The position numbers were made by a program, and so were the translations under genes. 64,000 nt of DNA from Nitrosopumilus sp. (GTDB lineage Archaea; Thermoproteota; Nitrososphaeria; Nitrososphaerales; Nitrosopumilaceae). The notes beneath the pieces were generated by a model. The model made no database searches, was not told where the DNA came from, and saw only the letters and a list, made by a program, of their open reading frames with translations. Numbering within the stretch: the stretch's first letter is position 1; each line of letters opens with the position of its first letter. Of the stretch, positions 1-64,000 are shown in pieces. Location of the stretch: positions 1,184,001 to 1,248,000 of the forward strand of contig OZ250186.1 of NCBI GenBank assembly GCA_965238275.1, read 5' to 3'.

Positions 1-566
1 AGCGCATCCGGAAAAAGAACGCCAAGACAACCAACAGGAGGAAGGATTTCATGAGAAAGTCAGTCAAGGAGAACCTCGCAGGCGCCGGAATAATAGCAGT
101 CGAGAACCTCCACCCGAAGCAGATGGCACGGAAAGGCAGGGGAAAGACGGGTTTGAACCGGACCATAATGCACGCCGCGCTTGGGGAGACATTATCATAC
201 ATAGAGTGGTTCGCAAAAAAACACGACAAGGAATTCCACAAGGTAAAGCCGCATTACACCAGCACGACGTGCGGCACCTGCGGGCATTCGGACAGGAATT
301 CCAGGCGCTCGCAATCAATATTTATCTGCGTAAGATGCGGACATGAAGACCACGCGGACATGAACGCGGCGGTCAACGTGTCCGCGCGTGGCGCAAAGGC
401 GGCCGGGAAGGTCGTCGTTAGGAGGAAGGAGCACACGGTGCCCCGCGCATGTATGCGGGAAATCACCGTGCACGAGAGAGCCAATCAAAGTGCTTCACTG
501 CCTTCAGAAAAAGACAAGAATGGGTGCGAGTCGCTTCCGGCGACCTGTGTCTACTATTGTATATAA
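1..566 (+). CDS. tnpB: TnpB-like RNA-guided endonuclease (IS200/IS605/IS607), 5' end outside window
   Basis: Frame open from nt 3; RuvC-II AVENL, Zn ribbon TSTTCGTCGH..CVRCGH, RuvC-III HADMNAAVNV; extended C-terminal tail containing hairpin GTCGC-TTCCG-GCGAC (530-544). Confidence 0.9.
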   Translation, partial: RIRKKNAKTTNRRKDFMRKSVKENLAGAGIIAVENLHPKQMARKGRGKTGLNRTIMHAALGETLSYIEWFAKKHDKEFHKVKPHYTSTTCGTCGHSDRNSRRSQSIFICVRCGHEDHADMNAAVNVSARGAKAAGKVVVRRKEHTVPRACMREITVHERANQSASLPSEKDKNGCESLPATCVYYCI

Positions 567-712
567 TTCCCTATGTTTACATTCATGCATGCCATCCATG
601 ATGATCAACATTGCCGCGCGGTGGTCAGCGGTTCTTGAATGCCGTGACCGCGTCTGATATGCCTGTGCAGAAACCGCACACTCATGGGGTGAAAAACGAA
701 GATTGCAAGTGG

Positions 713-925
713 TTATTTGCCGCAGTTTGCTGTGCATTGGTTCCAACTGTCGGCCGGCTCGCCGCAACTGCACCGGCCAAATTTCTCGTACATGCATGAC
801 TTGCACCACCAAAAGTCACCGAACTGATCCCCAGTACCGCAAGTCACGCATTTTTTGGTTTCATGGGAGCAGTCAGTGCAAAGCTTGTCGCCTACCGTTT
901 CTGTCCCGCATCTATTGCATTCCAT
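713..925 (-). CDS. Small Cys-rich (multi-CxxC) zinc-finger protein
   Basis: 70 aa with CNRC, CTDC, CVTC, CKSC, CSC. Confidence 0.6.
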   Translation of the reverse strand: MECNRCGTETVGDKLCTDCSHETKKCVTCGTGDQFGDFWWCKSCMYEKFGRCSCGEPADSWNQCTANCGK

Positions 926-1079
926 GCATTAACGAACAGGCTGGCGTAAAAGGACTTGACTGCAAAAACGGAACGGCCAGTGATGCGGCCCCAAACATGA
1001 CAAAAGGCAAACCATTATGGTTCATATAGTTATTACAAATATACATAATAGTTATATGCAGTAATACCGTATAATATTT

Positions 1080-1418
1080 ATGAATCAGGTTTTAAAAAAA
1101 TCAAAAGGAGGGCAGCAATTTTTCCACGTTCTTGGCACTGATGAGCAAACCACCTGGGTCCAGACACTGGAGGCAAAAACGCCCGAAGGTGCCGCAAGGG
1201 CAAATTTGTCAACCTACATTCTAGGCGAGGATTGTGGTCCGGCCAAAATTCACATCCAGGTCTATGACGCGGTGGTATCAGACAGGCACTATGAGGGCAA
1301 CACGTCATCTGACGAATACGATTTTGCCCGCGTGCTCAAGGACCGCGGCCAGATGCCGGCAGGCGAGTTTGACTGCCGCGTGGGGTCTGACGGCATAAAG
1401 GTGGAGGCATCTGACTGA
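1080..1418 (+). CDS. Hypothetical protein, first gene of a coupled small-ORF operon
   Basis: AT-rich promoter-like region upstream; its stop overlaps the next ATG. Confidence 0.65.
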   Translation: MNQVLKKSKGGQQFFHVLGTDEQTTWVQTLEAKTPEGAARANLSTYILGEDCGPAKIHIQVYDAVVSDRHYEGNTSSDEYDFARVLKDRGQMPAGEFDCRVGSDGIKVEASD

Positions 1419-1576
1419 TGGCCGATCACAATTGGCAAGAAGGGACTTATCTCAGCCGGTGCAAGGCGTGTAAGTTAATTCACACGCACGAAGGCGGTGA
1501 CACGTCAATGGATGAAGAATTTGTGTTTGTTGACCAAAACGACGACTTACAGATAGTTCATGAAAGTTGGTACAAT

Positions 1577-3258
1577 AGATCTCATGCAGAATGTGCCTGA
1601 CTTAAAAAACTGAATTAAATTGGGTTATTCCCACGTGCAGCACCACATACGGCCGAATATCCACGGAACCGTAAAACATGCCAATCCAGGAACGGCAACC
1701 GAAACATTAAGATCGGTGGTCTTTACGCCACACCGTGATGGCAATGCTGGCAGAACCGATCGTGCAGAGAATACGGCAGGAAAACGAGTCGCTCAGGGAA
1801 TCAGGAGAACTCCACAGGCAGAGGATCAGGGCCCTCAGGGAGGCACGCAGGACAGACCGACAGAAGGGCGAGGCCCTCAAGGAACGCCTGACTGACCACT
1901 GGACCATCACGTCTAGGTTTCTTGACGACATCATAAAATATCCTGAATTCCTGCACGCCATGACGCTGCGCACCCCGGAAAGGTTTGACCACACGCTGAA
2001 CCGCCTCAAGGAGCTTTTGGAGCGGAACGGGGAGACTGCGCTCTTTTGGGAAGTTGGGAGCAGATCAAAAAACTCCGGAAGCAGGCGCATCCTGCCCCTG
2101 AGGCACGCGTACCTGCTGTGGCTGTTTCGGACAAGGCTGAGCATACCGCAGGAAGCCCTTGCCGCGATGTTTGGCGTCGACCAGGCCACCGTCTCCAGGT
2201 ATCTCCCGTTGATGACCAGGCTGCTAGGCGAGACAGGCACGGCGCCGCGCAAAATCAGTGAGGCTGTACAAAAGGCCAAGACACTCGAGGAGAGCAAGAA
2301 GATAATACCCGGCAGGGGGGGAGGAGAACTGATGGTGGACGGCACGCACAACCGGGTCAGAAGGTCCGCGGACAAGGAGAGACGCAAAAAGACGTACTCT
2401 GGCAAGAAGAAGGCGCACACGTACAATACCAACATCGTGATCAACAAGCGCCGCGTGATAGTGGCGATAAGCAAGACCGTTCCGGGCAGCGTCCACGACA
2501 AGACCCTGCTCAACGAGGATCCGCCAAACCTTGGAATCATTACGGCAAGGATGGGCCAGAAGGACGTGCCCGAAAAAGAAAAGCCTGACGTCCTGATGGA
2601 CAAGGGCTACCAAGGGACAAGAGAGGAATATCCCGGATGGCACATCAGGCACCCGCACAAGAAAAAGCGTGGAGCCGACAAAAAGACCGGCGGCCTGACA
2701 AAGAAGCAGCGCGCCTACAACAAGAGGGTAAACAGCTCCCGTGTGGCCATAGAGCACGTTATCGGAAGCCTGAAACAGTACAAGAGGCTGACTGACCCGT
2801 ACGACGGCACCGAGGAGGAGTACAACGACGAGCTCAACGCGATTGCGGGAATGGTAAACCAGGATCTGATGTGGGACGAAATAAAACTCAGGGACGCGGA
2901 CCTTCTCAAAAGGCTGGCCGAAAAAAGGGCGCGCCTCTGAGACAGGGCGGCACGAGCCGCCTGACGGAGTGAAAGGCAGGTGGCATCAGGCAGTGCAGGA
3001 ATGTCGCGCACGGCATCCAATATTTGTGCAAATTCCCCCACCATTCCCCATGAAACAACCTGCCGCCCCGGGGACGGATGCCGCACATCCACAGGACGTG
3101 CCTTATTTTCCAATACTGGAAACTGGATTTTTCACATGGACGTGCAAGACAAATTTGTAAAATATACGGCAGACGAGATTTTCAAATATGGCCACGGCTA
3201 GCGCAGTTCTGACATGATTTTATGATTTGCCACGTCAGGCACATTCTGCATAGGATCT
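1577..3258 (+). mobile_element. IS5-family (ISL2/DDE_Tnp_4-like) insertion sequence
   Basis: 25-bp TIR AGATC(TC/CT)ATGCAGAATGTGCCTGAC with 2 mismatches; 3-bp TSD AAT (1574-1576, 3259-3261). Confidence 0.92.
1735..2940 (+). CDS. DDE_Tnp_4-like transposase
   Basis: HTH LAAMFGVDQATVSRY; VDGT, YSGKKKAH, GSVHD, MDKGYQG, RVAIEHVIGSLK motifs. Confidence 0.92.
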   Translation: MMAMLAEPIVQRIRQENESLRESGELHRQRIRALREARRTDRQKGEALKERLTDHWTITSRFLDDIIKYPEFLHAMTLRTPERFDHTLNRLKELLERNGETALFWEVGSRSKNSGSRRILPLRHAYLLWLFRTRLSIPQEALAAMFGVDQATVSRYLPLMTRLLGETGTAPRKISEAVQKAKTLEESKKIIPGRGGGELMVDGTHNRVRRSADKERRKKTYSGKKKAHTYNTNIVINKRRVIVAISKTVPGSVHDKTLLNEDPPNLGIITARMGQKDVPEKEKPDVLMDKGYQGTREEYPGWHIRHPHKKKRGADKKTGGLTKKQRAYNKRVNSSRVAIEHVIGSLKQYKRLTDPYDGTEEEYNDELNAIAGMVNQDLMWDEIKLRDADLLKRLAEKRARL

Positions 3259-3341
3259 AATAGGGGGCATTTGGGAATCAGGTGTCCTGGTGGTTGGATC
3301 AATCTAATGACGCTCACTAAAAAAATGGAGGAATCCAACTA

Positions 3342-3464
3342 ATGGACGACCATGTTGAAGAACGCCTCCTTTGGCTCACGGGGATCGCCGCTCTTGGGTC
3401 TGACGGCCGTTCTAATAATGGAGATTGCAGCCGGATGGCCGAATGTTGCTGGAATGGGAAATGA
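3342..3464 (+). CDS. 40-aa ORF (not in the track), coupled at both ends
   Basis: TAATG overlap at 5' end, ATGA overlap at 3' end. Confidence 0.4.
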   Translation: MDDHVEERLLWLTGIAALGSDGRSNNGDCSRMAECCWNGK

Positions 3465-3712
3465 AGACGATAGCACAAACCATGAAGGAAGTACTGGAAG
3501 CCGACAACGTATCGTTTGCCGCGTGGGGTTCCATTGACAACCTAGACAGGTGCGCCGTATTGCTCGGGGAAAAATACATCAGGCTACACCCGCTAGAGCG
3601 GCACCGAAGAATCCTGAACGCGTTGGAGAAATCACCGCTGTTCGTCAAGCGATACGTCCGGATGCACCGGCTGGTCAGGTGCTTCTGGCTCAAGGGAACG
3701 GAGCCAAAATGA
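3461..3712 (+). CDS. Hypothetical protein, paralog A
   Basis: Shares TIAQxMKEVLE..WG..RILxALxKSPLF..VR..LK with the next ORF. Confidence 0.75.
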   Translation: MKTIAQTMKEVLEADNVSFAAWGSIDNLDRCAVLLGEKYIRLHPLERHRRILNALEKSPLFVKRYVRMHRLVRCFWLKGTEPK

Positions 3713-3999
3713 AACTCACAATAGCCCAGGCCATGAAAGAGGTACTGGAGGAAACTGACAACCCCGCCGTGATGTGGGGCGATGTAGGGTTATTCTTTCT
3801 ATGTTCAAAGAAATTGGGCCACACCACCATGTGGCGGCCGAACCCCGGAACTGTGTACAGCCGGATCCTTGACGCCTTGCAGAAATCGCCGCTGTTCAAT
3901 ACGTATTATGTTGGGGCTCACTCCAACGGCAGACCGCGCGACGTCAGGATTTGTTACCTAAAGGACAAGGATCCCGAAACCAAGGACGGCGGATCATGA
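3709..3999 (+). CDS. Hypothetical protein, paralog B
   Basis: ATGA overlap with paralog A; same conserved motifs. Confidence 0.75.
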   Translation: MKLTIAQAMKEVLEETDNPAVMWGDVGLFFLCSKKLGHTTMWRPNPGTVYSRILDALQKSPLFNTYYVGAHSNGRPRDVRICYLKDKDPETKDGGS

Positions 4000-4562
4000 T
4001 GAATGGCGGCGCGACGGCAAACCGCATGGCATATCTTAGAAACCGCGCGTCAAAAACGGTCAGGCGCGGCATGTGCGTGGGCTGCCGTCTGCATATCAAG
4101 GACGGCGTGCCAGTAGTATCGTGCGGCCGACGGAAGTTTCTCTGTGCCGACTGCTCAAATGCCAAGCGACCAGCGACGTGCCGCTGCTGCCGTCGCAAAG
4201 TCGCTGACATGTTTTTCTACCGCGTCAAATATTCCGACAAGCCTGGCCTGATCTGCGCCGACTGTCGGGGAAAATCAAACCTGGATGGTGTGCCTTCCGT
4301 TTGCCGTGGGTGCCTCTCTGAAATACCGGCAGGCGACGCGCTGGTCTATTGTGGAATACTGCGCTACGCATGCGTCGATTGCGCCAACGCCACCCGACCA
4401 GTCTATTGCAAAGGCTGCCACCGGACACTTACCGGCGAATACGTTTACCTCCACAGATATGCCGGCGACATGCGCAACACGGTTTGTGAATGGTGTTCGG
4501 CTGACATCAAGGCAGGCGTTCGTAGCTCGCAGTTCGCCGTGCCACAGGAGGCGGTTGCCTGA
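3996..4562 (+). CDS. Cys-rich protein, 8 CxxC in two homologous halves (LIM-like spacing)
   Basis: CVGC..CADC..CRCC..CADC / CRGC..CVDC..CKGC..CEWC; start overlaps the upstream stop. Confidence 0.7.
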   Translation: MMNGGATANRMAYLRNRASKTVRRGMCVGCRLHIKDGVPVVSCGRRKFLCADCSNAKRPATCRCCRRKVADMFFYRVKYSDKPGLICADCRGKSNLDGVPSVCRGCLSEIPAGDALVYCGILRYACVDCANATRPVYCKGCHRTLTGEYVYLHRYAGDMRNTVCEWCSADIKAGVRSSQFAVPQEAVA

Positions 4563-4759
4563 TGGCCTGCATCCTTGTACACCCGCTGCACGGCCGCCAA
4601 TGCGAAGCATGGCAGGTCATATTAGACGAGGTGTATTGTTCCCCGTGCAAGACGGCATACGTCCGGGCCGCACTGACGCGCTCCAAATACTGCCCCTGCT
4701 GCGGCCAGCGTGTCCGCATTTACAAACGATCCGAAAATCCAAAGGAGAGTGAATCATGA
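4562..4759 (+). CDS. Small zinc-ribbon protein
   Basis: CSPC..CPCCG; coupled to both neighbours. Confidence 0.6.
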   Translation: MACILVHPLHGRQCEAWQVILDEVYCSPCKTAYVRAALTRSKYCPCCGQRVRIYKRSENPKESES

Positions 4760-5151
4760 CTACCTGTTCATTTTGCGGTGCCGGCCATCCAGACAACGCG
4801 GACGTATCACCACCGTGCGTCAAGCCAGAGCATTACTGGCAACGCGACGATGCAAGCAACGCCAATACTGCCAAGACCACGCATGTTTGTGCCAACTGCG
4901 GACTGCAACGCAAGTGTTTGGTCTGGTACGCCAGCGACAACGCGTCATGTTCAGACGACATGTCGCGCAGCGTGCTGGACTTTCACAGGAAACAAAAAAT
5001 CAAGTACGAATTTGAAACCAGAAAAGTCACAGGCAACCCGACACTCAAAATCACCGACAAGTTGATCCGCACGTTTCTAATGCTCGGCCATTCCAGGGAC
5101 GTGACACGCGACAGTGAAAACTGCATGAAACGGTCCACTTACGTTCCATGA
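4756..5151 (+). CDS. Cys-containing hypothetical protein, last gene of the operon
   Basis: CSFCG, CANCG; ATGA overlap. Confidence 0.6.
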   Translation: MTTCSFCGAGHPDNADVSPPCVKPEHYWQRDDASNANTAKTTHVCANCGLQRKCLVWYASDNASCSDDMSRSVLDFHRKQKIKYEFETRKVTGNPTLKITDKLIRTFLMLGHSRDVTRDSENCMKRSTYVP

Positions 5152-5156
5152 CAGTG

Positions 5157-5846
5157 TCAGCGCGAGGCGTCCAAATACGGGTCTACTTCGTCCACGATCA
5201 ATGCGTGCTCTGAATTCACTTGGCGCTTTGCGACTCTTGTTGCTTTGCAAGGCACAACAGATTTGCTGTATTTGCGGAACGTGGGTTTGGCCCTTGAAAA
5301 ATACTCTTCGTCAAGCGAAATCCGTTCCCCTGGTTCCAGATCATACCACGTTTTGCACATGTTGTTCGGGTTGGAAAAATAACGGTGCATCTCCTCGTCT
5401 GTGACATACGCCACGTAGCAGGTGACGTTGCTGCACGTTTTTTTGAACTTGGCTTGCTTGAAGAAATCATAAAAGAGTTCGCCTGCATTCATGGTCAAGG
5501 GGGAATGTTCGGTGTTCTCTGGCTTTCTGTGAAATTTGAACTCGATGGCGCAATCCGGGTCGCCTTTTCCACGCAGTATGACGGTGTCGATTTGGGTCCT
5601 TGGGACAACATCAGCCAAGTGCTTAGATACGTACTTGAAAATGAGAGTGTTGGTTTTGGTCTTTGGGATAACCCGCGGCTGGTATTCCAAAACCACTTCG
5701 TTTGGTTTGCATATCTTTCTTGAACAGACCAATATATGAAAAAAACAATAGCGTACAGAGTCTTCCGTGGTGGGAACATCCTTGGAGAACCGATCGTTGA
5801 GAATGTCGCACAAGTCATCCCACACCCCGGGGTCAAGCTCGGCCAT
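5157..5846 (-). CDS. PD-(D/E)XK-like (restriction-fold) nuclease
   Basis: TEDSVR helix, IDTVI and AIEFKFHR motifs. Confidence 0.6.
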   Translation of the reverse strand: MAELDPGVWDDLCDILNDRFSKDVPTTEDSVRYCFFHILVCSRKICKPNEVVLEYQPRVIPKTKTNTLIFKYVSKHLADVVPRTQIDTVILRGKGDPDCAIEFKFHRKPENTEHSPLTMNAGELFYDFFKQAKFKKTCSNVTCYVAYVTDEEMHRYFSNPNNMCKTWYDLEPGERISLDEEYFSRAKPTFRKYSKSVVPCKATRVAKRQVNSEHALIVDEVDPYLDASR

Positions 5847-6090
5847 GCTGGACTGAAAACCGCGTTCTATTTTAGGATGCCGTGGGCTCTTGCGTGGCCT
5901 GATGATTGGCCGGGCAATGCAGTGCCCGGCGGGACGACAATGGGAGTGCCGTCCATGCCATGCACCGACGTTTTTGTTAAAAGCCGATCATGCGGTACAT
6001 GACTTATGCCGCAAAGTCTCACTATGGCGCGCCATCTTTCTGCCGCAAGTCATGCAGCGTTTTTCTTTTAACGCGCAATCGGCACAATAG

Positions 6091-8392
6091 GTAAGAGGTC
6101 GCCTTTGCGAAGCGATTCCGTGCCTGATCTGCCCCGATTAATTACCAACTGAGCTACGTTTTCGGCTGTAAATGCCCATTTAATTGGCATTATTCTGGGT
6201 TTTTTCCGGGCGGGGAGGAGGGTCCGGCCGAGCTATGTTTTGGCCGATCCGGTGATCGGGTTTGCGAAGTGGCCTTTTTTGGCGCGGCCGGGGCGCTGAG
6301 TTGTGCCGGGATCGGGTGACAGCCGGTACGGCAGCCTGACATGCGCCAGACTGCCGGCGCGACGGGTCTGCGTGGGGCAGTCAGGATGGCGGGTTTTGCA
6401 GGATTTATGCGACTGTTGCTGCTGCTGCCGGAATTTTTTCGACGAGGCCGTGCATATAGTCGACCAAAAAGTCGTGCGGGTTGACTCCGCGCCTCCTGCA
6501 CGTCTCGCGGACGGTGGCCAGGACGGCGTGGTTGTATGCGCCGGCAAGGCTCTTGCTGCCGCCTGAGACCTTCCGGGATGCGACGCTGGGCCGCAGGGGA
6601 CGCTCGGCATCGTTGTTATGGCACTTTGTGTTGAGGCGGATGAATGGGAACAGGTGGGTGATCTCGCGCCGCAGCCGCTTGACAAACCTCTTGCAGTGGG
6701 CGTCTGTGTAGCTGCCCGAGATCAGGCGCCTCACCCGGGCCTGGAGGTTGCGCACCTTGAGGTTTCGCGCGGCCTTGTCGTCGTCCGGGTCAAGCCCCTT
6801 GTCCGGGTACCATGAATCGATGATTATCCCCTTCAGGGCCTTGGCAAACTTTTTGAATTCGGGTCCGGGGGATTTCATGGTCAGGGTGCGGAGGATCTCG
6901 CGGAGGTAGTGGTAGTGGCACTTTTGGTGGGTCTTGCCGATGCGGTTCCACGGGGCGTGGGAGTCGGAGGTGACGTGGCCGCCGTACCCTCCAAGCAGCG
7001 ACACCAGGACGTCGCCTCCCCGGCTCTTGTCCACGTGAAAGACAGTCGAGTCGTCACCTACCAGCACCCACAGCCAGTACAGTATCCCGGCTATCTTCCA
7101 GCTCGTCTCGTCGCCAAAGACATGCTCTGAGAAGAATATCTCCCCGAGCATCTCCTCGTAGAGGGGGTGGAGGGATCCCGTAACGGCGTCCACGTGGCTG
7201 ATGACTGTCGACTTGGCAAGGCCTGCGTGGTGGATTATGTTGATCAGACTGCAGATGATGCCGTAGGGGATGCCGTGCATCCTCATGGTAGTCTCCAGGC
7301 ACGTCAGGCTGGCACCGAACCGCCCCCCTGGGACGACCCCGGGGATCTCGGGGGCAAACTGCCTGCCGCATTCCCTGCAGTACCTGCGGACGACTGTATA
7401 TTGGATGGCAGTCAGTTTCCCGTCGATGATCTCCTCGACTACCCGGAAGGTCACCTCGGTGGGCCCCGTCGAGAGGGCGTGGCCGTGCGGGCAGGAGTGC
7501 AGGTCGACTAACCTCTTTTCAGATATCGGGGGAGGGTTCCGGCCGGTGCGCAGGCAGACGACCTTCCTGAACGGGTCCGGCGCAGGCCCGGGCGACTCCC
7601 GGAGCCGCCTCTTGGAGCGGCGGCTTTTGATGTCCAGGTTCTCTGCTGCCAGCGCCGAGTTGGCCGCGCGCGCCTCCCTTAGCTGCGAGGCATGCTCGGC
7701 TGCCTGCCGTTCCAGGCGGGCTATCCTGTCCATGACTGCCTGCGAGACGTCGCATCCCTGCAGGAGGGCGGCGTTTTCTGCCCTCAGCTTCTCTACCTCT
7801 GCACTCAAATTCTCCACATCTGTTCCCAGATTCTCTATCTCGGAGTCCTTTTGTTCTATCTCGGAGTCCTTTTGTTCTATCTCGGAGTCCTTTTGTTCTA
7901 TCTCGGAGTCCTTTTGTTCTATCTCGGAGTCCTTTTGCACGTTCTCTTCTTCCAACAGTTTGATCCTGGTATCCATCTCCGTCAGCATCGCGCGTTCCCC
8001 TGAGAAGGCCTCTGCCTCCTCCCTCAACTGCTCGATGTTTTTCCTCAGCGCCACGCTCTCCTCGTCCCGGGATTTGAGCATGGCAAGGACGGATTCGAAG
8101 ATGGACTTTGTGTCGGTTACGGAGTTCCAGTCAATCTTTTCCAAGTCGATTACAGGCACCATGCCACAACACTGGAAGGCATGATCCATAAAGCTTTTGG
8201 ACACGCAGCGTCTGCCGGGAAATGCGGCGCAAAAGATCCGGCAGGTGAGCCTTGATTTGAAAACTGTCCTGCCTGCGGACCGTACTGATAACGTGCAATT
8301 AAATCGGGTATTTATGGTCGAAAACGTAGCTCAGTTGGTAATTAATCGGGGCAAATCAGGCACGGAATCGCTTCGCAAAGGCGACCTCTTAC
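6091..8392 (-). mobile_element. IS66-family element (single ORF), copy 1
   Basis: Ends GTAAGAGGTCGCC...; TIR about 74 bp with 1 mismatch; 8-bp TSD CACAATAG (6083-6090, 8393-8400). Confidence 0.95.
6405..8204 (-). CDS. IS66 transposase (TnpC-like)
   Basis: Coiled coil, Zn finger CPHG..CRECG, GDETSW, SDSH, HQKCHYHYLRE, NNDAERPLRPSV. Confidence 0.93.
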   Translation of the reverse strand: MSKSFMDHAFQCCGMVPVIDLEKIDWNSVTDTKSIFESVLAMLKSRDEESVALRKNIEQLREEAEAFSGERAMLTEMDTRIKLLEEENVQKDSEIEQKDSEIEQKDSEIEQKDSEIEQKDSEIENLGTDVENLSAEVEKLRAENAALLQGCDVSQAVMDRIARLERQAAEHASQLREARAANSALAAENLDIKSRRSKRRLRESPGPAPDPFRKVVCLRTGRNPPPISEKRLVDLHSCPHGHALSTGPTEVTFRVVEEIIDGKLTAIQYTVVRRYCRECGRQFAPEIPGVVPGGRFGASLTCLETTMRMHGIPYGIICSLINIIHHAGLAKSTVISHVDAVTGSLHPLYEEMLGEIFFSEHVFGDETSWKIAGILYWLWVLVGDDSTVFHVDKSRGGDVLVSLLGGYGGHVTSDSHAPWNRIGKTHQKCHYHYLREILRTLTMKSPGPEFKKFAKALKGIIIDSWYPDKGLDPDDDKAARNLKVRNLQARVRRLISGSYTDAHCKRFVKRLRREITHLFPFIRLNTKCHNNDAERPLRPSVASRKVSGGSKSLAGAYNHAVLATVRETCRRRGVNPHDFLVDYMHGLVEKIPAAAATVA

Positions 8393-8503
8393 CACAATAG
8401 GCGGTTTTATGGTAGACGACCACTTTCTTACAACCATTACAGGTAAACATGCCATCATACATGCCCTCATGGAATGGATTTATGTATAAAGACCACAGTT
8501 GAG

Positions 8504-8782
8504 ATGACACAAATACAGACACCATGTCTTGACATCGCCAGGGAGTGCGGCCGCAGCCAGGTTACGGTAAGGGCGCACTTGCGCAAGCACGGCATGATTC
8601 CATGGAGCAGCAGAAAGCCCGCGCCGTCCTTTGACGAGCTTTGGGAGGCGTGTGTCGTGGACGGTTTGACGCACAGCGAGGCTGCCAAAAAACTGGGGTG
8701 CTGTTATTCTACGGTGCTCAGGCATGTGCGCCAGCACGGAATCAAGCCGAAACGTGAGGGAAAGGCGGCGCGGCCCGCGTGA
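8504..8782 (+). CDS. Small double-HTH DNA-binding protein
   Basis: IARECGRSQVTVRAHLRKHG and AAKKLGCCYSTVLRHVRQHG; TATA-like TATAAA upstream. Confidence 0.7.
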   Translation: MTQIQTPCLDIARECGRSQVTVRAHLRKHGMIPWSSRKPAPSFDELWEACVVDGLTHSEAAKKLGCCYSTVLRHVRQHGIKPKREGKAARPA

Positions 8783-8932
8783 AGCCGCGCTAGGATCCGC
8801 ACGGACCGCCGACATCAATCCCAACAAAAACAACACGCTAAAATTTACCAAGTCCCGGCCGTCGAACAAAGGACATCCATATCCGCCCTGTTGCGGGAGA
8901 TGCCGGCCCGATCCGGCAACAACCCAAAAACG

Positions 8933-9277
8933 TTAACCGTTAAACGTTAACGGTTTACCGTCCTTTTTCCCGCGGTCCTTTTGGGAGATCGGCTCAAAAG
9001 GCGCCCACCTCACGGAATCCCCGTCAAACACGGCCACGAATTCGACGTAGTGGCGTGCGTCATTGATCTCGGCGGACACGGCATATGGAGGGGTATCCGG
9101 ATTGGCTCTTGCGGCATCGTCATAAACATCGTAGTGCTGCATGGCGTACTCGGCCTTAGGCTTGAATTTGCATAGTGCGGCCTCGACTGCCTTTGCAGGC
9201 GATTCGGCGATAATTATTTCCGGTGGCGACGACTCGCCCTGGCAATCACGGCAGATCACGCAGAATTCTTTGCCCAT
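8933..9277 (-). CDS. Hypothetical protein
   Basis: 114-aa ORF with plausible composition. Confidence 0.5.
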   Translation of the reverse strand: MGKEFCVICRDCQGESSPPEIIIAESPAKAVEAALCKFKPKAEYAMQHYDVYDDAARANPDTPPYAVSAEINDARHYVEFVAVFDGDSVRWAPFEPISQKDRGKKDGKPLTFNG

Positions 9278-9307
9278 GGCGACGACTCGCGGTTTCCCTA
9301 TTAGTGT

Positions 9308-9631
9308 TTGTTGATCATGTCGGCACTGTTGAATTTAGGTGATCCGATCACTGAAATTTACCAGGTTCAACTTACACAGAAGAGCGGCCTGCGGTCATGC
9401 AACGCCTGCGGCCGCATAGCCAAGACAAAGCACCGCGTATTCACAACCCTCATGCTCAGAGACACGGTCATTGTGCGCCTCTGCAAGCAGTGCTATGGGT
9501 CAAAACAGATAGTCTTGAGGTATGGGAGGGGGAATGCAATTACAAAAGACATGGTCATGCCAGAAGACCTGTCGCCGGGAGACCGGGAACTGGTGGAGCG
9601 GCGCATCAGGGAAATGGGTAAAATCGCTTAA
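9308..9631 (+). CDS. CxxC hypothetical protein lying between two dyad copies (true start uncertain)
   Basis: CNACG..CKQC; the 5' part overlaps the dyad. Confidence 0.45.
   Translation: MLIMSALLNLGDPITEIYQVQLTQKSGLRSCNACGRIAKTKHRVFTTLMLRDTVIVRLCKQCYGSKQIVLRYGRGNAITKDMVMPEDLSPGDRELVERRIREMGKIA
9322..9364. repeat. 39-bp dyad family, full copy
   Basis: GGCA-CTGTTGAATTTAGGTGATC-C-GATCACTGAAATTTACCAG. Confidence 0.85.
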
Positions 9632-9645
9632 ACAAATACCCGGCC

Positions 9646-9862
9646 CCGACGGCTTTTGGTTGTCAGACTACCGGGATTTACCAAAATTGCTACATAGCCG
9701 AGCAAAAATGCATCGTTTGCAAGGAACCTGGAACGCTTCCAGGCATGGCGGTTCATGAAAGATGCGTCATGACGTCCATGGACAGGCCGGCATCGTAAAG
9801 AGGCACAAATTCAGATTCTGGGCTTAGTAGATCTTGGTTATCAGGCCACCAGAATTTACCAG
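9646..9862. repeat. Two degenerate 39-bp dyad copies (9646-9684, 9824-9862)
   Basis: About 24/39 and 29/39 matches to the consensus, counted by eye. Confidence 0.6.
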
Positions 9863-10115
9863 CCGTCTGCACTTCAGCCACAATTAGAATAATCTAGGAC
9901 AGTACGTCAAATCCCTTTTCACCGCATTCGCATTCATAATCGGCATCCAGGGCGTCACGTTCCATCGTGAAGACACGTCCGCATTGGGCGCACTTGATTG
10001 TAATGTCAGTCATCCCAAATTCTCCGACAACGTGTTTTGGCCAATATGTTGGACACTGCTGTAACGTAAAAGGGGTTATTGCAAAAAGGATCTCCGTGCC
10101 ACGAATACCGAACCG

Positions 10116-10376
10116 TCATTTAATTTTCCCCACGTAGTACAGCACCATCAGGTTGACCAGGCTGCCACTACCATTGCGTTCCACTATCTTGATCTTCGGG
10201 ACGCCGCACCTTCTGCACACCATGCAGATTATTGTCAGGTTCTTGCCTATGCTGGCAACATTGGGGTGTTCGCCGTCATGGACATCGTACTTTTTCCAGG
10301 TATGTGACATGTTGCTGCATTTTGGCCGCGAAGTGGTCCATTTTCCTATTGGAACATCCAGTATGGAATCGTACAT
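10116..10376 (-). CDS. Hypothetical protein (HxW..CRRCG)
   Basis: 86-aa ORF. Confidence 0.45.
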   Translation of the reverse strand: MYDSILDVPIGKWTTSRPKCSNMSHTWKKYDVHDGEHPNVASIGKNLTIICMVCRRCGVPKIKIVERNGSGSLVNLMVLYYVGKIK

Positions 10377-10480
10377 ACAATCAACCCCTGAGGAGGATAA
10401 AAGGGGGGATCATTGTACATGACGCGGGTTCATGGACACGACCAACATAGATATTTAGCATAGTTATCCACAGGACAGAC

Positions 10481-10717
10481 ATGGGAAAAGTAACCATAAT
10501 AACTGAATCCGTGTTAGCGTGGTGCGACAACTGTGAGGCCGAATTCACTCCCCGGATAGCGCGCAAGATCCACACATGTCCTGACTGCAGAACGGCCGTA
10601 CTTGGCGCCGAAGACGTGCCGCTTCGCGGTCCTGGCGTGCGCAAGGTGATTAAAAAGACGGTTGAAAAGGCCGCCGGCGCAGATGCCGTGATCAGTAAAA
10701 AGCCGAATGCAAAGTAA
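10481..10717 (+). CDS. Zinc-ribbon protein, tandem paralog 1
   Basis: MGKVTIIT..CDNC..FTPRIARKIHTCPDCRTAV. Confidence 0.8.
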   Translation: MGKVTIITESVLAWCDNCEAEFTPRIARKIHTCPDCRTAVLGAEDVPLRGPGVRKVIKKTVEKAAGADAVISKKPNAK

Positions 10718-10814
10718 GCATGTCTGCCCTATTCCGTGTGACACTGTACGCACCTCATGAGTTTATAATAATTATTTACCATAACTATTTAAATTAGTTA
10801 CGCATAAACGATAC

Positions 10815-11012
10815 ATGGGAAAGGTTACCATAATCACCAAATCCATAAAGGCCCATTGTGATGCGTGCGGGAAGGACTTTACGCCCAGGATAGCGCGCAA
10901 GATCCACACCTGTCCTGCCTGCAGGACTGCAGTTACGGGGGCAGAAGACGTGCCGCTTCGCGGCAACGGCGTCGATACGGTGGTAAGCAGGGACGTAGAA
11001 GCAGATGTGTAG
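10815..11012 (+). CDS. Zinc-ribbon protein, tandem paralog 2
   Basis: Near-identical core to paralog 1; own TATA-like TTTAAA upstream. Confidence 0.8.
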   Translation: MGKVTIITKSIKAHCDACGKDFTPRIARKIHTCPACRTAVTGAEDVPLRGNGVDTVVSRDVEADV

Positions 11013-11195
11013 CCGGGTTTTTTGAAGACTGGCTGCACCGTCGTCTGACAACAAGAACACTCCCATTGTAATATCGACTGGCATGGATGGCGCGGATTGG
11101 AATTGTTCCTTTTAAGCTATTTTCAATTCTGAATCCATGAATGACGAAGCGCTTGGTGCAACGCGCCCGACGTTTGGACATCATGGGATGATGGC

Positions 11196-12149
11196 ATGAG
11201 GCAGACGTATTTCGGGGATGAGCCTGTCAAGGTTACCAACAAGAAGATAATCAAGTCAAAGGGGATACGGTTCTTCACGCCGTCGGCCGAGACGCCGGAG
11301 GCGATAATTCACGACTGCGAAGAGATATACGGGCGCGACCAGTTCTACGCGCTGTCAAGCGGCGGCAAGGACAGTCAGACCATGACGGACTGGCTGGCAG
11401 AGCACGGCAAGCTAAAGGCCGTCGTGCATATCAAGACAAACGTCGGCCTCAGGATCACGCTGGATTTCCTGAAGGATTTTTGCCAGTCCAAGGGATACCG
11501 GCTTCATGTCATCGAGCCGCAGCCGAAATTCATCTATGCTGCGTTCGTTCTGCAGTACGGCTTCCCCGGGCCCGCGCTGCATGGCATGGTGATGGGCGCG
11601 CTAAAGCTCAAGACGATGCGCGACTTCATCCTCAGTGCGGACCGCAGGCGCGGTTGCCTGGTGGGCGGGGTCAGAAAATTCGAGTCCCATCGGCGGTTGA
11701 AAAAATACCCACAGCCCATAAATTCTGACGGCAACATGTTTTTTGCCGCCCCGATGTTTTACTATACCAACGAGCAGATCTACAAGGAATACACGACGCG
11801 GGGCCTTCCGATATCGCCGGCGTACAAGATGGGGTTTGGCACGTCCGGGGAGTGCCTTTGCGGGGCGTTCGCGACACACGGGGAGAAAGAATTGATCCAG
11901 AAACTAGACCCCACGCTCACGTCATATTTACAACACCTTGAGGAACTGGTGCAATTGGTGGGCACGCCGCAGGCACGCAAATTCCCGACATGGGGCGGCA
12001 GCGCAAAGATGACTGAATTGGAAGAACAGCAGATACTGAGTGACTTTTTCGCCGAAAACCCGCACTTGGCGGACGCACAGGAACTGTCCAGCATAATATG
12101 CGGTCAGGAATGCGGGCCCGGGACAATGCGCGGGATGATTGACTACTGA
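11196..12149 (+). CDS. PAPS-reductase-family (PP-loop) protein, MGE type
   Basis: SSGGKDS PP-loop, GFPGP, GVRKFES..R, SGECLCG. Confidence 0.85.
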   Translation: MRQTYFGDEPVKVTNKKIIKSKGIRFFTPSAETPEAIIHDCEEIYGRDQFYALSSGGKDSQTMTDWLAEHGKLKAVVHIKTNVGLRITLDFLKDFCQSKGYRLHVIEPQPKFIYAAFVLQYGFPGPALHGMVMGALKLKTMRDFILSADRRRGCLVGGVRKFESHRRLKKYPQPINSDGNMFFAAPMFYYTNEQIYKEYTTRGLPISPAYKMGFGTSGECLCGAFATHGEKELIQKLDPTLTSYLQHLEELVQLVGTPQARKFPTWGGSAKMTELEEQQILSDFFAENPHLADAQELSSIICGQECGPGTMRGMIDY

Positions 12150-12251
12150 GGGATTGGATGAAGGCATGCTGGCATGGATGCGCGCATCGGGCGCTGTACC
12201 GTGCCGGCGGTTTTGATTTCCCCCCTTATATTCAAACCATTTCATGGGTGC

Positions 12252-12605
12252 ATGCTAAACAAAGACGACCCAGCAAAACAAGACACAGAGATAGGCGGCA
12301 TCATAAAAAAAGTCATCATAGGCGCGGCCTTTTTGCTGATACTGCCGATAGCGGTTCCTGCAATCACCGGAGTCGACATAGTCCAGTTCTGCAACTCGGA
12401 TGGCGCGGGCGGATGCCAAGATCCAAACATAGGCACAGACGAGGGAGCGGGCAAACTGAAAGAGGGATTTGACAAGATCAAACCCGTATTGGTTGTGTTA
12501 CTGGACATCTTCTTCGTGATCATAGGGCTGGCGATACTGTTCGGACCAGGCAGGCAGCTGATCAGCTACCGGTTCGTGGTTTATGATGCAACTTCACTTG
12601 GATAA
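12252..12605 (+). CDS. Two-TM membrane protein
   Basis: Hydrophobic segments VIIGAAFLLILPIAVPAI and VLVVLLDIFFVIIGLAILF. Confidence 0.6.
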   Translation: MLNKDDPAKQDTEIGGIIKKVIIGAAFLLILPIAVPAITGVDIVQFCNSDGAGGCQDPNIGTDEGAGKLKEGFDKIKPVLVVLLDIFFVIIGLAILFGPGRQLISYRFVVYDATSLG

Positions 12606-12975
12606 GCCCATTGCCGCGGTGGCAGCAGTCCTGATTTTTTATTTCATTTTAAACCAAGAGTACAATGTTGTGTGGATTCCAGTGCTGGCGGGAATCTGGA
12701 TATACGGCGCGCGCGCCGATCTCGCATCCACATTCAGGCACGCAGACATGATGAAATACGAGTCAAACAGGCTGCTGGTGGGGTGCGTGCGGCGGTATGG
12801 TGCAAGACGCGCCGTGTCAATAAGCATTGCGTGCGAGACTGGATTCATCCTGATGATATCCGTGCTGCTGAGCAGGCCTGTCGGGTTCGATATCGCGGAT
12901 TTTGCGTTTGTTGCAGGCGTCTTCGGCGCATATCATGTTTACTGTGCCAGATCAAACTACAACTTTAAGCCATGA
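12583..12975 (+). CDS. Multi-TM membrane protein
   Basis: About four hydrophobic segments; overlaps the upstream gene. Confidence 0.6.
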   Translation: MMQLHLDKPIAAVAAVLIFYFILNQEYNVVWIPVLAGIWIYGARADLASTFRHADMMKYESNRLLVGCVRRYGARRAVSISIACETGFILMISVLLSRPVGFDIADFAFVAGVFGAYHVYCARSNYNFKP

Positions 12976-13883
12976 TGTTCTGCCAAGTATCGTGAACTTT
13001 CCGAGTATGTCAGCACACCCATGACTCATGGTAAGTCAACATCTCCGCACAGATTAACTGCTTATACCGTTTTCAATCCATTCGGTCATGACGTTAGGAG
13101 GAACCATCAAACCGTGTCCGGAATGCGGGTACACCAAGACATACCCTGAGACCATAGCAGGCGATGACCAGAGACAGATAGAGGCTGACGAGTGGGTGGC
13201 AAACGGCTGTCCGGATTGCGGCGCAAAACCATAATACACCCGGCTTTCCCTTTTTTACGAAGAGTTAACAGAGTGACATTGTAGGCTATATCTCGGGATA
13301 CTATGCCGCGTTCGTATGAAATGAAAAATTCGTCCCCACCACACAGGACCAGACCTATTTTCTTGCCGGTTTCCACCCAATGCCCGCCGGACATAGAGCA
13401 CCAACATCCATGCGTCCGCATCACACAGGGACGTCCCATTCCATGAAAAACAGAAAGCCGGCGTAATCAGGATTCGATGGCCTCAATGGCCTCCCGTATA
13501 ACGGCGGCCACCTCTGGATCGTCAATATTCTTCTCGATCTCACGAAGTTCTTCTATATTTCCCATATTGTTACATGCTATCAACACTTTAATAAACTTCC
13601 CGTATGATGTACACGAATCAAATTTGGAAGACGACCTGAAAAAAAACATCGAGCGCGCTTACGATATTATCATGGATGAGTTGGAAACGGCACGGGAATC
13701 ATACAGTGAGGCAGCAGCCCGGGTGACGCGGCTTACCGAAGTGGCCAATACGCTTCGCAATATGCTTGATTCATGATAATATGGATTAAGTACTATTATG
13801 GCTGGACACGCACCAGTTGCTACAGACTGACCCCATGCCGTTTAACGTGCATGCACGTAGCATAAGGGGGCTAAACTAATGGC

Positions 13884-13907
13884 GGCACTGTTCATTTTTG
13901 GTGATCT
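13884..13907 (+). repeat. Half copy of the dyad/TIR family
   Basis: GGCACTGTTCATTTTTGGTGATCT. Confidence 0.6.
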
Positions 13908-14070
13908 GGCTTGTATGATTTGACCTTAACCCATAATTCCGAACGGTGCCTACTTTTGTATGTAATTTCCTTTTGGGTCAATGCCAAACACTTCTGTCGG
14001 TGCGGATCATCTGGGCTTGCATGTCCCTTGACGGTACATTTCCCTTTTTAAGCGAGTCCGCCTACAATAT

Positions 14071-14526
14071 ATGGATTCAGATATACCGCAGGAACTTTCA
14101 ATGAAAGAATTCTTAAAACATGCGTTCAAGACCACGTGCATAAGGCTGTCGGGTTTTTACACGGAAGCCATGAATATCCCACAAAAGGAAGCCTTGGCGG
14201 TCGCCAACAAAACCTACCAATCAATGGTTGAACCCTGGTTGTCCTTGCCTGACGTTGAAACCGCGCCCATGGAGATTTTACATGTGGCAAAAAACGTCGC
14301 GCTGCATTATTTCAACCGGGAGGCAGGGCGGCCCAGCGTAGACAAACTGGCATACAAGTATGAGGAATATGCTGAGGCAATGGAGAAAATCAGCAAAGAC
14401 ACACGGATTCTTTACGACGACATCATAAATACGGGCATGACAGGCCAAAATGAGACATGTTCAGTGGTTTTCGTCATCTTAAAAACGGCAACACCATGCC
14501 GGCCACTTTTGCCGCGTTTTTCATGA
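14071..14526 (+). CDS. Hypothetical protein
   Basis: 151-aa ORF; TTTTTAA box about 25 nt upstream. Confidence 0.6.
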   Translation: MDSDIPQELSMKEFLKHAFKTTCIRLSGFYTEAMNIPQKEALAVANKTYQSMVEPWLSLPDVETAPMEILHVAKNVALHYFNREAGRPSVDKLAYKYEEYAEAMEKISKDTRILYDDIINTGMTGQNETCSVVFVILKTATPCRPLLPRFS

Positions 14527-14722
14527 CTTGCACGACCGATTCTGACAGATTGCATCGACATGTGGTCTCACGACATACATGACATTTGTTAAGCCTGTGC
14601 CACGTACACAGGTTGGTGCCACAACCGCCGCTGCAAACAGGTCCAAACCCTGGAATGTCATACCCAGTACATTCTTTCCCCTCGTTGGAACAACCATCCA
14701 TCTCACATTCCATGCCTTTCAT
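14474..14722 (-). CDS. Cys-rich hypothetical protein
   Basis: About 10 Cys in 82 aa. Confidence 0.4.
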   Translation of the reverse strand: MKGMECEMDGCSNEGKECTGYDIPGFGPVCSGGCGTNLCTWHRLNKCHVCRETTCRCNLSESVVQVMKNAAKVAGMVLPFLR

Positions 14723-15386
14723 AGTTCAAAACGAGTTGTACGTGTTAAAGGTACTGTTAAGTTATCGGGGCTTGCCGGCATACCGGCCACTCCGAGCAAT
14801 TTGAGCTATCACAAGATGGCCGCAAGCCTGCCAAACAAATCAGACATTTGGAGATCCGGAAACCACCAAATTCACTTATGATGAGTTCGGCCGCGCTTAA
14901 ATCAGATGCGGCCCATATGATGTAGGGTTCAAGACGATGTTTACATGTATTCATATTTGAACAGAGCTGGAGTTGTTGTGTAATCTCGTTTGATCTCTTT
15001 TTATATACGCTCTGTCGGACCGTACACAAAACTTTCCCTGTACCAGATTTTCCGTCCCAGTTTTCCGGTCAATTTTAGATCAAGATTGGAAAAATGGCAT
15101 ATTTGGAGTTTTTTAGGCACAAAAGGCATACCGCAAACCAATATCAATTGCTTAATAATGGCAGCATGTGGTAAAGATAATAACATGAACAACAAAACAA
15201 AAACAATTTTAATGCTGGTTGCGCTGATAAGCCTTCCATTGATACCTACAGCACATGCCGATCATGACACACAATATTATTGGGTAGATGAAGACGTCGA
15301 ATACAAATGCCTTAGCGGCATTAACAACATTCCAAGAACAGGTAATGTGAGTCCGTGTTCTGATTTTAGCACTGCCACAAACCATT

Positions 15387-16929
15387 AGAAAATATGCGTA
15401 ATCCCCCTGTTCACATCGATAAATTTAGATCAGGCACGATCGCGTCTCACATCAAATGCCAGACTCGCCTGATCAGATCATGCACAGATTGGAACAGGAA
15501 AACAGAAGCCTAAAAAATATTCTAAAGCAGAAAGACAAAAAGCTGGAACAGAAAGACAAAAAGCTGGAACAGAAAGACAAAAAGCTGGAACAGAAAGACA
15601 AAACCCTAAAAAATATTCTAAAGCAGAAAGACAAAAAGCTGGAACAGAAAGACAGGGAGTTGGGCCTTGAACGCGGCCTGTGGAAGAGCAGGAACGATGG
15701 CTGGAACCCCGGCAAGGGGCCCGCGTTGCACCTGCTAGAGGTGCTAGACGGCATAATACGCGACGGGGACAAGCTCCGCCATGTCACGCTGGCAGACGGG
15801 GAACAGTTCCGGTACATGCTGGAGCGGGCCAAGGTGTTTCTGACGCATTCGGGCCAGATGCCGCTGTTCCGCGATAACGCATCCCGGGTCTCCGATCCCG
15901 GAAACCGGTGCAAACTGTACCTGAGACACGCACTGCTCCTAGCACTTATCCGCAAAAAGGACAACCCCGCCCAAGGCGTGCTTGCCGCATTCTTCGGGAT
16001 AGACCAGACCACCGTGTCCCGGTACATTCCGGTGATGGATGCGATGCTGGCAGGAATACTTCCGACGGCAGACAACATATCCGAGGAGGTAGCTGCTGCC
16101 CCGACCAAGGAGGATTTCAAGAAGATCGTGCCCGGGTCCGACGGGGGCGAGATATTCATAGACGGCACGCACTGCCCCGTGCAGCGCCCGTCTGTAAAGT
16201 CAGTCCGGCGCATGAAATACTCCGGCAAGAAGAAAAAGTTCACCAACAATACCAACGTGTACGCCAACCGGGACGGGGTGGTGATCGGCATATCAAAAAG
16301 CACCGTCGGGTCAGTCGGCGACATCACGCTGCTCAAGGAACGCCCCATGCCGTTTGGAAAGTGGGAGGAGGCGATGCACGATCCGGACCTGCCAGAATCA
16401 GACAGGTGCCACCCCTTCGTCGACCGCGGCTACCAGGGAATCGCAGACCACCTGCCCGGCACCACGCCGGAGATCCCGTACAAGAAGACCAGGGACACGC
16501 CGCTGACGCCGGAGCAAAAAAAGCACAACCACAGGATCAACTCCACCCGGGTGTTGGTGGAGCACGCCATAGGCAGGCTCAAGCGCTACGCGCGTCTTGC
16601 CGACCCGTACGACGGCAACGCGGCGCAGTTCAACCGGGAGTTCAACGTGATCACCGGGCTGGTAAACCTGAACCTTTTGTGGGACTGCATGGAAAAGGGC
16701 CCGCCACCACCGGGGCAGTGGAAGACGTCAGTAGACTGGGACAGGGCCTGCTCCCAAGCTCCGGTCAAGTAGAATTCAGGGCACGATGAAGTGCTGCAAG
16801 GCTGCGCACGTCATTTTGGATTTTGGGGTGAACGGACTTGCCACATACCAGACACGACTAGTTTTAGGCCGTATTTTTCCGGTTTTTTATGGCCGGGTTG
16901 GCAAAATGGGTGGATTACGCATATCTTCT
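15387..16929 (+). mobile_element. IS5-family (ISL2/DDE_Tnp_4-like) insertion sequence
   Basis: TIR AGAA(A/G)ATATGCGTAATCC; TSD ATT (15384-15386, 16930-16932). Confidence 0.93.
15456..16772 (+). CDS. DDE_Tnp_4-like transposase with N-terminal heptad repeats
   Basis: IDGT, YSGKKKK, VDRGYQG, RVLVEHAIGRLK; (KDKKLEQ)n. Confidence 0.92.
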   Translation: MPDSPDQIMHRLEQENRSLKNILKQKDKKLEQKDKKLEQKDKKLEQKDKTLKNILKQKDKKLEQKDRELGLERGLWKSRNDGWNPGKGPALHLLEVLDGIIRDGDKLRHVTLADGEQFRYMLERAKVFLTHSGQMPLFRDNASRVSDPGNRCKLYLRHALLLALIRKKDNPAQGVLAAFFGIDQTTVSRYIPVMDAMLAGILPTADNISEEVAAAPTKEDFKKIVPGSDGGEIFIDGTHCPVQRPSVKSVRRMKYSGKKKKFTNNTNVYANRDGVVIGISKSTVGSVGDITLLKERPMPFGKWEEAMHDPDLPESDRCHPFVDRGYQGIADHLPGTTPEIPYKKTRDTPLTPEQKKHNHRINSTRVLVEHAIGRLKRYARLADPYDGNAAQFNREFNVITGLVNLNLLWDCMEKGPPPPGQWKTSVDWDRACSQAPVK

Positions 16930-17305
16930 ATTGGGATAATGTTTCTAGTAGCACTTGGGATCTTGATCCATACTCCCATGGAACGCGAATAAATATTACT
17001 GGCGCCTCACTTCAGGATGATGATTGGGCTGCCGTTGCAGGCGTAACACATAATGGAGACAACACTATTGAATATGGCTACGTCCAATTCAACACTACAT
17101 TCTCAGAGATATTTGGAGATGTAACGGCAGGCGACAACAATACCGTTGACTTTGAATACGTTGCCGTGCACGAAACTGGTCATCTTTTGAGGTTTGCTCA
17201 TAGTACAACTAATGGTAGCGTAATGGAAGCTGCTGTAGGCGTAGGAGATGATTTCACAGGCCTGCACTCACATGACATCTCAGAAATTCAAGGAAAATAC
17301 TGAAA

Positions 17306-17869
17306 ATGAGCCGTAAAAAATTGGTGTCCATTCCAGCCATTGGAGTTTCTCTAACGGTCATGTTGGTTTTTACTGTTGCAGTGATGGGATACATACCTCA
17401 TGAAAGTAAAACACATGGGTTTATGGTCGAAGGCACAGCAGAAAAAATGGCAGAAAAAGCCGATATTGCCGTTAAAGGCGTCGTAGATGATTCAAGGACA
17501 TATCTTACCTACTTTAGTGTAGGTGAATTGGTCTTCCCCAAGGTCTTTACACTGACTGATCTTCGTGTAACCGATGTGCTTTTGGGTGATTCTGGATTAG
17601 AGGGTGTTCTTATCACAATGAGGACTGTAGGCGGAACGCACAATCAAGTCACAACAGAATTTGAACCGGTTCCAACATTCGAGAGAAATGCTCAAGTCCT
17701 GGTCTATCTGGATAATCCAATAGATGATCTAGTACATGGAACATACTATGATTCACAAGGAATTCAATCTACATTTGTTCTACGTGAAAATGGTAAATAC
17801 CATGAACAATGGGATGACGAGGCTCTAGACTTAGAAAAGATAAGAGAACATCTAGAAAGAGACGGATAA
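17306..17869 (+). CDS. Membrane-anchored extracellular protein, operonic with the protease
   Basis: N-terminal TM; starts 2 nt after the protease stop. Confidence 0.8.
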   Translation: MSRKKLVSIPAIGVSLTVMLVFTVAVMGYIPHESKTHGFMVEGTAEKMAEKADIAVKGVVDDSRTYLTYFSVGELVFPKVFTLTDLRVTDVLLGDSGLEGVLITMRTVGGTHNQVTTEFEPVPTFERNAQVLVYLDNPIDDLVHGTYYDSQGIQSTFVLRENGKYHEQWDDEALDLEKIREHLERDG

Positions 17870-17886
17870 GACGTAGACAACTAACC

Positions 17887-17899
17887 TTTTTCTTTTTTT
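17887..17899 (+). terminator. Archaeal T-tract terminator
   Basis: TTTTTCTTTTTTT just after the stop at 17869. Confidence 0.5.
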
Positions 17900-18063
17900 A
17901 AGCAAACCACGATAGCGTGTTGAATACATGATAACCCGACCCACTCACCACGTGCGACGGGCTGACCCCAAATCATGCACGGTCGTCAAGACTTTCGTGC
18001 TGAATGGGGCTATCCGAGCTGCTGGATTACTGGACTTCGAGTCCTAATATCCATGTGACGGAC

Positions 18064-18106
18064 CTGTTAAATTTGGGTGATCTGATCACCTAAATTTACC
18101 AGTGCC
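18064..18106. repeat. 39-bp dyad family, full copy, inverted relative to 9322
   Basis: CTGTTAAATTTGGGTGATC-T-GATCACCTAAATTTACCAG-TGCC. Confidence 0.85.
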
Positions 18107-18212
18107 TGTTTTGTAGGGACGTGGCACTCTGCGATGTACCCTCCCCTCAGCATGTCGGCCAGGATGCGCGCGTCCACCTTGTCTGTCTTCTTTTTTGACT
18201 CTGCGATTATCT

Positions 18213-20514
18213 GTAAGAGGTCGCCTTTGCGAAGCGATTCCGTGCCTGATTTGCCCCGATTAATTACCAACTGAGCTACGTTTTCGACCATAAATACCCG
18301 ATTTAATTGCACGTTATCAGTACGGTCCGCAGGCAGGACAGTTTTCAAATCAAGGCTCACCTGCCGGATCTTTTGCGCCGCATTTCCCGGCAGACGCTGC
18401 GTGTCCAAAAGCTTTATGGATCATGCCTTCCAGTGTTGTGGCATGGTGCCTGTAATCGACTTGGAAAAGATTGACTGGAACTCCGTAACCGACACAAAGT
18501 CCATCTTCGAATCCGTCCTTGCCATGCTCAAATCCCGGGACGAGGAGAGCGTGGCGCTGAGGAAAAACATCGAGCAGTTGAGGGAGGAGGCAGAGGCCTT
18601 CTCAGGGGAACGCGCGATGCTGACGGAGATGGATACCAGGATCAAACTGTTGGAAGAAGAGAACGTGCAAAAGGACTCCGAGATAGAACAAAAGGACTCC
18701 GAGATAGAACAAAAGGACTCCGAGATAGAACAAAAGGACTCCGAGATAGAACAAAAGGACTCCGAGATAGAGAATCTGGGAACAGATGTGGAGAATTTGA
18801 GTGCAGAGGTAGAGAAGCTGAGGGCAGAAAACGCCGCCCTCCTGCAGGGATGCGACGTCTCGCAGGCAGTCATGGACAGGATAGCCCGCCTGGAACGGCA
18901 GGCAGCCGAGCATGCCTCGCAGCTAAGGGAGGCGCGCGCGGCCAACTCGGCGCTGGCAGCAGAGAACCTGGACATCAAAAGCCGCCGCTCCAAGAGGCGG
19001 CTCCGGGAGTCGCCCGGGCCTGCGCCGGACCCGTTCAGGAAGGTCGTCTGCCTGCGCACCGGCCGGAACCCTCCCCCGATATCTGAAAAGAGGTTAGTCG
19101 ACCTGCACTCCTGCCCGCACGGCCACGCCCTCTCGACGGGGCCCACCGAGGTGACCTTCCGGGTAGTCGAGGAGATCATCGACGGGAAACTGACTGCCAT
19201 CCAATATACAGTCGTCCGCAGGTACTGCAGGGAATGCGGCAGGCAGTTTGCCCCCGAGATCCCCGGGGTCGTCCCAGGGGGGCGGTTCGGTGCCAGCCTG
19301 ACGTGCCTGGAGACTACCATGAGGATGCACGGCATCCCCTACGGCATCATCTGCAGTCTGATCAACATAATCCACCACGCAGGCCTTGCCAAGTCGACAG
19401 TCATCAGCCACGTGGACGCCGTTACGGGATCCCTCCACCCCCTCTACGAGGAGATGCTCGGGGAGATATTCTTCTCAGAGCATGTCTTTGGCGACGAGAC
19501 GAGCTGGAAGATAGCCGGGATACTGTACTGGCTGTGGGTGCTGGTAGGTGACGACTCGACTGTCTTTCACGTGGACAAGAGCCGGGGAGGCGACGTCCTG
19601 GTGTCGCTGCTTGGAGGGTACGGCGGCCACGTCACCTCCGACTCCCACGCCCCGTGGAACCGCATCGGCAAGACCCACCAAAAGTGCCACTACCACTACC
19701 TCCGCGAGATCCTCCGCACCCTGACCATGAAATCCCCCGGACCCGAATTCAAAAAGTTTGCCAAGGCCCTGAAGGGGATAATCATCGATTCATGGTACCC
19801 GGACAAGGGGCTTGACCCGGACGACGACAAGGCCGCGCGAAACCTCAAGGTGCGCAACCTCCAGGCCCGGGTGAGGCGCCTGATCTCGGGCAGCTACACA
19901 GACGCCCACTGCAAGAGGTTTGTCAAGCGGCTGCGGCGCGAGATCACCCACCTGTTCCCATTCATCCGCCTCAACACAAAGTGCCATAACAACGATGCCG
20001 AGCGTCCCCTGCGGCCCAGCGTCGCATCCCGGAAGGTCTCAGGCGGCAGCAAGAGCCTTGCCGGCGCATACAACCACGCCGTCCTGGCCACCGTCCGCGA
20101 GACGTGCAGGAGGCGCGGAGTCAACCCGCACGACTTTTTGGTCGACTATATGCACGGCCTCGTCGAAAAAATTCCGGCAGCAGCAGCAACAGTCGCATAA
20201 ATCCTGCAAAACCCGCCATCCTGACTGCCCCACGCAGACCCGTCGCGCCGGCAGTCTGGCGCATGTCAGGCTGCCGTACCGGCTGTCACCCGATCCCGGC
20301 ACAACTCAGCGCCCCGGCCGCGCCAAAAAAGGCCACTTCGCAAACCCGATCACCGGATCGGCCAAAACATAGCTCGGCCGGACCCTCCTCCCCGCCCGGA
20401 AAAAACCCAGAATAATGCCAATTAAATGGGCATTTACAGCCGAAAACGTAGCTCAGTTGGTAATTAATCGGGGCAGATCAGGCACGGAATCGCTTCGCAA
20501 AGGCGACCTCTTAC
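18213..20514 (+). mobile_element. IS66-family element, copy 2 (appears identical to copy 1, inverted)
   Basis: Same 2302-bp length and same protein; TSD GATTATCT (18205-18212, 20515-20522). Confidence 0.95.
18401..20200 (+). CDS. IS66 transposase
   Basis: Translation identical to 6405-8204. Confidence 0.93.
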   Translation: MSKSFMDHAFQCCGMVPVIDLEKIDWNSVTDTKSIFESVLAMLKSRDEESVALRKNIEQLREEAEAFSGERAMLTEMDTRIKLLEEENVQKDSEIEQKDSEIEQKDSEIEQKDSEIEQKDSEIENLGTDVENLSAEVEKLRAENAALLQGCDVSQAVMDRIARLERQAAEHASQLREARAANSALAAENLDIKSRRSKRRLRESPGPAPDPFRKVVCLRTGRNPPPISEKRLVDLHSCPHGHALSTGPTEVTFRVVEEIIDGKLTAIQYTVVRRYCRECGRQFAPEIPGVVPGGRFGASLTCLETTMRMHGIPYGIICSLINIIHHAGLAKSTVISHVDAVTGSLHPLYEEMLGEIFFSEHVFGDETSWKIAGILYWLWVLVGDDSTVFHVDKSRGGDVLVSLLGGYGGHVTSDSHAPWNRIGKTHQKCHYHYLREILRTLTMKSPGPEFKKFAKALKGIIIDSWYPDKGLDPDDDKAARNLKVRNLQARVRRLISGSYTDAHCKRFVKRLRREITHLFPFIRLNTKCHNNDAERPLRPSVASRKVSGGSKSLAGAYNHAVLATVRETCRRRGVNPHDFLVDYMHGLVEKIPAAAATVA

Positions 20515-20933
20515 GATTATCTTCGTCCTGTATGGGTTGGAGAGCACCGTGTCAAGGCCCCGATCCTCGGTCATGAGCCGGTACGTCTCCCTCCATACCG
20601 ACGACGACTCTATGACATATTTGGCACCGGCCGGAATCCTCCGCAGCGCGGCCCCGATGGCCTTGGGGGTGTTCGGGATGCTGCCGTTGAAGATCTCCCT
20701 GCCGTCGTCTTCCATTACGGCAATCTGGATCGTCTTCTTGTGCAGGTCGAGTCCCACGTATGTCATGCCGTCTCTTTTTTGGCTGATAATCTGTTTGTTC
20801 GGATTGCTTCGGGCTGAGTGCTTTACCGGGTATCGGGCGGCCGGTTCCTGCCGCCTGCCATCTGTATTGCTGGATCGTGTCACATATAGTTAGATGTGAT
20901 TCTGAACCCAAATTCATCCAATCAACGTGCATC

Positions 20934-20957
20934 AGATCACCCCATTTGGGCAGAGTC
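20934..20957 (-). repeat. Half copy of the dyad/TIR family
   Basis: AGATCACCCCATTTGGGCAGAGTC; the upstream flank also resembles 43690-43720. Confidence 0.55.
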
Positions 20958-20991
20958 GAGAATCCCATCAAGCAAACTCCCAATACCTCCA

Positions 20992-21087
20992 CCACCCTAA
21001 GTTAACATTACGCCACCCTAAGTTAACACTCGATTTGATCCGGGGAAGCCAGTCTGGGATTGTAGAATATGCCACCCTAAGTTAACA
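20992..21087. repeat. Three exact 16-bp direct repeats CCACCCTAAGTTAACA
   Basis: 20992-21007, 21013-21028, 21072-21087. Confidence 0.9.
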
Positions 21088-21172
21088 CCCTGCCCGGTCT
21101 GGGAAAAACACCCGAAGAATTAACAGAGTGCCATTCCATACAGTTTATTAAAAACAGATTGGAACATTGTCC

Positions 21173-22342
21173 ATGAATGAGCACGTCCGACAATACAACG
21201 GCCGCCGGCCAAAAACAGTCCACATACTGGACAGTACGCTCCGCGAGGGAGAGCAGCACCCAGGCGTGTCGTTTACCGCAAAGCAGCGCGCCCAGATAGC
21301 ATGGGAACTGGACTGTTTCGGCGTGGACCAGATAGAGATTGCGCCCGGCGTATCCCTAGATCATGCAAAGTCGCTAAAGACAATACTCTCGATGGGACTG
21401 CGCGCCGACATCGTGTCGCACGGACGGGCGATGAGATCCGACATAGACGTCTCGATTGACTGCGACGCAAAGTGGTGCGCCGCGTACCTGGGGATTTCCG
21501 AGATACACATGCGCGACAAGCTCAAGATAACGCGCGAGGAGGCCATGCAGAGGGCGGTGAGTTCGGTAGAATACGCCAAGTCGCACGGGTTGAAGATAAG
21601 GTTTACAATAGAGGACGGCAGCAGGGCGGATCCCGAGTTTGCCAAACATGTATGCAGGGAGATAGCATCGGCAGGCGTGGACCGCATAAGCCTGCCAGAC
21701 ACCGTGGGCGCTATGCTGCCGGGCGGCATGGCAGCGTTTGTTGCCATGGTAAGAAACGAAGTCGACGTGCCGCTTGACGTCCACACCCACAACGACATGG
21801 GGCTTGCGCTGGCAAACTCGCTTGCAGGCGTGGACGCGGGAGCCGACCAGATACACACCACGATAAACGGCATAGGGGAACGGAACGGAATACCGTCGCT
21901 GGCAGAAGCTGCCACGGTACTGTCCACGCTGTATGACACAAAGCCAAAATTCAGGCTTGACCAACTCTGCGATCTGTCAAGGCACATGGAAGTATACACT
22001 GGAATGCAGACGGCAGAAGACAAGCCGCTTGTCGGGGCGTCTGCGTACAAGCACAAGGCCGGCACGCACCTGGCCGCAGTGTTGCGCGCACCAGAGGCAT
22101 ACGAGATCGTCCCGCCCCAGACAGTCGGAAACTCCCGAAGGGTCGTGTTTGGCGGGCTGGCCGGAAAGACTGGCGCGGCGCACCTGCTGTCCGTGCTGGG
22201 AATAGAGGCAGACGACAAGCTGGCAAAGAGCGTGGCACACGCGCTAAAGTCGACTGGCAGGGGAGACATCATGGAGATGCCGCTGGAAGACAAGAAGAAG
22301 GTGGAGGTCCTGACAAAGAATGCGCGAGGCCACGCAGTCTGA
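21173..22342 (+). CDS. Homocitrate synthase / isopropylmalate synthase family (DRE-TIM), probably homocitrate synthase
   Basis: DSTLREGEQ, LPDTVG, HTHNDMGLA, GIGERNG; lacks the LeuA regulatory domain. Confidence 0.88.
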   Translation: MNEHVRQYNGRRPKTVHILDSTLREGEQHPGVSFTAKQRAQIAWELDCFGVDQIEIAPGVSLDHAKSLKTILSMGLRADIVSHGRAMRSDIDVSIDCDAKWCAAYLGISEIHMRDKLKITREEAMQRAVSSVEYAKSHGLKIRFTIEDGSRADPEFAKHVCREIASAGVDRISLPDTVGAMLPGGMAAFVAMVRNEVDVPLDVHTHNDMGLALANSLAGVDAGADQIHTTINGIGERNGIPSLAEAATVLSTLYDTKPKFRLDQLCDLSRHMEVYTGMQTAEDKPLVGASAYKHKAGTHLAAVLRAPEAYEIVPPQTVGNSRRVVFGGLAGKTGAAHLLSVLGIEADDKLAKSVAHALKSTGRGDIMEMPLEDKKKVEVLTKNARGHAV

Positions 22343-22667
22343 AATCACCAGCCTTGGCATTTCAGGCTATTCTTGCGATGGCCTGACATCCATGACGACG
22401 GCGCGTACAAGGCGCGCTTTACTTACCATGAATGCCCCATGTGTTCGAAAAAGACGATAATATACACAAAATGGGACGGACTTGACAGTACACCAGAGTC
22501 GTGTTGCCATAGCTGTGGTGAAATATTTAGTGGTTTGCCGAAACTGTAGAATTTTACACCAATTGTAAAGTTCCAAGCACAAGCATGTCAAAACGCCTAC
22601 TTTACAAAGTACTTATTGGCAATATGGGGCATAGATAACATCGGGATGCCCTCACAATGACAGTATC

Positions 22668-22955
22668 CTAGTCAGTGCCGCTATTACGAACTTTTTCTAC
22701 AAGCTGAATAGTCTTGAGACCAGAATGAATCTGTATATCGGCTATGTTCTGTAGCGTCTTGCTGATCCTCTCAGAATTGGGTCCGGCGTAAATGAACACA
22801 TCCCCGGATTTGATGGCATCTTTATCCTCGTCTGCGCCGAAGAACTTCATGCGCCCGTTTTTTTGATAGGCATATTTCAACGCGGCTTGGTAAATCTCGG
22901 TTTGTCTTATCTTCCCATCAACCTTCCTTGGTTTGCCTGTGACTGATTCGTCCAT
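22668..22955 (-). CDS. Hypothetical protein or fragment
   Basis: 95-aa ORF. Confidence 0.4.
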   Translation of the reverse strand: MDESVTGKPRKVDGKIRQTEIYQAALKYAYQKNGRMKFFGADEDKDAIKSGDVFIYAGPNSERISKTLQNIADIQIHSGLKTIQLVEKVRNSGTD

Positions 22956-23039
22956 GTTGTCCCGCTGCTTGATGATGCCCTAGAGAATTGCGTATGTCCG
23001 CACTCCATCAGAATCCAGCCATGCGGGCGGTTCCACACG

Positions 23040-23500
23040 ATGTTCTGCGTATGGTGATGGCGCTTACGCCTCCCGGGACAACCTAAAGGCATGCAGGGAG
23101 CACAACATGACCCCGCTCATCAAACTCAAGACAAGCTCCGCCCCAAAGGGAAAGGGCGCAGGCGACGTGTGGGGCGGGGCAATCCAGGACCCGTTTGGCG
23201 GCTCTTATCCCAATCGGGTAAAATGGCTGCCCGATGAGAAGAAGAAAAGTAATCAAAAGGAGTGGAAGGCCCGAGTCAGATACGGCAAGAGGTGGGTAGT
23301 GGGGATCGTGTTTTCCGCCTTCAAGAGAATGTTCGGGGGAACACCTGTACTCATTGAAATGGAAGAACATGATCCAGGAGGTCAATCTCAAAGTGGACGC
23401 CTACAACAGGCTGATAGACATGTGAGCAGGAGCAATGTAGAGTCGGATAGGCGAATCCGGTATAAGTTGTGGCAGAACAAGTTGAATTGTGCAACAGGGT
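23040..23500 (+). pseudogene. IS5 (IS903-group) transposase 3' remnant
   Basis: YGDGAYASRDN, WK..YGKRWVV..VFSAFKRMFG; end-like TGCAACAGGG at about 23490-23499. Confidence 0.75.
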
Positions 23501-23519
23501 ATGCTTGGGTAACATTTTT

Positions 23520-23543
23520 GGCTCTGTTCAAACATGGTGATCT
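23520..23543 (+). repeat. Half copy of the dyad/TIR family
   Basis: GGCTCTGTTCAAACATGGTGATCT; 23/24 identical to the reverse complement of 43720-43743. Confidence 0.8.
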
Positions 23544-23676
23544 GCTACACGGCGATCCATGCAGAACTTCCCACATGTACCCGGTGGCGTCAGGCAAGCA
23601 TCGCGCCCGCGTGGAATAACCTGCAATTTTCACGCCTCGTGCAGACTGGGCGTCGTCATGTTGGGGCCAAGGCGCG

Positions 23677-25035
23677 CTAAAGCAGCCCGCCTAGCCTGTC
23701 CTTGAGGTTCTGGCGGAAGTCCCCGTCGGGATCGCCTGACGCGTCGATGATGGCCTTTAACACCCTCTCGTTTCTTGATTCCACGTCTGCGCTCCTGGCA
23801 CCCTCCCTGGCGATTTTGGCCTTCAGGTCGTTGACCTCCTTCTTCAGTTCCTCCACCTGTGCCTTGCTTGCCTTCAACTCTTCTTCTGTCGCGCCGGCAG
23901 GTTCGGTATCCTCAACGCTAGAGGCAGCCTTGGAGAGTATGTTGATTACGTGCGACGCCTTGGCGTATTCCTTCCTCAACGTCTTCCCATCCAGCCTTAA
24001 ATAGGGGTCTTTGGACTTGTGGCCCAGAAAGTGGTCTGCGGCATGTGCATCACACCCGCACTCCACCATGGTGGTTTTCAGCAGATGGCGCGTCTCGTGT
24101 GAATGTATCTTGAGGGTGCGCAGACCCAGCTGCTTCTGCGTCTGGGCGTATTCGGCCAGATTTTTAAACTTGTCTGAAACCCACTCGATCGACATGGGCG
24201 CGTTTCTGGTGGTGAAGAATATCGGCCCGTCAGGATCGTGGGGACCGTGTTTTTCCTCCCTCCACGCCAGGTAATCCTTGATGGCCGACAGCGCGTCGCG
24301 GTCTATGAATGTGGTAAACACATAGTCCGTCTTTACCCGCATTATTTTGATGGGTATCGGGCACTTGTCCAGCGACCATTCCCTGTGGTTAATGGTGCCG
24401 CAGAATTTGGCTATCTGCGGGTGCGCGTGAAAATTGAACCTGTCCGCAAGCGTGCTCCTGTCAAGCCCTGCCTGGAACTTTACCAGCATCACGGCGCGCG
24501 TCAGGTGGTCTGTCTTGCCCACGGTCAGCATTTTGTAGAGTTCCGGCCGTGTCAGTTCGGGCGCGTCAGTGACTGCCTCCGTGTTTCTTTTACGCCCGTT
24601 AAACTTGACGTATGTCATCACGTCGTGCTTGTCAAAGTACGACTTTATCGCAGCGCACGTGCCTGTCATCGTGGGGCGTGTCTTGCCTTCGTGCATGGGA
24701 TCCATCAGGTGCTTGTTTATGATCTTCCTTACCTCCCTGGCGTTGCCGTTCTCGTCTTGCCCGAAGTAGAGCAGTTCCTCCACGTTGGCAAACGACTTTT
24801 GGACGCTCTCGTGGACTATCTTGCTGTCCCTTGCGACTGACACGCGCATGTCGAACTTGCGGCCTGCCAGCCACTCGTTGAATGTGGTCAGTTTGGACAG
24901 GTAGACGATCTTGGTGCTGGTGTAGATGCCTTTGCAATTAGTGACGCCGCTCTCGTTGAGTTGCCCCAGCCAGTCCACCACGGTCGGAAACTTGAGCATG
25001 TAGTCCGATCGCTTGCCTTTCTTCCACTTTGTCAT
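23677..25035 (-). CDS. Tyrosine recombinase/integrase with C-terminal coiled coil
   Basis: RVKT, HSHETRH, FLGH, PY; homologous to 51723-53507. Confidence 0.88.
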   Translation of the reverse strand: MTKWKKGKRSDYMLKFPTVVDWLGQLNESGVTNCKGIYTSTKIVYLSKLTTFNEWLAGRKFDMRVSVARDSKIVHESVQKSFANVEELLYFGQDENGNAREVRKIINKHLMDPMHEGKTRPTMTGTCAAIKSYFDKHDVMTYVKFNGRKRNTEAVTDAPELTRPELYKMLTVGKTDHLTRAVMLVKFQAGLDRSTLADRFNFHAHPQIAKFCGTINHREWSLDKCPIPIKIMRVKTDYVFTTFIDRDALSAIKDYLAWREEKHGPHDPDGPIFFTTRNAPMSIEWVSDKFKNLAEYAQTQKQLGLRTLKIHSHETRHLLKTTMVECGCDAHAADHFLGHKSKDPYLRLDGKTLRKEYAKASHVINILSKAASSVEDTEPAGATEEELKASKAQVEELKKEVNDLKAKIAREGARSADVESRNERVLKAIIDASGDPDGDFRQNLKDRLGGLL

Positions 25036-25070
25036 GCCTGGGGAGTCCCACTTTCCTTAAAAGGACAACC

Positions 25071-25190
25071 CAAAACCGCCTTGGAAACTATGAATAGACC
25101 GTTCAAAACCGCCTTGGAAACTATGAATAGACCGTTCAAAGCCGATTTGGGACCTAGAAATAGACCAGTCAAAACCAATATGGAAATAGA
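25071..25190. repeat. 33-bp tandem repeat, about 3.5 copies, upstream of the integrase
   Basis: CAAAACCGCCTTGGAAACTATGAATAGACCGTT twice exactly, then degenerate copies. Confidence 0.9.
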
Positions 25191-25226
25191 GTTTTAAGGG
25201 AAATCGACGTTATTATATGATGTATA

Positions 25227-25610
25227 ATGGCCGATCAGCTCTTGGAATTTCGAAGGATAATCCAGTCAAGATCGTCGCCATCATCCCGCAAGCCGGACAA
25301 GCAAACCAGAAAGCTGCTCCTGTATCTGTTTACCAGTACCAGGGGGGGATTTACAAGAATGCGAATCATCATACTTTTGATTGACCGTCCCTACAACACC
25401 CACCAGCTTGCAAAGGAGCTTGGCATTGACTACAAGGCAGTCCAGCATCACATGAAGGTGCTTGAAAAGAACAACATGGTATCGAGGATCGGGGAAAAGT
25501 ACGGTGCGATATTCCACCTCTCAAACCTGCTTGAGACCAACATGGCCGCCCTTGATGAGGCAATCTACAAGCTTCACAAAAAAATGAATTACAAAAAAGT
25601 CTACATCTGA
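25227..25610 (+). CDS. ArsR-like winged-helix transcriptional regulator
   Basis: TRGGFTRMRII..PYNTHQLAKELGIDYKAVQHHMKVLEKNNMV. Confidence 0.88.
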   Translation: MADQLLEFRRIIQSRSSPSSRKPDKQTRKLLLYLFTSTRGGFTRMRIIILLIDRPYNTHQLAKELGIDYKAVQHHMKVLEKNNMVSRIGEKYGAIFHLSNLLETNMAALDEAIYKLHKKMNYKKVYI

Positions 25611-25903
25611 TGCCGCTGCACAACAACTGAGACACAACCGTTCAGGCATGTCCTTGCATGTGTTGGATTTTCCGGCATGCATCCAATCTGTTCCAGTATC
25701 TTCTGCGCTTCAAGTCGTCGGCACGGCCGCCCTACACCGACTCCTATCTGGCAGACTATATCCTCTGAGAATACCTGCCAGTCATTTGTCTTTGGCCGCA
25801 TGACAGGACTGACACCATGCACAGATAAGACAAGCAGGTGCCTGTTCCTTGATGATTCGGGTTCAATACAGTTCCACCGATTTTACAAAAGTCCCAAACC
25901 CAT

Positions 25904-27564
25904 GTACGGACTCTGGTCCGTGCCTAGATTTTAACCGCTTGTGCATCAAATTAGACCATGTCGATTTATTGATCTCGGGATCCGCGAACCCGCGTGAGCA
26001 AATCAGAGATGTCGCTCCTACGCGGGGAGCTGACAGGGGTAGTGACGGAGTTTGAGAAGTTTAAGAAAATGACGGACAAGACAAATGCCAAATTTACCAA
26101 GAAGGTGACGTTGCTCGAGATTGAAGTCGACCGCCTGACCCTGGAAAACACGGGTTACCGCAGGAGGCTCCGCAAGTACGAGAACCCCAACATGTCCTCG
26201 TCCACGGATTCACTGTACAACTCAGACCGCGCGGCGTTCAGGAAGCAGATGGACATGGAGGCCAAGATGGAGCCAGATGGCAGCAACGGCGGCGGGCCCA
26301 AGGAAGGGGAGGAGCCCGAACCGGAAGGCGGACCTGAATCAGAAGGCGAAGGTGCCGGAGACAAGGCCCGCAAGGGACCGCCGGCAGGACACGCCGGCGC
26401 CTCGCACAAGAACAGGGCCGAGAGGACCGAGAGTCTGCCCGTGCGCAGGTGCGAAAAATGCGGGCGCGGACACCTGGTCCGGATGCCGTCCATTGTCAAG
26501 ATGGTGTATGATTTTCCCGACGACGGCGCCATGAGGATCGAGTGCGTCGCGTACCTGTTGGGGCAGGGGTTGTGCAAGAGATGCAATCACGTCAGCTCTG
26601 CCGTACCTCCCACGATCCCCGGCACGTCGCTTGGCCCCAAGGCCCTGGGGTTTGTGGAGGAGTACTACGACAAGAGGAGCACGGACTGCACCGTATCATA
26701 CTATTTCAAGGCGCTGTACGGGTTTGGCATATCGCCAAACGCCATATGGAACGCGCGCAAGGCTCTCAAAAAACTCCTCAAGGGCGCGTACGAGGGCATA
26801 CTGGCCCGCATCGCCGATGCCATATTCGTACAGTTTGACGAGTCCCACATGAAGATGAACGGGAAGAAGGGGTACGTGTGGCTGGTCACCACCGGCGACG
26901 CCACGTACCTGGTGGCCGCCCCGAGCAGGGCGGCCCTCGTGATAAACGCGCATTTTGCCCGGCTGCTTGGAAAGCCGGTGGTGGTGGTGGACGGGTACAC
27001 CGTCTACAACATGTTCCCGGTAAAGCAGAGGTGCTGGGTGCACCTGCTGCGCGCCGCAGAAGAGCACGCCATCAAGAACGGCGGCAACGATCTTGCCTGC
27101 TACCGCAGGCTGCTTGCCCTGTACCGGTCAGTCAAGGACAGGGAGTCTGCCGGGTCCGGCGAGTGCCTGGACCTGGAAAGGGCGGTGCTCCAAATCGCCT
27201 CGGACTACGGGGAGTCCCACGACTTCCGCACGACGCTTGAGAACGCGGCCCCGTGCATGTTCACGTTCCTCAGGCATCCGGGCATGCCGCCGCATAACAA
27301 CGCAGCAGAGCTTGAGATACGCGACACTGCGGTGCTGCACAGGAACGTGCGGCACCAGCTGTCCGAACCCGAGGGGCGGGAGGTCTTCTCGGTGCTGATA
27401 TCAGTGGCGCGCACCTGCCACAAGCAGGGCATCTTCCCGCGTCAGGCAGTCGAGAACATCATCAGGGATCCTGCCTGGAGCATATTCAAGCCACCCGAAC
27501 AGTATCAGAAGGTTTCCGTACCCGCAGTGGCAGCGTAGCGCAATTTGGCGACCTGAGTCCATAC
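25904..27564 (+). mobile_element. IS66-family element
   Basis: TIR GTA(C/T)GGACTC(T/A)GGTC; TSD AAACCCAT (25896-25903, 27565-27572). Confidence 0.92.
25994..27538 (+). CDS. IS66 transposase
   Basis: FDESH, VDGYTVY, QRCWVHLLR, PPHNNAAELEIR. Confidence 0.92.
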   Translation: MSKSEMSLLRGELTGVVTEFEKFKKMTDKTNAKFTKKVTLLEIEVDRLTLENTGYRRRLRKYENPNMSSSTDSLYNSDRAAFRKQMDMEAKMEPDGSNGGGPKEGEEPEPEGGPESEGEGAGDKARKGPPAGHAGASHKNRAERTESLPVRRCEKCGRGHLVRMPSIVKMVYDFPDDGAMRIECVAYLLGQGLCKRCNHVSSAVPPTIPGTSLGPKALGFVEEYYDKRSTDCTVSYYFKALYGFGISPNAIWNARKALKKLLKGAYEGILARIADAIFVQFDESHMKMNGKKGYVWLVTTGDATYLVAAPSRAALVINAHFARLLGKPVVVVDGYTVYNMFPVKQRCWVHLLRAAEEHAIKNGGNDLACYRRLLALYRSVKDRESAGSGECLDLERAVLQIASDYGESHDFRTTLENAAPCMFTFLRHPGMPPHNNAAELEIRDTAVLHRNVRHQLSEPEGREVFSVLISVARTCHKQGIFPRQAVENIIRDPAWSIFKPPEQYQKVSVPAVAA

Positions 27565-27620
27565 AAACCCATAGCATATTTGGTTTATATGGGACGAATG
27601 TTCGTGAGACATTGATATAT

Positions 27621-28895
27621 TTGGTCAAAGTCGATCCCTTTGCAAACGCCACGCAGCAGGTAAACGATGCATGCGACATACTTGAAATTTCAGATGACGG
27701 ACTACGCCAGTATCTGGCAATGCCAAACAAGGTACTGAGGGTAAAGATTCCAGTGAAGATGGATGATGGAAGCATCAGGATATTTACCGGCTTTCGGAGC
27801 CAGCACAACAACGACAGGGGTCCCTACAAGGGCGGCATTCGATACTTTGATCCAAAAGGCGGCGTCGAATATATGGAACGCGAGGTCATGGCCCTGTCCT
27901 CATGGATGACCTGGAAGTGTGCAATAGTTGATGTTCCCCTGGGTGGCGGCAAGGGTGCGATATACGTAAACCCCAAGACTGAAAAACTCAGTGACGGCGA
28001 GATGGAGAGACTGACACGCGGATTTGCCTACAAGATCTCCGAGATAATAGGACCTGAAAAGGACATTCCCGCCCCCGATGTCTACACCACCGGTCGGGAG
28101 ATGACTCAGATTATGGATACATTTTCCAAACTAAACGGTAACAAGCACACCCCTGGCGTCATTACCGGAAAGCCAATCTCCATGGGTGGGTCGCTTGCAC
28201 GAAACGTGGCCACCGGACTGGGTGCGGCATACACGGTAAGGGAGGCTGCAAAGACGTTGAAGCTGAGCCTGAAAGGCGCCAAGGTCGTACTTCAGGGATT
28301 TGGAAACGCATCGACATTTACAGGCATCTATCTTGAAAAGATGGGCGCAAAGGTGATTGCTGTCAGCGACTCTAGGGGCGCTATATCCATTCCAAGAGGG
28401 GCAAAGGTTGAGAAGATTCTTGGACACAAGCAAAAGACAGGCTCTGTAGTTGGCTACCGCGGCAGCAAGGGTATCACAACTGAGCAACTGCTTACCACAA
28501 AATGTGACGTTTTGGTTCCGGGCGCACTGGAGAACCAGATTACTGCCAAGATTGCAAGGGATCTTCAATGCAAGATTATTGCCGAGGCGGCAAACGGGCC
28601 CACACTCCCTGAGGCTGATCCAATAATATACAAAAACAACATCCTGGTAATACCTGACATTCTTGCCAACTCTGGCGGCGTCTGCATCTCCTATCTGGAA
28701 TGGGTGCAGAACAACATGGGCTATTACTGGTCGTTTGATGACGTGGCAAGCAAGATGGAAAAGAACATCACTACCGGCTTCAAGGACGCATACGCCCTCT
28801 CCAAAAAGCACAAGATTGACATGAGAAAGGCCACGATGGTTCTTGCAGTGTCCCGGGTTCTTGAGGCATTCAACCAGAAGGGCATCTGGCCATAA
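27621..28895 (+). CDS. gdhA: Glutamate dehydrogenase
   Basis: GPYKGGIRY, GGGKG, DIPAPDV, QGFGNA, EAANGP, PDILANSGGV. Confidence 0.96.
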   Translation: MVKVDPFANATQQVNDACDILEISDDGLRQYLAMPNKVLRVKIPVKMDDGSIRIFTGFRSQHNNDRGPYKGGIRYFDPKGGVEYMEREVMALSSWMTWKCAIVDVPLGGGKGAIYVNPKTEKLSDGEMERLTRGFAYKISEIIGPEKDIPAPDVYTTGREMTQIMDTFSKLNGNKHTPGVITGKPISMGGSLARNVATGLGAAYTVREAAKTLKLSLKGAKVVLQGFGNASTFTGIYLEKMGAKVIAVSDSRGAISIPRGAKVEKILGHKQKTGSVVGYRGSKGITTEQLLTTKCDVLVPGALENQITAKIARDLQCKIIAEAANGPTLPEADPIIYKNNILVIPDILANSGGVCISYLEWVQNNMGYYWSFDDVASKMEKNITTGFKDAYALSKKHKIDMRKATMVLAVSRVLEAFNQKGIWP

Positions 28896-28990
28896 ACCAG
28901 ACATACCTGTCAGTTACAAATCCTGAACCATACGTCGGTTTCCTAGAATACACCAGCACATATTAGGAATAGCCGGCCATGCCTTGTGTG

Positions 28991-29668
28991 ATGTCCCGCG
29001 TACTGCTTGTACAGAACACGCGCACCGAGGGCTCAGGACACCTGGGCCGGCTGCTTGCAGACGACGGATTTGAGACCGTCTCAATAAATGCAAAACGTGA
29101 TCCAATCCCGGACAAAGACTTTGCCCTTGTCGTCATACTGGGGGCGCCGGAGAGTGCAAACGACGATCTGCCGTACCTTCGTGCAGAACAGAACCTGATA
29201 AGGGACTCTGTTGACTGCAACATCCCTGTTCTGGGAATCTGTCTGGGCTCGCAGCTCATTGCCAGGGCCCTTGGCGGCAGGGTGTACCGGGGGCCAAAGA
29301 CTGAGATCGGTTTTTACAGCGATCTGAAGACAAGCAGCGGTTCGCCGCTGTTTTCGGGATTTGAAAACCCGTTTACCGTCTTTCACTGGCATAGGGATAC
29401 CTTTGACCTGCCTGACGGCGCGCTCAGGCTTGCATCCTCCGAGTACTATCCAAACCAGGCGTTCCGGTACAGGTGCGCGGTGGGGGTACAGTTCCATTTG
29501 GAAGTAGATGCCAGGATGGTCAATCTCTGGCTTGACAACTACCAGAGACATTCTGCAGGGACTCTGGATATCCAGCGGATCCGGGCGGATGTGGATGGGC
29601 AGATTCAAACCGTCAACTCAAACATGAACCTGTTCTATGACAACTTCAAATCGACGTTTGGGTTGTAA
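28991..29668 (+). CDS. Class I glutamine amidotransferase
   Basis: GICLGSQL and QFHLE triad motifs. Confidence 0.9.
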   Translation: MSRVLLVQNTRTEGSGHLGRLLADDGFETVSINAKRDPIPDKDFALVVILGAPESANDDLPYLRAEQNLIRDSVDCNIPVLGICLGSQLIARALGGRVYRGPKTEIGFYSDLKTSSGSPLFSGFENPFTVFHWHRDTFDLPDGALRLASSEYYPNQAFRYRCAVGVQFHLEVDARMVNLWLDNYQRHSAGTLDIQRIRADVDGQIQTVNSNMNLFYDNFKSTFGL

Positions 29669-29934
29669 TCTGCATCATGGCACCACACACCTGTTCTGCA
29701 CATTGCCGTGCCGGTATGGGATTGTTGTATTATGCCAGATGAACCCCGCATGCCGTGCATCCTGGTGGTGGCCGGTTCGTGATTCCTGACGGCCCTGGAT
29801 GATTTCTGCAATCCTGCAGACTGACCGGCAGTCTCCGAATCACGCGTACGCACTCAGGTCGGTGACTTGTCCAGGCACAAAATTGTATCCAGTCCTGCAA
29901 AACCATGCCTAGCCTCAAACGGGATCTGAGTGCA

Positions 29935-32191
29935 GTAAGCGTTCACGTCCCCCCTAGATACTGCGCCCACCCCATGCCAGTCATCCCCATGCCAGTCATC
30001 CCCATGCACAGGCGTCAAACAACACAAACCAATGAATGAGTTTTTTCCAAATCTGTGCTTAAAATGACAACGCATGAGTCAGTAAACAACGAATCCACAT
30101 GAAACATGCGCGTCAATATCCATACACGAAATCAATATTTAAAAAAACCGATCCGGCATCCGCGGGATGCCCCGGGCAGGTGTCCCTTTAGGCATGGCTC
30201 CTTCTCCTCCTCCAAAATCCGAAAAGCTGATCCTGCAGGCGGAGCTGCGCCGCGCATGGGGCGTGGCCGACTGCCTGATCGGAGTGGTTGCGACGTGTTT
30301 GGGACTGGTGGATTCGCTGAGGGGCAGGCTGGCACAAAAAACCAGGGAGAATGACGACTTGAAAAAAGAGATAGTCAAGCTCAAAAGGATGCTGTCGGTC
30401 CACGAGAGTTGGAACCACTCGTCCAGGGAGGCAGTCCTGTTTGCCAAGAAGCGAAAAGAGTTCCAGAGGAGGGCCGGCGCCGGGACCGGCGGGGACGGTG
30501 GTGAGGAAGACGGCAGTGCCAGTCCTGACGGAAAACGGTGCGGACACCAGCCCGGGACAGAGGGCGTCTCCCACGGCCACAAGCCGACTGAAACCAAGAC
30601 ATATCGGGCAGACATGTGCAAAAACTGCAGCAGCACGGACACGCAGCCCGAAGGGATGTATTGGAAGATTGTACTTGATTTGACCCGATGTGATGGCAAC
30701 AACAACATGGTCTGCCATGTGGAGGAGACCGTGCCGGCATACTGCACCAGGTGCGGCACCGTCACGCACCCCGAGACTGGCACCATTGCGGGATCATCAC
30801 TTGGGCCCGGCCTGAGGAGAATAATCGCCAACATACACGAAGTCGTGCCATCCGTAAGGTCCATCCAAAGGCTCCTGGCATCAAACCACGGCGTCACGTT
30901 ATCGACGGGGTGCATATCCAACTGCCTGTCGGGGGTGACCAAACGCGCAAAAGGGAACTGTCCGGAAACGACTCCCGGCCATGCAGAAACCCCGTTGGTC
31001 TCCAAGGGGCCGTTGTCGCTGCCGCCGCCGTCGCCTGCAGACTGCGGGCCGTATGACCCGAGCCGGGATGCCGTCTGGTCCGGCATGGCAACACAGCCGC
31101 TTGTCAGACAGATAGAGGAAAAGATCAGCATGGCCCCATGCGTGCAGATAGACGAGTCGCGAAAAAACATCGGAGGCAAACAGGCGCAGGCCCTGGTGCT
31201 GGACACAAAGGATGCTGTCCTCATACGCATAGAGAAGGACAAGTCCAGGAAGGCCATGGAGGGTGCCTTTTGGATGGCGCTGAACAGGCCGTTTGTGGCA
31301 GACATGTACCGCGGCGGCTGCGCCTTTGCAGGAGAGTTCCAGTCGTGCTTTGTGCACGTGAACCGCAAGAGCGAGGGCCTGGCCATTCGCCACGGCATCG
31401 ACTCGTTCGAGTACGTCCTGTACGTCATGATGCGCGGCATATACCATGACGCCAAGGCAGCAGCTGCCAGGACCCTCGAGATGGCCGGGGGGCAAGCAGT
31501 GCAGTCTGCCTGCGACATCGGCGCCGCCGTCAGGACAGTTCCCGGACTGGCAGAACACGTCGAATCAAGCCGGTCTGACCTGCTCAAGCGCCTCGGAAAG
31601 GTGGCCCACGCATACCGGAACGGCGCAGTCTCTGATGATGCCAGCCGCGAGTTTGCAGGCACGCTTGAAAACGCAATGCCGTACCTCCTCACGTTCATCG
31701 GACATCCGGGAATGGAGGGCAGCACCAACGCCTGTGAGAGAACCATACGCGGGTATGTCGTGAGGCCGCGCAACATACAGCGCATACTTCCGAACCGGCG
31801 CGCCGCAGACAACCTTGCCACGCTCCAGACGATTCACGCCACGTGCGCAAAACGCGGAATATTCTCAGGCGATGCAGTCACCGCGTGCGACTCGTGGAAC
31901 ATGTTCGAGGCCGGGACGCCGCCGCCGATACTTCCGAATCTCAAATGACCGCGCCACGGCATCCGGCAGATCAGGGTTGTTGCCGCACCATTTTGGTTTA
32001 GACAGGACACGTTGCAGAACATGCCACAAAAAGCCGCAGGCATGTCTGCATGATGACATCTTATTCTTGCTATGCATTTTCACACACTGGCATATCTCTG
32101 ATGGATGCTTCCATAATGGAGTCAGAATCACATACCCATGTATGACATCCCAGCTAGCGTGGAATTGGCAAGGGGGGACGTGAACGCTTAC
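29935..32191 (+). mobile_element. IS66-family element
   Basis: Perfect TIR GTAAGCGTTCACGTCCCCC; TSD TGAGTGCA (29927-29934, 32192-32199). Confidence 0.94.
30167..31948 (+). CDS. IS66 transposase
   Basis: GHQPG, CKNC..CTRC, IDES, ADMY, QSCFVHVNR, STNACERTIR. Confidence 0.88.
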   Translation: MPRAGVPLGMAPSPPPKSEKLILQAELRRAWGVADCLIGVVATCLGLVDSLRGRLAQKTRENDDLKKEIVKLKRMLSVHESWNHSSREAVLFAKKRKEFQRRAGAGTGGDGGEEDGSASPDGKRCGHQPGTEGVSHGHKPTETKTYRADMCKNCSSTDTQPEGMYWKIVLDLTRCDGNNNMVCHVEETVPAYCTRCGTVTHPETGTIAGSSLGPGLRRIIANIHEVVPSVRSIQRLLASNHGVTLSTGCISNCLSGVTKRAKGNCPETTPGHAETPLVSKGPLSLPPPSPADCGPYDPSRDAVWSGMATQPLVRQIEEKISMAPCVQIDESRKNIGGKQAQALVLDTKDAVLIRIEKDKSRKAMEGAFWMALNRPFVADMYRGGCAFAGEFQSCFVHVNRKSEGLAIRHGIDSFEYVLYVMMRGIYHDAKAAAARTLEMAGGQAVQSACDIGAAVRTVPGLAEHVESSRSDLLKRLGKVAHAYRNGAVSDDASREFAGTLENAMPYLLTFIGHPGMEGSTNACERTIRGYVVRPRNIQRILPNRRAADNLATLQTIHATCAKRGIFSGDAVTACDSWNMFEAGTPPPILPNLK

Positions 32192-32254
32192 TGAGTGCAT
32201 ACAATCACGCCCACACAAGTTTAATATAATGAGCTTTAACCTCATCGGTATATC

Positions 32255-34369
32255 ATGCCTGATGTCAAGACGATATTCGAGGAGACCATTCAGACAGACC
32301 ACAAGATTATCACCGAGGAACTCTCAAAGTCCATTCTCAAAAAATACGACGTCAAGGTTCCTCCCTTTGCCCTTGTGACATCAGAGGCAGATGCTGTAAA
32401 AAAGGCCAAAAAGATCGGTTTTCCGCTGGTAATGAAGGTGGTATCCCCCCAAATACTCCACAAGACTGATGTCGGCGGAGTCAAGGTGGGAATCGACAAT
32501 ATCGGCGATGTAAAAAAGACATTCAACGACATGCATGGCAGGCTCTCAAAGAAAAAGGGCGTAAACGTCAAGGGAATCCTTCTTGAAAAGATGGTTCCAA
32601 AGGGCGTGGAGCTGATAGTGGGAATCCAAAACGATCCGCAGTTTGGCCCGGTAATAATGGTCGGGCTCGGGGGAATCATGACTGAAGTAATGAAGGATGT
32701 CGCATTCAGAATGCTCCCAATCACAACATCTGATGCAAGGTCCATGCTAAACGAGTTAAAGGGCTCGCAGCTTCTCAAGGGATTCAGGGGAAGTGATCCT
32801 GTTGATCTTGGAATGGTCGCCGGCATGCTGGTCCGCATTGGAAAACTGGGCGTGGAGAATGCAGACTATATCAACAGCATCGACTTTAATCCCGTGGTGG
32901 TATACCCAAAGTCCCACTATGTCGTTGATGCAAAGATTATCCTAAATGATGCTGTAAAAAAGAACTCCATCTCAAAGGCCAAGCCAAACAAGGACAACAT
33001 GGAGAAGTTCTTTACGCCAAAGTCAGTCGCGCTCGTGGGAGCCTCTACAAGCAAGGGCAAGATTGGAAACTCCATACTTGACAGCCTTGTAAACTATGAC
33101 TACAAGGGGGAGGTATACCCAATCAATCCCAAGGCAGATAAGATATTTGGGAAAAAGTGCTATCCGTCAGTTGCAGACATTCCCGGCGATGTTGATCTCG
33201 TGGTCATCTCAGTAGACCTCTCAATCACGGCTCCCGTCCTGAAGGACTGTGCCAAAAAGGGGGTCCACAGCGTGGTGATAGTCTCCGGCGGCGGCAAGGA
33301 GCTTGGAGGAAAACGTGCCGCGTATGAGGCAGAGGCCAAGAGGCTGTCTGCAGAGCACAACATCCGAATCATAGGACCAAACTGTATCGGAATGTTCAAT
33401 GCTGCAAACAGGCTTGACTGTGCGTTCCAGGGCCAGGAAAGGATGATACGTGCAAAACTGGGCACTGTCGCACTACTCTCCCAAAGCGGAACCATGGGGA
33501 TCAGCTTTTTGGAGACTGCCGATGCATTCGGGCTCTCAAAGATGGTAAGCTACGGAAACCGTTCTGACGTGGACGAGGCAGACATGATATGGTACCTTGC
33601 AAACGATCCCCAGACCAGCGTGATCCTGCTCTACGTCGAGGGGTTCGGAGACGGAAGAAAATTCATCAATACTGCAAAGCGCGTAATGAAGGAGACAAAA
33701 AAACCCGTTGTCATATGGAAGAGCGGCAGGACCGCGCTTGGCGCAAAACAGGCCGCATCGCACACCGGTTCCCTTGGGGGTTCCAACGCAATAATAATGG
33801 GCGCCTTCAAGCAGGCCGGAATCATCTCTGTTGACAGTTATCAGGAACTCGCAGCTGTTGCAAAGGCGCTTGCCTGGCAGCCGGGCGCAAAGGGCAACAG
33901 GGCTGCAATGACAAGCAACGGTGCAGGTCCGATGATTGGGGCAATTGACCACTTTGACAGAATGGGGCTGAGGCTTGCCAAGGTCACCTCAAAGTCACTC
34001 AAGCGCATGAAGGAGCATTTTCCGCCAACCTACGTGATTGGCAAGGGAAACCCCGCCGATGTCACCGGCGGCGCCAGTGCCGAGGACTATCAGTTTGTAA
34101 TCAAGGCTTTCATGGACGATCCAAACGTGGACATTGTGATGCCATGGTTCGTATTCCAAGACGATCCTCTTGATGAGGTAATCATTGATTATCTGGCAGA
34201 GTTCTCCAGCGAGAAGAGCAAGCCTGTCCTTGTCGGAGGAAACGGCGGACCATACACGCAAAAGGTCTCACGTCTCATTGAGGCCAGAGGCGTTCCAGTC
34301 TATGACGACCTGCGGGACTGGGTGGCGGCTGCATCCGCGCTTGCCCACTGGGGAAGAATCTCAAAATAG
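32255..34369 (+). CDS. ADP-forming acyl-CoA synthetase, probably 3-hydroxypropionyl-CoA synthetase (3-HP/4-HB cycle)
   Basis: ATP-grasp HKTDVGGV, CoA-binding VGAS, GPNCIG, ASHTGSL; adjacent crotonase. Confidence 0.88.
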
Positions 34370-34518
34370 ACATACCCTGTAGGGAGGGGGAAGATTTTGA
34401 TGTCCATGATGCCATGTTCTTTGGAGCCGGCGACAGTCACGTATTTTGGCGAACAGCAACAGCCCGCGTACATCATGTAAAGATAACGTTTAAGTCAAGC
34501 ATGGCGGGGCTGATTATC

Positions 34519-35280
34519 ATGTCACTGGTCACCACGTCCAAATCTGACGGCATATGCACTGTTACAATCAACAGGCCTGAAAAACTCAACGCCATGAATA
34601 CTGCAGTCGCAAAGGAACTTATCTCGACTTTTGAGGCGCTGAATCTGGATGACGATGTTCGGGTCATAATACTGACCGGCCAGGGAGACAGGGCGTTTTC
34701 TGCAGGGGCGGACATTGAGTACATGTCAAAGATCTCCGCAGACGAGTCAGTGGAATATGCAAAGACGGGGCAGCTTGTCACTTCCACAGTCGAACTTGTA
34801 AGGCAGCCAACCATTGCAGCCGTCAACGGCTTTGCGCTTGGAGGCGGATGCGAACTTGCAATGTCATGCGACATCCGAATAGCATCCGATACTGCAAAGC
34901 TTGGGCAGCCTGAGGTTACCATTGGTATTCCCCCGGGCTGGGGCGGAACACAGAGACTCATGAGAATCGTGGGAATCGCCAAGGCAAAGGAGCTTGTATA
35001 CACCGGCAAGATGGTCAAGGCAGAAGAGGCAAGGGAGATTGGACTTGTCAATCGCGTCGTTCCGCTTGCATCGCTGCAGGAAGAGGCCCTCAGGATGGCA
35101 CAAAAGATCTCTGCAAACTCTACCATGGGCGTTCAGATGTCCAAGGTCGCAATCAACAAGGGGCGAAACGCGGATCTTGACACCGGACTTGGAATCGAGC
35201 TTCTCGCGTGGAGAAACTGCTTTACCCATCCGGACCGGGAACAGCGCATGACTGCGTTTGTCCAAAAGTCAAAGAAATAA
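34519..35280 (+). CDS. Enoyl-CoA hydratase, probably 3-hydroxypropionyl-CoA dehydratase/crotonyl-CoA hydratase
   Basis: [30 protein letters not shown]. Confidence 0.92.
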
Positions 35281-35608
35281 CCACGACCATTCATTCTGAT
35301 AAATTTTACACTCCAAGCCATGCCCGTAGAGGTACTGCCGACGTCATTATCACCGGGTATCCACGACGGCGGTTCCTTCAGCATGGAATGCATGCTGCCC
35401 CCAGCAGCACCACCATCCTGGGAATACAAGGTCACACCATTATTCATTTGTGTACCGGACTATTGTCCGTGTGGGCACCACCCACGCCTGGTTTTATACG
35501 GACGGTGCACCACCCTTCAAGGCTGTCCTGGCAGGATTGATTCTCATCAAACCCCGTTGGAAGGGCACGAAAAGCTTATTATAATTACGAGTGGTATTTT
35601 TACACATT

Positions 35609-35959
35609 ATGGCATCTGAACAGATACAGAAGATGATCACAGTGACCTCAAAGGCTGCTGAAAAGATCAAAGAGTTCATGAAGGAGGAGGCCGAATCTCC
35701 CGAGTACCTCAGGGTCTATGTCCAGGGCGGAGGATGCTCCGGCCTGTCTTACGGCATGGGTTTTGAAAAGGCACCCGAAGAAGACGACATTGTTCTGGAG
35801 GAGAACGGAGTCAAGCTCCTAGTCGACAGTTACAGCGTTGATCACCTACAGGGCGCAAATGTAGACTATATCGAAAGCCTGATGGGCTCTGGATTCAAGA
35901 TCAACAATCCCAACGTCACAAAATCCTGCTCCTGCGGTCACTCATTCAGCACCGAATAA
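35609..35959 (+). CDS. erpA: A-type Fe-S carrier (HesB/IscA/ErpA)
   Basis: GGCSGLSY and C-terminal CSCGHSF. Confidence 0.9.
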   Translation: MASEQIQKMITVTSKAAEKIKEFMKEEAESPEYLRVYVQGGGCSGLSYGMGFEKAPEEDDIVLEENGVKLLVDSYSVDHLQGANVDYIESLMGSGFKINNPNVTKSCSCGHSFSTE

Positions 35960-36350
35960 GCAAGACATACTTATTTTTCGATTCCGGCCTAGCATGTGCT
36001 GAGCTAAACTGCTGCCCATCATACAAACCAGTATGCGGGACACGGCCACCTAACACGGTGGATGGCTCTGCCGTGCCTGTGTGTCCGGCATTGCATGTGC
36101 AATTCATGATAGTGCCCGGCACACGATCGCGGCCCGTCCGAACGGCCATGAACGGAATCCCAAACCCCGATGAGCGCATTGCACACGGGATTTTGTTTTT
36201 GGGCAGCCTGAAGGATTCATTCCTGCCTGCCTGAATGCGGCGCCCTCTGGATGCAGCAGCATGCCCCACAGGCACAAAAACGCCAATCCGATACCCTCAT
36301 ATATCGTGTATTGGAATCAATATCATGATTATTAGGGAGATGAATAATTT

Positions 36351-37493
36351 ATGCCTCAATCAGGAATTGTCAAGTATCACGTTAAACTTTCCTACAAAGT
36401 TGATGGTCTAGTCGAGAGGGCGGACATAATAGGCGCCATCTTTGGCCAGACAGAAGGACTGCTTGGCCCCGAGATGAACCTAAATGAGCTCCAGCGCGTC
36501 TCCAAGGTGGGGCGCATCGAGGTCAACGCAAAGTCCACGACTAACACGACTTCAGGAGATGTTCTGATTCCGATGAGTACCGATATTGATACCTGCGCAC
36601 TGATTGCCGCAGGCATTGAGAGCATAGACAAGGTGGGGCCGTTTGACTGCACGTTCAAACTTGATGCAATTGACGACGTGCGGGCTGCAAAAAAGGACGA
36701 CATAGTCAGGCGCGCAAAGGAGATCAAGCAGAGATGGGCAACCAAGACTGTCAGCGAGGGTGAAAGCATGCTAAACGACGTTCATCAGGGCGACTCTAGA
36801 AAACTCTCCACATACGGGGCCTCAAAACTTACATGCAGTCCTGGCATCCATGACTCCAAATGGATAATCCTGGTGGAGGGAAGGGCAGACGTAATCAACC
36901 TTCTTCGTGCAGGCTATGACAACGCAATTGCAATCGAGGGTGCCAAGATTGACGAGTCAATAAAGACACTGTGTGCCACCAAGGACATAATCGTTGCATT
37001 CCTTGACGGGGACAGGTCAGGCGGCTTCATCCTAAAGGAGCTAAAGTCCGTCGTCCCGCTGGATTACGAACTCAGGGCCGACAAAGGTGTTGAAGTCGAG
37101 GAGCTTACCCCGCAGAGGATAGACGAGATCCTAAGACCGGTTGCCGACGAGATAAAGTCCGGAGGCCCCGCAGTCTCGCTCCGGGATGATACTGACAAGC
37201 CGTTGGCAGACATTGCCTCCAAGGTTTATCCTGATCTAAACGAGACCCTTGAGGCAGTGGCGCTGGACGACCGCAGCAAGCAGATCTTCAGGGTTCCAAT
37301 CAGCGAGCTTGTCAACAAACTGTCTACGCAGTCCGGCGTCCAGTATCTTCTGCTGGACGGCATCATAACCCAGAGGCTTCTGGAAGGTGCCAGAAAAGCA
37401 GGCATTGCATGCATAATGGGTCACAGGATTGCAAGGCTCTCAAACTCTGACGGCATAGAACTCAAAACGTTTGGCGATCTCGGCATAGCATAG
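36351..37493 (+). CDS. dnaG: Archaeal DnaG (TOPRIM)
   Basis: GAIFGQTEGLLG, VEGRADV, FLDGDRSG. Confidence 0.95.
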   Translation: MPQSGIVKYHVKLSYKVDGLVERADIIGAIFGQTEGLLGPEMNLNELQRVSKVGRIEVNAKSTTNTTSGDVLIPMSTDIDTCALIAAGIESIDKVGPFDCTFKLDAIDDVRAAKKDDIVRRAKEIKQRWATKTVSEGESMLNDVHQGDSRKLSTYGASKLTCSPGIHDSKWIILVEGRADVINLLRAGYDNAIAIEGAKIDESIKTLCATKDIIVAFLDGDRSGGFILKELKSVVPLDYELRADKGVEVEELTPQRIDEILRPVADEIKSGGPAVSLRDDTDKPLADIASKVYPDLNETLEAVALDDRSKQIFRVPISELVNKLSTQSGVQYLLLDGIITQRLLEGARKAGIACIMGHRIARLSNSDGIELKTFGDLGIA

Positions 37494-37497
37494 ACTG

Positions 37498-38193
37498 ATG
37501 ACCGAACTGAAGATTCAGCACATTCTTACCCTCTCTTATCTTCTGTCTGCAGGCGCAAGACACAACTATGTCCTGATTACCACCTCTTCCCTTGGGAGAA
37601 GCATCAAAAGGTCACAGCAGGCAGCCTCGCAGCACCTTGTGGATCTTGAGCAGGGCCGGTTCATTGAGAGGATAATGAGCGGGGGGAGCATATCTGTAAA
37701 GGTGACTCCCAAGGGATTTGCAGAGGTATCCCGGCTCTCGTCCATTCTCCAAAAGTGCATCGACTCCTCGCCGTCACACGTGGACCTTGAGGGGGTGCTG
37801 GTATCCGGAATGGGCGAGGGTGCATACTATATGGGGCTGGAGGGATACACCAGGCAGTTCAAGTCCAAGGTAGGGTATGTTCCCTTTCCCGGCACGCTCA
37901 ACGTAAGGCTTGATGAGCGGGTCTACCTGGAGGCAAAAAGACAGTTTGACGGCATGGACGGTGTGACGATAGATGGCTTTTCAGACGGGCAGAGGACATA
38001 CGGGTGGGTCAGGTGTTTTTCGGCGGTGTTAAACGGCACAACCAAATGCCAACTTGTCGTGCTTGAAAGGACGCACCATGGCGACTCCATAATAGAACTG
38101 ATCTCAAAGGTGTGCATACGGGAGGATGCCGGACTTGTAGACGGATCCCGCGTATCCCTGAAGATTCCAATCGGCTCAGATCCCGTGGATTGA
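37498..38193 (+). CDS. ribK: CTP-dependent riboflavin kinase with N-terminal wHTH
   Basis: SQQAAS, SGMGEGAYY, PFPGTLN, ERTHH. Confidence 0.92.
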   Translation: MTELKIQHILTLSYLLSAGARHNYVLITTSSLGRSIKRSQQAASQHLVDLEQGRFIERIMSGGSISVKVTPKGFAEVSRLSSILQKCIDSSPSHVDLEGVLVSGMGEGAYYMGLEGYTRQFKSKVGYVPFPGTLNVRLDERVYLEAKRQFDGMDGVTIDGFSDGQRTYGWVRCFSAVLNGTTKCQLVVLERTHHGDSIIELISKVCIREDAGLVDGSRVSLKIPIGSDPVD

Positions 38194-38802
38194 CTCGCCG
38201 TACTCTTCTTGTATCTTTGAACTGGAGATCTCCGGAATCGGGGACTGGAGCCTTGCAACCCGCGCATTCAGGTTGATCTTCTTGCATCCCTCGGTAATGA
38301 ACTTCTCCTGGTGAATCTGATCGTATCCCAGGGCGATAATCTCGGGCCTGACGTTGTCCACTGTCTTGAAGATGTCATCCTCCTGTCCGACCAGACACAG
38401 ATCCACCATCAAAAGCGATCTGACCATCTCCTGCCTCTGCTCCTGCGAGTGCAGCGGCATCTTCTTCTTCATCCTTACTGCCGTGTTGTCTGTCGCAACC
38501 ACCACCACAAGCACGTCGCCCAGCGCCTTTGCAGCATTGAGGGTATGGATGTGTCCTGGATGGATGATGTCAAAGACGCCCCCTGCCAGTACCACATGCA
38601 GCGAGTCGCGGCCAAAGTCAGTCAGCGTCTTCCTGTCTGCCTCCACAAGCTGGTTCCTTACCAGATCATCGATGCTCTCCCCAATCTTCCTTGCCGAAAG
38701 CATGCTGTTTCTTCCTATCTCCGCCAAGGGAGACGTCCCTGTAATCTGGGACGTATACATGACTGCAAGAATCCTCTTCTGGCTCTGATCCAACAACCCC
38801 AT
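38176..38802 (-). CDS. ribL: FAD synthase (cytidylyltransferase fold)
   Basis: GGVFDIIHPGH, LGYDQ, SSSKI; convergent with ribK. Confidence 0.85.
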   Translation of the reverse strand: MGLLDQSQKRILAVMYTSQITGTSPLAEIGRNSMLSARKIGESIDDLVRNQLVEADRKTLTDFGRDSLHVVLAGGVFDIIHPGHIHTLNAAKALGDVLVVVVATDNTAVRMKKKMPLHSQEQRQEMVRSLLMVDLCLVGQEDDIFKTVDNVRPEIIALGYDQIHQEKFITEGCKKINLNARVARLQSPIPEISSSKIQEEYGESIHGI

Positions 38803-38832
38803 TCATTCTCTCCCTATCTATAATTCATCATG

Positions 38833-39891
38833 CTACATCTTTGGCCCCAGGCCGTTTGCAATCATCAGCGCGTCTACCAGCCCGTCTGCATACCCGATAC
38901 TCAGCACCGCCACCTCGTCGTGCCCGTCTGCCAGAAACTTTTCTGCGTCCCTGGCATACAGGTCCGCATTCTCCAGAACCTGCAGCGACTCCTGATCCTT
39001 GCAGTATGGCCTGACCTCCTCGATGGCCTCCCTGACCATCGGCACGTACTTTTCAAGCATCTGAACCGGTATCCTCTTCAGCCTGCCGGAGTTGTCAAGC
39101 GGTTCGTCGATGCACCTGCATGACGACTTTAGGGCGTCTGACTCTGTGAAGTGCATGCTTCCGGGAACAATTATTGCGTGTGGCGGCATGCCAAAGTCCG
39201 TCTTTTCAAGGCTGGATATCATGCCTGCAACGATCGACTGGTCTGCTGAGCCTATCCTTGATGCCACTATGCAGTATGTGGACGGCGTCATGACATTCCT
39301 TGCCTGGCCCTCCTCTGTCCTGATGAGCGCAGACAGCGCGTCCCCGGGATCCAGAAAAAAATCCCCGTCCTGGCTGTACTCCAAAAGGAGTATCGTGTGG
39401 TTTCCATGGATCATGTTCCTGTATGTCACATAGTATGGGGTTGTCAGGGACTTTGCCTCGTTCATGATGGTTGCAGGCCTTCCCATCTTGTAAAAATGCA
39501 GGCCGCACTCGCCAGTCATTGCAGTGACAGCAGATGATGCATGGATGCATCCTGTTCTTATGCCCTGCTCGGCTGCCCTTGTCCTCAGCTCCGTATGCGT
39601 TGTGGCTACAAAGGGATCCCCGTACGAGGCCAGAACCACCATGCCGTCTTTGGCATTCCTGAGGATCTCGCCGCCGTCCTCCACCTGCCATCTCTTGACG
39701 AGTTTGAACCGTCCTCCTCCTCCTCCTCCTCCTCCTCCTCCTGAGGCATCCCTGATCTTGGAAATCTCTGATTCTGCGACTGGACTGGTAAAATGCTCCA
39801 GATACACCATGTCTGCACTTGAGAGTATCCCCAGTGCCTCGTTTGGGATTGAGCCAAACCCGGATATCCCGAGGCCTACAAACCACAGCAT
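38833..39891 (-). CDS. dph5: Diphthine synthase with C-terminal DUF357-like extension
   Basis: MLWFVGLG, GDPFVATTH, GLHFYKMG, HTILLL; YADGLVDAL. Confidence 0.9.
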   Translation of the reverse strand: MLWFVGLGISGFGSIPNEALGILSSADMVYLEHFTSPVAESEISKIRDASGGGGGGGGGGRFKLVKRWQVEDGGEILRNAKDGMVVLASYGDPFVATTHTELRTRAAEQGIRTGCIHASSAVTAMTGECGLHFYKMGRPATIMNEAKSLTTPYYVTYRNMIHGNHTILLLEYSQDGDFFLDPGDALSALIRTEEGQARNVMTPSTYCIVASRIGSADQSIVAGMISSLEKTDFGMPPHAIIVPGSMHFTESDALKSSCRCIDEPLDNSGRLKRIPVQMLEKYVPMVREAIEEVRPYCKDQESLQVLENADLYARDAEKFLADGHDEVAVLSIGYADGLVDALMIANGLGPKM

Positions 39892-39919
39892 GCCCTGTCC
39901 TTCCGGCATGCGCCTGTCC

Positions 39920-41077
39920 TCATGCCTGTGATCCTTCCATGCCGGTACCCGTGCCCAGCCTGCCGGCTCTTTTGTCGTGAAGCCTCTTCAGGTTGTGCAG
40001 GGTGCTCTTGATGATCTCAATTCCCTTCAGATACTCGCTGACGGAGACCTTTTCGTTGATCGTGTGGGCCTCGTGGGGGTTGCCGGGCCCGTACGTGACA
40101 ACCGGGATGCCCCACCTGCTTCCAAGTATGTTCATGTCCCCGGTTCCAGTCTTTCTGATAAGCATGGGTCTGCCATTCCCGTTCTTCATAACACTGATGA
40201 TTAGTGCCCTGACCAGCGGCGAGTCGTGGGGCGCCTCAAACGGCTCGGTCTCGTCAAGTATGGAGTATATGGCATTGACGCCCCGCTCCACCTCTATTGT
40301 CCTTACCGTGGTCTCTATATCCTGCTCCACAGACTTGCAGTTCATGTCCACTGGAATCCTGATGTCAAAGGTTATCTCGCACTCCTTGGGGGTTACATTG
40401 TGACTGCTTCCGCCCCTTACCTGGGTCATGGTCGCAGTCAGAAGCATTCCGTTGGTCTTGCCTTCCTGGCCCCTCTCCAGTTTCTCCTTGAGCTTTTCTG
40501 CAAAGATCATCGACTCTGAGATTGCATTCTTTGAAAGCCACGGTGCGCCTGCATGCGAGCTGTCCTTGACGCTTATCCTGAGGTTGATTGCAAGCCTTCC
40601 CTTGTAGGCAATAGTGATCCTGTTGATCCCGCTTGGCTCCCCAAACATGGCATAGTCTATATCCATTCTCTTCTTGACAAGGTTCTTGACCCCCGTTGCG
40701 TTTCCCTCCTCGTCTACTGCGCCGACAAAGATTATGGTCCCGCACTCGTCCTGCACTGATGCTGCTGCAAGCAGCATGGCCATCAGGGGGGCCTTTGCAT
40801 CAGAGGCCCCGCGCCCGTAGAGATAGTCCCCGTCCCTTCTCACCTTGATCTTTCCGGGAACGACGTCCATGTGTCCGCAGAGGATGATCTTGGGGGAGCC
40901 GGAGCCCTTCTTTGCAACCACGTTGCCCACCTCGTCGATCACAGTATCCTTGAATCCAAGATCATCGCACATGTCTACAAGAAATTCGGCCAGCGGCTTC
41001 TCAGCCAGGGACGGCGTATAGAACCTGAGCGTCTTTTCAAGCATCTTTGTTGCAAATTCCGGCGTTATTCTTTCCAA
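39920..41077 (-). CDS. lysK: [LysW]-lysine/ornithine hydrolase (M20)
   Basis: GHMDVV, GRGASDAK, DEE, TGTGDMN, YGPG..AH. Confidence 0.9.
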   Translation of the reverse strand: MERITPEFATKMLEKTLRFYTPSLAEKPLAEFLVDMCDDLGFKDTVIDEVGNVVAKKGSGSPKIILCGHMDVVPGKIKVRRDGDYLYGRGASDAKAPLMAMLLAAASVQDECGTIIFVGAVDEEGNATGVKNLVKKRMDIDYAMFGEPSGINRITIAYKGRLAINLRISVKDSSHAGAPWLSKNAISESMIFAEKLKEKLERGQEGKTNGMLLTATMTQVRGGSSHNVTPKECEITFDIRIPVDMNCKSVEQDIETTVRTIEVERGVNAIYSILDETEPFEAPHDSPLVRALIISVMKNGNGRPMLIRKTGTGDMNILGSRWGIPVVTYGPGNPHEAHTINEKVSVSEYLKGIEIIKSTLHNLKRLHDKRAGRLGTGTGMEGSQA

Positions 41078-41083
41078 TCTGCC

Positions 41084-41926
41084 CTAACCCTGTCTTGCAT
41101 ACTCTAGCATGATGGATGGAATGTCCACTCCGCATACCCTTACCGTATTTTTGTACTCTGTCGTATTGTTTACCTCGTGCACTACAAGCCCGTGCTCCTC
41201 GCTCTCCATCAAATCCACGCCGACAATCTCCCCCTGCACCGCATCCTTTGCCTTGATGCACATCTCCTCAAGCTCCTGGGTGACCGGGCACGGTTCTGCA
41301 ATTCCGCCAAGCGCCATGTTGGTCTTCCAGTTTCCGTCGCCGGAGATCCTGTATATTGCAGCAACCACCCTGTCCCCGACTGTGATCGCCCTAATGTCCC
41401 TTGGGGGCCTCTTGACAAACTCTTCCATATAGTGAATCTGGTATATGGGATACATGCCCTCCCTGCCCTCGATGATCCCCTCTGCCGAGTCCCTGTCGTT
41501 GAGCTTTGAGATGAGCCTTCCCCAGCTGCCCACTGTGGGCTTGATGACCCTGGGAAAGCCTTCCGTCTCCAGTGCCTGCAGGGCCGCATCCTTGGAGAAC
41601 GCGACTGTTGCATCCGGGGTCGGAACGCCATTCTTCTTTAGCAGCATGTGGGTGAACAGCTTGTTCCCGGCCAGAATCCCCGTATTGAGGCAGTTGACCA
41701 CCCTGACTCCGAGACCCTCAAGGGCCGCAGTCGAGTGCAGATTCCTGTAGTAGCTCACGCACCTCTGAATAACGGTGCCGTACCCCTCAGGCTCACTTTC
41801 CAGATTCAGTGCAAGCTTTTTGCAATCTACCATCTCTATGTCGACATCGTCTCTCCTGCCGGCCTCCAGCAGGGCCTTCTCCTCCCAACGAATGGTGTCA
41901 TAAAGAATGGTTACCTTTGGACTCAC
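41084..41926 (-). CDS. lysX: Alpha-aminoadipate--LysW ligase (ATP-grasp)
   Basis: IRWEEKAL, RCVSYYR, KPTVGSWGR, WKTNMALGG, EVNNTTEY. Confidence 0.93.
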   Translation of the reverse strand: MSPKVTILYDTIRWEEKALLEAGRRDDVDIEMVDCKKLALNLESEPEGYGTVIQRCVSYYRNLHSTAALEGLGVRVVNCLNTGILAGNKLFTHMLLKKNGVPTPDATVAFSKDAALQALETEGFPRVIKPTVGSWGRLISKLNDRDSAEGIIEGREGMYPIYQIHYMEEFVKRPPRDIRAITVGDRVVAAIYRISGDGNWKTNMALGGIAEPCPVTQELEEMCIKAKDAVQGEIVGVDLMESEEHGLVVHEVNNTTEYKNTVRVCGVDIPSIMLEYARQG

Positions 41927-42090
41927 TGCCCCCAATCCTCGCCAACCGTCTGGGCAGGCTTGAAATCAAAGCTGTCTGAACCTTTCACCAGTTCGAAACT
42001 TGCGCCACATTCCGGACATGCTACAATCTCCCCCTGCACCGCGTCATCTGGAATCGGAATATTTGCATCACATTCTTCGCATTTTGACAT
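41923..42090 (-). CDS. lysW: LysW amino-group carrier (55 aa, missed by the ORF track)
   Basis: MSKCEECDA..GEIVACPECG..EDWGQ*; overlaps the lysX start. Confidence 0.92.
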   Translation of the reverse strand: MSKCEECDANIPIPDDAVQGEIVACPECGASFELVKGSDSFDFKPAQTVGEDWGQ

Positions 42091-42170
42091 GTCTCTTCCT
42101 TCATATCCTCTCTATTTATCGTTTACAAGACGCTTTTTTCGCCCTTTTATAGAAACTGGATCACAGGATC

Positions 42171-42464
42171 ATGACCACGCATTACGAGGTGCTGCGGCCG
42201 GTGGCCGGGGCCGATCTCGACGCCATTCCCTCCGTCGTGAAGGCGTTGAGGACGATCCCGGAAGACGGCATTATCGCGTTCAATATGTTCAAGGGCGTCA
42301 ACAAGAGCGCCGCGGTAAGGACTGTGGCGCACGCCTGCAAGGCCGGGATGCTCAGGAGGGTGTCGCCGTGTCTTTCATTCTGCCTAGTCGGTTCATGCCG
42401 CTCTGCCTCAGAGACGCGCTCTTTCTTCGGCTGGCTTCTTGAGAAGATCCATGTCCCAGATTAG
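42171..42464 (+). CDS. Hypothetical protein or fragment
   Basis: 97-aa ORF divergent from lysW. Confidence 0.35.
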   Translation: MTTHYEVLRPVAGADLDAIPSVVKALRTIPEDGIIAFNMFKGVNKSAAVRTVAHACKAGMLRRVSPCLSFCLVGSCRSASETRSFFGWLLEKIHVPD

Positions 42465-42551
42465 ATAACCCACCCATGTCAACATCCGTTCCCACCAGAC
42501 TGCGTCGATTCCAACCGTAGCGACGCGCAAAAATCCGCAGCGTTCCAAAAA

Positions 42552-42615
42552 GCCCAAAAAAACGCGAGATTTTTGGGCAAAAAATGCCAAAAAAACGAGA
42601 AGTTTTTGGGCAAAA
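42552..42615. repeat. Two 33-bp-period direct repeats, each an A/T-tract hairpin
   Basis: CCAAAAAAACG(C/A)GA..TTTTTGGGCAAAA at 42554 and 42587. Confidence 0.75.
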
Positions 42616-42930
42616 CCAGGCGCATGCCGCCTCCTTTTGCGCGGAACAGCGTTCGCTGTATGCCAATCTTGCGCGAGGAAACCCACGACGGGTTCCGCCG
42701 AGCCAATGACGATACCAGGCGTGCTTAAGATGTTTGAACGCGGCCCAAGAAAAATCCGCAAACAACCCCGAAATGGACAGTTTGGAAGGATCCTGGGAAT
42801 TGGTGAATTTGAGAAAACCAAATGGCCCCGCCTGCCAAGATGCAGTCCGCAATCAACGAGACGGACGCAAACGATTCCGCGTCCGGAATCTGTTGTTGGT
42901 GCCTTGACAATCCTTATGAATCCGTACCGC

Positions 42931-43500
42931 ATGCGAGCAGTGTTGAGCGAAGAAACACGCGAACGCCTGAAATGGATCAAAGACGAACATGAGAGAAAAG
43001 TAGCCGTCCTACTGGAAGACATAGGCCTTGATTTTGTAGATTATGACGTGAAAATTTTCGAACCGCCAAAGCCTGTAATAGGGGAGGTCGATCTCGTGTT
43101 CGAGTCAGGCAATACGCTGATTCTGGTGGAGGTGAGCGCTGGCAGGAACTCCATCAGCGATAAGCAGTGGGCCTTCTTCTCCAAATGGGCCAACGACCAA
43201 GCCATAAAGGCCTTGGTGGAAAAGATTGGCAAGCAATCGCATCCAATAACCCGGGTCCACTTCCATTTGAGGCCGCCCCCAAGCAACATGGGTGGGGCGG
43301 AAGCCGTGGGCGTGGCGAGGCCCGGCAGCAGAAACATGATATGCTACAAAGACGACTTCGATCGACTAACTGGCATGGTGGGACAAGACGGCGCTATGAG
43401 GGATGACTTCGTGCAGGCGCTGGCCGGCGATCCTGATTCCAGCAGAGACGCGCGTGGAAAACTCGGAATCAATATGGGGCTCGGCATGATTGATGTCTGA
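42931..43500 (+). CDS. PD-(D/E)XK-fold protein
   Basis: HE..VA..L, GEVDLVF..LILVEVS (catalytic Lys replaced by Ser). Confidence 0.6.
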   Translation: MRAVLSEETRERLKWIKDEHERKVAVLLEDIGLDFVDYDVKIFEPPKPVIGEVDLVFESGNTLILVEVSAGRNSISDKQWAFFSKWANDQAIKALVEKIGKQSHPITRVHFHLRPPPSNMGGAEAVGVARPGSRNMICYKDDFDRLTGMVGQDGAMRDDFVQALAGDPDSSRDARGKLGINMGLGMIDV

Positions 43501-43743
43501 TAAATTCTAGTGATCTGATCAACAAGGTCTACCACTAAGGTTCGGATGCGGCCATCTCATTTTTGAGCAACATTATTGGGTACATGACACTTTTGAACAC
43601 CGTGCCAAAATGCGGCGGGATCGAACCTGGAGAAGATCCAAAAAACACACTTTTGAACAGGAAACGTTAGAGATCACCTAAATTTACCAGAGCCCAAAAC
43701 CCACCAACCAATGTGTGCTAGATCACCTTGTTTGAACAGAGCC
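43497..43743. repeat. MITE-like element(s) of the dyad/TIR family
   Basis: Dyad 43497-43535; half sites 43671-43694 and 43720-43743; internal CACTTTTGAACA twice and CTGGAGAAGATCC. Confidence 0.75.
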
Positions 43744-43950
43744 GTCTTGTCGGTCCTGTCCACGATACTTTGACACGCTCTGGAGTTGTTCGTCATGCCG
43801 CATCTCGGGCGATTTTTTTGGTGGACATGAAGCCGTCTGTGACGTGCCTTATTGATCTGTTTGCGTTGAAAGTTTGCCTAAACGTGTCACGTTTGGTTCA
43901 TCTGTTTTTATAAAAACATTATATACACAACGTGTATACGGTATTACGTT

Positions 43951-45051
43951 ATGCTTGATATTGTGCTTGGTGGCGTCGTGGCCGCATTGACGGTGGTCTG
44001 CGTTTTGCTTTATGGAAAGAACACCAAACTAAAAACGCAATTGGATTTGGGCAATTCGCGGGAAGGCGTGTCGGACCGGTTCGAAGTGCTGGCATCTGAC
44101 GTGCTCAAGAAGAATGTGGAAGAATTCAAGACAAACACGGCAGATCCGATGGCAAAGTCGATGGAAAGCCTCCAAGCGACCATAACTACACTGAAGGAAC
44201 AAAACGCAAGCAACGCTGCTACGTTTCAGACCAGCATGGAGGCCATGAAGGATACCAACGAAAATCTGATGAAGGACACCAAGACGATTTCAGGCATACT
44301 GGGCAGCTCGCAGAAGCGCGGAAGGTTCGCCGAGGTAGGGCTGGAGCGCGTGTTCGAGATGTCGGGGCTTACGAAGGGCGTGAACTACTACATACAGCAA
44401 ACCGAGGACGGCAGGCGGCCTGACTTTGTAGTAAAGTTGTCCGAAGATCGACAAATAGCAATAGACTCAAAGGCGCCGTTGGACTCGCTGTGGAGGGCAC
44501 AGGAAGCCGAAGACGAGGCAACAAAGGCAGACGAGCTGGACAAGCATGCCAAATCCATCAGGGAACACGCCAAGAGCCTTTCCAAGAAAAAATACTCCGA
44601 GGGCGGTGGGATGATGGACTACGTGGTGATGGTGGTGCCTGAACACGCGCTGCTCCCGGCGCTGGACAGGGACGGCGGGCTTACAGAATACGCACTTGAG
44701 AACAACGTAGTGTTGGTGACGCCTGCCACCTTGATGGTAGTGCTCAACGCGGTAAACCTCATGTGGAAACAAGACGATATGGCCAAAGCCGTAAAGGTGA
44801 TAGGGAATCTTTCGACCGAGCTACATGCCAAACTGTCCAAGTTTGCGTCACACTACCAGAAGGTCGGGAAAGAACTGGACGGGGCAATCAGCGCTTACAA
44901 CTCAAGCGTGGGTTCTTGGGATCGCAGGCTGATGCCTGCCGTTGAAAAACTGGAAGACGCTGGCGCAAAAAGCGGGGACGTTCCTGCAATAGAAATAATA
45001 GACGGCAAGGCACGCGAATTGCTCCCGGTAAAAGAAGAGCGCGAGTCCTGA
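43951..45051 (+). CDS. rmuC: RmuC-family DNA recombination protein
   Basis: N-terminal TM, coiled coil, KRGRFAEVGLERV, RPDFVV, IDSKAPL, VMVVPE, VTPATL. Confidence 0.9.
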   Translation: MLDIVLGGVVAALTVVCVLLYGKNTKLKTQLDLGNSREGVSDRFEVLASDVLKKNVEEFKTNTADPMAKSMESLQATITTLKEQNASNAATFQTSMEAMKDTNENLMKDTKTISGILGSSQKRGRFAEVGLERVFEMSGLTKGVNYYIQQTEDGRRPDFVVKLSEDRQIAIDSKAPLDSLWRAQEAEDEATKADELDKHAKSIREHAKSLSKKKYSEGGGMMDYVVMVVPEHALLPALDRDGGLTEYALENNVVLVTPATLMVVLNAVNLMWKQDDMAKAVKVIGNLSTELHAKLSKFASHYQKVGKELDGAISAYNSSVGSWDRRLMPAVEKLEDAGAKSGDVPAIEIIDGKARELLPVKEERES

Positions 45052-45236
45052 AATCCAAAGCATGCATAAACCGACGTCGCAATCATTCATGCAATCCTAT
45101 CAATACGGGAACATGACCTGGGGGTTATTGAATTGGCGATCCAGCATGCAGAATGATGCGGTTTGATTACGAGAGTGGAATCATAACTGCACGGCATTTC
45201 ATGAGCCAGAATGTTGACATTCTCTGCGGTTCTTCA

Positions 45237-45393
45237 TGCTCTGGTAAGTTTTCATGATCTGACTACCAAAATTTACCAGAGCCACTTGGCAGTAAGCTCA
45301 CTTTCGAACAGTCGATTCCGCAAAATTCTGGAGAAGATCCGTATATCTCGCTTTCTAGCAGCAAATTCTCCAGATCACCACAATTGAAGAGCC
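45237..45393. repeat. MITE-like element of the dyad/TIR family
   Basis: Dyad 45241-45279; half site 45372-45393; CACTTTCGAACA and CTGGAGAAGATCC shared with the 43.5-kb copy. Confidence 0.75.
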
Positions 45394-45409
45394 ACAACGG
45401 GCAGATCTG

Positions 45410-45482
45410 AGACATGATTCGTAATTAGAATCCCGGGCGGTCCGATGACCAGAAAAGATCAAGTACTGCCATTTCCAGTCCA
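45410..45482 (+). mobile_element. Orphan left end of an IS related to 49764-50869
   Basis: AGACATGATTCGTAATT...GATGACCAGAAAAGATCAAGT...CCATTTCCAGTCC matches 49764-49837. Confidence 0.75.
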
Positions 45483-45560
45483 ATACCGTACTGCCCAAAG
45501 ATAAGAAATACTTTACATCCGTCTGATTCCCAGATTCTTTTGACGCATGCCATAGTTCCA

Positions 45561-46022
45561 TCAATCAAAACGGAAGCCTATTTTGTCCCGCAACATCGCC
45601 CTTTTCTCGATGCTCTCGTAGACGGCCTTCCTTACGTCGTCTTTATCCATGGCGACTTTGCCTGCAACGATGGCATTGGCCAGATCCACCAATTGGGCGT
45701 CGGAAAGTCCATGGTACTCGTAATGCGCCTCGTTGACGGCAGTGTCCGGCGTTGTCCCGTCATCTGATGGATCGGGAAGAAAAGGGAGTCCGGCTATGAT
45801 CGCGTATGTGATTGGCCCCAATTTTGTGCGGGGGGCGCAGACAGCGACAGCTATGCGTTTTGCAGGAAGACTTGTTGACGTGGCATACACGGATAAGCCA
45901 TCATCGGGTTTTCCTTTGAGAATCGCCACCATCCTTGAGTTGAGTTTGGCGTCAATTGTAACACAAGCGCCATACTCCCTTACAACTGACGGGGTTACCA
46001 CCAGCACAAACCCGTCGTTCAT
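45561..46022 (-). CDS. Hypothetical protein
   Basis: 153-aa ORF in a run of minus-strand ORFs. Confidence 0.55.
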   Translation of the reverse strand: MNDGFVLVVTPSVVREYGACVTIDAKLNSRMVAILKGKPDDGLSVYATSTSLPAKRIAVAVCAPRTKLGPITYAIIAGLPFLPDPSDDGTTPDTAVNEAHYEYHGLSDAQLVDLANAIVAGKVAMDKDDVRKAVYESIEKRAMLRDKIGFRFD

Positions 46023-46197
46023 TTTTCATTATTTGGAAACTACGGGAGCAATATTCCTGCTACTTGCTTCCAAGATAAACTCTACTATCGGCGGCGAATT
46101 GTTCTGTGGAGACATGTATTTGGTCAATGTAAGCAGCATCTTCGTATCTTCTGCGTTGCCAACATTTTTCTCAAGCTTTTTCGTCTCCCTTGGCAAG

Positions 46198-46674
46198 CTA
46201 GCCAACGGCATTTAGCAACGGCCCTGTGTCGATGTTGCGGAATTCCCCATTTATGGCAGCCTTGGACAGCCAGTTTGTCATTGCCTCCTTCACGGCTTCG
46301 TTGGATTCTGTCGCGTATGCGTCCCTTATTATGTCGTGCCGTTTCAGGTCGTGCAGGGCATCGACGGCCTCGTTGCGGACGATCCAACCCGGATGCGATT
46401 GCAGCACTCGTTGGAGTATCTCAACTCTCTTTTCCAAATGTTCCTGCTCGGAGTATCCGCAAAAATAGACCGCCCTGTAAACCGAATCAAACCCCTTAAA
46501 GCTGGGATCGAATATGCCCCCTTCGATGGCGTCAAGCGCGTCTGCCCCGTGTCTTGCTACCGCCCTTTCCAACTCTGCATAGAATGGATGGGCTGCATAA
46601 TCAAAACAATCATTGCAGACAATGCGTTTATGCTCGCCAAATAACCTAATTATGTTTTCCTTGACACTATCCAT
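46198..46674 (-). CDS. Hypothetical protein with a HEAT-like repeat
   Basis: HPGWIVRNEAVDAL..ATESNEAVKE. Confidence 0.55.
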   Translation of the reverse strand: MDSVKENIIRLFGEHKRIVCNDCFDYAAHPFYAELERAVARHGADALDAIEGGIFDPSFKGFDSVYRAVYFCGYSEQEHLEKRVEILQRVLQSHPGWIVRNEAVDALHDLKRHDIIRDAYATESNEAVKEAMTNWLSKAAINGEFRNIDTGPLLNAVG

Positions 46675-46707
46675 GTATTTTATTGATCATTCTTTCGATA
46701 TTTAAGT

Positions 46708-48491
46708 CAGTTAACGCAGAAGTAAGGCTTGCAGAATCCATGGCAGCCAGTAATCATGACCTTGAATGACCCTGCTGGTGTTCCTGCACGGCATCGTACG
46801 CAATCTGAATGTCCAAATTACATGCGTCCACTGCAGCATCCGCAGGATGGGAAAGACATCCTTTTCAGGGACAGATATCAGACGGTCCGACAGAATCTGT
46901 CCGGAAGACAGAACCGTTACGGCACGCGAGGACGCGGCAGGATTAATCCTGTTGGTTTCTAAAAAACCTGCACGGTCCCCGGATGATCATCGTGGCGTCC
47001 CGTCACGCAGCTACGGCGCACGTCAGGCGGCGGCTTTTGCCTGACCAGGTACCACGGAATGTTGTTTATCGGCCTGACCACCAGCACGTCGGTTTGCGTG
47101 ACTGCCCGGTATACGCGATCAGATTTCTGCAAACCCGAGGTCAGCCTGGCATTTGCGATTACCCACGTGTTGTACAGGATCAGGGTGTACAGGAAGCAAA
47201 GCGCCCGGACCGTCTCGTTCTTGCTGCGGGTTCTCGCCCTTTGCTTTTCTGCCATCCTGTAGCCTGTCTCTATCATCCACCTCCGGGCATAATAATCGAC
47301 GTTGATCCCCGGCATGTTCGTGGCAGAGGCAATGTATTTCTCCTCCGGCTTTTCGGGACTGCCCGTCTTTCTCTTTCTCTTGCGTTTTGTTATGATCATG
47401 GTGTACTCGGCATGATCGTGTTTGGATTTTGCTATGCGAAATCCCGATACTGCAAGGCGTCTCCCGCATGCAAACTCTTCGATGGCGCGCGTCACATTGG
47501 GGGTGTTGATGCAGGGCATGAGATACCTTGTGCCCATTCCGTCAAGTGTCCGGATCACGTCTGTTGAAAAGAACTCGCGGTCAAGCATGGCGACGCCTAT
47601 TCTGACCTTCTTTTCCAGGCACGCATCGACGGCCTTGCGCACGAAATCGGCAGTATCAGTCAGGGCAGGCATGGGAAACGCCCCCAGGGTCAGCTGGATC
47701 CTCCGGGTCACGCACTGTACCGTGATGCATCGCTCAAAGAGATGCGTTCCCCTTTTGGCCCTTGATCTTACAAGCTCTGCGCCGTGTTTGTGGTCCCAGC
47801 GCGGTATCAGGTGCATGTCAATGGCAACATTCATCCTCCTGTGGCCAAGCATGCCCAGATCCTCAAGCTGGCTTACCTGTGAGGATACCATTTCATTAAA
47901 TGACCGCATCAGGCTTTTCGAATCAACCCGGGAGCAAATGTCGCGCATCCACTCGCTGCACGGGGCGCGCCTGTGGGATCTGCCAAGCCCCCGCACGGCA
48001 GTCACCATCCTGCGCACGGCCGCAGCGTACCCCCCGATCGATATCCCGAGCACGGCTGCCATTGCCATGATTCTGTGAAAATCATCCGTCCCGTACGCCG
48101 CGTTGGGCCTTTTGGAGACTGGAAGGCTTGAATCAAACACGCGGGCCGCATCAGACGTCGTATCCTGGCGAACCCGGGGGTTGTTTTGCAGGGAGCGCTG
48201 CAGGTGGCCTGTCATGTCAGTCACTGCAGATACCACCCGGCAGGCACCGTGAAATGCCAATGTGCGTTCAAATGCTTAAATTCCAATTCCGCAAAGGCAT
48301 GCTGATGCGTGAGTCTGTCTATGTTGGTGCATTGACAGATTTTCACCATCAATTCTTTTAAGCAGCAGGCTCCCCGTATGTTGACTGCCTAAGCCTTGTC
48401 TGGGCGAGTTTATTTTCATATTTGCTGTAACGTGCCGCAAGACACTCCCAGATCATTGTATCTTAGTCAGGTCTTACTTCTGCGTTAACTG
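46708..48491 (-). mobile_element. ISH3/IS4-family element
   Basis: Perfect 19-bp TIR CAGTTAACGCAGAAGTAAG; no TSD visible. Confidence 0.88.
46959..48260 (-). CDS. ISH3-like DDE transposase
   Basis: AIDMH, LDREFF, YARRWMIETGYR, LYNTW. Confidence 0.88.
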   Translation of the reverse strand: MAFHGACRVVSAVTDMTGHLQRSLQNNPRVRQDTTSDAARVFDSSLPVSKRPNAAYGTDDFHRIMAMAAVLGISIGGYAAAVRRMVTAVRGLGRSHRRAPCSEWMRDICSRVDSKSLMRSFNEMVSSQVSQLEDLGMLGHRRMNVAIDMHLIPRWDHKHGAELVRSRAKRGTHLFERCITVQCVTRRIQLTLGAFPMPALTDTADFVRKAVDACLEKKVRIGVAMLDREFFSTDVIRTLDGMGTRYLMPCINTPNVTRAIEEFACGRRLAVSGFRIAKSKHDHAEYTMIITKRKRKRKTGSPEKPEEKYIASATNMPGINVDYYARRWMIETGYRMAEKQRARTRSKNETVRALCFLYTLILYNTWVIANARLTSGLQKSDRVYRAVTQTDVLVVRPINNIPWYLVRQKPPPDVRRSCVTGRHDDHPGTVQVF

Positions 48492-48679
48492 ATAATACAG
48501 CCACGCTACCGTATAATGCTGTCCACACCCTCATCCAAAATGCACACAAGTCCAAAGATCATTAGCATTATGCACCCGAAAAGTTTTGGAATACAGATCC
48601 CTTCCACAACCAATGAATTTCAACAGTTGCCGGGATCCCGTATGAGTAGTTCGCCCCCTCCAAGCCCTCCTTGACTTGG

Positions 48680-49140
48680 AGCTTAACGCCAAGGCCAACA
48701 GGTACGTGACCAAGAAAAAGGCAGGCCCAAGGAAGGCCGGCAGGCCCAAGGGGCAAAAACCCACCATCGCATCGACCGCGTCGAGGAGATCGACTGCAAG
48801 GAATGTTGGTGTTGACTGTCGCGTCGCTGGAAGGGTTCCCGGCGCGGCAAAACACGCGCGCCGTTCATCAAACTTTGATGCGGCCATGACATAATCGCGT
48901 CAAGATCAGGCAGGCAGAGCGCATGCGTTGGATTTTGTGGCACGGATCATGAATTTTCAGGATCAAAGACGGGCACACGAGGATCGTCGCGGCCCACTGC
49001 ATAGACGCGGAGCTGCGCGGGCTGATGAACGAACCGTTTCGATGGGCACGGCACCTCCGGGAGGGATACTTTATGACCACTGCACGTGGACGGCATCGAG
49101 CCGGACAACAACGCAGTGGAGAGGGTCAACCATGGCTACA
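48680..49140 (+). pseudogene. Decayed IS66 transposase remnant
   Basis: KAGRPKGQK and, further downstream, DGIEPDNNAVERVN. Confidence 0.55.
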
Positions 49141-49292
49141 GTTGAGGCATCATTTCAAATTTTCTTCATTTCCACTCCACGCATGGCTACTTTCAAAAAA
49201 TCATGTGCAGCATCCACTACGGGCAATGCGCGATTCTGACGTCGTGCCGGACAGTCATTCTGCGCGGTACTCTTGGCCCGTCGGGCCGTCCA

Positions 49293-51375
49293 CTACCGTC
49301 TCCTCCGCCGGGGCATCTTTCTTTTGAACGCCCGTGCCGGAGTCTCGAGGTTGTCCCAGTCAATGGACATGTGCGGCCAGTCGTGGTTGTACCACTCCAT
49401 GAACCGTTCCACGGGATCCCTTGCAGGCGCGACGCAAAACGGCCCTCCCACGTGGGAGTCTTCTGACGCGCCGCGCTTGGTCTTGGCAGACGATGCGGCC
49501 TCGAACCGGCGCAGCTTGCGCTGCATCTCCCCGTGCAGGCGCTCCAGCTTGCCGTTTGTCTGCGGGTGCCGCACGCGCGCCAGCATGTGCCTGATTCCAA
49601 GCTCGACTAGCCTCTGCTCGAACCTGGAGGCTCCCTTCCTCTTGGCCTCGGACTCTGTGGCGTAGAACCGGGTGCCGCGGTCCGTCAGGATCGATGCGGG
49701 CTTGCCGTGGTTTTTTATGGCCCCGCTGAGCACCTTCAGGGCGTTTTCGGTGGTCGCCTCCTGAGACTTGATTCATAATTGGCATCTTGGGACTGCCTGA
49801 TGACCAGAAAAGATCAAGTGCCACCATTTCCAGTCCCATGTCATGTTGACACTTGGAAAACTGAGAGGAAACGTCAGAATGTTCAAGGCGTGTACCGGGA
49901 TGCCCCTCCAGCAGTTTGATATTTTGCTTGCAAACGTGGAGAAGGCATACCCTGACGGGGAGACAAAGAGGCTCTCCCGGAAATCCCGGAAGCGCGGGAT
50001 CGGCGCCGGACGCCGGCATTCGCTGGACATGCCAAAACGGGTGCTTGCGCTGCTGGTCCATTATAGGACGTACGCCACGCAAGACGTCCTTGCAGCACTG
50101 TTCAAAGTCGGCCAGGCCACGATATCCCGTTCCATTGATCAGGTTGCCCCGACCGTGAGGCAGTCGGCTCCAATCCCGGCAAAAATCTGCGCAGAGTCCA
50201 GAAAGACATCTGGCATGGACGAACTCGAGGGCATGTTTCCCGGACTGCCGTGCCTGACTGACGCCTCCGAGCAGCAGATCCAGAGGCCAAAACGCAAGGA
50301 CATGGAAAAAGTCCCACTATTCGGGCAAGGCCCACGGACGCACCTCCAAGGTGCAGTACACGACAACGTGGGACGAGTTGATAGTCCACAACGCCAGGCA
50401 CTCCCAGGGATCCAGGCATGACGCAAAGGTCTACAGGATGAGGCATCCCACGTTTCCCGCGGATCTGCAGTATGCCGGAGAGCCTTCCGATGAACGCCAC
50501 CGGAAGCGCACGGCCCTGAGGCACTATGGCGACAACGGGTGCGTCGGGGCGGCAAAGGCAGCCAAGGGCATCGGCATGGTGCTGCCAATCAAGAAAAAAC
50601 CCGGCTTGGAGCTTACCCCCCTGGAGAAAGGCTACAACAAAACCCACTCCAAGATCCGGGTGCGGGCGGAACACGCCATCCGCAGGGTCAAGGCATTCAG
50701 AATGATGGGCGGGGTGTACCGGAACCCGCTGAAAAAACACGATCGAGCCAACTACACCGTGTGCGGGCTGGTCAACCAAAGGGCTCTCCTGAAGAGGGCC
50801 GGAATCTGCTGAGCGCGGCATGCCAAAATGCAGGCAAGTGCGTTTGGTTTCTAATTACGGATCAAGTCTCTGGAACACCCCTAAGCCGGTCACGAAGCGC
50901 GAGGCGTCGTCCTCGTAGCACAGGAACCGCCTGCCGTCGTCAAGCTGTTTGTAGTCGGTGTGCCGCATCGAGTTGGGGCGCTCGCGCTCGTAGCGGATCC
51001 GCTTGCGGCGCCGGCTCTTCTTTGGCTGGGTGTCTGCAAAATCGGCACCCTTCAATATCCTGTGCAGGGCGTTGTGCGGGATATGTATTCCGGCAAGCGA
51101 CCTTATGATGCGCTCCGGATGCTGCCCCGCGGATCCCGTCTGACGCGGCCGATAAAACCGCGGAATGATCCCGCCGCCCGGGCGCGCACTTTTTGGGCCT
51201 GCCTGCCTGCCCATGGGGGCGCGGGGCATGCGATCTTGTCCTCGTCCTTGTACCTCTTCCACAGCTCTTGGATCTTGGACCTACACCCCCATGCTTGCAG
51301 CGACTCCTTGTTGCGGGAGTCCTTGCGCTTCTCTTGGATGATCCATTCGACTTTGGACCGTTCAATCTTTTTCAT
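49293..51375 (-). pseudogene. IS481-like (rve) transposase, frameshifted and interrupted
   Basis: RYERERPNS..HTDYK, EDDASRF, ILTDRGTRF, HPQTNGKLERLH, WYNH. Confidence 0.82.
49764..50869 (+). mobile_element. IS5-family (ISL2-like) element with frameshifted transposase (49843-50812)
   Basis: TIR AGACTTGAT(T/C)C(A/G)TAATT; TSD CTG; one extra A in GAAAAAG (about 50305) breaks MEKSHYSGK. Confidence 0.88.
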
Positions 51376-51691
51376 TACTCGCACTCTCCGTCTTCCCATA
51401 TGGCGCCACACGGCCGAGCGTCTCCGCCGGCGGCGGACCCACGCACCGTCGTTTCCAGTAAGGGACAGGCTGACTGCATTTCTCAGGGATTTTGCACGCG
51501 ATGCCATGCCGGCGAGAATGTCTGTCATGGGGCATGTCCACCCCAGGCCGGAGCCTCATGTGGGGTGTGGGTGAACAACTTTTGGGACTATACACAAAAC
51601 CGTACGTTCGTCCATTGTAACGAGGACACGATGAAATTCGTCAACTTTTGACCGCTTCACTGAACAAAGTTTGAAAACCTGGCGGATGGGC

Positions 51692-51699
51692 TATAAATA
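51692..51699 (+). promoter_or_regulatory. TATA box of the integrase gene
   Basis: TATAAATA about 25-30 nt upstream of GTG 51723. Confidence 0.5.
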
Positions 51700-51722
51700 T
51701 TGAAAACGTGTAATGAAGGGCA

Positions 51723-53507
<1,785 letters not shown>

Positions 53508-53566
53508 TTTTTTGACATGGAACCGGGCCCCCGCGCAGGACCGTGCCAAGATCATCATCCCTTGCC

Positions 53567-53605
53567 CTGCCTGCCTGCCTGCCTGCCTGATGCCTGCCTG
53601 ATGCC
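53567..53605. repeat. (CCTG)n microsatellite
   Basis: Six CCTG units, then interrupted units. Confidence 0.8.
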
Positions 53606-54257
53606 CGCCGGCGTGGCAATCGCCCCTGCCCTTTGCGCGGCGCCGGGCGCCGCCGGTCCTTTTGTCCGGCTTTGCGCCGATGCTCCCTGCAACGGCAGCC
53701 CATGTGACGCCCTTTGCCTCCTGCAACCCTGCCGCGGGATCCTGGACCTGCCTGGGGGCGACAGCGCAAAGATCAGCGGGCCTGGCCACCTGCCGGTCTT
53801 TTTTGGCCGCCTGCCCTTCCATCATCCCCGCTTTCCCCCAGTCCTGCAATCCTTGACTCGGAACCTTCATCAGGCATGATGCAAACCGTGGGAAACGATG
53901 ATCCAAATTGGAATGGAGAGAAATTTGAGCAGATGCTCAAAAATAATTTCAAAAAATTACACAATTACACAAAAATATGTTCCATATAATGTATTACGGC
54001 GCCTAGTTTGGTGCATTTGTATCCCTGCCGGCAAGCCGTCCCGGAACCGCCCCGACTGCTACGCACGGTTTTGGCCGGGCCGGTCCTGCACGGGACTCAT
54101 GAAAGGTTATTTATGGAAGTATGTAGCCAAATTATACATTATGATTAGGCAAAACATCCAATCTATGGTGCGTAATACATTTTACGCACCACGTATTCGC
54201 AATGAAAGCGCACGTCGGAAGCCGCGCCGCTACGCGGGGGGGAAGGGGAATAGTTGC

Positions 54258-56135
54258 ATGACGGTGCCCAAGGCCGTGCTGCTCTCAGTCTTGGTTGCCG
54301 CGGCGGTATTCTCCGCGCTCGGCCTTGCGGATCAGTTCCAAGTCGGCGGCATTGACGCAGGCAGCATGGTGCCAGGGCACGCCTTTGCACAGGCAACGAC
54401 AGATGAGACGGCACCGAAGTTCTCCTCTGCCGCGCTTGACCGCGGCACCGGCGTGCTGGTGGTAACCTTTGACGAGGTGATAGACGCCGGCAGCATCGAT
54501 CCTGCCAAGTTCCACGTAAGGGCGCAGGACGATTCCACCGGCTACGTCACGCTGTCTATAGCGGAGCTTGACACGGATGCCGATTCTGCAACGGTCGCAT
54601 TCACGCTGAATCTTGCCAACCTCGCGACGGTAAACTTGCTGAGCGTGCCGGAACTTGCGATCGATCCCTCGGTCGTCTCTGACTTGAACGGAAACGGGTT
54701 CGTGGGCACCATTGACGTGACTAGCGCCTCCTACACGGGCAATTTTTCAGTCGGATCCCAGGATGACACCCCCACCGGCATCGCCTTCTCCCCCGACGGA
54801 ACAAAGATGTTCGTGGTCGGAGATGGCCGCGACAGCGTGTTCGGGTACGCGCTGTCCGACCCCTTTGACGTGACCGGCACCATCACCCACACGGGCAGTT
54901 TTTCAGTCGGATCCCAGGATGCCATCCCCACCGGCATCGCGCTCTCCCCCGACGGAACAAAGATGTTCGTGGTCGGAGGCAACAACGACAGCGTGTTCGG
55001 GTACGCGCTGTCCGACCCCTTTGACGTGACCGGCACCATCACCCACACGGGCAGTTTTTCAGTCGGATCCCAGGATGCCATCCCCACCGGCATCGCCTTC
55101 TCCCCGGACGGAACGAAGATGTTCGTGGTCGGAGAAGAACACGGCTCCGTGTACGAGTACGCGCTGTCCGACCCCTTTGACGTGACCGGTAACATTACCC
55201 ACACGGGCAGTTTTTCAGTCGGATCCCAGGATGACACCCCCACCGGCATCGCGCTCTCCCCCGACGGAACAAAGATGTTCGTGGTCGGAGATGGCAACGA
55301 CAGCGTGTTCGGGTACGCGCTGTCCGACCCCTTTGACGTGACCGGCAACATCACCCACACGGGCAGTTTTTCAGTCGGATCCCCCCTTGAATACCCAATA
55401 TCGATAAACGGCCACGGGTACCTGCTGGGAGGCGCCCGGAACACGCTGGAGCCGCAGACGGTGCGCGCAGGCGAGGAGACCACCATCACGTTCACCATAT
55501 ACGACATCTCGCCGATAACGCACTTTACGATGTACATGAACCTGCACGGTTCTGACGACCAATATTCTGACAGCGACACCTACGTCAGGTACGACGCCGG
55601 CAGCGTCCTGACAGCCGACCCGCACGGCCTCATGGAATCATCTGCCGTCACGATCCAGGCCGACGGAGACAGGCAGACGGCCACGTTTACCATCACGTTT
55701 GCAGGCGCCATGGAGCAGACCAACATCGTGGTACGGCTGTGGAACGCCGACCTGTCATTGCTGAACGTGCAGGTGCTGGACGCCTTTGAGGTGGTTGCCA
55801 CGCCCGAGTCGGCAGCTACCACCACCACCACCATCCCCGCCCCTGATGCAATCGTGGATCCTGAGCCCGGCGATGATGCCACGGCCGAATCCGGGGTAGG
55901 CCCCGGATCCGCGGCATCGCCCGGAACCGCGATGGACGTGCTGAAGAGGTGGGCAGGCTTTGCACCCGAGGTTGCCACCGACGCCGAGCTGCTCGAAGCG
56001 CTGGGCTTGGACTATCCGGGGGCCGACATCCCCGGCTGGGTGATGACCGAGCTGGGCCCGCTGGTGGCCAAGGGGCACGTCACGATGAGCGAGTTTATCG
56101 CGGCGCTGGAGTACGTGCTGGGGGAGGACGCGTAG
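54258..56135 (+). CDS. Secreted/surface protein with four 52-aa beta-propeller repeats and a thaumarchaeal-type C-terminal anchor
   Basis: Signal peptide ending AFAQ; 156-bp repeats 54733-55383 (PTGIAFSPDGTKMFVVG); IPGWV..G.VTMSEFIAALEYVL. Confidence 0.85.
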   Translation: MTVPKAVLLSVLVAAAVFSALGLADQFQVGGIDAGSMVPGHAFAQATTDETAPKFSSAALDRGTGVLVVTFDEVIDAGSIDPAKFHVRAQDDSTGYVTLSIAELDTDADSATVAFTLNLANLATVNLLSVPELAIDPSVVSDLNGNGFVGTIDVTSASYTGNFSVGSQDDTPTGIAFSPDGTKMFVVGDGRDSVFGYALSDPFDVTGTITHTGSFSVGSQDAIPTGIALSPDGTKMFVVGGNNDSVFGYALSDPFDVTGTITHTGSFSVGSQDAIPTGIAFSPDGTKMFVVGEEHGSVYEYALSDPFDVTGNITHTGSFSVGSQDDTPTGIALSPDGTKMFVVGDGNDSVFGYALSDPFDVTGNITHTGSFSVGSPLEYPISINGHGYLLGGARNTLEPQTVRAGEETTITFTIYDISPITHFTMYMNLHGSDDQYSDSDTYVRYDAGSVLTADPHGLMESSAVTIQADGDRQTATFTITFAGAMEQTNIVVRLWNADLSLLNVQVLDAFEVVATPESAATTTTTIPAPDAIVDPEPGDDATAESGVGPGSAASPGTAMDVLKRWAGFAPEVATDAELLEALGLDYPGADIPGWVMTELGPLVAKGHVTMSEFIAALEYVLGEDA

Positions 56136-56444
56136 CCAACAACCTGGTCGGGAGACATGATGATGCTGACAAGACCGCGACTGCCTGCCTGCCTGCAGGG
56201 ACGCGCCGGGCCACTCTTGAAGGAGGAGAGGGGGGGGGGGGTTGGTACCCGACGTGAAACTCGTTGAATTGCACGACGGCCGGGGAATCGTGCCCGGCGG
56301 TGCATGGCGCCGTCATATTTTCAGGCCATGCGGTACATGGCGCCGGATACGTAAAGCTGAGGGCCCACACGCCGGCGCGCACAGCATGCGGCCGGGCTTT
56401 GGCACGACGCCGCGTACGCGGACGGCACCGCGTATCGCCCAAGG

Positions 56445-59400
56445 GTGGGGGCCTTGATAAACGACAACACTCCTCCCGGCAAACCGGATCCGTCAACCCT
56501 TGACGCTTTCGGATCCTCCGTGGCAGGCAATAGGCGGCCTGACGGCGACGGCACCGGACTGTCCGGGAACAGGCGTGGCGGCTCTGCGCCGCCGATCCGG
56601 CGGCAGGCCGCATTGGTGCTGGTAGCCGTGCTGCTCTCAGTCCTGGTTGCCGCGGCGGCATTCTCCGCGCCCGGCCTTGCAGACAGGTCCCAAGTCGGCG
56701 GCATTGGCGCGGGCGCGCCGGCAGGCATGCTGCCTGCGTGGGTGCCAGAACGCGCCTTTGCGCAGACCTCCCAGGATCCGCCGACGTTTGTCTCGGCCAC
56801 GCTTAACAATGGCACCGGCCTGCTGACGGTGATATTTGACAAGACGATAGACGTCGCGCAGATCGATCCCGCAAAGTTCCACGTGAGGGAGGCCGGGACG
56901 CCTGCCCACACAGTTACGCTCTCGACACCGGAGCTTGACACTACTGCGAACTCTTCGACGATCACCTTCACGCTCAACTCCGCCCACCTGGCTGCCGTGA
57001 ACGAGCTGACTACGCCCGAGCTCGTAATAGATTCGGGCGCCGTCACTGACACGAACAGCAACGCGTTCGGGGCCACCTTTGACGTCTCCACGGCCTCGTA
57101 CGAGCGCCAGTTTTCAGTCGGATCCAATGACACCAGCCCCACAGGCCTCGCCTTTGCCCCCGGCGGCATCAAGATGTTCGTCTTGGGAGACGAAAACGAC
57201 AGCGTGTACGAGTACGCGCTGTCCACGGCATTTGACATCTCCACGGCCTCGTACGAGCGCCAGTTTTCAGTCGGATCCAATGACACCAGCCCCACAGGCG
57301 TCGCCTTTGCCCCCAGCGGCATCAAGATGTTCGTCTTGGAAGACCAAACCGACAGCGTGTACGAGTACTCGCTGTCCACGGCATTTGACGTCTCCACGGC
57401 CTCGTACACGGACTTGTTTTCAATCACCGCTACAGTTACCTCCCCAACGGACGTCGCCTTTAACCCCGTCGGAACAAAGATGCTCGTCACGGAAGACCAA
57501 AACAACCGCGTGTACGAGTACGCGCTGTCCACGGCATTTGACGTCTCCACGGCCTCGTACGAGCGCCAGTTTTCAGTCGGATCCAGTGACACCAGCCCCA
57601 CAGGCCTCGCCTTTGCCCCCGCCGGCACCAAGATGTTCGTCTTGGGAGACCAAAACGACAGCGTGTACGAGTACGCGCTGTCCACGGCATTTGACGTCTC
57701 CACGGCCTCGTACGAGCACCAGTTTTCAGTCGGATCCAGTGACACCAGCCCCACAGGCCTCGCCTTTGCCCCCGCCGGCACCAAGATGTTCGTCTTGGGA
57801 GACCAAAACAACCGCGTGTACGAGTACGCGCTGGGCTCCTCCTTTGACCTGACGCTGACCGAGGAGGGCAACCGGAGGCCGACTGCCGATGCAGGAGGCC
57901 CGTACCAGCCCGTAGGCGAGGGGGACACGGTCACGCTGAACGGCACCGGCTCGTCTGATCGCGACACCGGCACCACCCTGATGTACTTGTGGAATCACAC
58001 CGGCAGCCCGGCCGTCACGCTGACCAACCCCACGACCGCGTCCCCGACGTTCACCGCGCCGGAGGTAGAACCGCCAAGCACCACGGTGAGGTTCACCCTT
58101 ACCGTATCTGACGGGAGTCTGAACCACACCGACACGGTCATCATCACGGTCAGAAACGTGGTCAAGGAACCCGTCGCCGACGCCGGCGATGACTTGGAAG
58201 TCGGCGAGAATAGCAGGGTAACCCTGTCGGGTCCTTCTGCAACCGACCCACAAAACGACTTCCTGACGTATCGGTGGACGCAAGCCCCGGCAGATGCGGG
58301 AGTGGTATTCGACAACTCCACTTCGCTGCAGCCGACCATCACCGTGCCTGCCGTGGACGCGGACACCACCATAACCCTCACCCTGACTGCCCGCGACGGC
58401 GGCAGCAATGAGGGGACTGACTCGCTTGCCCTTTTGGTAAGAGAGACGGGCACGGCGTTCATCACCACGTGGCGCACCACCGCTCCAAGCGAGTCCATAA
58501 CCATCCCTGGTACCAGCTCGTACCGCGTCATCTGGGGCGACGGCGCGGCAGACAACGAAACCAACGAGGCGACGCACGAGTACCCTAACGCCGGCACCTA
58601 CCGGGTCGTAATCACCGGCGGCCTTGAGGCGATTCGCCTGCACGACAACGCGGCCAACGCAGCCAAGCTCGCCTCGATAGAACAGTGGGGCAACACCTCC
58701 TGGACCACCATGGAGAACGCATTACGTGGCGCATCCAACATGGTCTACAACGCAGGTGATGCCCCCGACCTGTCCCGAGTCTACAACATGTCCCGCATGT
58801 TCGTCGGCGCCTCCGCCCTCAACGGCAACCTCTCCGGCTGGGACACCTCGAGCGTCACCGACATGAGATCCGTGTTCTACAACGCCACCGCCTTCAACGG
58901 CGACATCTCCGGCTGGACCACGTCGTCTGTCACGACCATGCACGCCATGTTCGCCGGCGCCTCCGCCTTCAACGGCGACATCTCCGGCTGGACCACGTCG
59001 TCTGTCACGACCATGCGCGGCATGTTCAACGTCGCCACCGCCTTCAACGGCACCCTCTCCGGCTGGACCACCTCGAACGTCACCGACATGAGCCGCTTGT
59101 TCGACGGCGCCTCCGCCTTCAACGGCGACATCTCCGGCTGGGACGTCAGGCGCGTTACCGACATGGCGCAAATGTTTTTCGGCGCCTCCGCCTTCAACGG
59201 CGACATCTCCGGCTGGACCACGTCGTCTGTCACGACCATGCGCGGCATGTTCCAGAGCGCCTCCGCCTTCAACGGCGACATCTCCGGCTGGACCACCTCG
59301 GACGTCACCGACATGGCCGGCATGTTCCACAGCGCCACCGCCTTCAACGGCAACATCTCCGGCTGGAACGTCTCGTCTGTCACCACCATGCGCGCCATGT

Positions 59401-62174
59401 TCAACGTCGCCACCGCCTTCAACGGCACCCTCTCCGGCTGGACCACCTCGAACGTCACCGACATGGCCGCCATGTTCGCCGTCGCCTCCGCCTTCAATCA
59501 GGATCTCAACGACTGGGACACCTCGTCTGTCACGACCATGAGTGACATGTTCGCCCGCGCCTCCTCCTTCAACCGGGACCTCTCCGACTGGGACGTCAGG
59601 CGCGTTACCGACATGGCGCAAATGTTTTTAGGCGCCTCCGCCTTCAACGGCGACATCTCCGACTGGAACACGTCGTCTGTCACGACCATGCGCAGCATGT
59701 TCCAGAGCGCCACCGCCTTCAACCAAGACCTCGACGACTGGACCACCTCGGACGTCACCAACATGGCCGGCATGTTCAACGCCGCCACCGCCTTCAACGG
59801 CAACATCTCCGACTGGGGCACCTCGAGCGTCACCGACATGGCATTCATGTTCTCAAATGATGATATACACAACGACACCGCCTTCAACCAGAACCTCAAC
59901 GGCTGGGACGTCTCGTCTGTCACCACCATGCGCGCCATGTTTGCCTATACCTCTGCATTCAATCAGGATCTCAACGACTGGGACACCTCGTCTGTCACCG
60001 ACATGGCATACATGTTCGACGTCACCGCCTTCAACGGCGACATCTCCGACTGGGACGTCTCGTCTGTCACCAACATGACATACATGTTCCGGCAAACCGA
60101 GGCCTTCGACCGGAACCTCGGAAAATGGTACACCACGCCTGGCGCCGTCACCGTAAACCCCACTACCCTCCCCGGACAGGTCACCACCCTGTCCGCCCAG
60201 AACGCCATCTTGGACGGACACAGCCCGACCTACGCGATAGGGACCGGCCACGACTCGATCCTCTTTGAGATCACCGGCGGCAACGTCCTGAACATGACTG
60301 AGGCCAATCCCGCCTGCACCCCCTGCACAGTCAACGTGACTGCCACGGGAACCCTCTTTGGGAGCGACAGCAGCTACAGGCTCATCTCGGTGAATCTGGT
60401 CGACGAATCCCACTTCGTCACCATCTGGGAGACGACTGCTGCAGACGAGGAGATAAGATTCATCAGCCACGGCGAGTTCAACGTGGACTGGGGCGACGGC
60501 ACATCAGACAATGACCTCACCGGAGACAGGCAAACACGCACGCACACGTATGACCGCGTCGACACGTACACCGTGACAATGTCAGGCCAACCCGAGCGAA
60601 TCTACTCGACTTCTGCCAACATCCGCTCCATCGAGCAGTGGGGTGACATCGGGTGGACGAGCATGAACTCCATGTTCTATGATGCTGCCAACTTGGTATC
60701 CCGCGCAACCGACGTACCGGACCTCTCGGGCGTGGCATCCACAGCCGATATGTTCGCCGGCGCCTCCTCCTTCAACGGCGACCTCTCCGGCTGGGACGTC
60801 TCGTCTGTCACCGACATGGTCTCCATGTTCGAAGGCGCCTCCGCCTTCAACGGCGACATCTCCGGCTGGAACGTCTCGTCTGTCCGCTACATGGGAAACA
60901 TGTTCGACGGCGCCTCCGTATTCAACCAGACCCTCAACGGCTGGGACACCTCGAGAGTCACCACCATGCTCCGCATGTTCGCCGGCGCCTCCGCCTTCAA
61001 CGGCAACATCTCCGGCTGGGACGTCTCGTCTGTCACCGACATGGTCTCCATGTTCGAAGGCGCCTCCGCCTTCAACGGCGACATCTCCGGGTGGACCCCC
61101 TCGAGCGTCACCCAAATGGGAAGCATGTTCTGGCGCGCCACGGCATTCAACGGCGACATCTCCGGGTGGGACGTCAGACGCGTCACCACCATGCCCAACA
61201 TGTTCTTCGGCGCCACGGCATTCAACGGCGACCTCTCCGGGTGGATCCCCTCGAGAGTCACCACCATGAACGGCATGTTCGCCGGCGCCTCCTCCTTCAA
61301 CGGCGACATCTCCGGCTGGAACGTCTCGTCTGTCCGCTACATGGGAAACATGTTCAACGGCGCCGCCTCCTTTGACCAGCCCCTCAACGGCTGGAACGTC
61401 TCGTCCGTGACTGACATGTCCAGCATGTTTGACGGCGCCGAAATGTTCCATCAGAACCTGGGCAACTGGTACGTCGTGATAGATAACACTACCATCGACC
61501 GATCCGAAATAACGCCGGCAGCCGTCCGCGGCATAGCCGCGCAAAACGGCTTCCTCGGGAACCACAACGCCACGTACGGCATCGGCCCCGGCGGCGACTC
61601 GGACCTCTTTGAAATCTCGGCTGACAACATGCTCCGCATGGTCTCGCAGGGCAGCAGGGACTCATACACGGTCAACATTACCGCCTCGGGCCAACACGTG
61701 TTCGAGGGCGAAAACAACTGGCGCGAGGTAAGTGTGATGCTGATCGGCTCCCACGACCCCGACGCGTTTGTCACCACTTGGAAGACTGGCAGTAACGACG
61801 AGTCCGTAACCATCCCGGGCACCGGGAGCTACATGGTCGACTGGGGCGACGGCACCGCCGGCACCTCCGAAGCGGACGACGCGACCCACACGTACAACGA
61901 CGCCTATACCTACAGGGTCTCGATCACCGGCGACCTTGAGCGAATAGACCTGAGCGGCGACCCGGACAACGCGGACAAGATCGTGTCGATAAACCAGTGG
62001 GGGACGATCTCTTGGACCACGATGGAGGATGCCTTTGCAAATGCCAGAAACATGCAATACAGCGCAACCGACGCCCCGAACCTCTCGGGCGTGGCGTCCA
62101 CAGGCGATATGTTCAACGGCGCCTCCTCCTTCAACGGCGACATCTCCGGGTGGGACGGTCTGTCACCGACATGA
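56445..62174 (+). CDS. Giant surface protein, part 1: beta-propeller, PKD-like domains, DUF285/BspA-like arrays
   Basis: 153-bp repeats 57078-57835; ADAG Ig/PKD motifs; 75-bp repeats [20 protein letters not shown] at 58818-60130 and 60771-61472. Confidence 0.88.
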
Positions 62175-64000
62175 ACAACATGTTCGGCGCCACGGTCAAC
62201 CGACATGTCACCGACATGAACAACATGTTCAACGGCGCCACGGCATTCAACGGCGACATCTCCGGGTGGGACGTCTCGTCTGTCCTCAACATGAACGGCA
62301 TGTTCAACTACGCCATAGCCTTCAACGGCAACATCTCCGGGTGGGACGCCTCGTCTGTCCTCAACATGGGCCAGATGTTCAGCAGCGCCACGGCATTCAA
62401 CGGCGACATCTCCGGGTGGACCCCCTCGAGCGTCACCCAAATGGGAAGCATGTTCTGGCGCGCCTCCTCCTTCAACGGCGACATCTCCGGCTGGAACGTC
62501 TCGTCTGTCACCGACATGCCCAACATGTTCTTCGGCGCCACGGCATTCAACGGCGACATCTCCGGGTGGACCCCCTCGAGAGTCACCACCATGAACGGCA
62601 TGTTCGCCGGCGCCTCCGCCTTCAACGGCGACCTCTCCGGCTGGAACGTCTCGTCTGTCACCGACATGGCCTCCATGTTCGAAGGCGCCTCCGCCTTCAA
62701 CGGCGACATCTCCGGGTGGGACACCTCGAAAGTCACCGACATGCACCGCATGTTCAACGGCGCCTCCGCCTTCAACCGGGACCTCTCCGGGTGGGTCGTT
62801 GTAATGGTGGAACGCATGGCTGGAATGTTCGTCGGCGCCACCTCATTCGACCAGAACCTGGGCAACTGGTATGTCGTGCTGCACGGCACGGCAATTAACC
62901 GGTCAGGCGTCCCCGGGTTCGTCGGCAACATATCGGCGCAGAATACTCCACTTGACGGCCACTCTCCCGCGTATCGCATAGGCGAAGGCGGCGACTCACC
63001 CAGATTCACCGTAACTGGCGACAACATGCTCAACATGGCCTCTGTAGATGACAGCACAATGGTGCATACGGTCAACATTACCGCCTCGGGTGCGAACGTA
63101 TTTGAGAACGGAAACAACTGGCGCGAGGTGAACGTGACGGTGACAGACGGCCCGGTCCCGACCATATCGTCTGATGTGGGTCCTGACGGCACCATTACAA
63201 ACGCCGCCCGGATTCCGTTCAGCGTGTCGTTCAACGAGGCCGTGACCGGATTCACCACCTGGAACCCCACCGTGAACGGCACCGCTGGCGTGGACGCAGT
63301 GAGCCCCGTTGTCGGCATCGGCGCGGGCCCGTACACTTTTACCGTCACGCTAGCCTCAAGCGGCACCGTGATTGTCAGCATACCTGCAGGCGTGGCCTTT
63401 GACTCCAACAACGACCCCAATGTCGAGGCCGGCCCGTTCACCATAACATACGACGGCACGGCACCGTTTATCGTGGATCGTGAAATCCCGCAGTCCCCCA
63501 CAAACGCCGCTAGTGCCACGTTTACTGTCACCTTTAGCGAGCCGGTCACGTTCGTGGGAGACATCGTGGTTAGCGGCGGCGGCACGGCCGACCCCCCGCG
63601 TCCGGCGGGTACGGCAGAAGAATCCTTCACCTTTACGGTGGAGCCTGACATTGAAGACACTGACACTGCCCTCACAGTGATAATCCCGGCAGGCGCCGTG
63701 CGGGATGCTGCCGGAAATACCAACGCCGCGCCCGCGTCATCTGCCATCAGGTTTGACCACGTCGCGCCGACAGTGAAATCCCTCTCCACGCTGGTGCCGT
63801 CCCCCACAAACGCCGCTAGTGCCGAGTTTACTGCCAACTTTAGCGAGCCGGTCACGTTCGTGGAAGACATCGTGGTTAGCGGCGGCGGCACGGCCGACCC
63901 CCCGCGTCCGGCGGGTACGGCAGAAGAATACTTCACCTTTACGGTGGAGCCTGGCATTGAAGACACTGACACTGCCCTCACAGTGACAATCCCGGCAGGC
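62162..64000 (+). CDS. Giant surface protein, part 2 (after frameshift, runs off window): third DUF285 array and Ig-like repeats
   Basis: Frame appears open from 62162 to the window end (absent from the track because it has no stop); 306-bp Ig-like repeats at 63494 and 63800. Confidence 0.82.

Follow-up and report, generated by a model that had tools for sequence, protein, structure and literature searches.

Scattered 47-bp palindromes in the genome of a Nitrosopumilus sp. are back-to-back transposon end-repeats

The 47-bp palindromes scattered through the genome of this Nitrosopumilus sp. are back-to-back end-repeats. They are the relics of a little-known transposon from archaea that inhabit sponges, an element that moved single accessory genes around the genome. 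The arms of such a dyad are terminal inverted repeats (TIRs) of 23 nt with the consensus GGCTCTGGTAAATTTTGGTGATC, and two of them, joined at their inner ends through a 1-nt spacer, make up the 47 bp. The repeats form a TIR family with 8-bp target site duplications (TSDs), one exact empty site, dyad-bounded cargo and a transposase at the right end of the autonomous copies. The dyads are very probably minimal non-autonomous derivatives of DDE transposons whose insertion duplicates 8 bp of target and whose autonomous form, with a distantly IS6-like transposase, is found in relatives.

The palindromic motif is real and occurs far above chance in the window, the 64-kb stretch of DNA that was analysed. 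A 19-nt half pattern (up to 3 mismatches) matches 6 times against 0.00 expected, and the 11-mer AAATTTACCAG (up to 1 mismatch) matches 11 times against 0.80 expected, with a largest shuffle value of 3. A repeat search recovered one 38-nt family with copies at 9326, 9824, 18064, 43497 and 45241 (68–100% identity to the reference copy at 18064), which includes all four full copies that an earlier note on this DNA had listed. It also recovered two inverted pairs, 9322-9366 with 18062-18106 (45 nt, 87% complementary) and 23520-23550 with 43713-43743 (31 nt, 87%). The earlier note had described the first of these as an inverted pair around 8.8 kb of cargo; the pair is there, but a single mobile unit is without support, with no TSD in either orientation. 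A position weight matrix (PWM) scan at a threshold of at least 12 bits places ends at 9322, 9368, 9688, 9866, 13884, 18060, 18106, 23520, 43493, 43694, 43743, 45237, 45283 and 45395 and none in the interval 23543-43492, so the core block is free of the motif, as had been claimed.

The window's dyads, to which no strand is assigned, are at 9322..9368 (two 23-nt TIRs, without TSD), 9820..9866 (degenerate, with arms 5 and 3 mismatches from the consensus, and 68% in the repeat search), 18060..18106 (the best copy, abutting codon ~157 of an IS110-type gene) and 45237..45283 (decayed, downstream of rmuC, 43951-45051). The degenerate copies proposed at 9824 and 9646 fared differently: the former is the second of these dyads, but the latter is one arm only, a degenerate minus-strand copy at 9666..9688 that scores at least 12 bits. 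Solo TIRs of the CTGTTCAAA sub-family are present at 23520..23542 (plus strand), ~130 bp beyond the 3' end of the gene for a 452-aa tyrosine recombinase, and at 43721..43743 (minus strand), the inverted partner of the former by sequence and without TSD; a degenerate solo half-site of at least 12 bits is at 45373..45395 (minus strand). A 72-bp mini-MITE of the CTGTTCA sub-family at 13884..13955 (plus strand) has a full 23-nt left TIR and a short, decayed right end, with three sister copies elsewhere in the genome. The motif at 43497, taken for a full copy, is present, but it is one end of a 202-bp MITE (43493..43694, plus strand) and not a solo dyad. This MITE consists of the left TIR and 1 nt, followed by the parent transposon's right end of ~176 bp, which comprises the subterminal repeat and the terminal TIR; it is 80–84% identical to 4 sister copies, and its TIR supplies the stop codon of the ORF 42637-43500, which accounts for the overlap with a stop codon that had been pointed out.

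The dyad at 18060..18106 does truncate an IS110 element, as tblastn of the adjoining remnant bears out. That remnant, 18107..18212 (minus strand, aa ~120-157, 74% identity to the IS110 protein of the relative G159), has its left edge cut by the dyad and its right edge by a 2302-bp IS66-family IS at 18213..20514 (plus strand), which lies outside the TIR family, is inserted in the IS110 remnant and has a 100% identical inverted copy at 6091-8392. Beyond it, tblastn and the junction sequence place the N-terminal part (aa ~3-128) and 5' end of the IS110 gene at 20515..20933 (minus strand), and a degenerate half-site at 20934..20956 (minus strand) abuts the IS110 end at a junction resembling that in G159. 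This half-site is visible by eye, as previously reported, but scores under the PWM threshold. Within the window no copy has a TSD in the direct or inverted sense and there is no TIR-bounded unit with a perfect 8-bp TSD, so mobility is demonstrated for the family and not for the window's own copies, which are older or rearranged members sited in accessory DNA. The earlier remark that no TSDs are visible thus holds for the window but not for the family, which has clear 8-bp TSDs elsewhere in the genome. The dyads are useful annotation markers of accessory DNA, not att sites.

The 2.2-Mb genome (G000), that of a Cenarchaeum/Nitrosopumilus-like thaumarchaeon, contains 24 dyads, solo halves, and several MITEs of 200-202 bp and 72-120 bp with the same ends. 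Half-sites at up to 4 mismatches number 94 against 3 in a reversed control, and the genome-wide PWM scan that the earlier note had suggested gives 125 sites of at least 12 bits against 6 in the control. The matrix has the consensus GGCTCTG..., with positions 6-7 among the better conserved and positions 1-4 less so. The 202-bp MITE copies combine the left TIR with the right long end of a parent found in relatives; they are multi-copy, have both parent ends and lack coding capacity, as MITEs do. The dyads resemble MITEs in having parent transposon ends without a transposase gene, in being multi-copy and in being mobilised in trans, and the 200-202-bp and 72-120-bp forms are ordinary in size, whereas a dyad is two TIRs plus one base only, has no TSD of its own and is seen moving only when paired around cargo. 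Genome-wide, neither solo dyads nor 200-bp MITEs have matching flanking 8-mers, so these may never have moved as single units. Motif-positive genomes make up 27 of the 151 in the genus.

Movement of the family is recorded in an IS66-type copy at 1986314-1989189 of this genome, which is interrupted at 1986442-1987689 by a dyad, a PAPS reductase gene and a second dyad. The 8 bases CATGTCTG are duplicated at both junctions, and four intact sisters of the IS copy read straight through, giving the exact empty site that had been proposed as something to look for. When (+,-) end pairs within 15 kb were tested for TSDs, 5 of 89 had identical 8-mers and 1 of 89 differed by one mismatch, against 0/445 identical in a shifted control; for PWM sites paired within 60 kb the values were 6/225 identical and 2/225 with one mismatch, against 0/675 at up to 1 mismatch. 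Identical 8-mers bound six to seven units in this genome and three in the relatives G155 and G159, and none in the controls. Cargo includes the sulfate-assimilation reductase, a HEPN/nucleotidyltransferase pair, an ABC ATPase and methyltransferases. Three units in this genome have the form dyad-cargo-dyad: the flanking dyads of two match at 45/47 and 44/47 in direct orientation (32 and 35 inverted), where the best match among 88 other dyad pairs is 41, and those of the third (672574-673524) are only 36/47 alike. A 2361-bp unit of the same form in G159 (TSD CGAAAACC) has two identical dyads (47/47, by eye on the junctions). The earlier suggestion that the motif marks the ends of a non-autonomous cargo-mobilising element is supported by these units and the empty site, and its comparison of the motif's first bases with IS6 ends by the transposase described below.

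Intact autonomous copies were seen only in related genomes. They are 5-6 kb elements (5085-6283 bp) with 3-5 ORFs and 2-4 passenger genes, in some a cytosine methylase together with a BbrUII-like ATPase/restriction gene and in others different genes, and at each end have the terminal TIR and a subterminal repeat ~120-160 bp further in. Two of the three complete copies are flanked by TSDs (G159, 5431 bp, TCCTCATA; G155, 5085 bp, GAATCCCA), and the third, in G146, has none. The transposase between the ends, for which the earlier note had advised a search, is a protein of 536-543 aa encoded at the right end; in six copies, which come from five relatives, the distance from the end of its gene to the right-end repeats is 0-250 bp. 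The DDE core of the protein is of IS6 type, and CxxC pairs lie near either terminus. The protein scores 36.6 bits with Pfam DDE_Tnp_IS240 (cut-off 27), and among NCBIfam families transpos_IS6 scores highest, with 37-41 bits, under that model's cut-off of 125. Residues D136, D244, E300, W303 and K307 are invariant in 12 transposase sequences. This genome retains only the last ~80 codons of the gene, as a remnant (aa 445-527) at 92470-92718 that closely precedes a right long end (92754-92935). Its ~80 motif loci are therefore non-autonomous, and they have probably lost their mobility. Ten of the 13 genus genomes with a transposase match belong to the 27 motif-positive ones, and 6 of the 15 genomes with five or more motif matches have no transposase match. 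The protein family is rare, with 28 relatives among the 5.8 billion proteins searched, and goes without a name in those sources, one of which labels it only "transposase-like protein".

IS6 elements, in the parts of two reviews that describe them, are small ISs of ~700-900 bp with one 213-254-aa transposase and no passengers, which form 8-bp repeats, direct-repeat pseudo-compound transposons and exclusively cointegrates (PMC7986276), and whose TIRs start with GG and have G at position 7, with an archaeal transposase motif E--F---K-R (PMC6807381). The present family shares the 8-bp target duplication, the GG start and the G at position 7, a DDE core above the DDE_Tnp_IS240 cut-off with transpos_IS6 as best NCBIfam family, the archaeal-type E--(aromatic)---K motif, and direct-repeat copies around cargo with the TSD outside. 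It differs in its 536-543-aa transposase, which has double the customary length and extra N- and C-terminal CxxC modules, in the size of the autonomous element, 5-6 kb against ~800 bp, with its 2-4 passenger genes and its subterminal repeats, in its 23-nt rather than 14-nt TIR, in the gene-less 47-bp TIR-TIR dyad that stands in for the cargo-flanking "IS", and in an NCBIfam score far under the equivalog cut-off; the transposase is a long way from IS6 proper. Neither review, in the corresponding parts, names a thaumarchaeal clade (PMC7986276, PMC6807381). We tentatively propose, as a possible wider reading, that this is an undescribed IS6-related lineage of sponge-associated Thaumarchaeota, with a double-length zinc-ribbon transposase, restriction-modification passengers and subterminal repeats, in which the 47-bp dyad acts as a gene-less IS26; circles of a dyad and a neighbouring gene would be copied in as dyad-gene-dyad, giving cassette-like gene shuffling, and RNA-guided IS110 elements would land in the dyads.

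The dyad-cargo-dyad units appear to have arisen in the manner of IS26-type pseudo-compound transposons. A circle of one dyad and its cargo would be the starting form; it would fuse into the target by replicative (copy-in) cointegrate formation, and that step would duplicate the dyad as direct repeats with the 8-bp target outside them. It is from the anatomy of the units that we infer cointegrate formation. Contigs from 4 public runs contained neither a circle nor an empty site. The same transposon family could instead have made the units as ordinary composites, moved by cut-and-paste or replicatively from their outermost TIRs, with the inner arms as passengers and no one-dyad circle. The TSDs do adjoin the outermost TIRs, autonomous copies have a single TIR at each end and the same TSD, and the long or nested units 708592-713380 and 1948325-1953068 have single TIRs or long ends, and no dyads, at their borders. 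We nevertheless consider this course somewhat unlikely: two independent dyad insertions would each leave 8-bp repeats, and the inner flanks differ from the outer; the two dyads within a unit are directly repeated and have private variants in common (45/47 and 44/47, and 47/47 by eye in G159), as duplication in cointegrate formation gives.

The remaining alternatives look outside this transposon family. Target duplications of 8 bp typify DDE transposases rather than tyrosine recombinases, and they weigh heavily against the idea, put forward in the earlier note, that atypical tyrosine recombinases run a cassette system with the dyads as its att-like recombination sites. Single-gene cargo between direct repeats, the half-site ~130 bp downstream of the recombinase gene 23677-25035 and an integrase gene ~250 bp from a MITE at one MAG locus would suit such a system, and, like integron attC sites, the dyads are imperfect palindromes bordering single-gene accessory units. 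They form no array and have no adjacent integrase, however, and the units have 8-bp TSDs at unrelated insertion sites, including inside an IS; those duplications and an empty site without a pre-existing dyad do not fit conservative site-specific recombination, the autonomous copies contain a DDE transposase, and a half-site lies within 400 bp of just one of the genome's 7 recombinase paralogues. We rejected this reading as contradicted by the TSDs, the empty site and the recombinase linkage, and give it hardly any credence. It is improbable, if less so, that the dyads are palindromes kept by the host for structure or regulation (REP-like, terminators or operators) or mainly IS110 landing pads. 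Two of the three dyads tested fold as DNA hairpins with z = -5.3 and -5.4, IS110-family genes lie inside split dyads or MITEs (G159, G161 and the window), and one MITE provides a stop codon; but the third dyad folds no better than shuffles (z = -1.9), and the arms are no more alike within a dyad (17.4/23) than between dyads (17.5), an absence of arm-to-arm covariation that fits protein-binding ends and not a selected hairpin. The Pfam model PF01797 detects no Y1 (RAYT/IS200-type) transposase in the genome but does match in the controls, and the patchy presence in the genus together with the TSDs shows a mobile origin, with which an IS110 landing-pad role is compatible. As remote from the evidence as the recombinase reading, in our judgement, is a TIR belonging to an IS already in the genome or to a well-known family (IS903/IS5-type, IS1595 or ISL3), the outcome that the earlier note had said would overturn its reading. 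Two low-copy IS5-type families have ends starting GGCGTTGTCCA that are loosely motif-like, but both duplicate 9-10 bp, and none of the 59 repeat families (276 segments) in the genome has this TIR. An IS1595 gene adjoins a MITE in one MAG, but 29 of 30 IS1595 loci in the genus are without the motif and the other has weak motifs only. Pfam models for IS1595, ISL3 and hAT found no matches in this genome, the hAT model being silent in every control genome too.

Taken as members of the transposon family, the dyads represent a concrete mechanism, resolved to its exact junctions, for placing and moving single accessory genes in the IS-laden genomes of archaeal sponge symbionts, and circles of a dyad and a gene, if they occur, would give the lineage cassette-like shuffling of single genes. 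IS26-style pseudo-compound transposition is known mainly from antibiotic-resistance plasmids; the present units would extend it to archaea, in a distant relative whose flanking "IS" has shrunk to 47 bp. With the ends of the transposase's element now defined, the family is ready for direct bench assay.

IS1111/IS110-group elements insert into repeated palindromes or transposon ends such as attC, REP and Tn21-type inverted repeats. Similarly, a gene for an RNA-guided IS110-family transposase occupies a split dyad in G159, lies within a 260-bp MITE in G161 and, in the window, adjoins two half-sites. IS110 is a secondary tenant of the dyads and not their origin. The G159 protein is recognised as an IS110-family DEDD transposase by NCBIfam transpos_IS110, with 230.8 bits (cut-off 140). 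We note that IS110-type elements have thus nested repeatedly in elements of the TIR family, with one case in the window.

The dyads are end sequences of a DDE transposon family, made up mostly of non-autonomous copies, that has 23-nt terminal inverted repeats (TIRs) and makes 8-bp duplications. The earlier note had read the motif either as transposon ends or as recombination sites served by tyrosine recombinases; the first reading is right and the second wrong, as target-site duplications (TSDs) and an empty site are found in the genome containing the window (G000) and a transposase lies inside the elements of its relatives. The repeat extends to the outermost four bases, mostly GGCT or GGCA, so its unit is a 23-nt arm (PWM consensus GGCTCTGGTAAATTTTGGTGATC), and a full dyad is a 47-bp palindrome in which the GATC ends of two arms face each other across a single base. 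The motif does occur at the positions first noted: a 19-nt half pattern with at most three mismatches has 6 matches in the window (0.00 expected), the 11-mer AAATTTACCAG with at most one mismatch has 11 (0.80 expected), and a repeat search joins 9326, 9824, 18064, 43497 and 45241 in a single family. The same search saw the inverted pair reported earlier, 9322–9366/18062–18106 (45 nt, 87%), and a further one at 23520–23550/43713–43743 (31 nt, 87%).

G000 has 41, 70, 94 and 171 half-sites at up to 2, 3, 4 and 5 mismatches, respectively (reversed control 0, 0, 3 and 20), 24 dyads, and 125 sites with PWM scores of at least 12 bits (6 in the control); seven identical matches within an IS66-type element, a look-alike by chance, were removed before the PWM and TSD tests. 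Sites take four forms: solo dyads, gene-less MITEs of 200–202 bp (eight full copies in G000, window 43493–43694 among them), MITEs of 72–120 bp that make up a CTGTTCA sub-family (window 13884–13955 among them), and solo arms. Arms are equally alike inside a dyad and across different dyads (17.4/23 and 17.5/23), which fits ends that bind a protein and not a hairpin under selection; as single strands, two of the three window dyads would fold well. We note that both arms of the dyad at G000 1122936–1122982 carry the same private variant AAATCCAGG (21/23 identical) and are unlike all others, which points either to copying from arm to arm or to a recent duplication of palindromic type.

The empty site is found in the IS66-type copy at G000 1986314–1989189, which is 1.25 kb longer than its sister copies. 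The extra DNA (1986442–1987689, 1248 bp) is a PAPS reductase gene with a dyad on each side, four intact sisters are uninterrupted, and the eight bases CATGTCTG flank both sides of the insert. A blind TSD test of 89 (+,−) end pairs at most 15 kb apart found five identical 8-mers and one with a single mismatch (0/445 identical in the shifted control), and the test with PWM sites, 225 pairs at most 60 kb apart, found six identical and two with one mismatch (0/675 with at most one mismatch in the control). The other TSD-bounded units in G000, each given with its length and TSD, are 672574–673524 (951 bp, GTAGTGTT / GTAGTGTC), 708592–713380 (4789 bp, GTAATTTT), 1110135–1113604 (3470 bp, AGTCCGGC), and 1948325–1953068 (4744 bp, TGATTTGG) with 1948532–1951945 (3414 bp, CCCAAGGA) nested in it. 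Two further pairs, 786921–789723 with low PWM scores and a 45.7-kb pair with one mismatch in its 8-mers, are doubtful as units. Cargo of the G000 units includes a CysH-like PAPS reductase, a HEPN and nucleotidyltransferase pair, an ABC ATPase, a methyltransferase with two neighbours, and later IS insertions (names are from translations read by eye; Pfam was used for window proteins), and none of the TSD-bounded units in G000 encodes a transposase. TSDs of the inverted type, the footprint of intramolecular inversion, occur at 0 of 373 pairs with at most one mismatch, and a search for empty sites within the genome by joined flanks returned solely the chance look-alike inside the IS66-type element.

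Larger elements bounded by the same TIRs occur in relatives. That of G159 is 5431 bp long (TSD TCCTCATA) and encodes a cytosine-5 methylase, a HATPase_c_3 protein and a 540-aa protein; that of G155 (5085 bp, TSD GAATCCCA) has a 537-aa homologue of the last at its right end and, 157 bp in from either end, a subterminal repeat; and that of G146 (6283 bp, no TSD) is laid out like these two. The gene for the 540-aa protein adjoins the right-end repeats in every full or partial copy found. It ends 0–250 bp before them in six copies from five relatives, and ~1.4 kb before them in a second G155 copy, where an extra 198-aa ORF intervenes; for one G153 copy the nearest right-end site listed is ~1.3 kb away, and for a short transposase remnant in that genome ~170 bp. 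G000 itself has a remnant, codons 445–527 at 92470–92718, directly before a right long end at 92754–92935, and a dyad lies nearby at 92032. It follows from the gene's place beside the right-end repeats and the right long end in G000 that the 200-bp MITE consists of the parent element's left TIR and its entire right long end with one base between them.

The 540-aa protein matches Pfam DDE_Tnp_IS240 at 36.6 bits (cut-off 27), and its best NCBIfam family is transpos_IS6, at 37–41 bits and so far below the cut-off of 125. Residues D136, D244 and E300, with W303 and K307, are kept in 12 homologues, and CxxC pairs are present at both ends of the protein; the spacing of E--W---K is similar to that of E--F---K-R, the motif given for archaeal IS6 transposases in PMC6807381. 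Only 28 homologues were found among 5.8 billion proteins, all from metagenome or MAG sources. Of the 151 genus genomes, 13 have a match to the transposase, ten of them motif-positive and the other three with weak matches; no match was found in 6 of the 15 genomes that have at least five motif matches.

G000 is a single contig of 2,216,668 bp with archaeal gene content, in which the window spans bases 1184001–1248000. Self-BLAST finds 276 repeated segments of at least 600 bp in 59 families, 17.7% of the 2.2-Mb genome and an extreme IS load. Its IS transposases are of IS630, IS5, IS66, IS481/IS3-like and IS110 types, plus TnpB, and its IS66-type families are at least six. The possibility that the motif is simply the TIR of an IS present in G000 fails, as the 23-nt TIR is at the ends of none of these 59 families (276 segments). 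Pfam models for IS1595, ISL3 and Y1 have no matches in G000 and find matches in control genomes; the hAT model has none either, which says little since the control genomes are also blank. In the ISfinder table one IS1595 sub-group has ends of a similar motif together with an 8-bp repeat, and IS1595 is present in 28/151 genus genomes; besides the lack of a Pfam match in G000, the motif is absent at 29 of 30 IS1595 loci in the genus, and we reject this source. A PF13610 search of G000 found only a separate 1695-bp IS6-like IS with six copies (853916–855610, 1995781–1997475 and four more), whose transposase has an N-terminal zinc-binding domain and scores 84 bits over the full transpos_IS6 model. 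Its ends begin GGTTCTCCTGCAT and resemble the variant TIR that the dyad family has in G159; with these ends, a TSD of ~9 bp and a transposase whose DDE core is 24% identical to that of the 540-aa protein, it is a relative and not the parent, probably a sister lineage. An IS5-type transposase next to a dyad in G006, another genome, belongs to an unrelated IS inserted beside it, and IS630 elements near sites in MAG loci possess their own TIRs.

Three G000 units (672574, 1110135 and 1986442) and one G159 unit have a whole dyad at each end. The flanking dyads of 1986442 and 1110135 are direct repeats and mutual closest relatives (45/47 and 44/47), and the best of 88 other dyad pairs has 41 matching positions; both dyads of the G159 unit are identical (47/47, by eye from printed junctions), and those of 672574, an older unit than 1986442 and 1110135, agree at 36/47. 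The inner flanks of paired dyads have no duplication of their own, so two separate dyad insertions are unlikely. Cointegrate movement of IS6-family elements leaves cargo between direct copies with an 8-bp repeat outside (PMC7986276), and because this is the dyad–cargo–dyad anatomy, we propose a similar route in which a circle would form from the cargo and one dyad, the transposase, acting in trans, would fuse the circle into a target, and replication would duplicate the dyad. By analogy with IS6 we lean somewhat towards this route. That ordinary composite transposition moves the dyad–cargo–dyad units instead seems rather unlikely to us, and the cointegrate route is the one we prefer. Contigs of four public runs list neither a joint that skips unit 672574–673524 nor a circle joint, which is evidence neither way because contigs are blind to rare forms. 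Two strains a few per cent apart already have contigs that cross the left junction of this unit, and G000 has no intact transposase, its remnant alone being present, so the family is probably inactive there.

Three defining traits of IS6/IS26 are found in the dyad family too, the 8-bp repeat, GG...G7 ends and a DDE core above the Pfam threshold, and its element seems to work like theirs; it differs in size, in not having their single-gene organisation and in missing the NCBIfam equivalog threshold, and for these reasons we file it as IS6-related and not as an IS6 member. The portion of PMC7986276 consulted lists IS6 transposases at 213–254 aa, two MITEs (227 and 336 bp), a single member with passengers, and archaeal members in halophiles, Thermococcales, Methanococcales and Sulfolobales. 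A full-text literature search gave, among the matches listed, no relevant description of such an element from Thaumarchaeota or sponge symbionts. What sets the family apart is that its gene-less flanking unit is unusually small and its transposase is rare and unusually large.

With at most two mismatches the TIR pattern is present in 27 of 151 genus genomes, mostly larger ones (reversed control 0 in each); 11 matches, mostly of a sister sub-family, are in G017, the nearest relative (lysX 86% identical). A scan of metagenome contigs gave only two stretches and one of genome contigs 19, of which 13 are from sponge-type Nitrosopumilus/Cenarchaeum MAGs, two are in contigs binned as Poribacteria and four are single matches in unrelated bacteria and archaea, by our estimate about the number expected by chance. 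The two contigs from the MAG labelled Candidatus Poribacteria, L021 and L030, both have dyad-family elements; L021 also has a gene with 67.5% DNA identity to G000 149371–150002 and a transposon 3' end 82% identical to G000 92714–92935. These contigs look thaumarchaeal and mis-binned, and not like cross-domain transfer. Next to a 200-bp MITE that the two species share, contigs L026/L027 of a Cenarchaeum MAG and G000 711216–713015 have ORFs that agree in size (228, 150 and 227 aa), order and orientation; the three in G000 look like a membrane protein, a small protein and a SAM methyltransferase.

IS110-type elements settle repeatedly in dyad-family elements, as four cases show. In the window the reported IS110 truncation is borne out: the dyad at 18106 abuts codon ~157 of a minus-strand IS110-type gene, whose remaining 5' part (20515–20933) lies beyond an IS66-type insertion (18213–20514) and stops against a decayed half-site at 20934–20956. 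In G159 the halves of a dyad enclose an IS110-family gene of 371 aa (NCBIfam 230.8 bits, cut-off 140), and the junctions are alike, GTGCATT|GATCAC there and GTGCATC|AGATCAC in the window. A related gene lies within a 260-bp MITE of the family in G161, and a further IS110-type fragment abuts a MITE at G000 1064432.

Comparison of the window and its surroundings with G017 places a conserved syntenic block at ~25177–42123, broken by two IS66-type insertions; to its left ~161 kb and to its right ~58 kb have no counterpart at the corresponding place. As first observed, the motif avoids this core block (all 14 window PWM sites are outside it), and 23 of 79 G000 motif loci fall within 236 kb (10.7% of the genome) at G000 1047731–1283963, which comprises the two non-syntenic stretches and the ~17-kb core block between them. 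No pair in the window has a direct or inverted TSD, in agreement with the earlier note. The dyads at 9322 and 18060 are indeed more alike inverted (40/47) than direct (37/47), and the 8.7 kb between them are a mosaic. Pieces of the cargo at 9369–15380 are found in 5 of 151 genus genomes and the whole block in none, and neither 9322–18106 nor 43493–45283 can be called a unit.

Several other features of the window were seen. Inverted, 100% identical copies of a 2302-bp IS66-family IS at 6091–8392 and 18213–20514 (~100-bp TIRs; a 599-aa transposase with a 21-bp tandem repeat in its N-terminal part; 16 segments in G000) bracket 9.8 kb and could allow its inversion. A ~17-nt word, GCCACCCTAAGTTAACA, occurs three times in 110 bp at 20985–21090, upstream of an HMGL-like/homocitrate-synthase-like gene at 21167, and the 160 bp at 43746–43905, immediately beside the MITE, belong to another small repeat family, which has two full copies and a partial one in G017 (80% identity). 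Atypical tyrosine recombinases of 450–600 aa are encoded at 23677–25035 (−), 51723–53507 (+) and five more G000 loci; these seven paralogues share 37–61% identity with the 452-aa copy, and long low-complexity tails are present in some, part of one tail being encoded by CAG/CAA repeats at 53237–53405; sites for the seven were not found. Very large genes made up of tandem repeats of 75, 153 and 156 bp, among them an ORF of 1909 aa at 56445–62174, lie at 53898–64000 in DNA missing from G017 at the corresponding place, and probably encode repetitive surface proteins.
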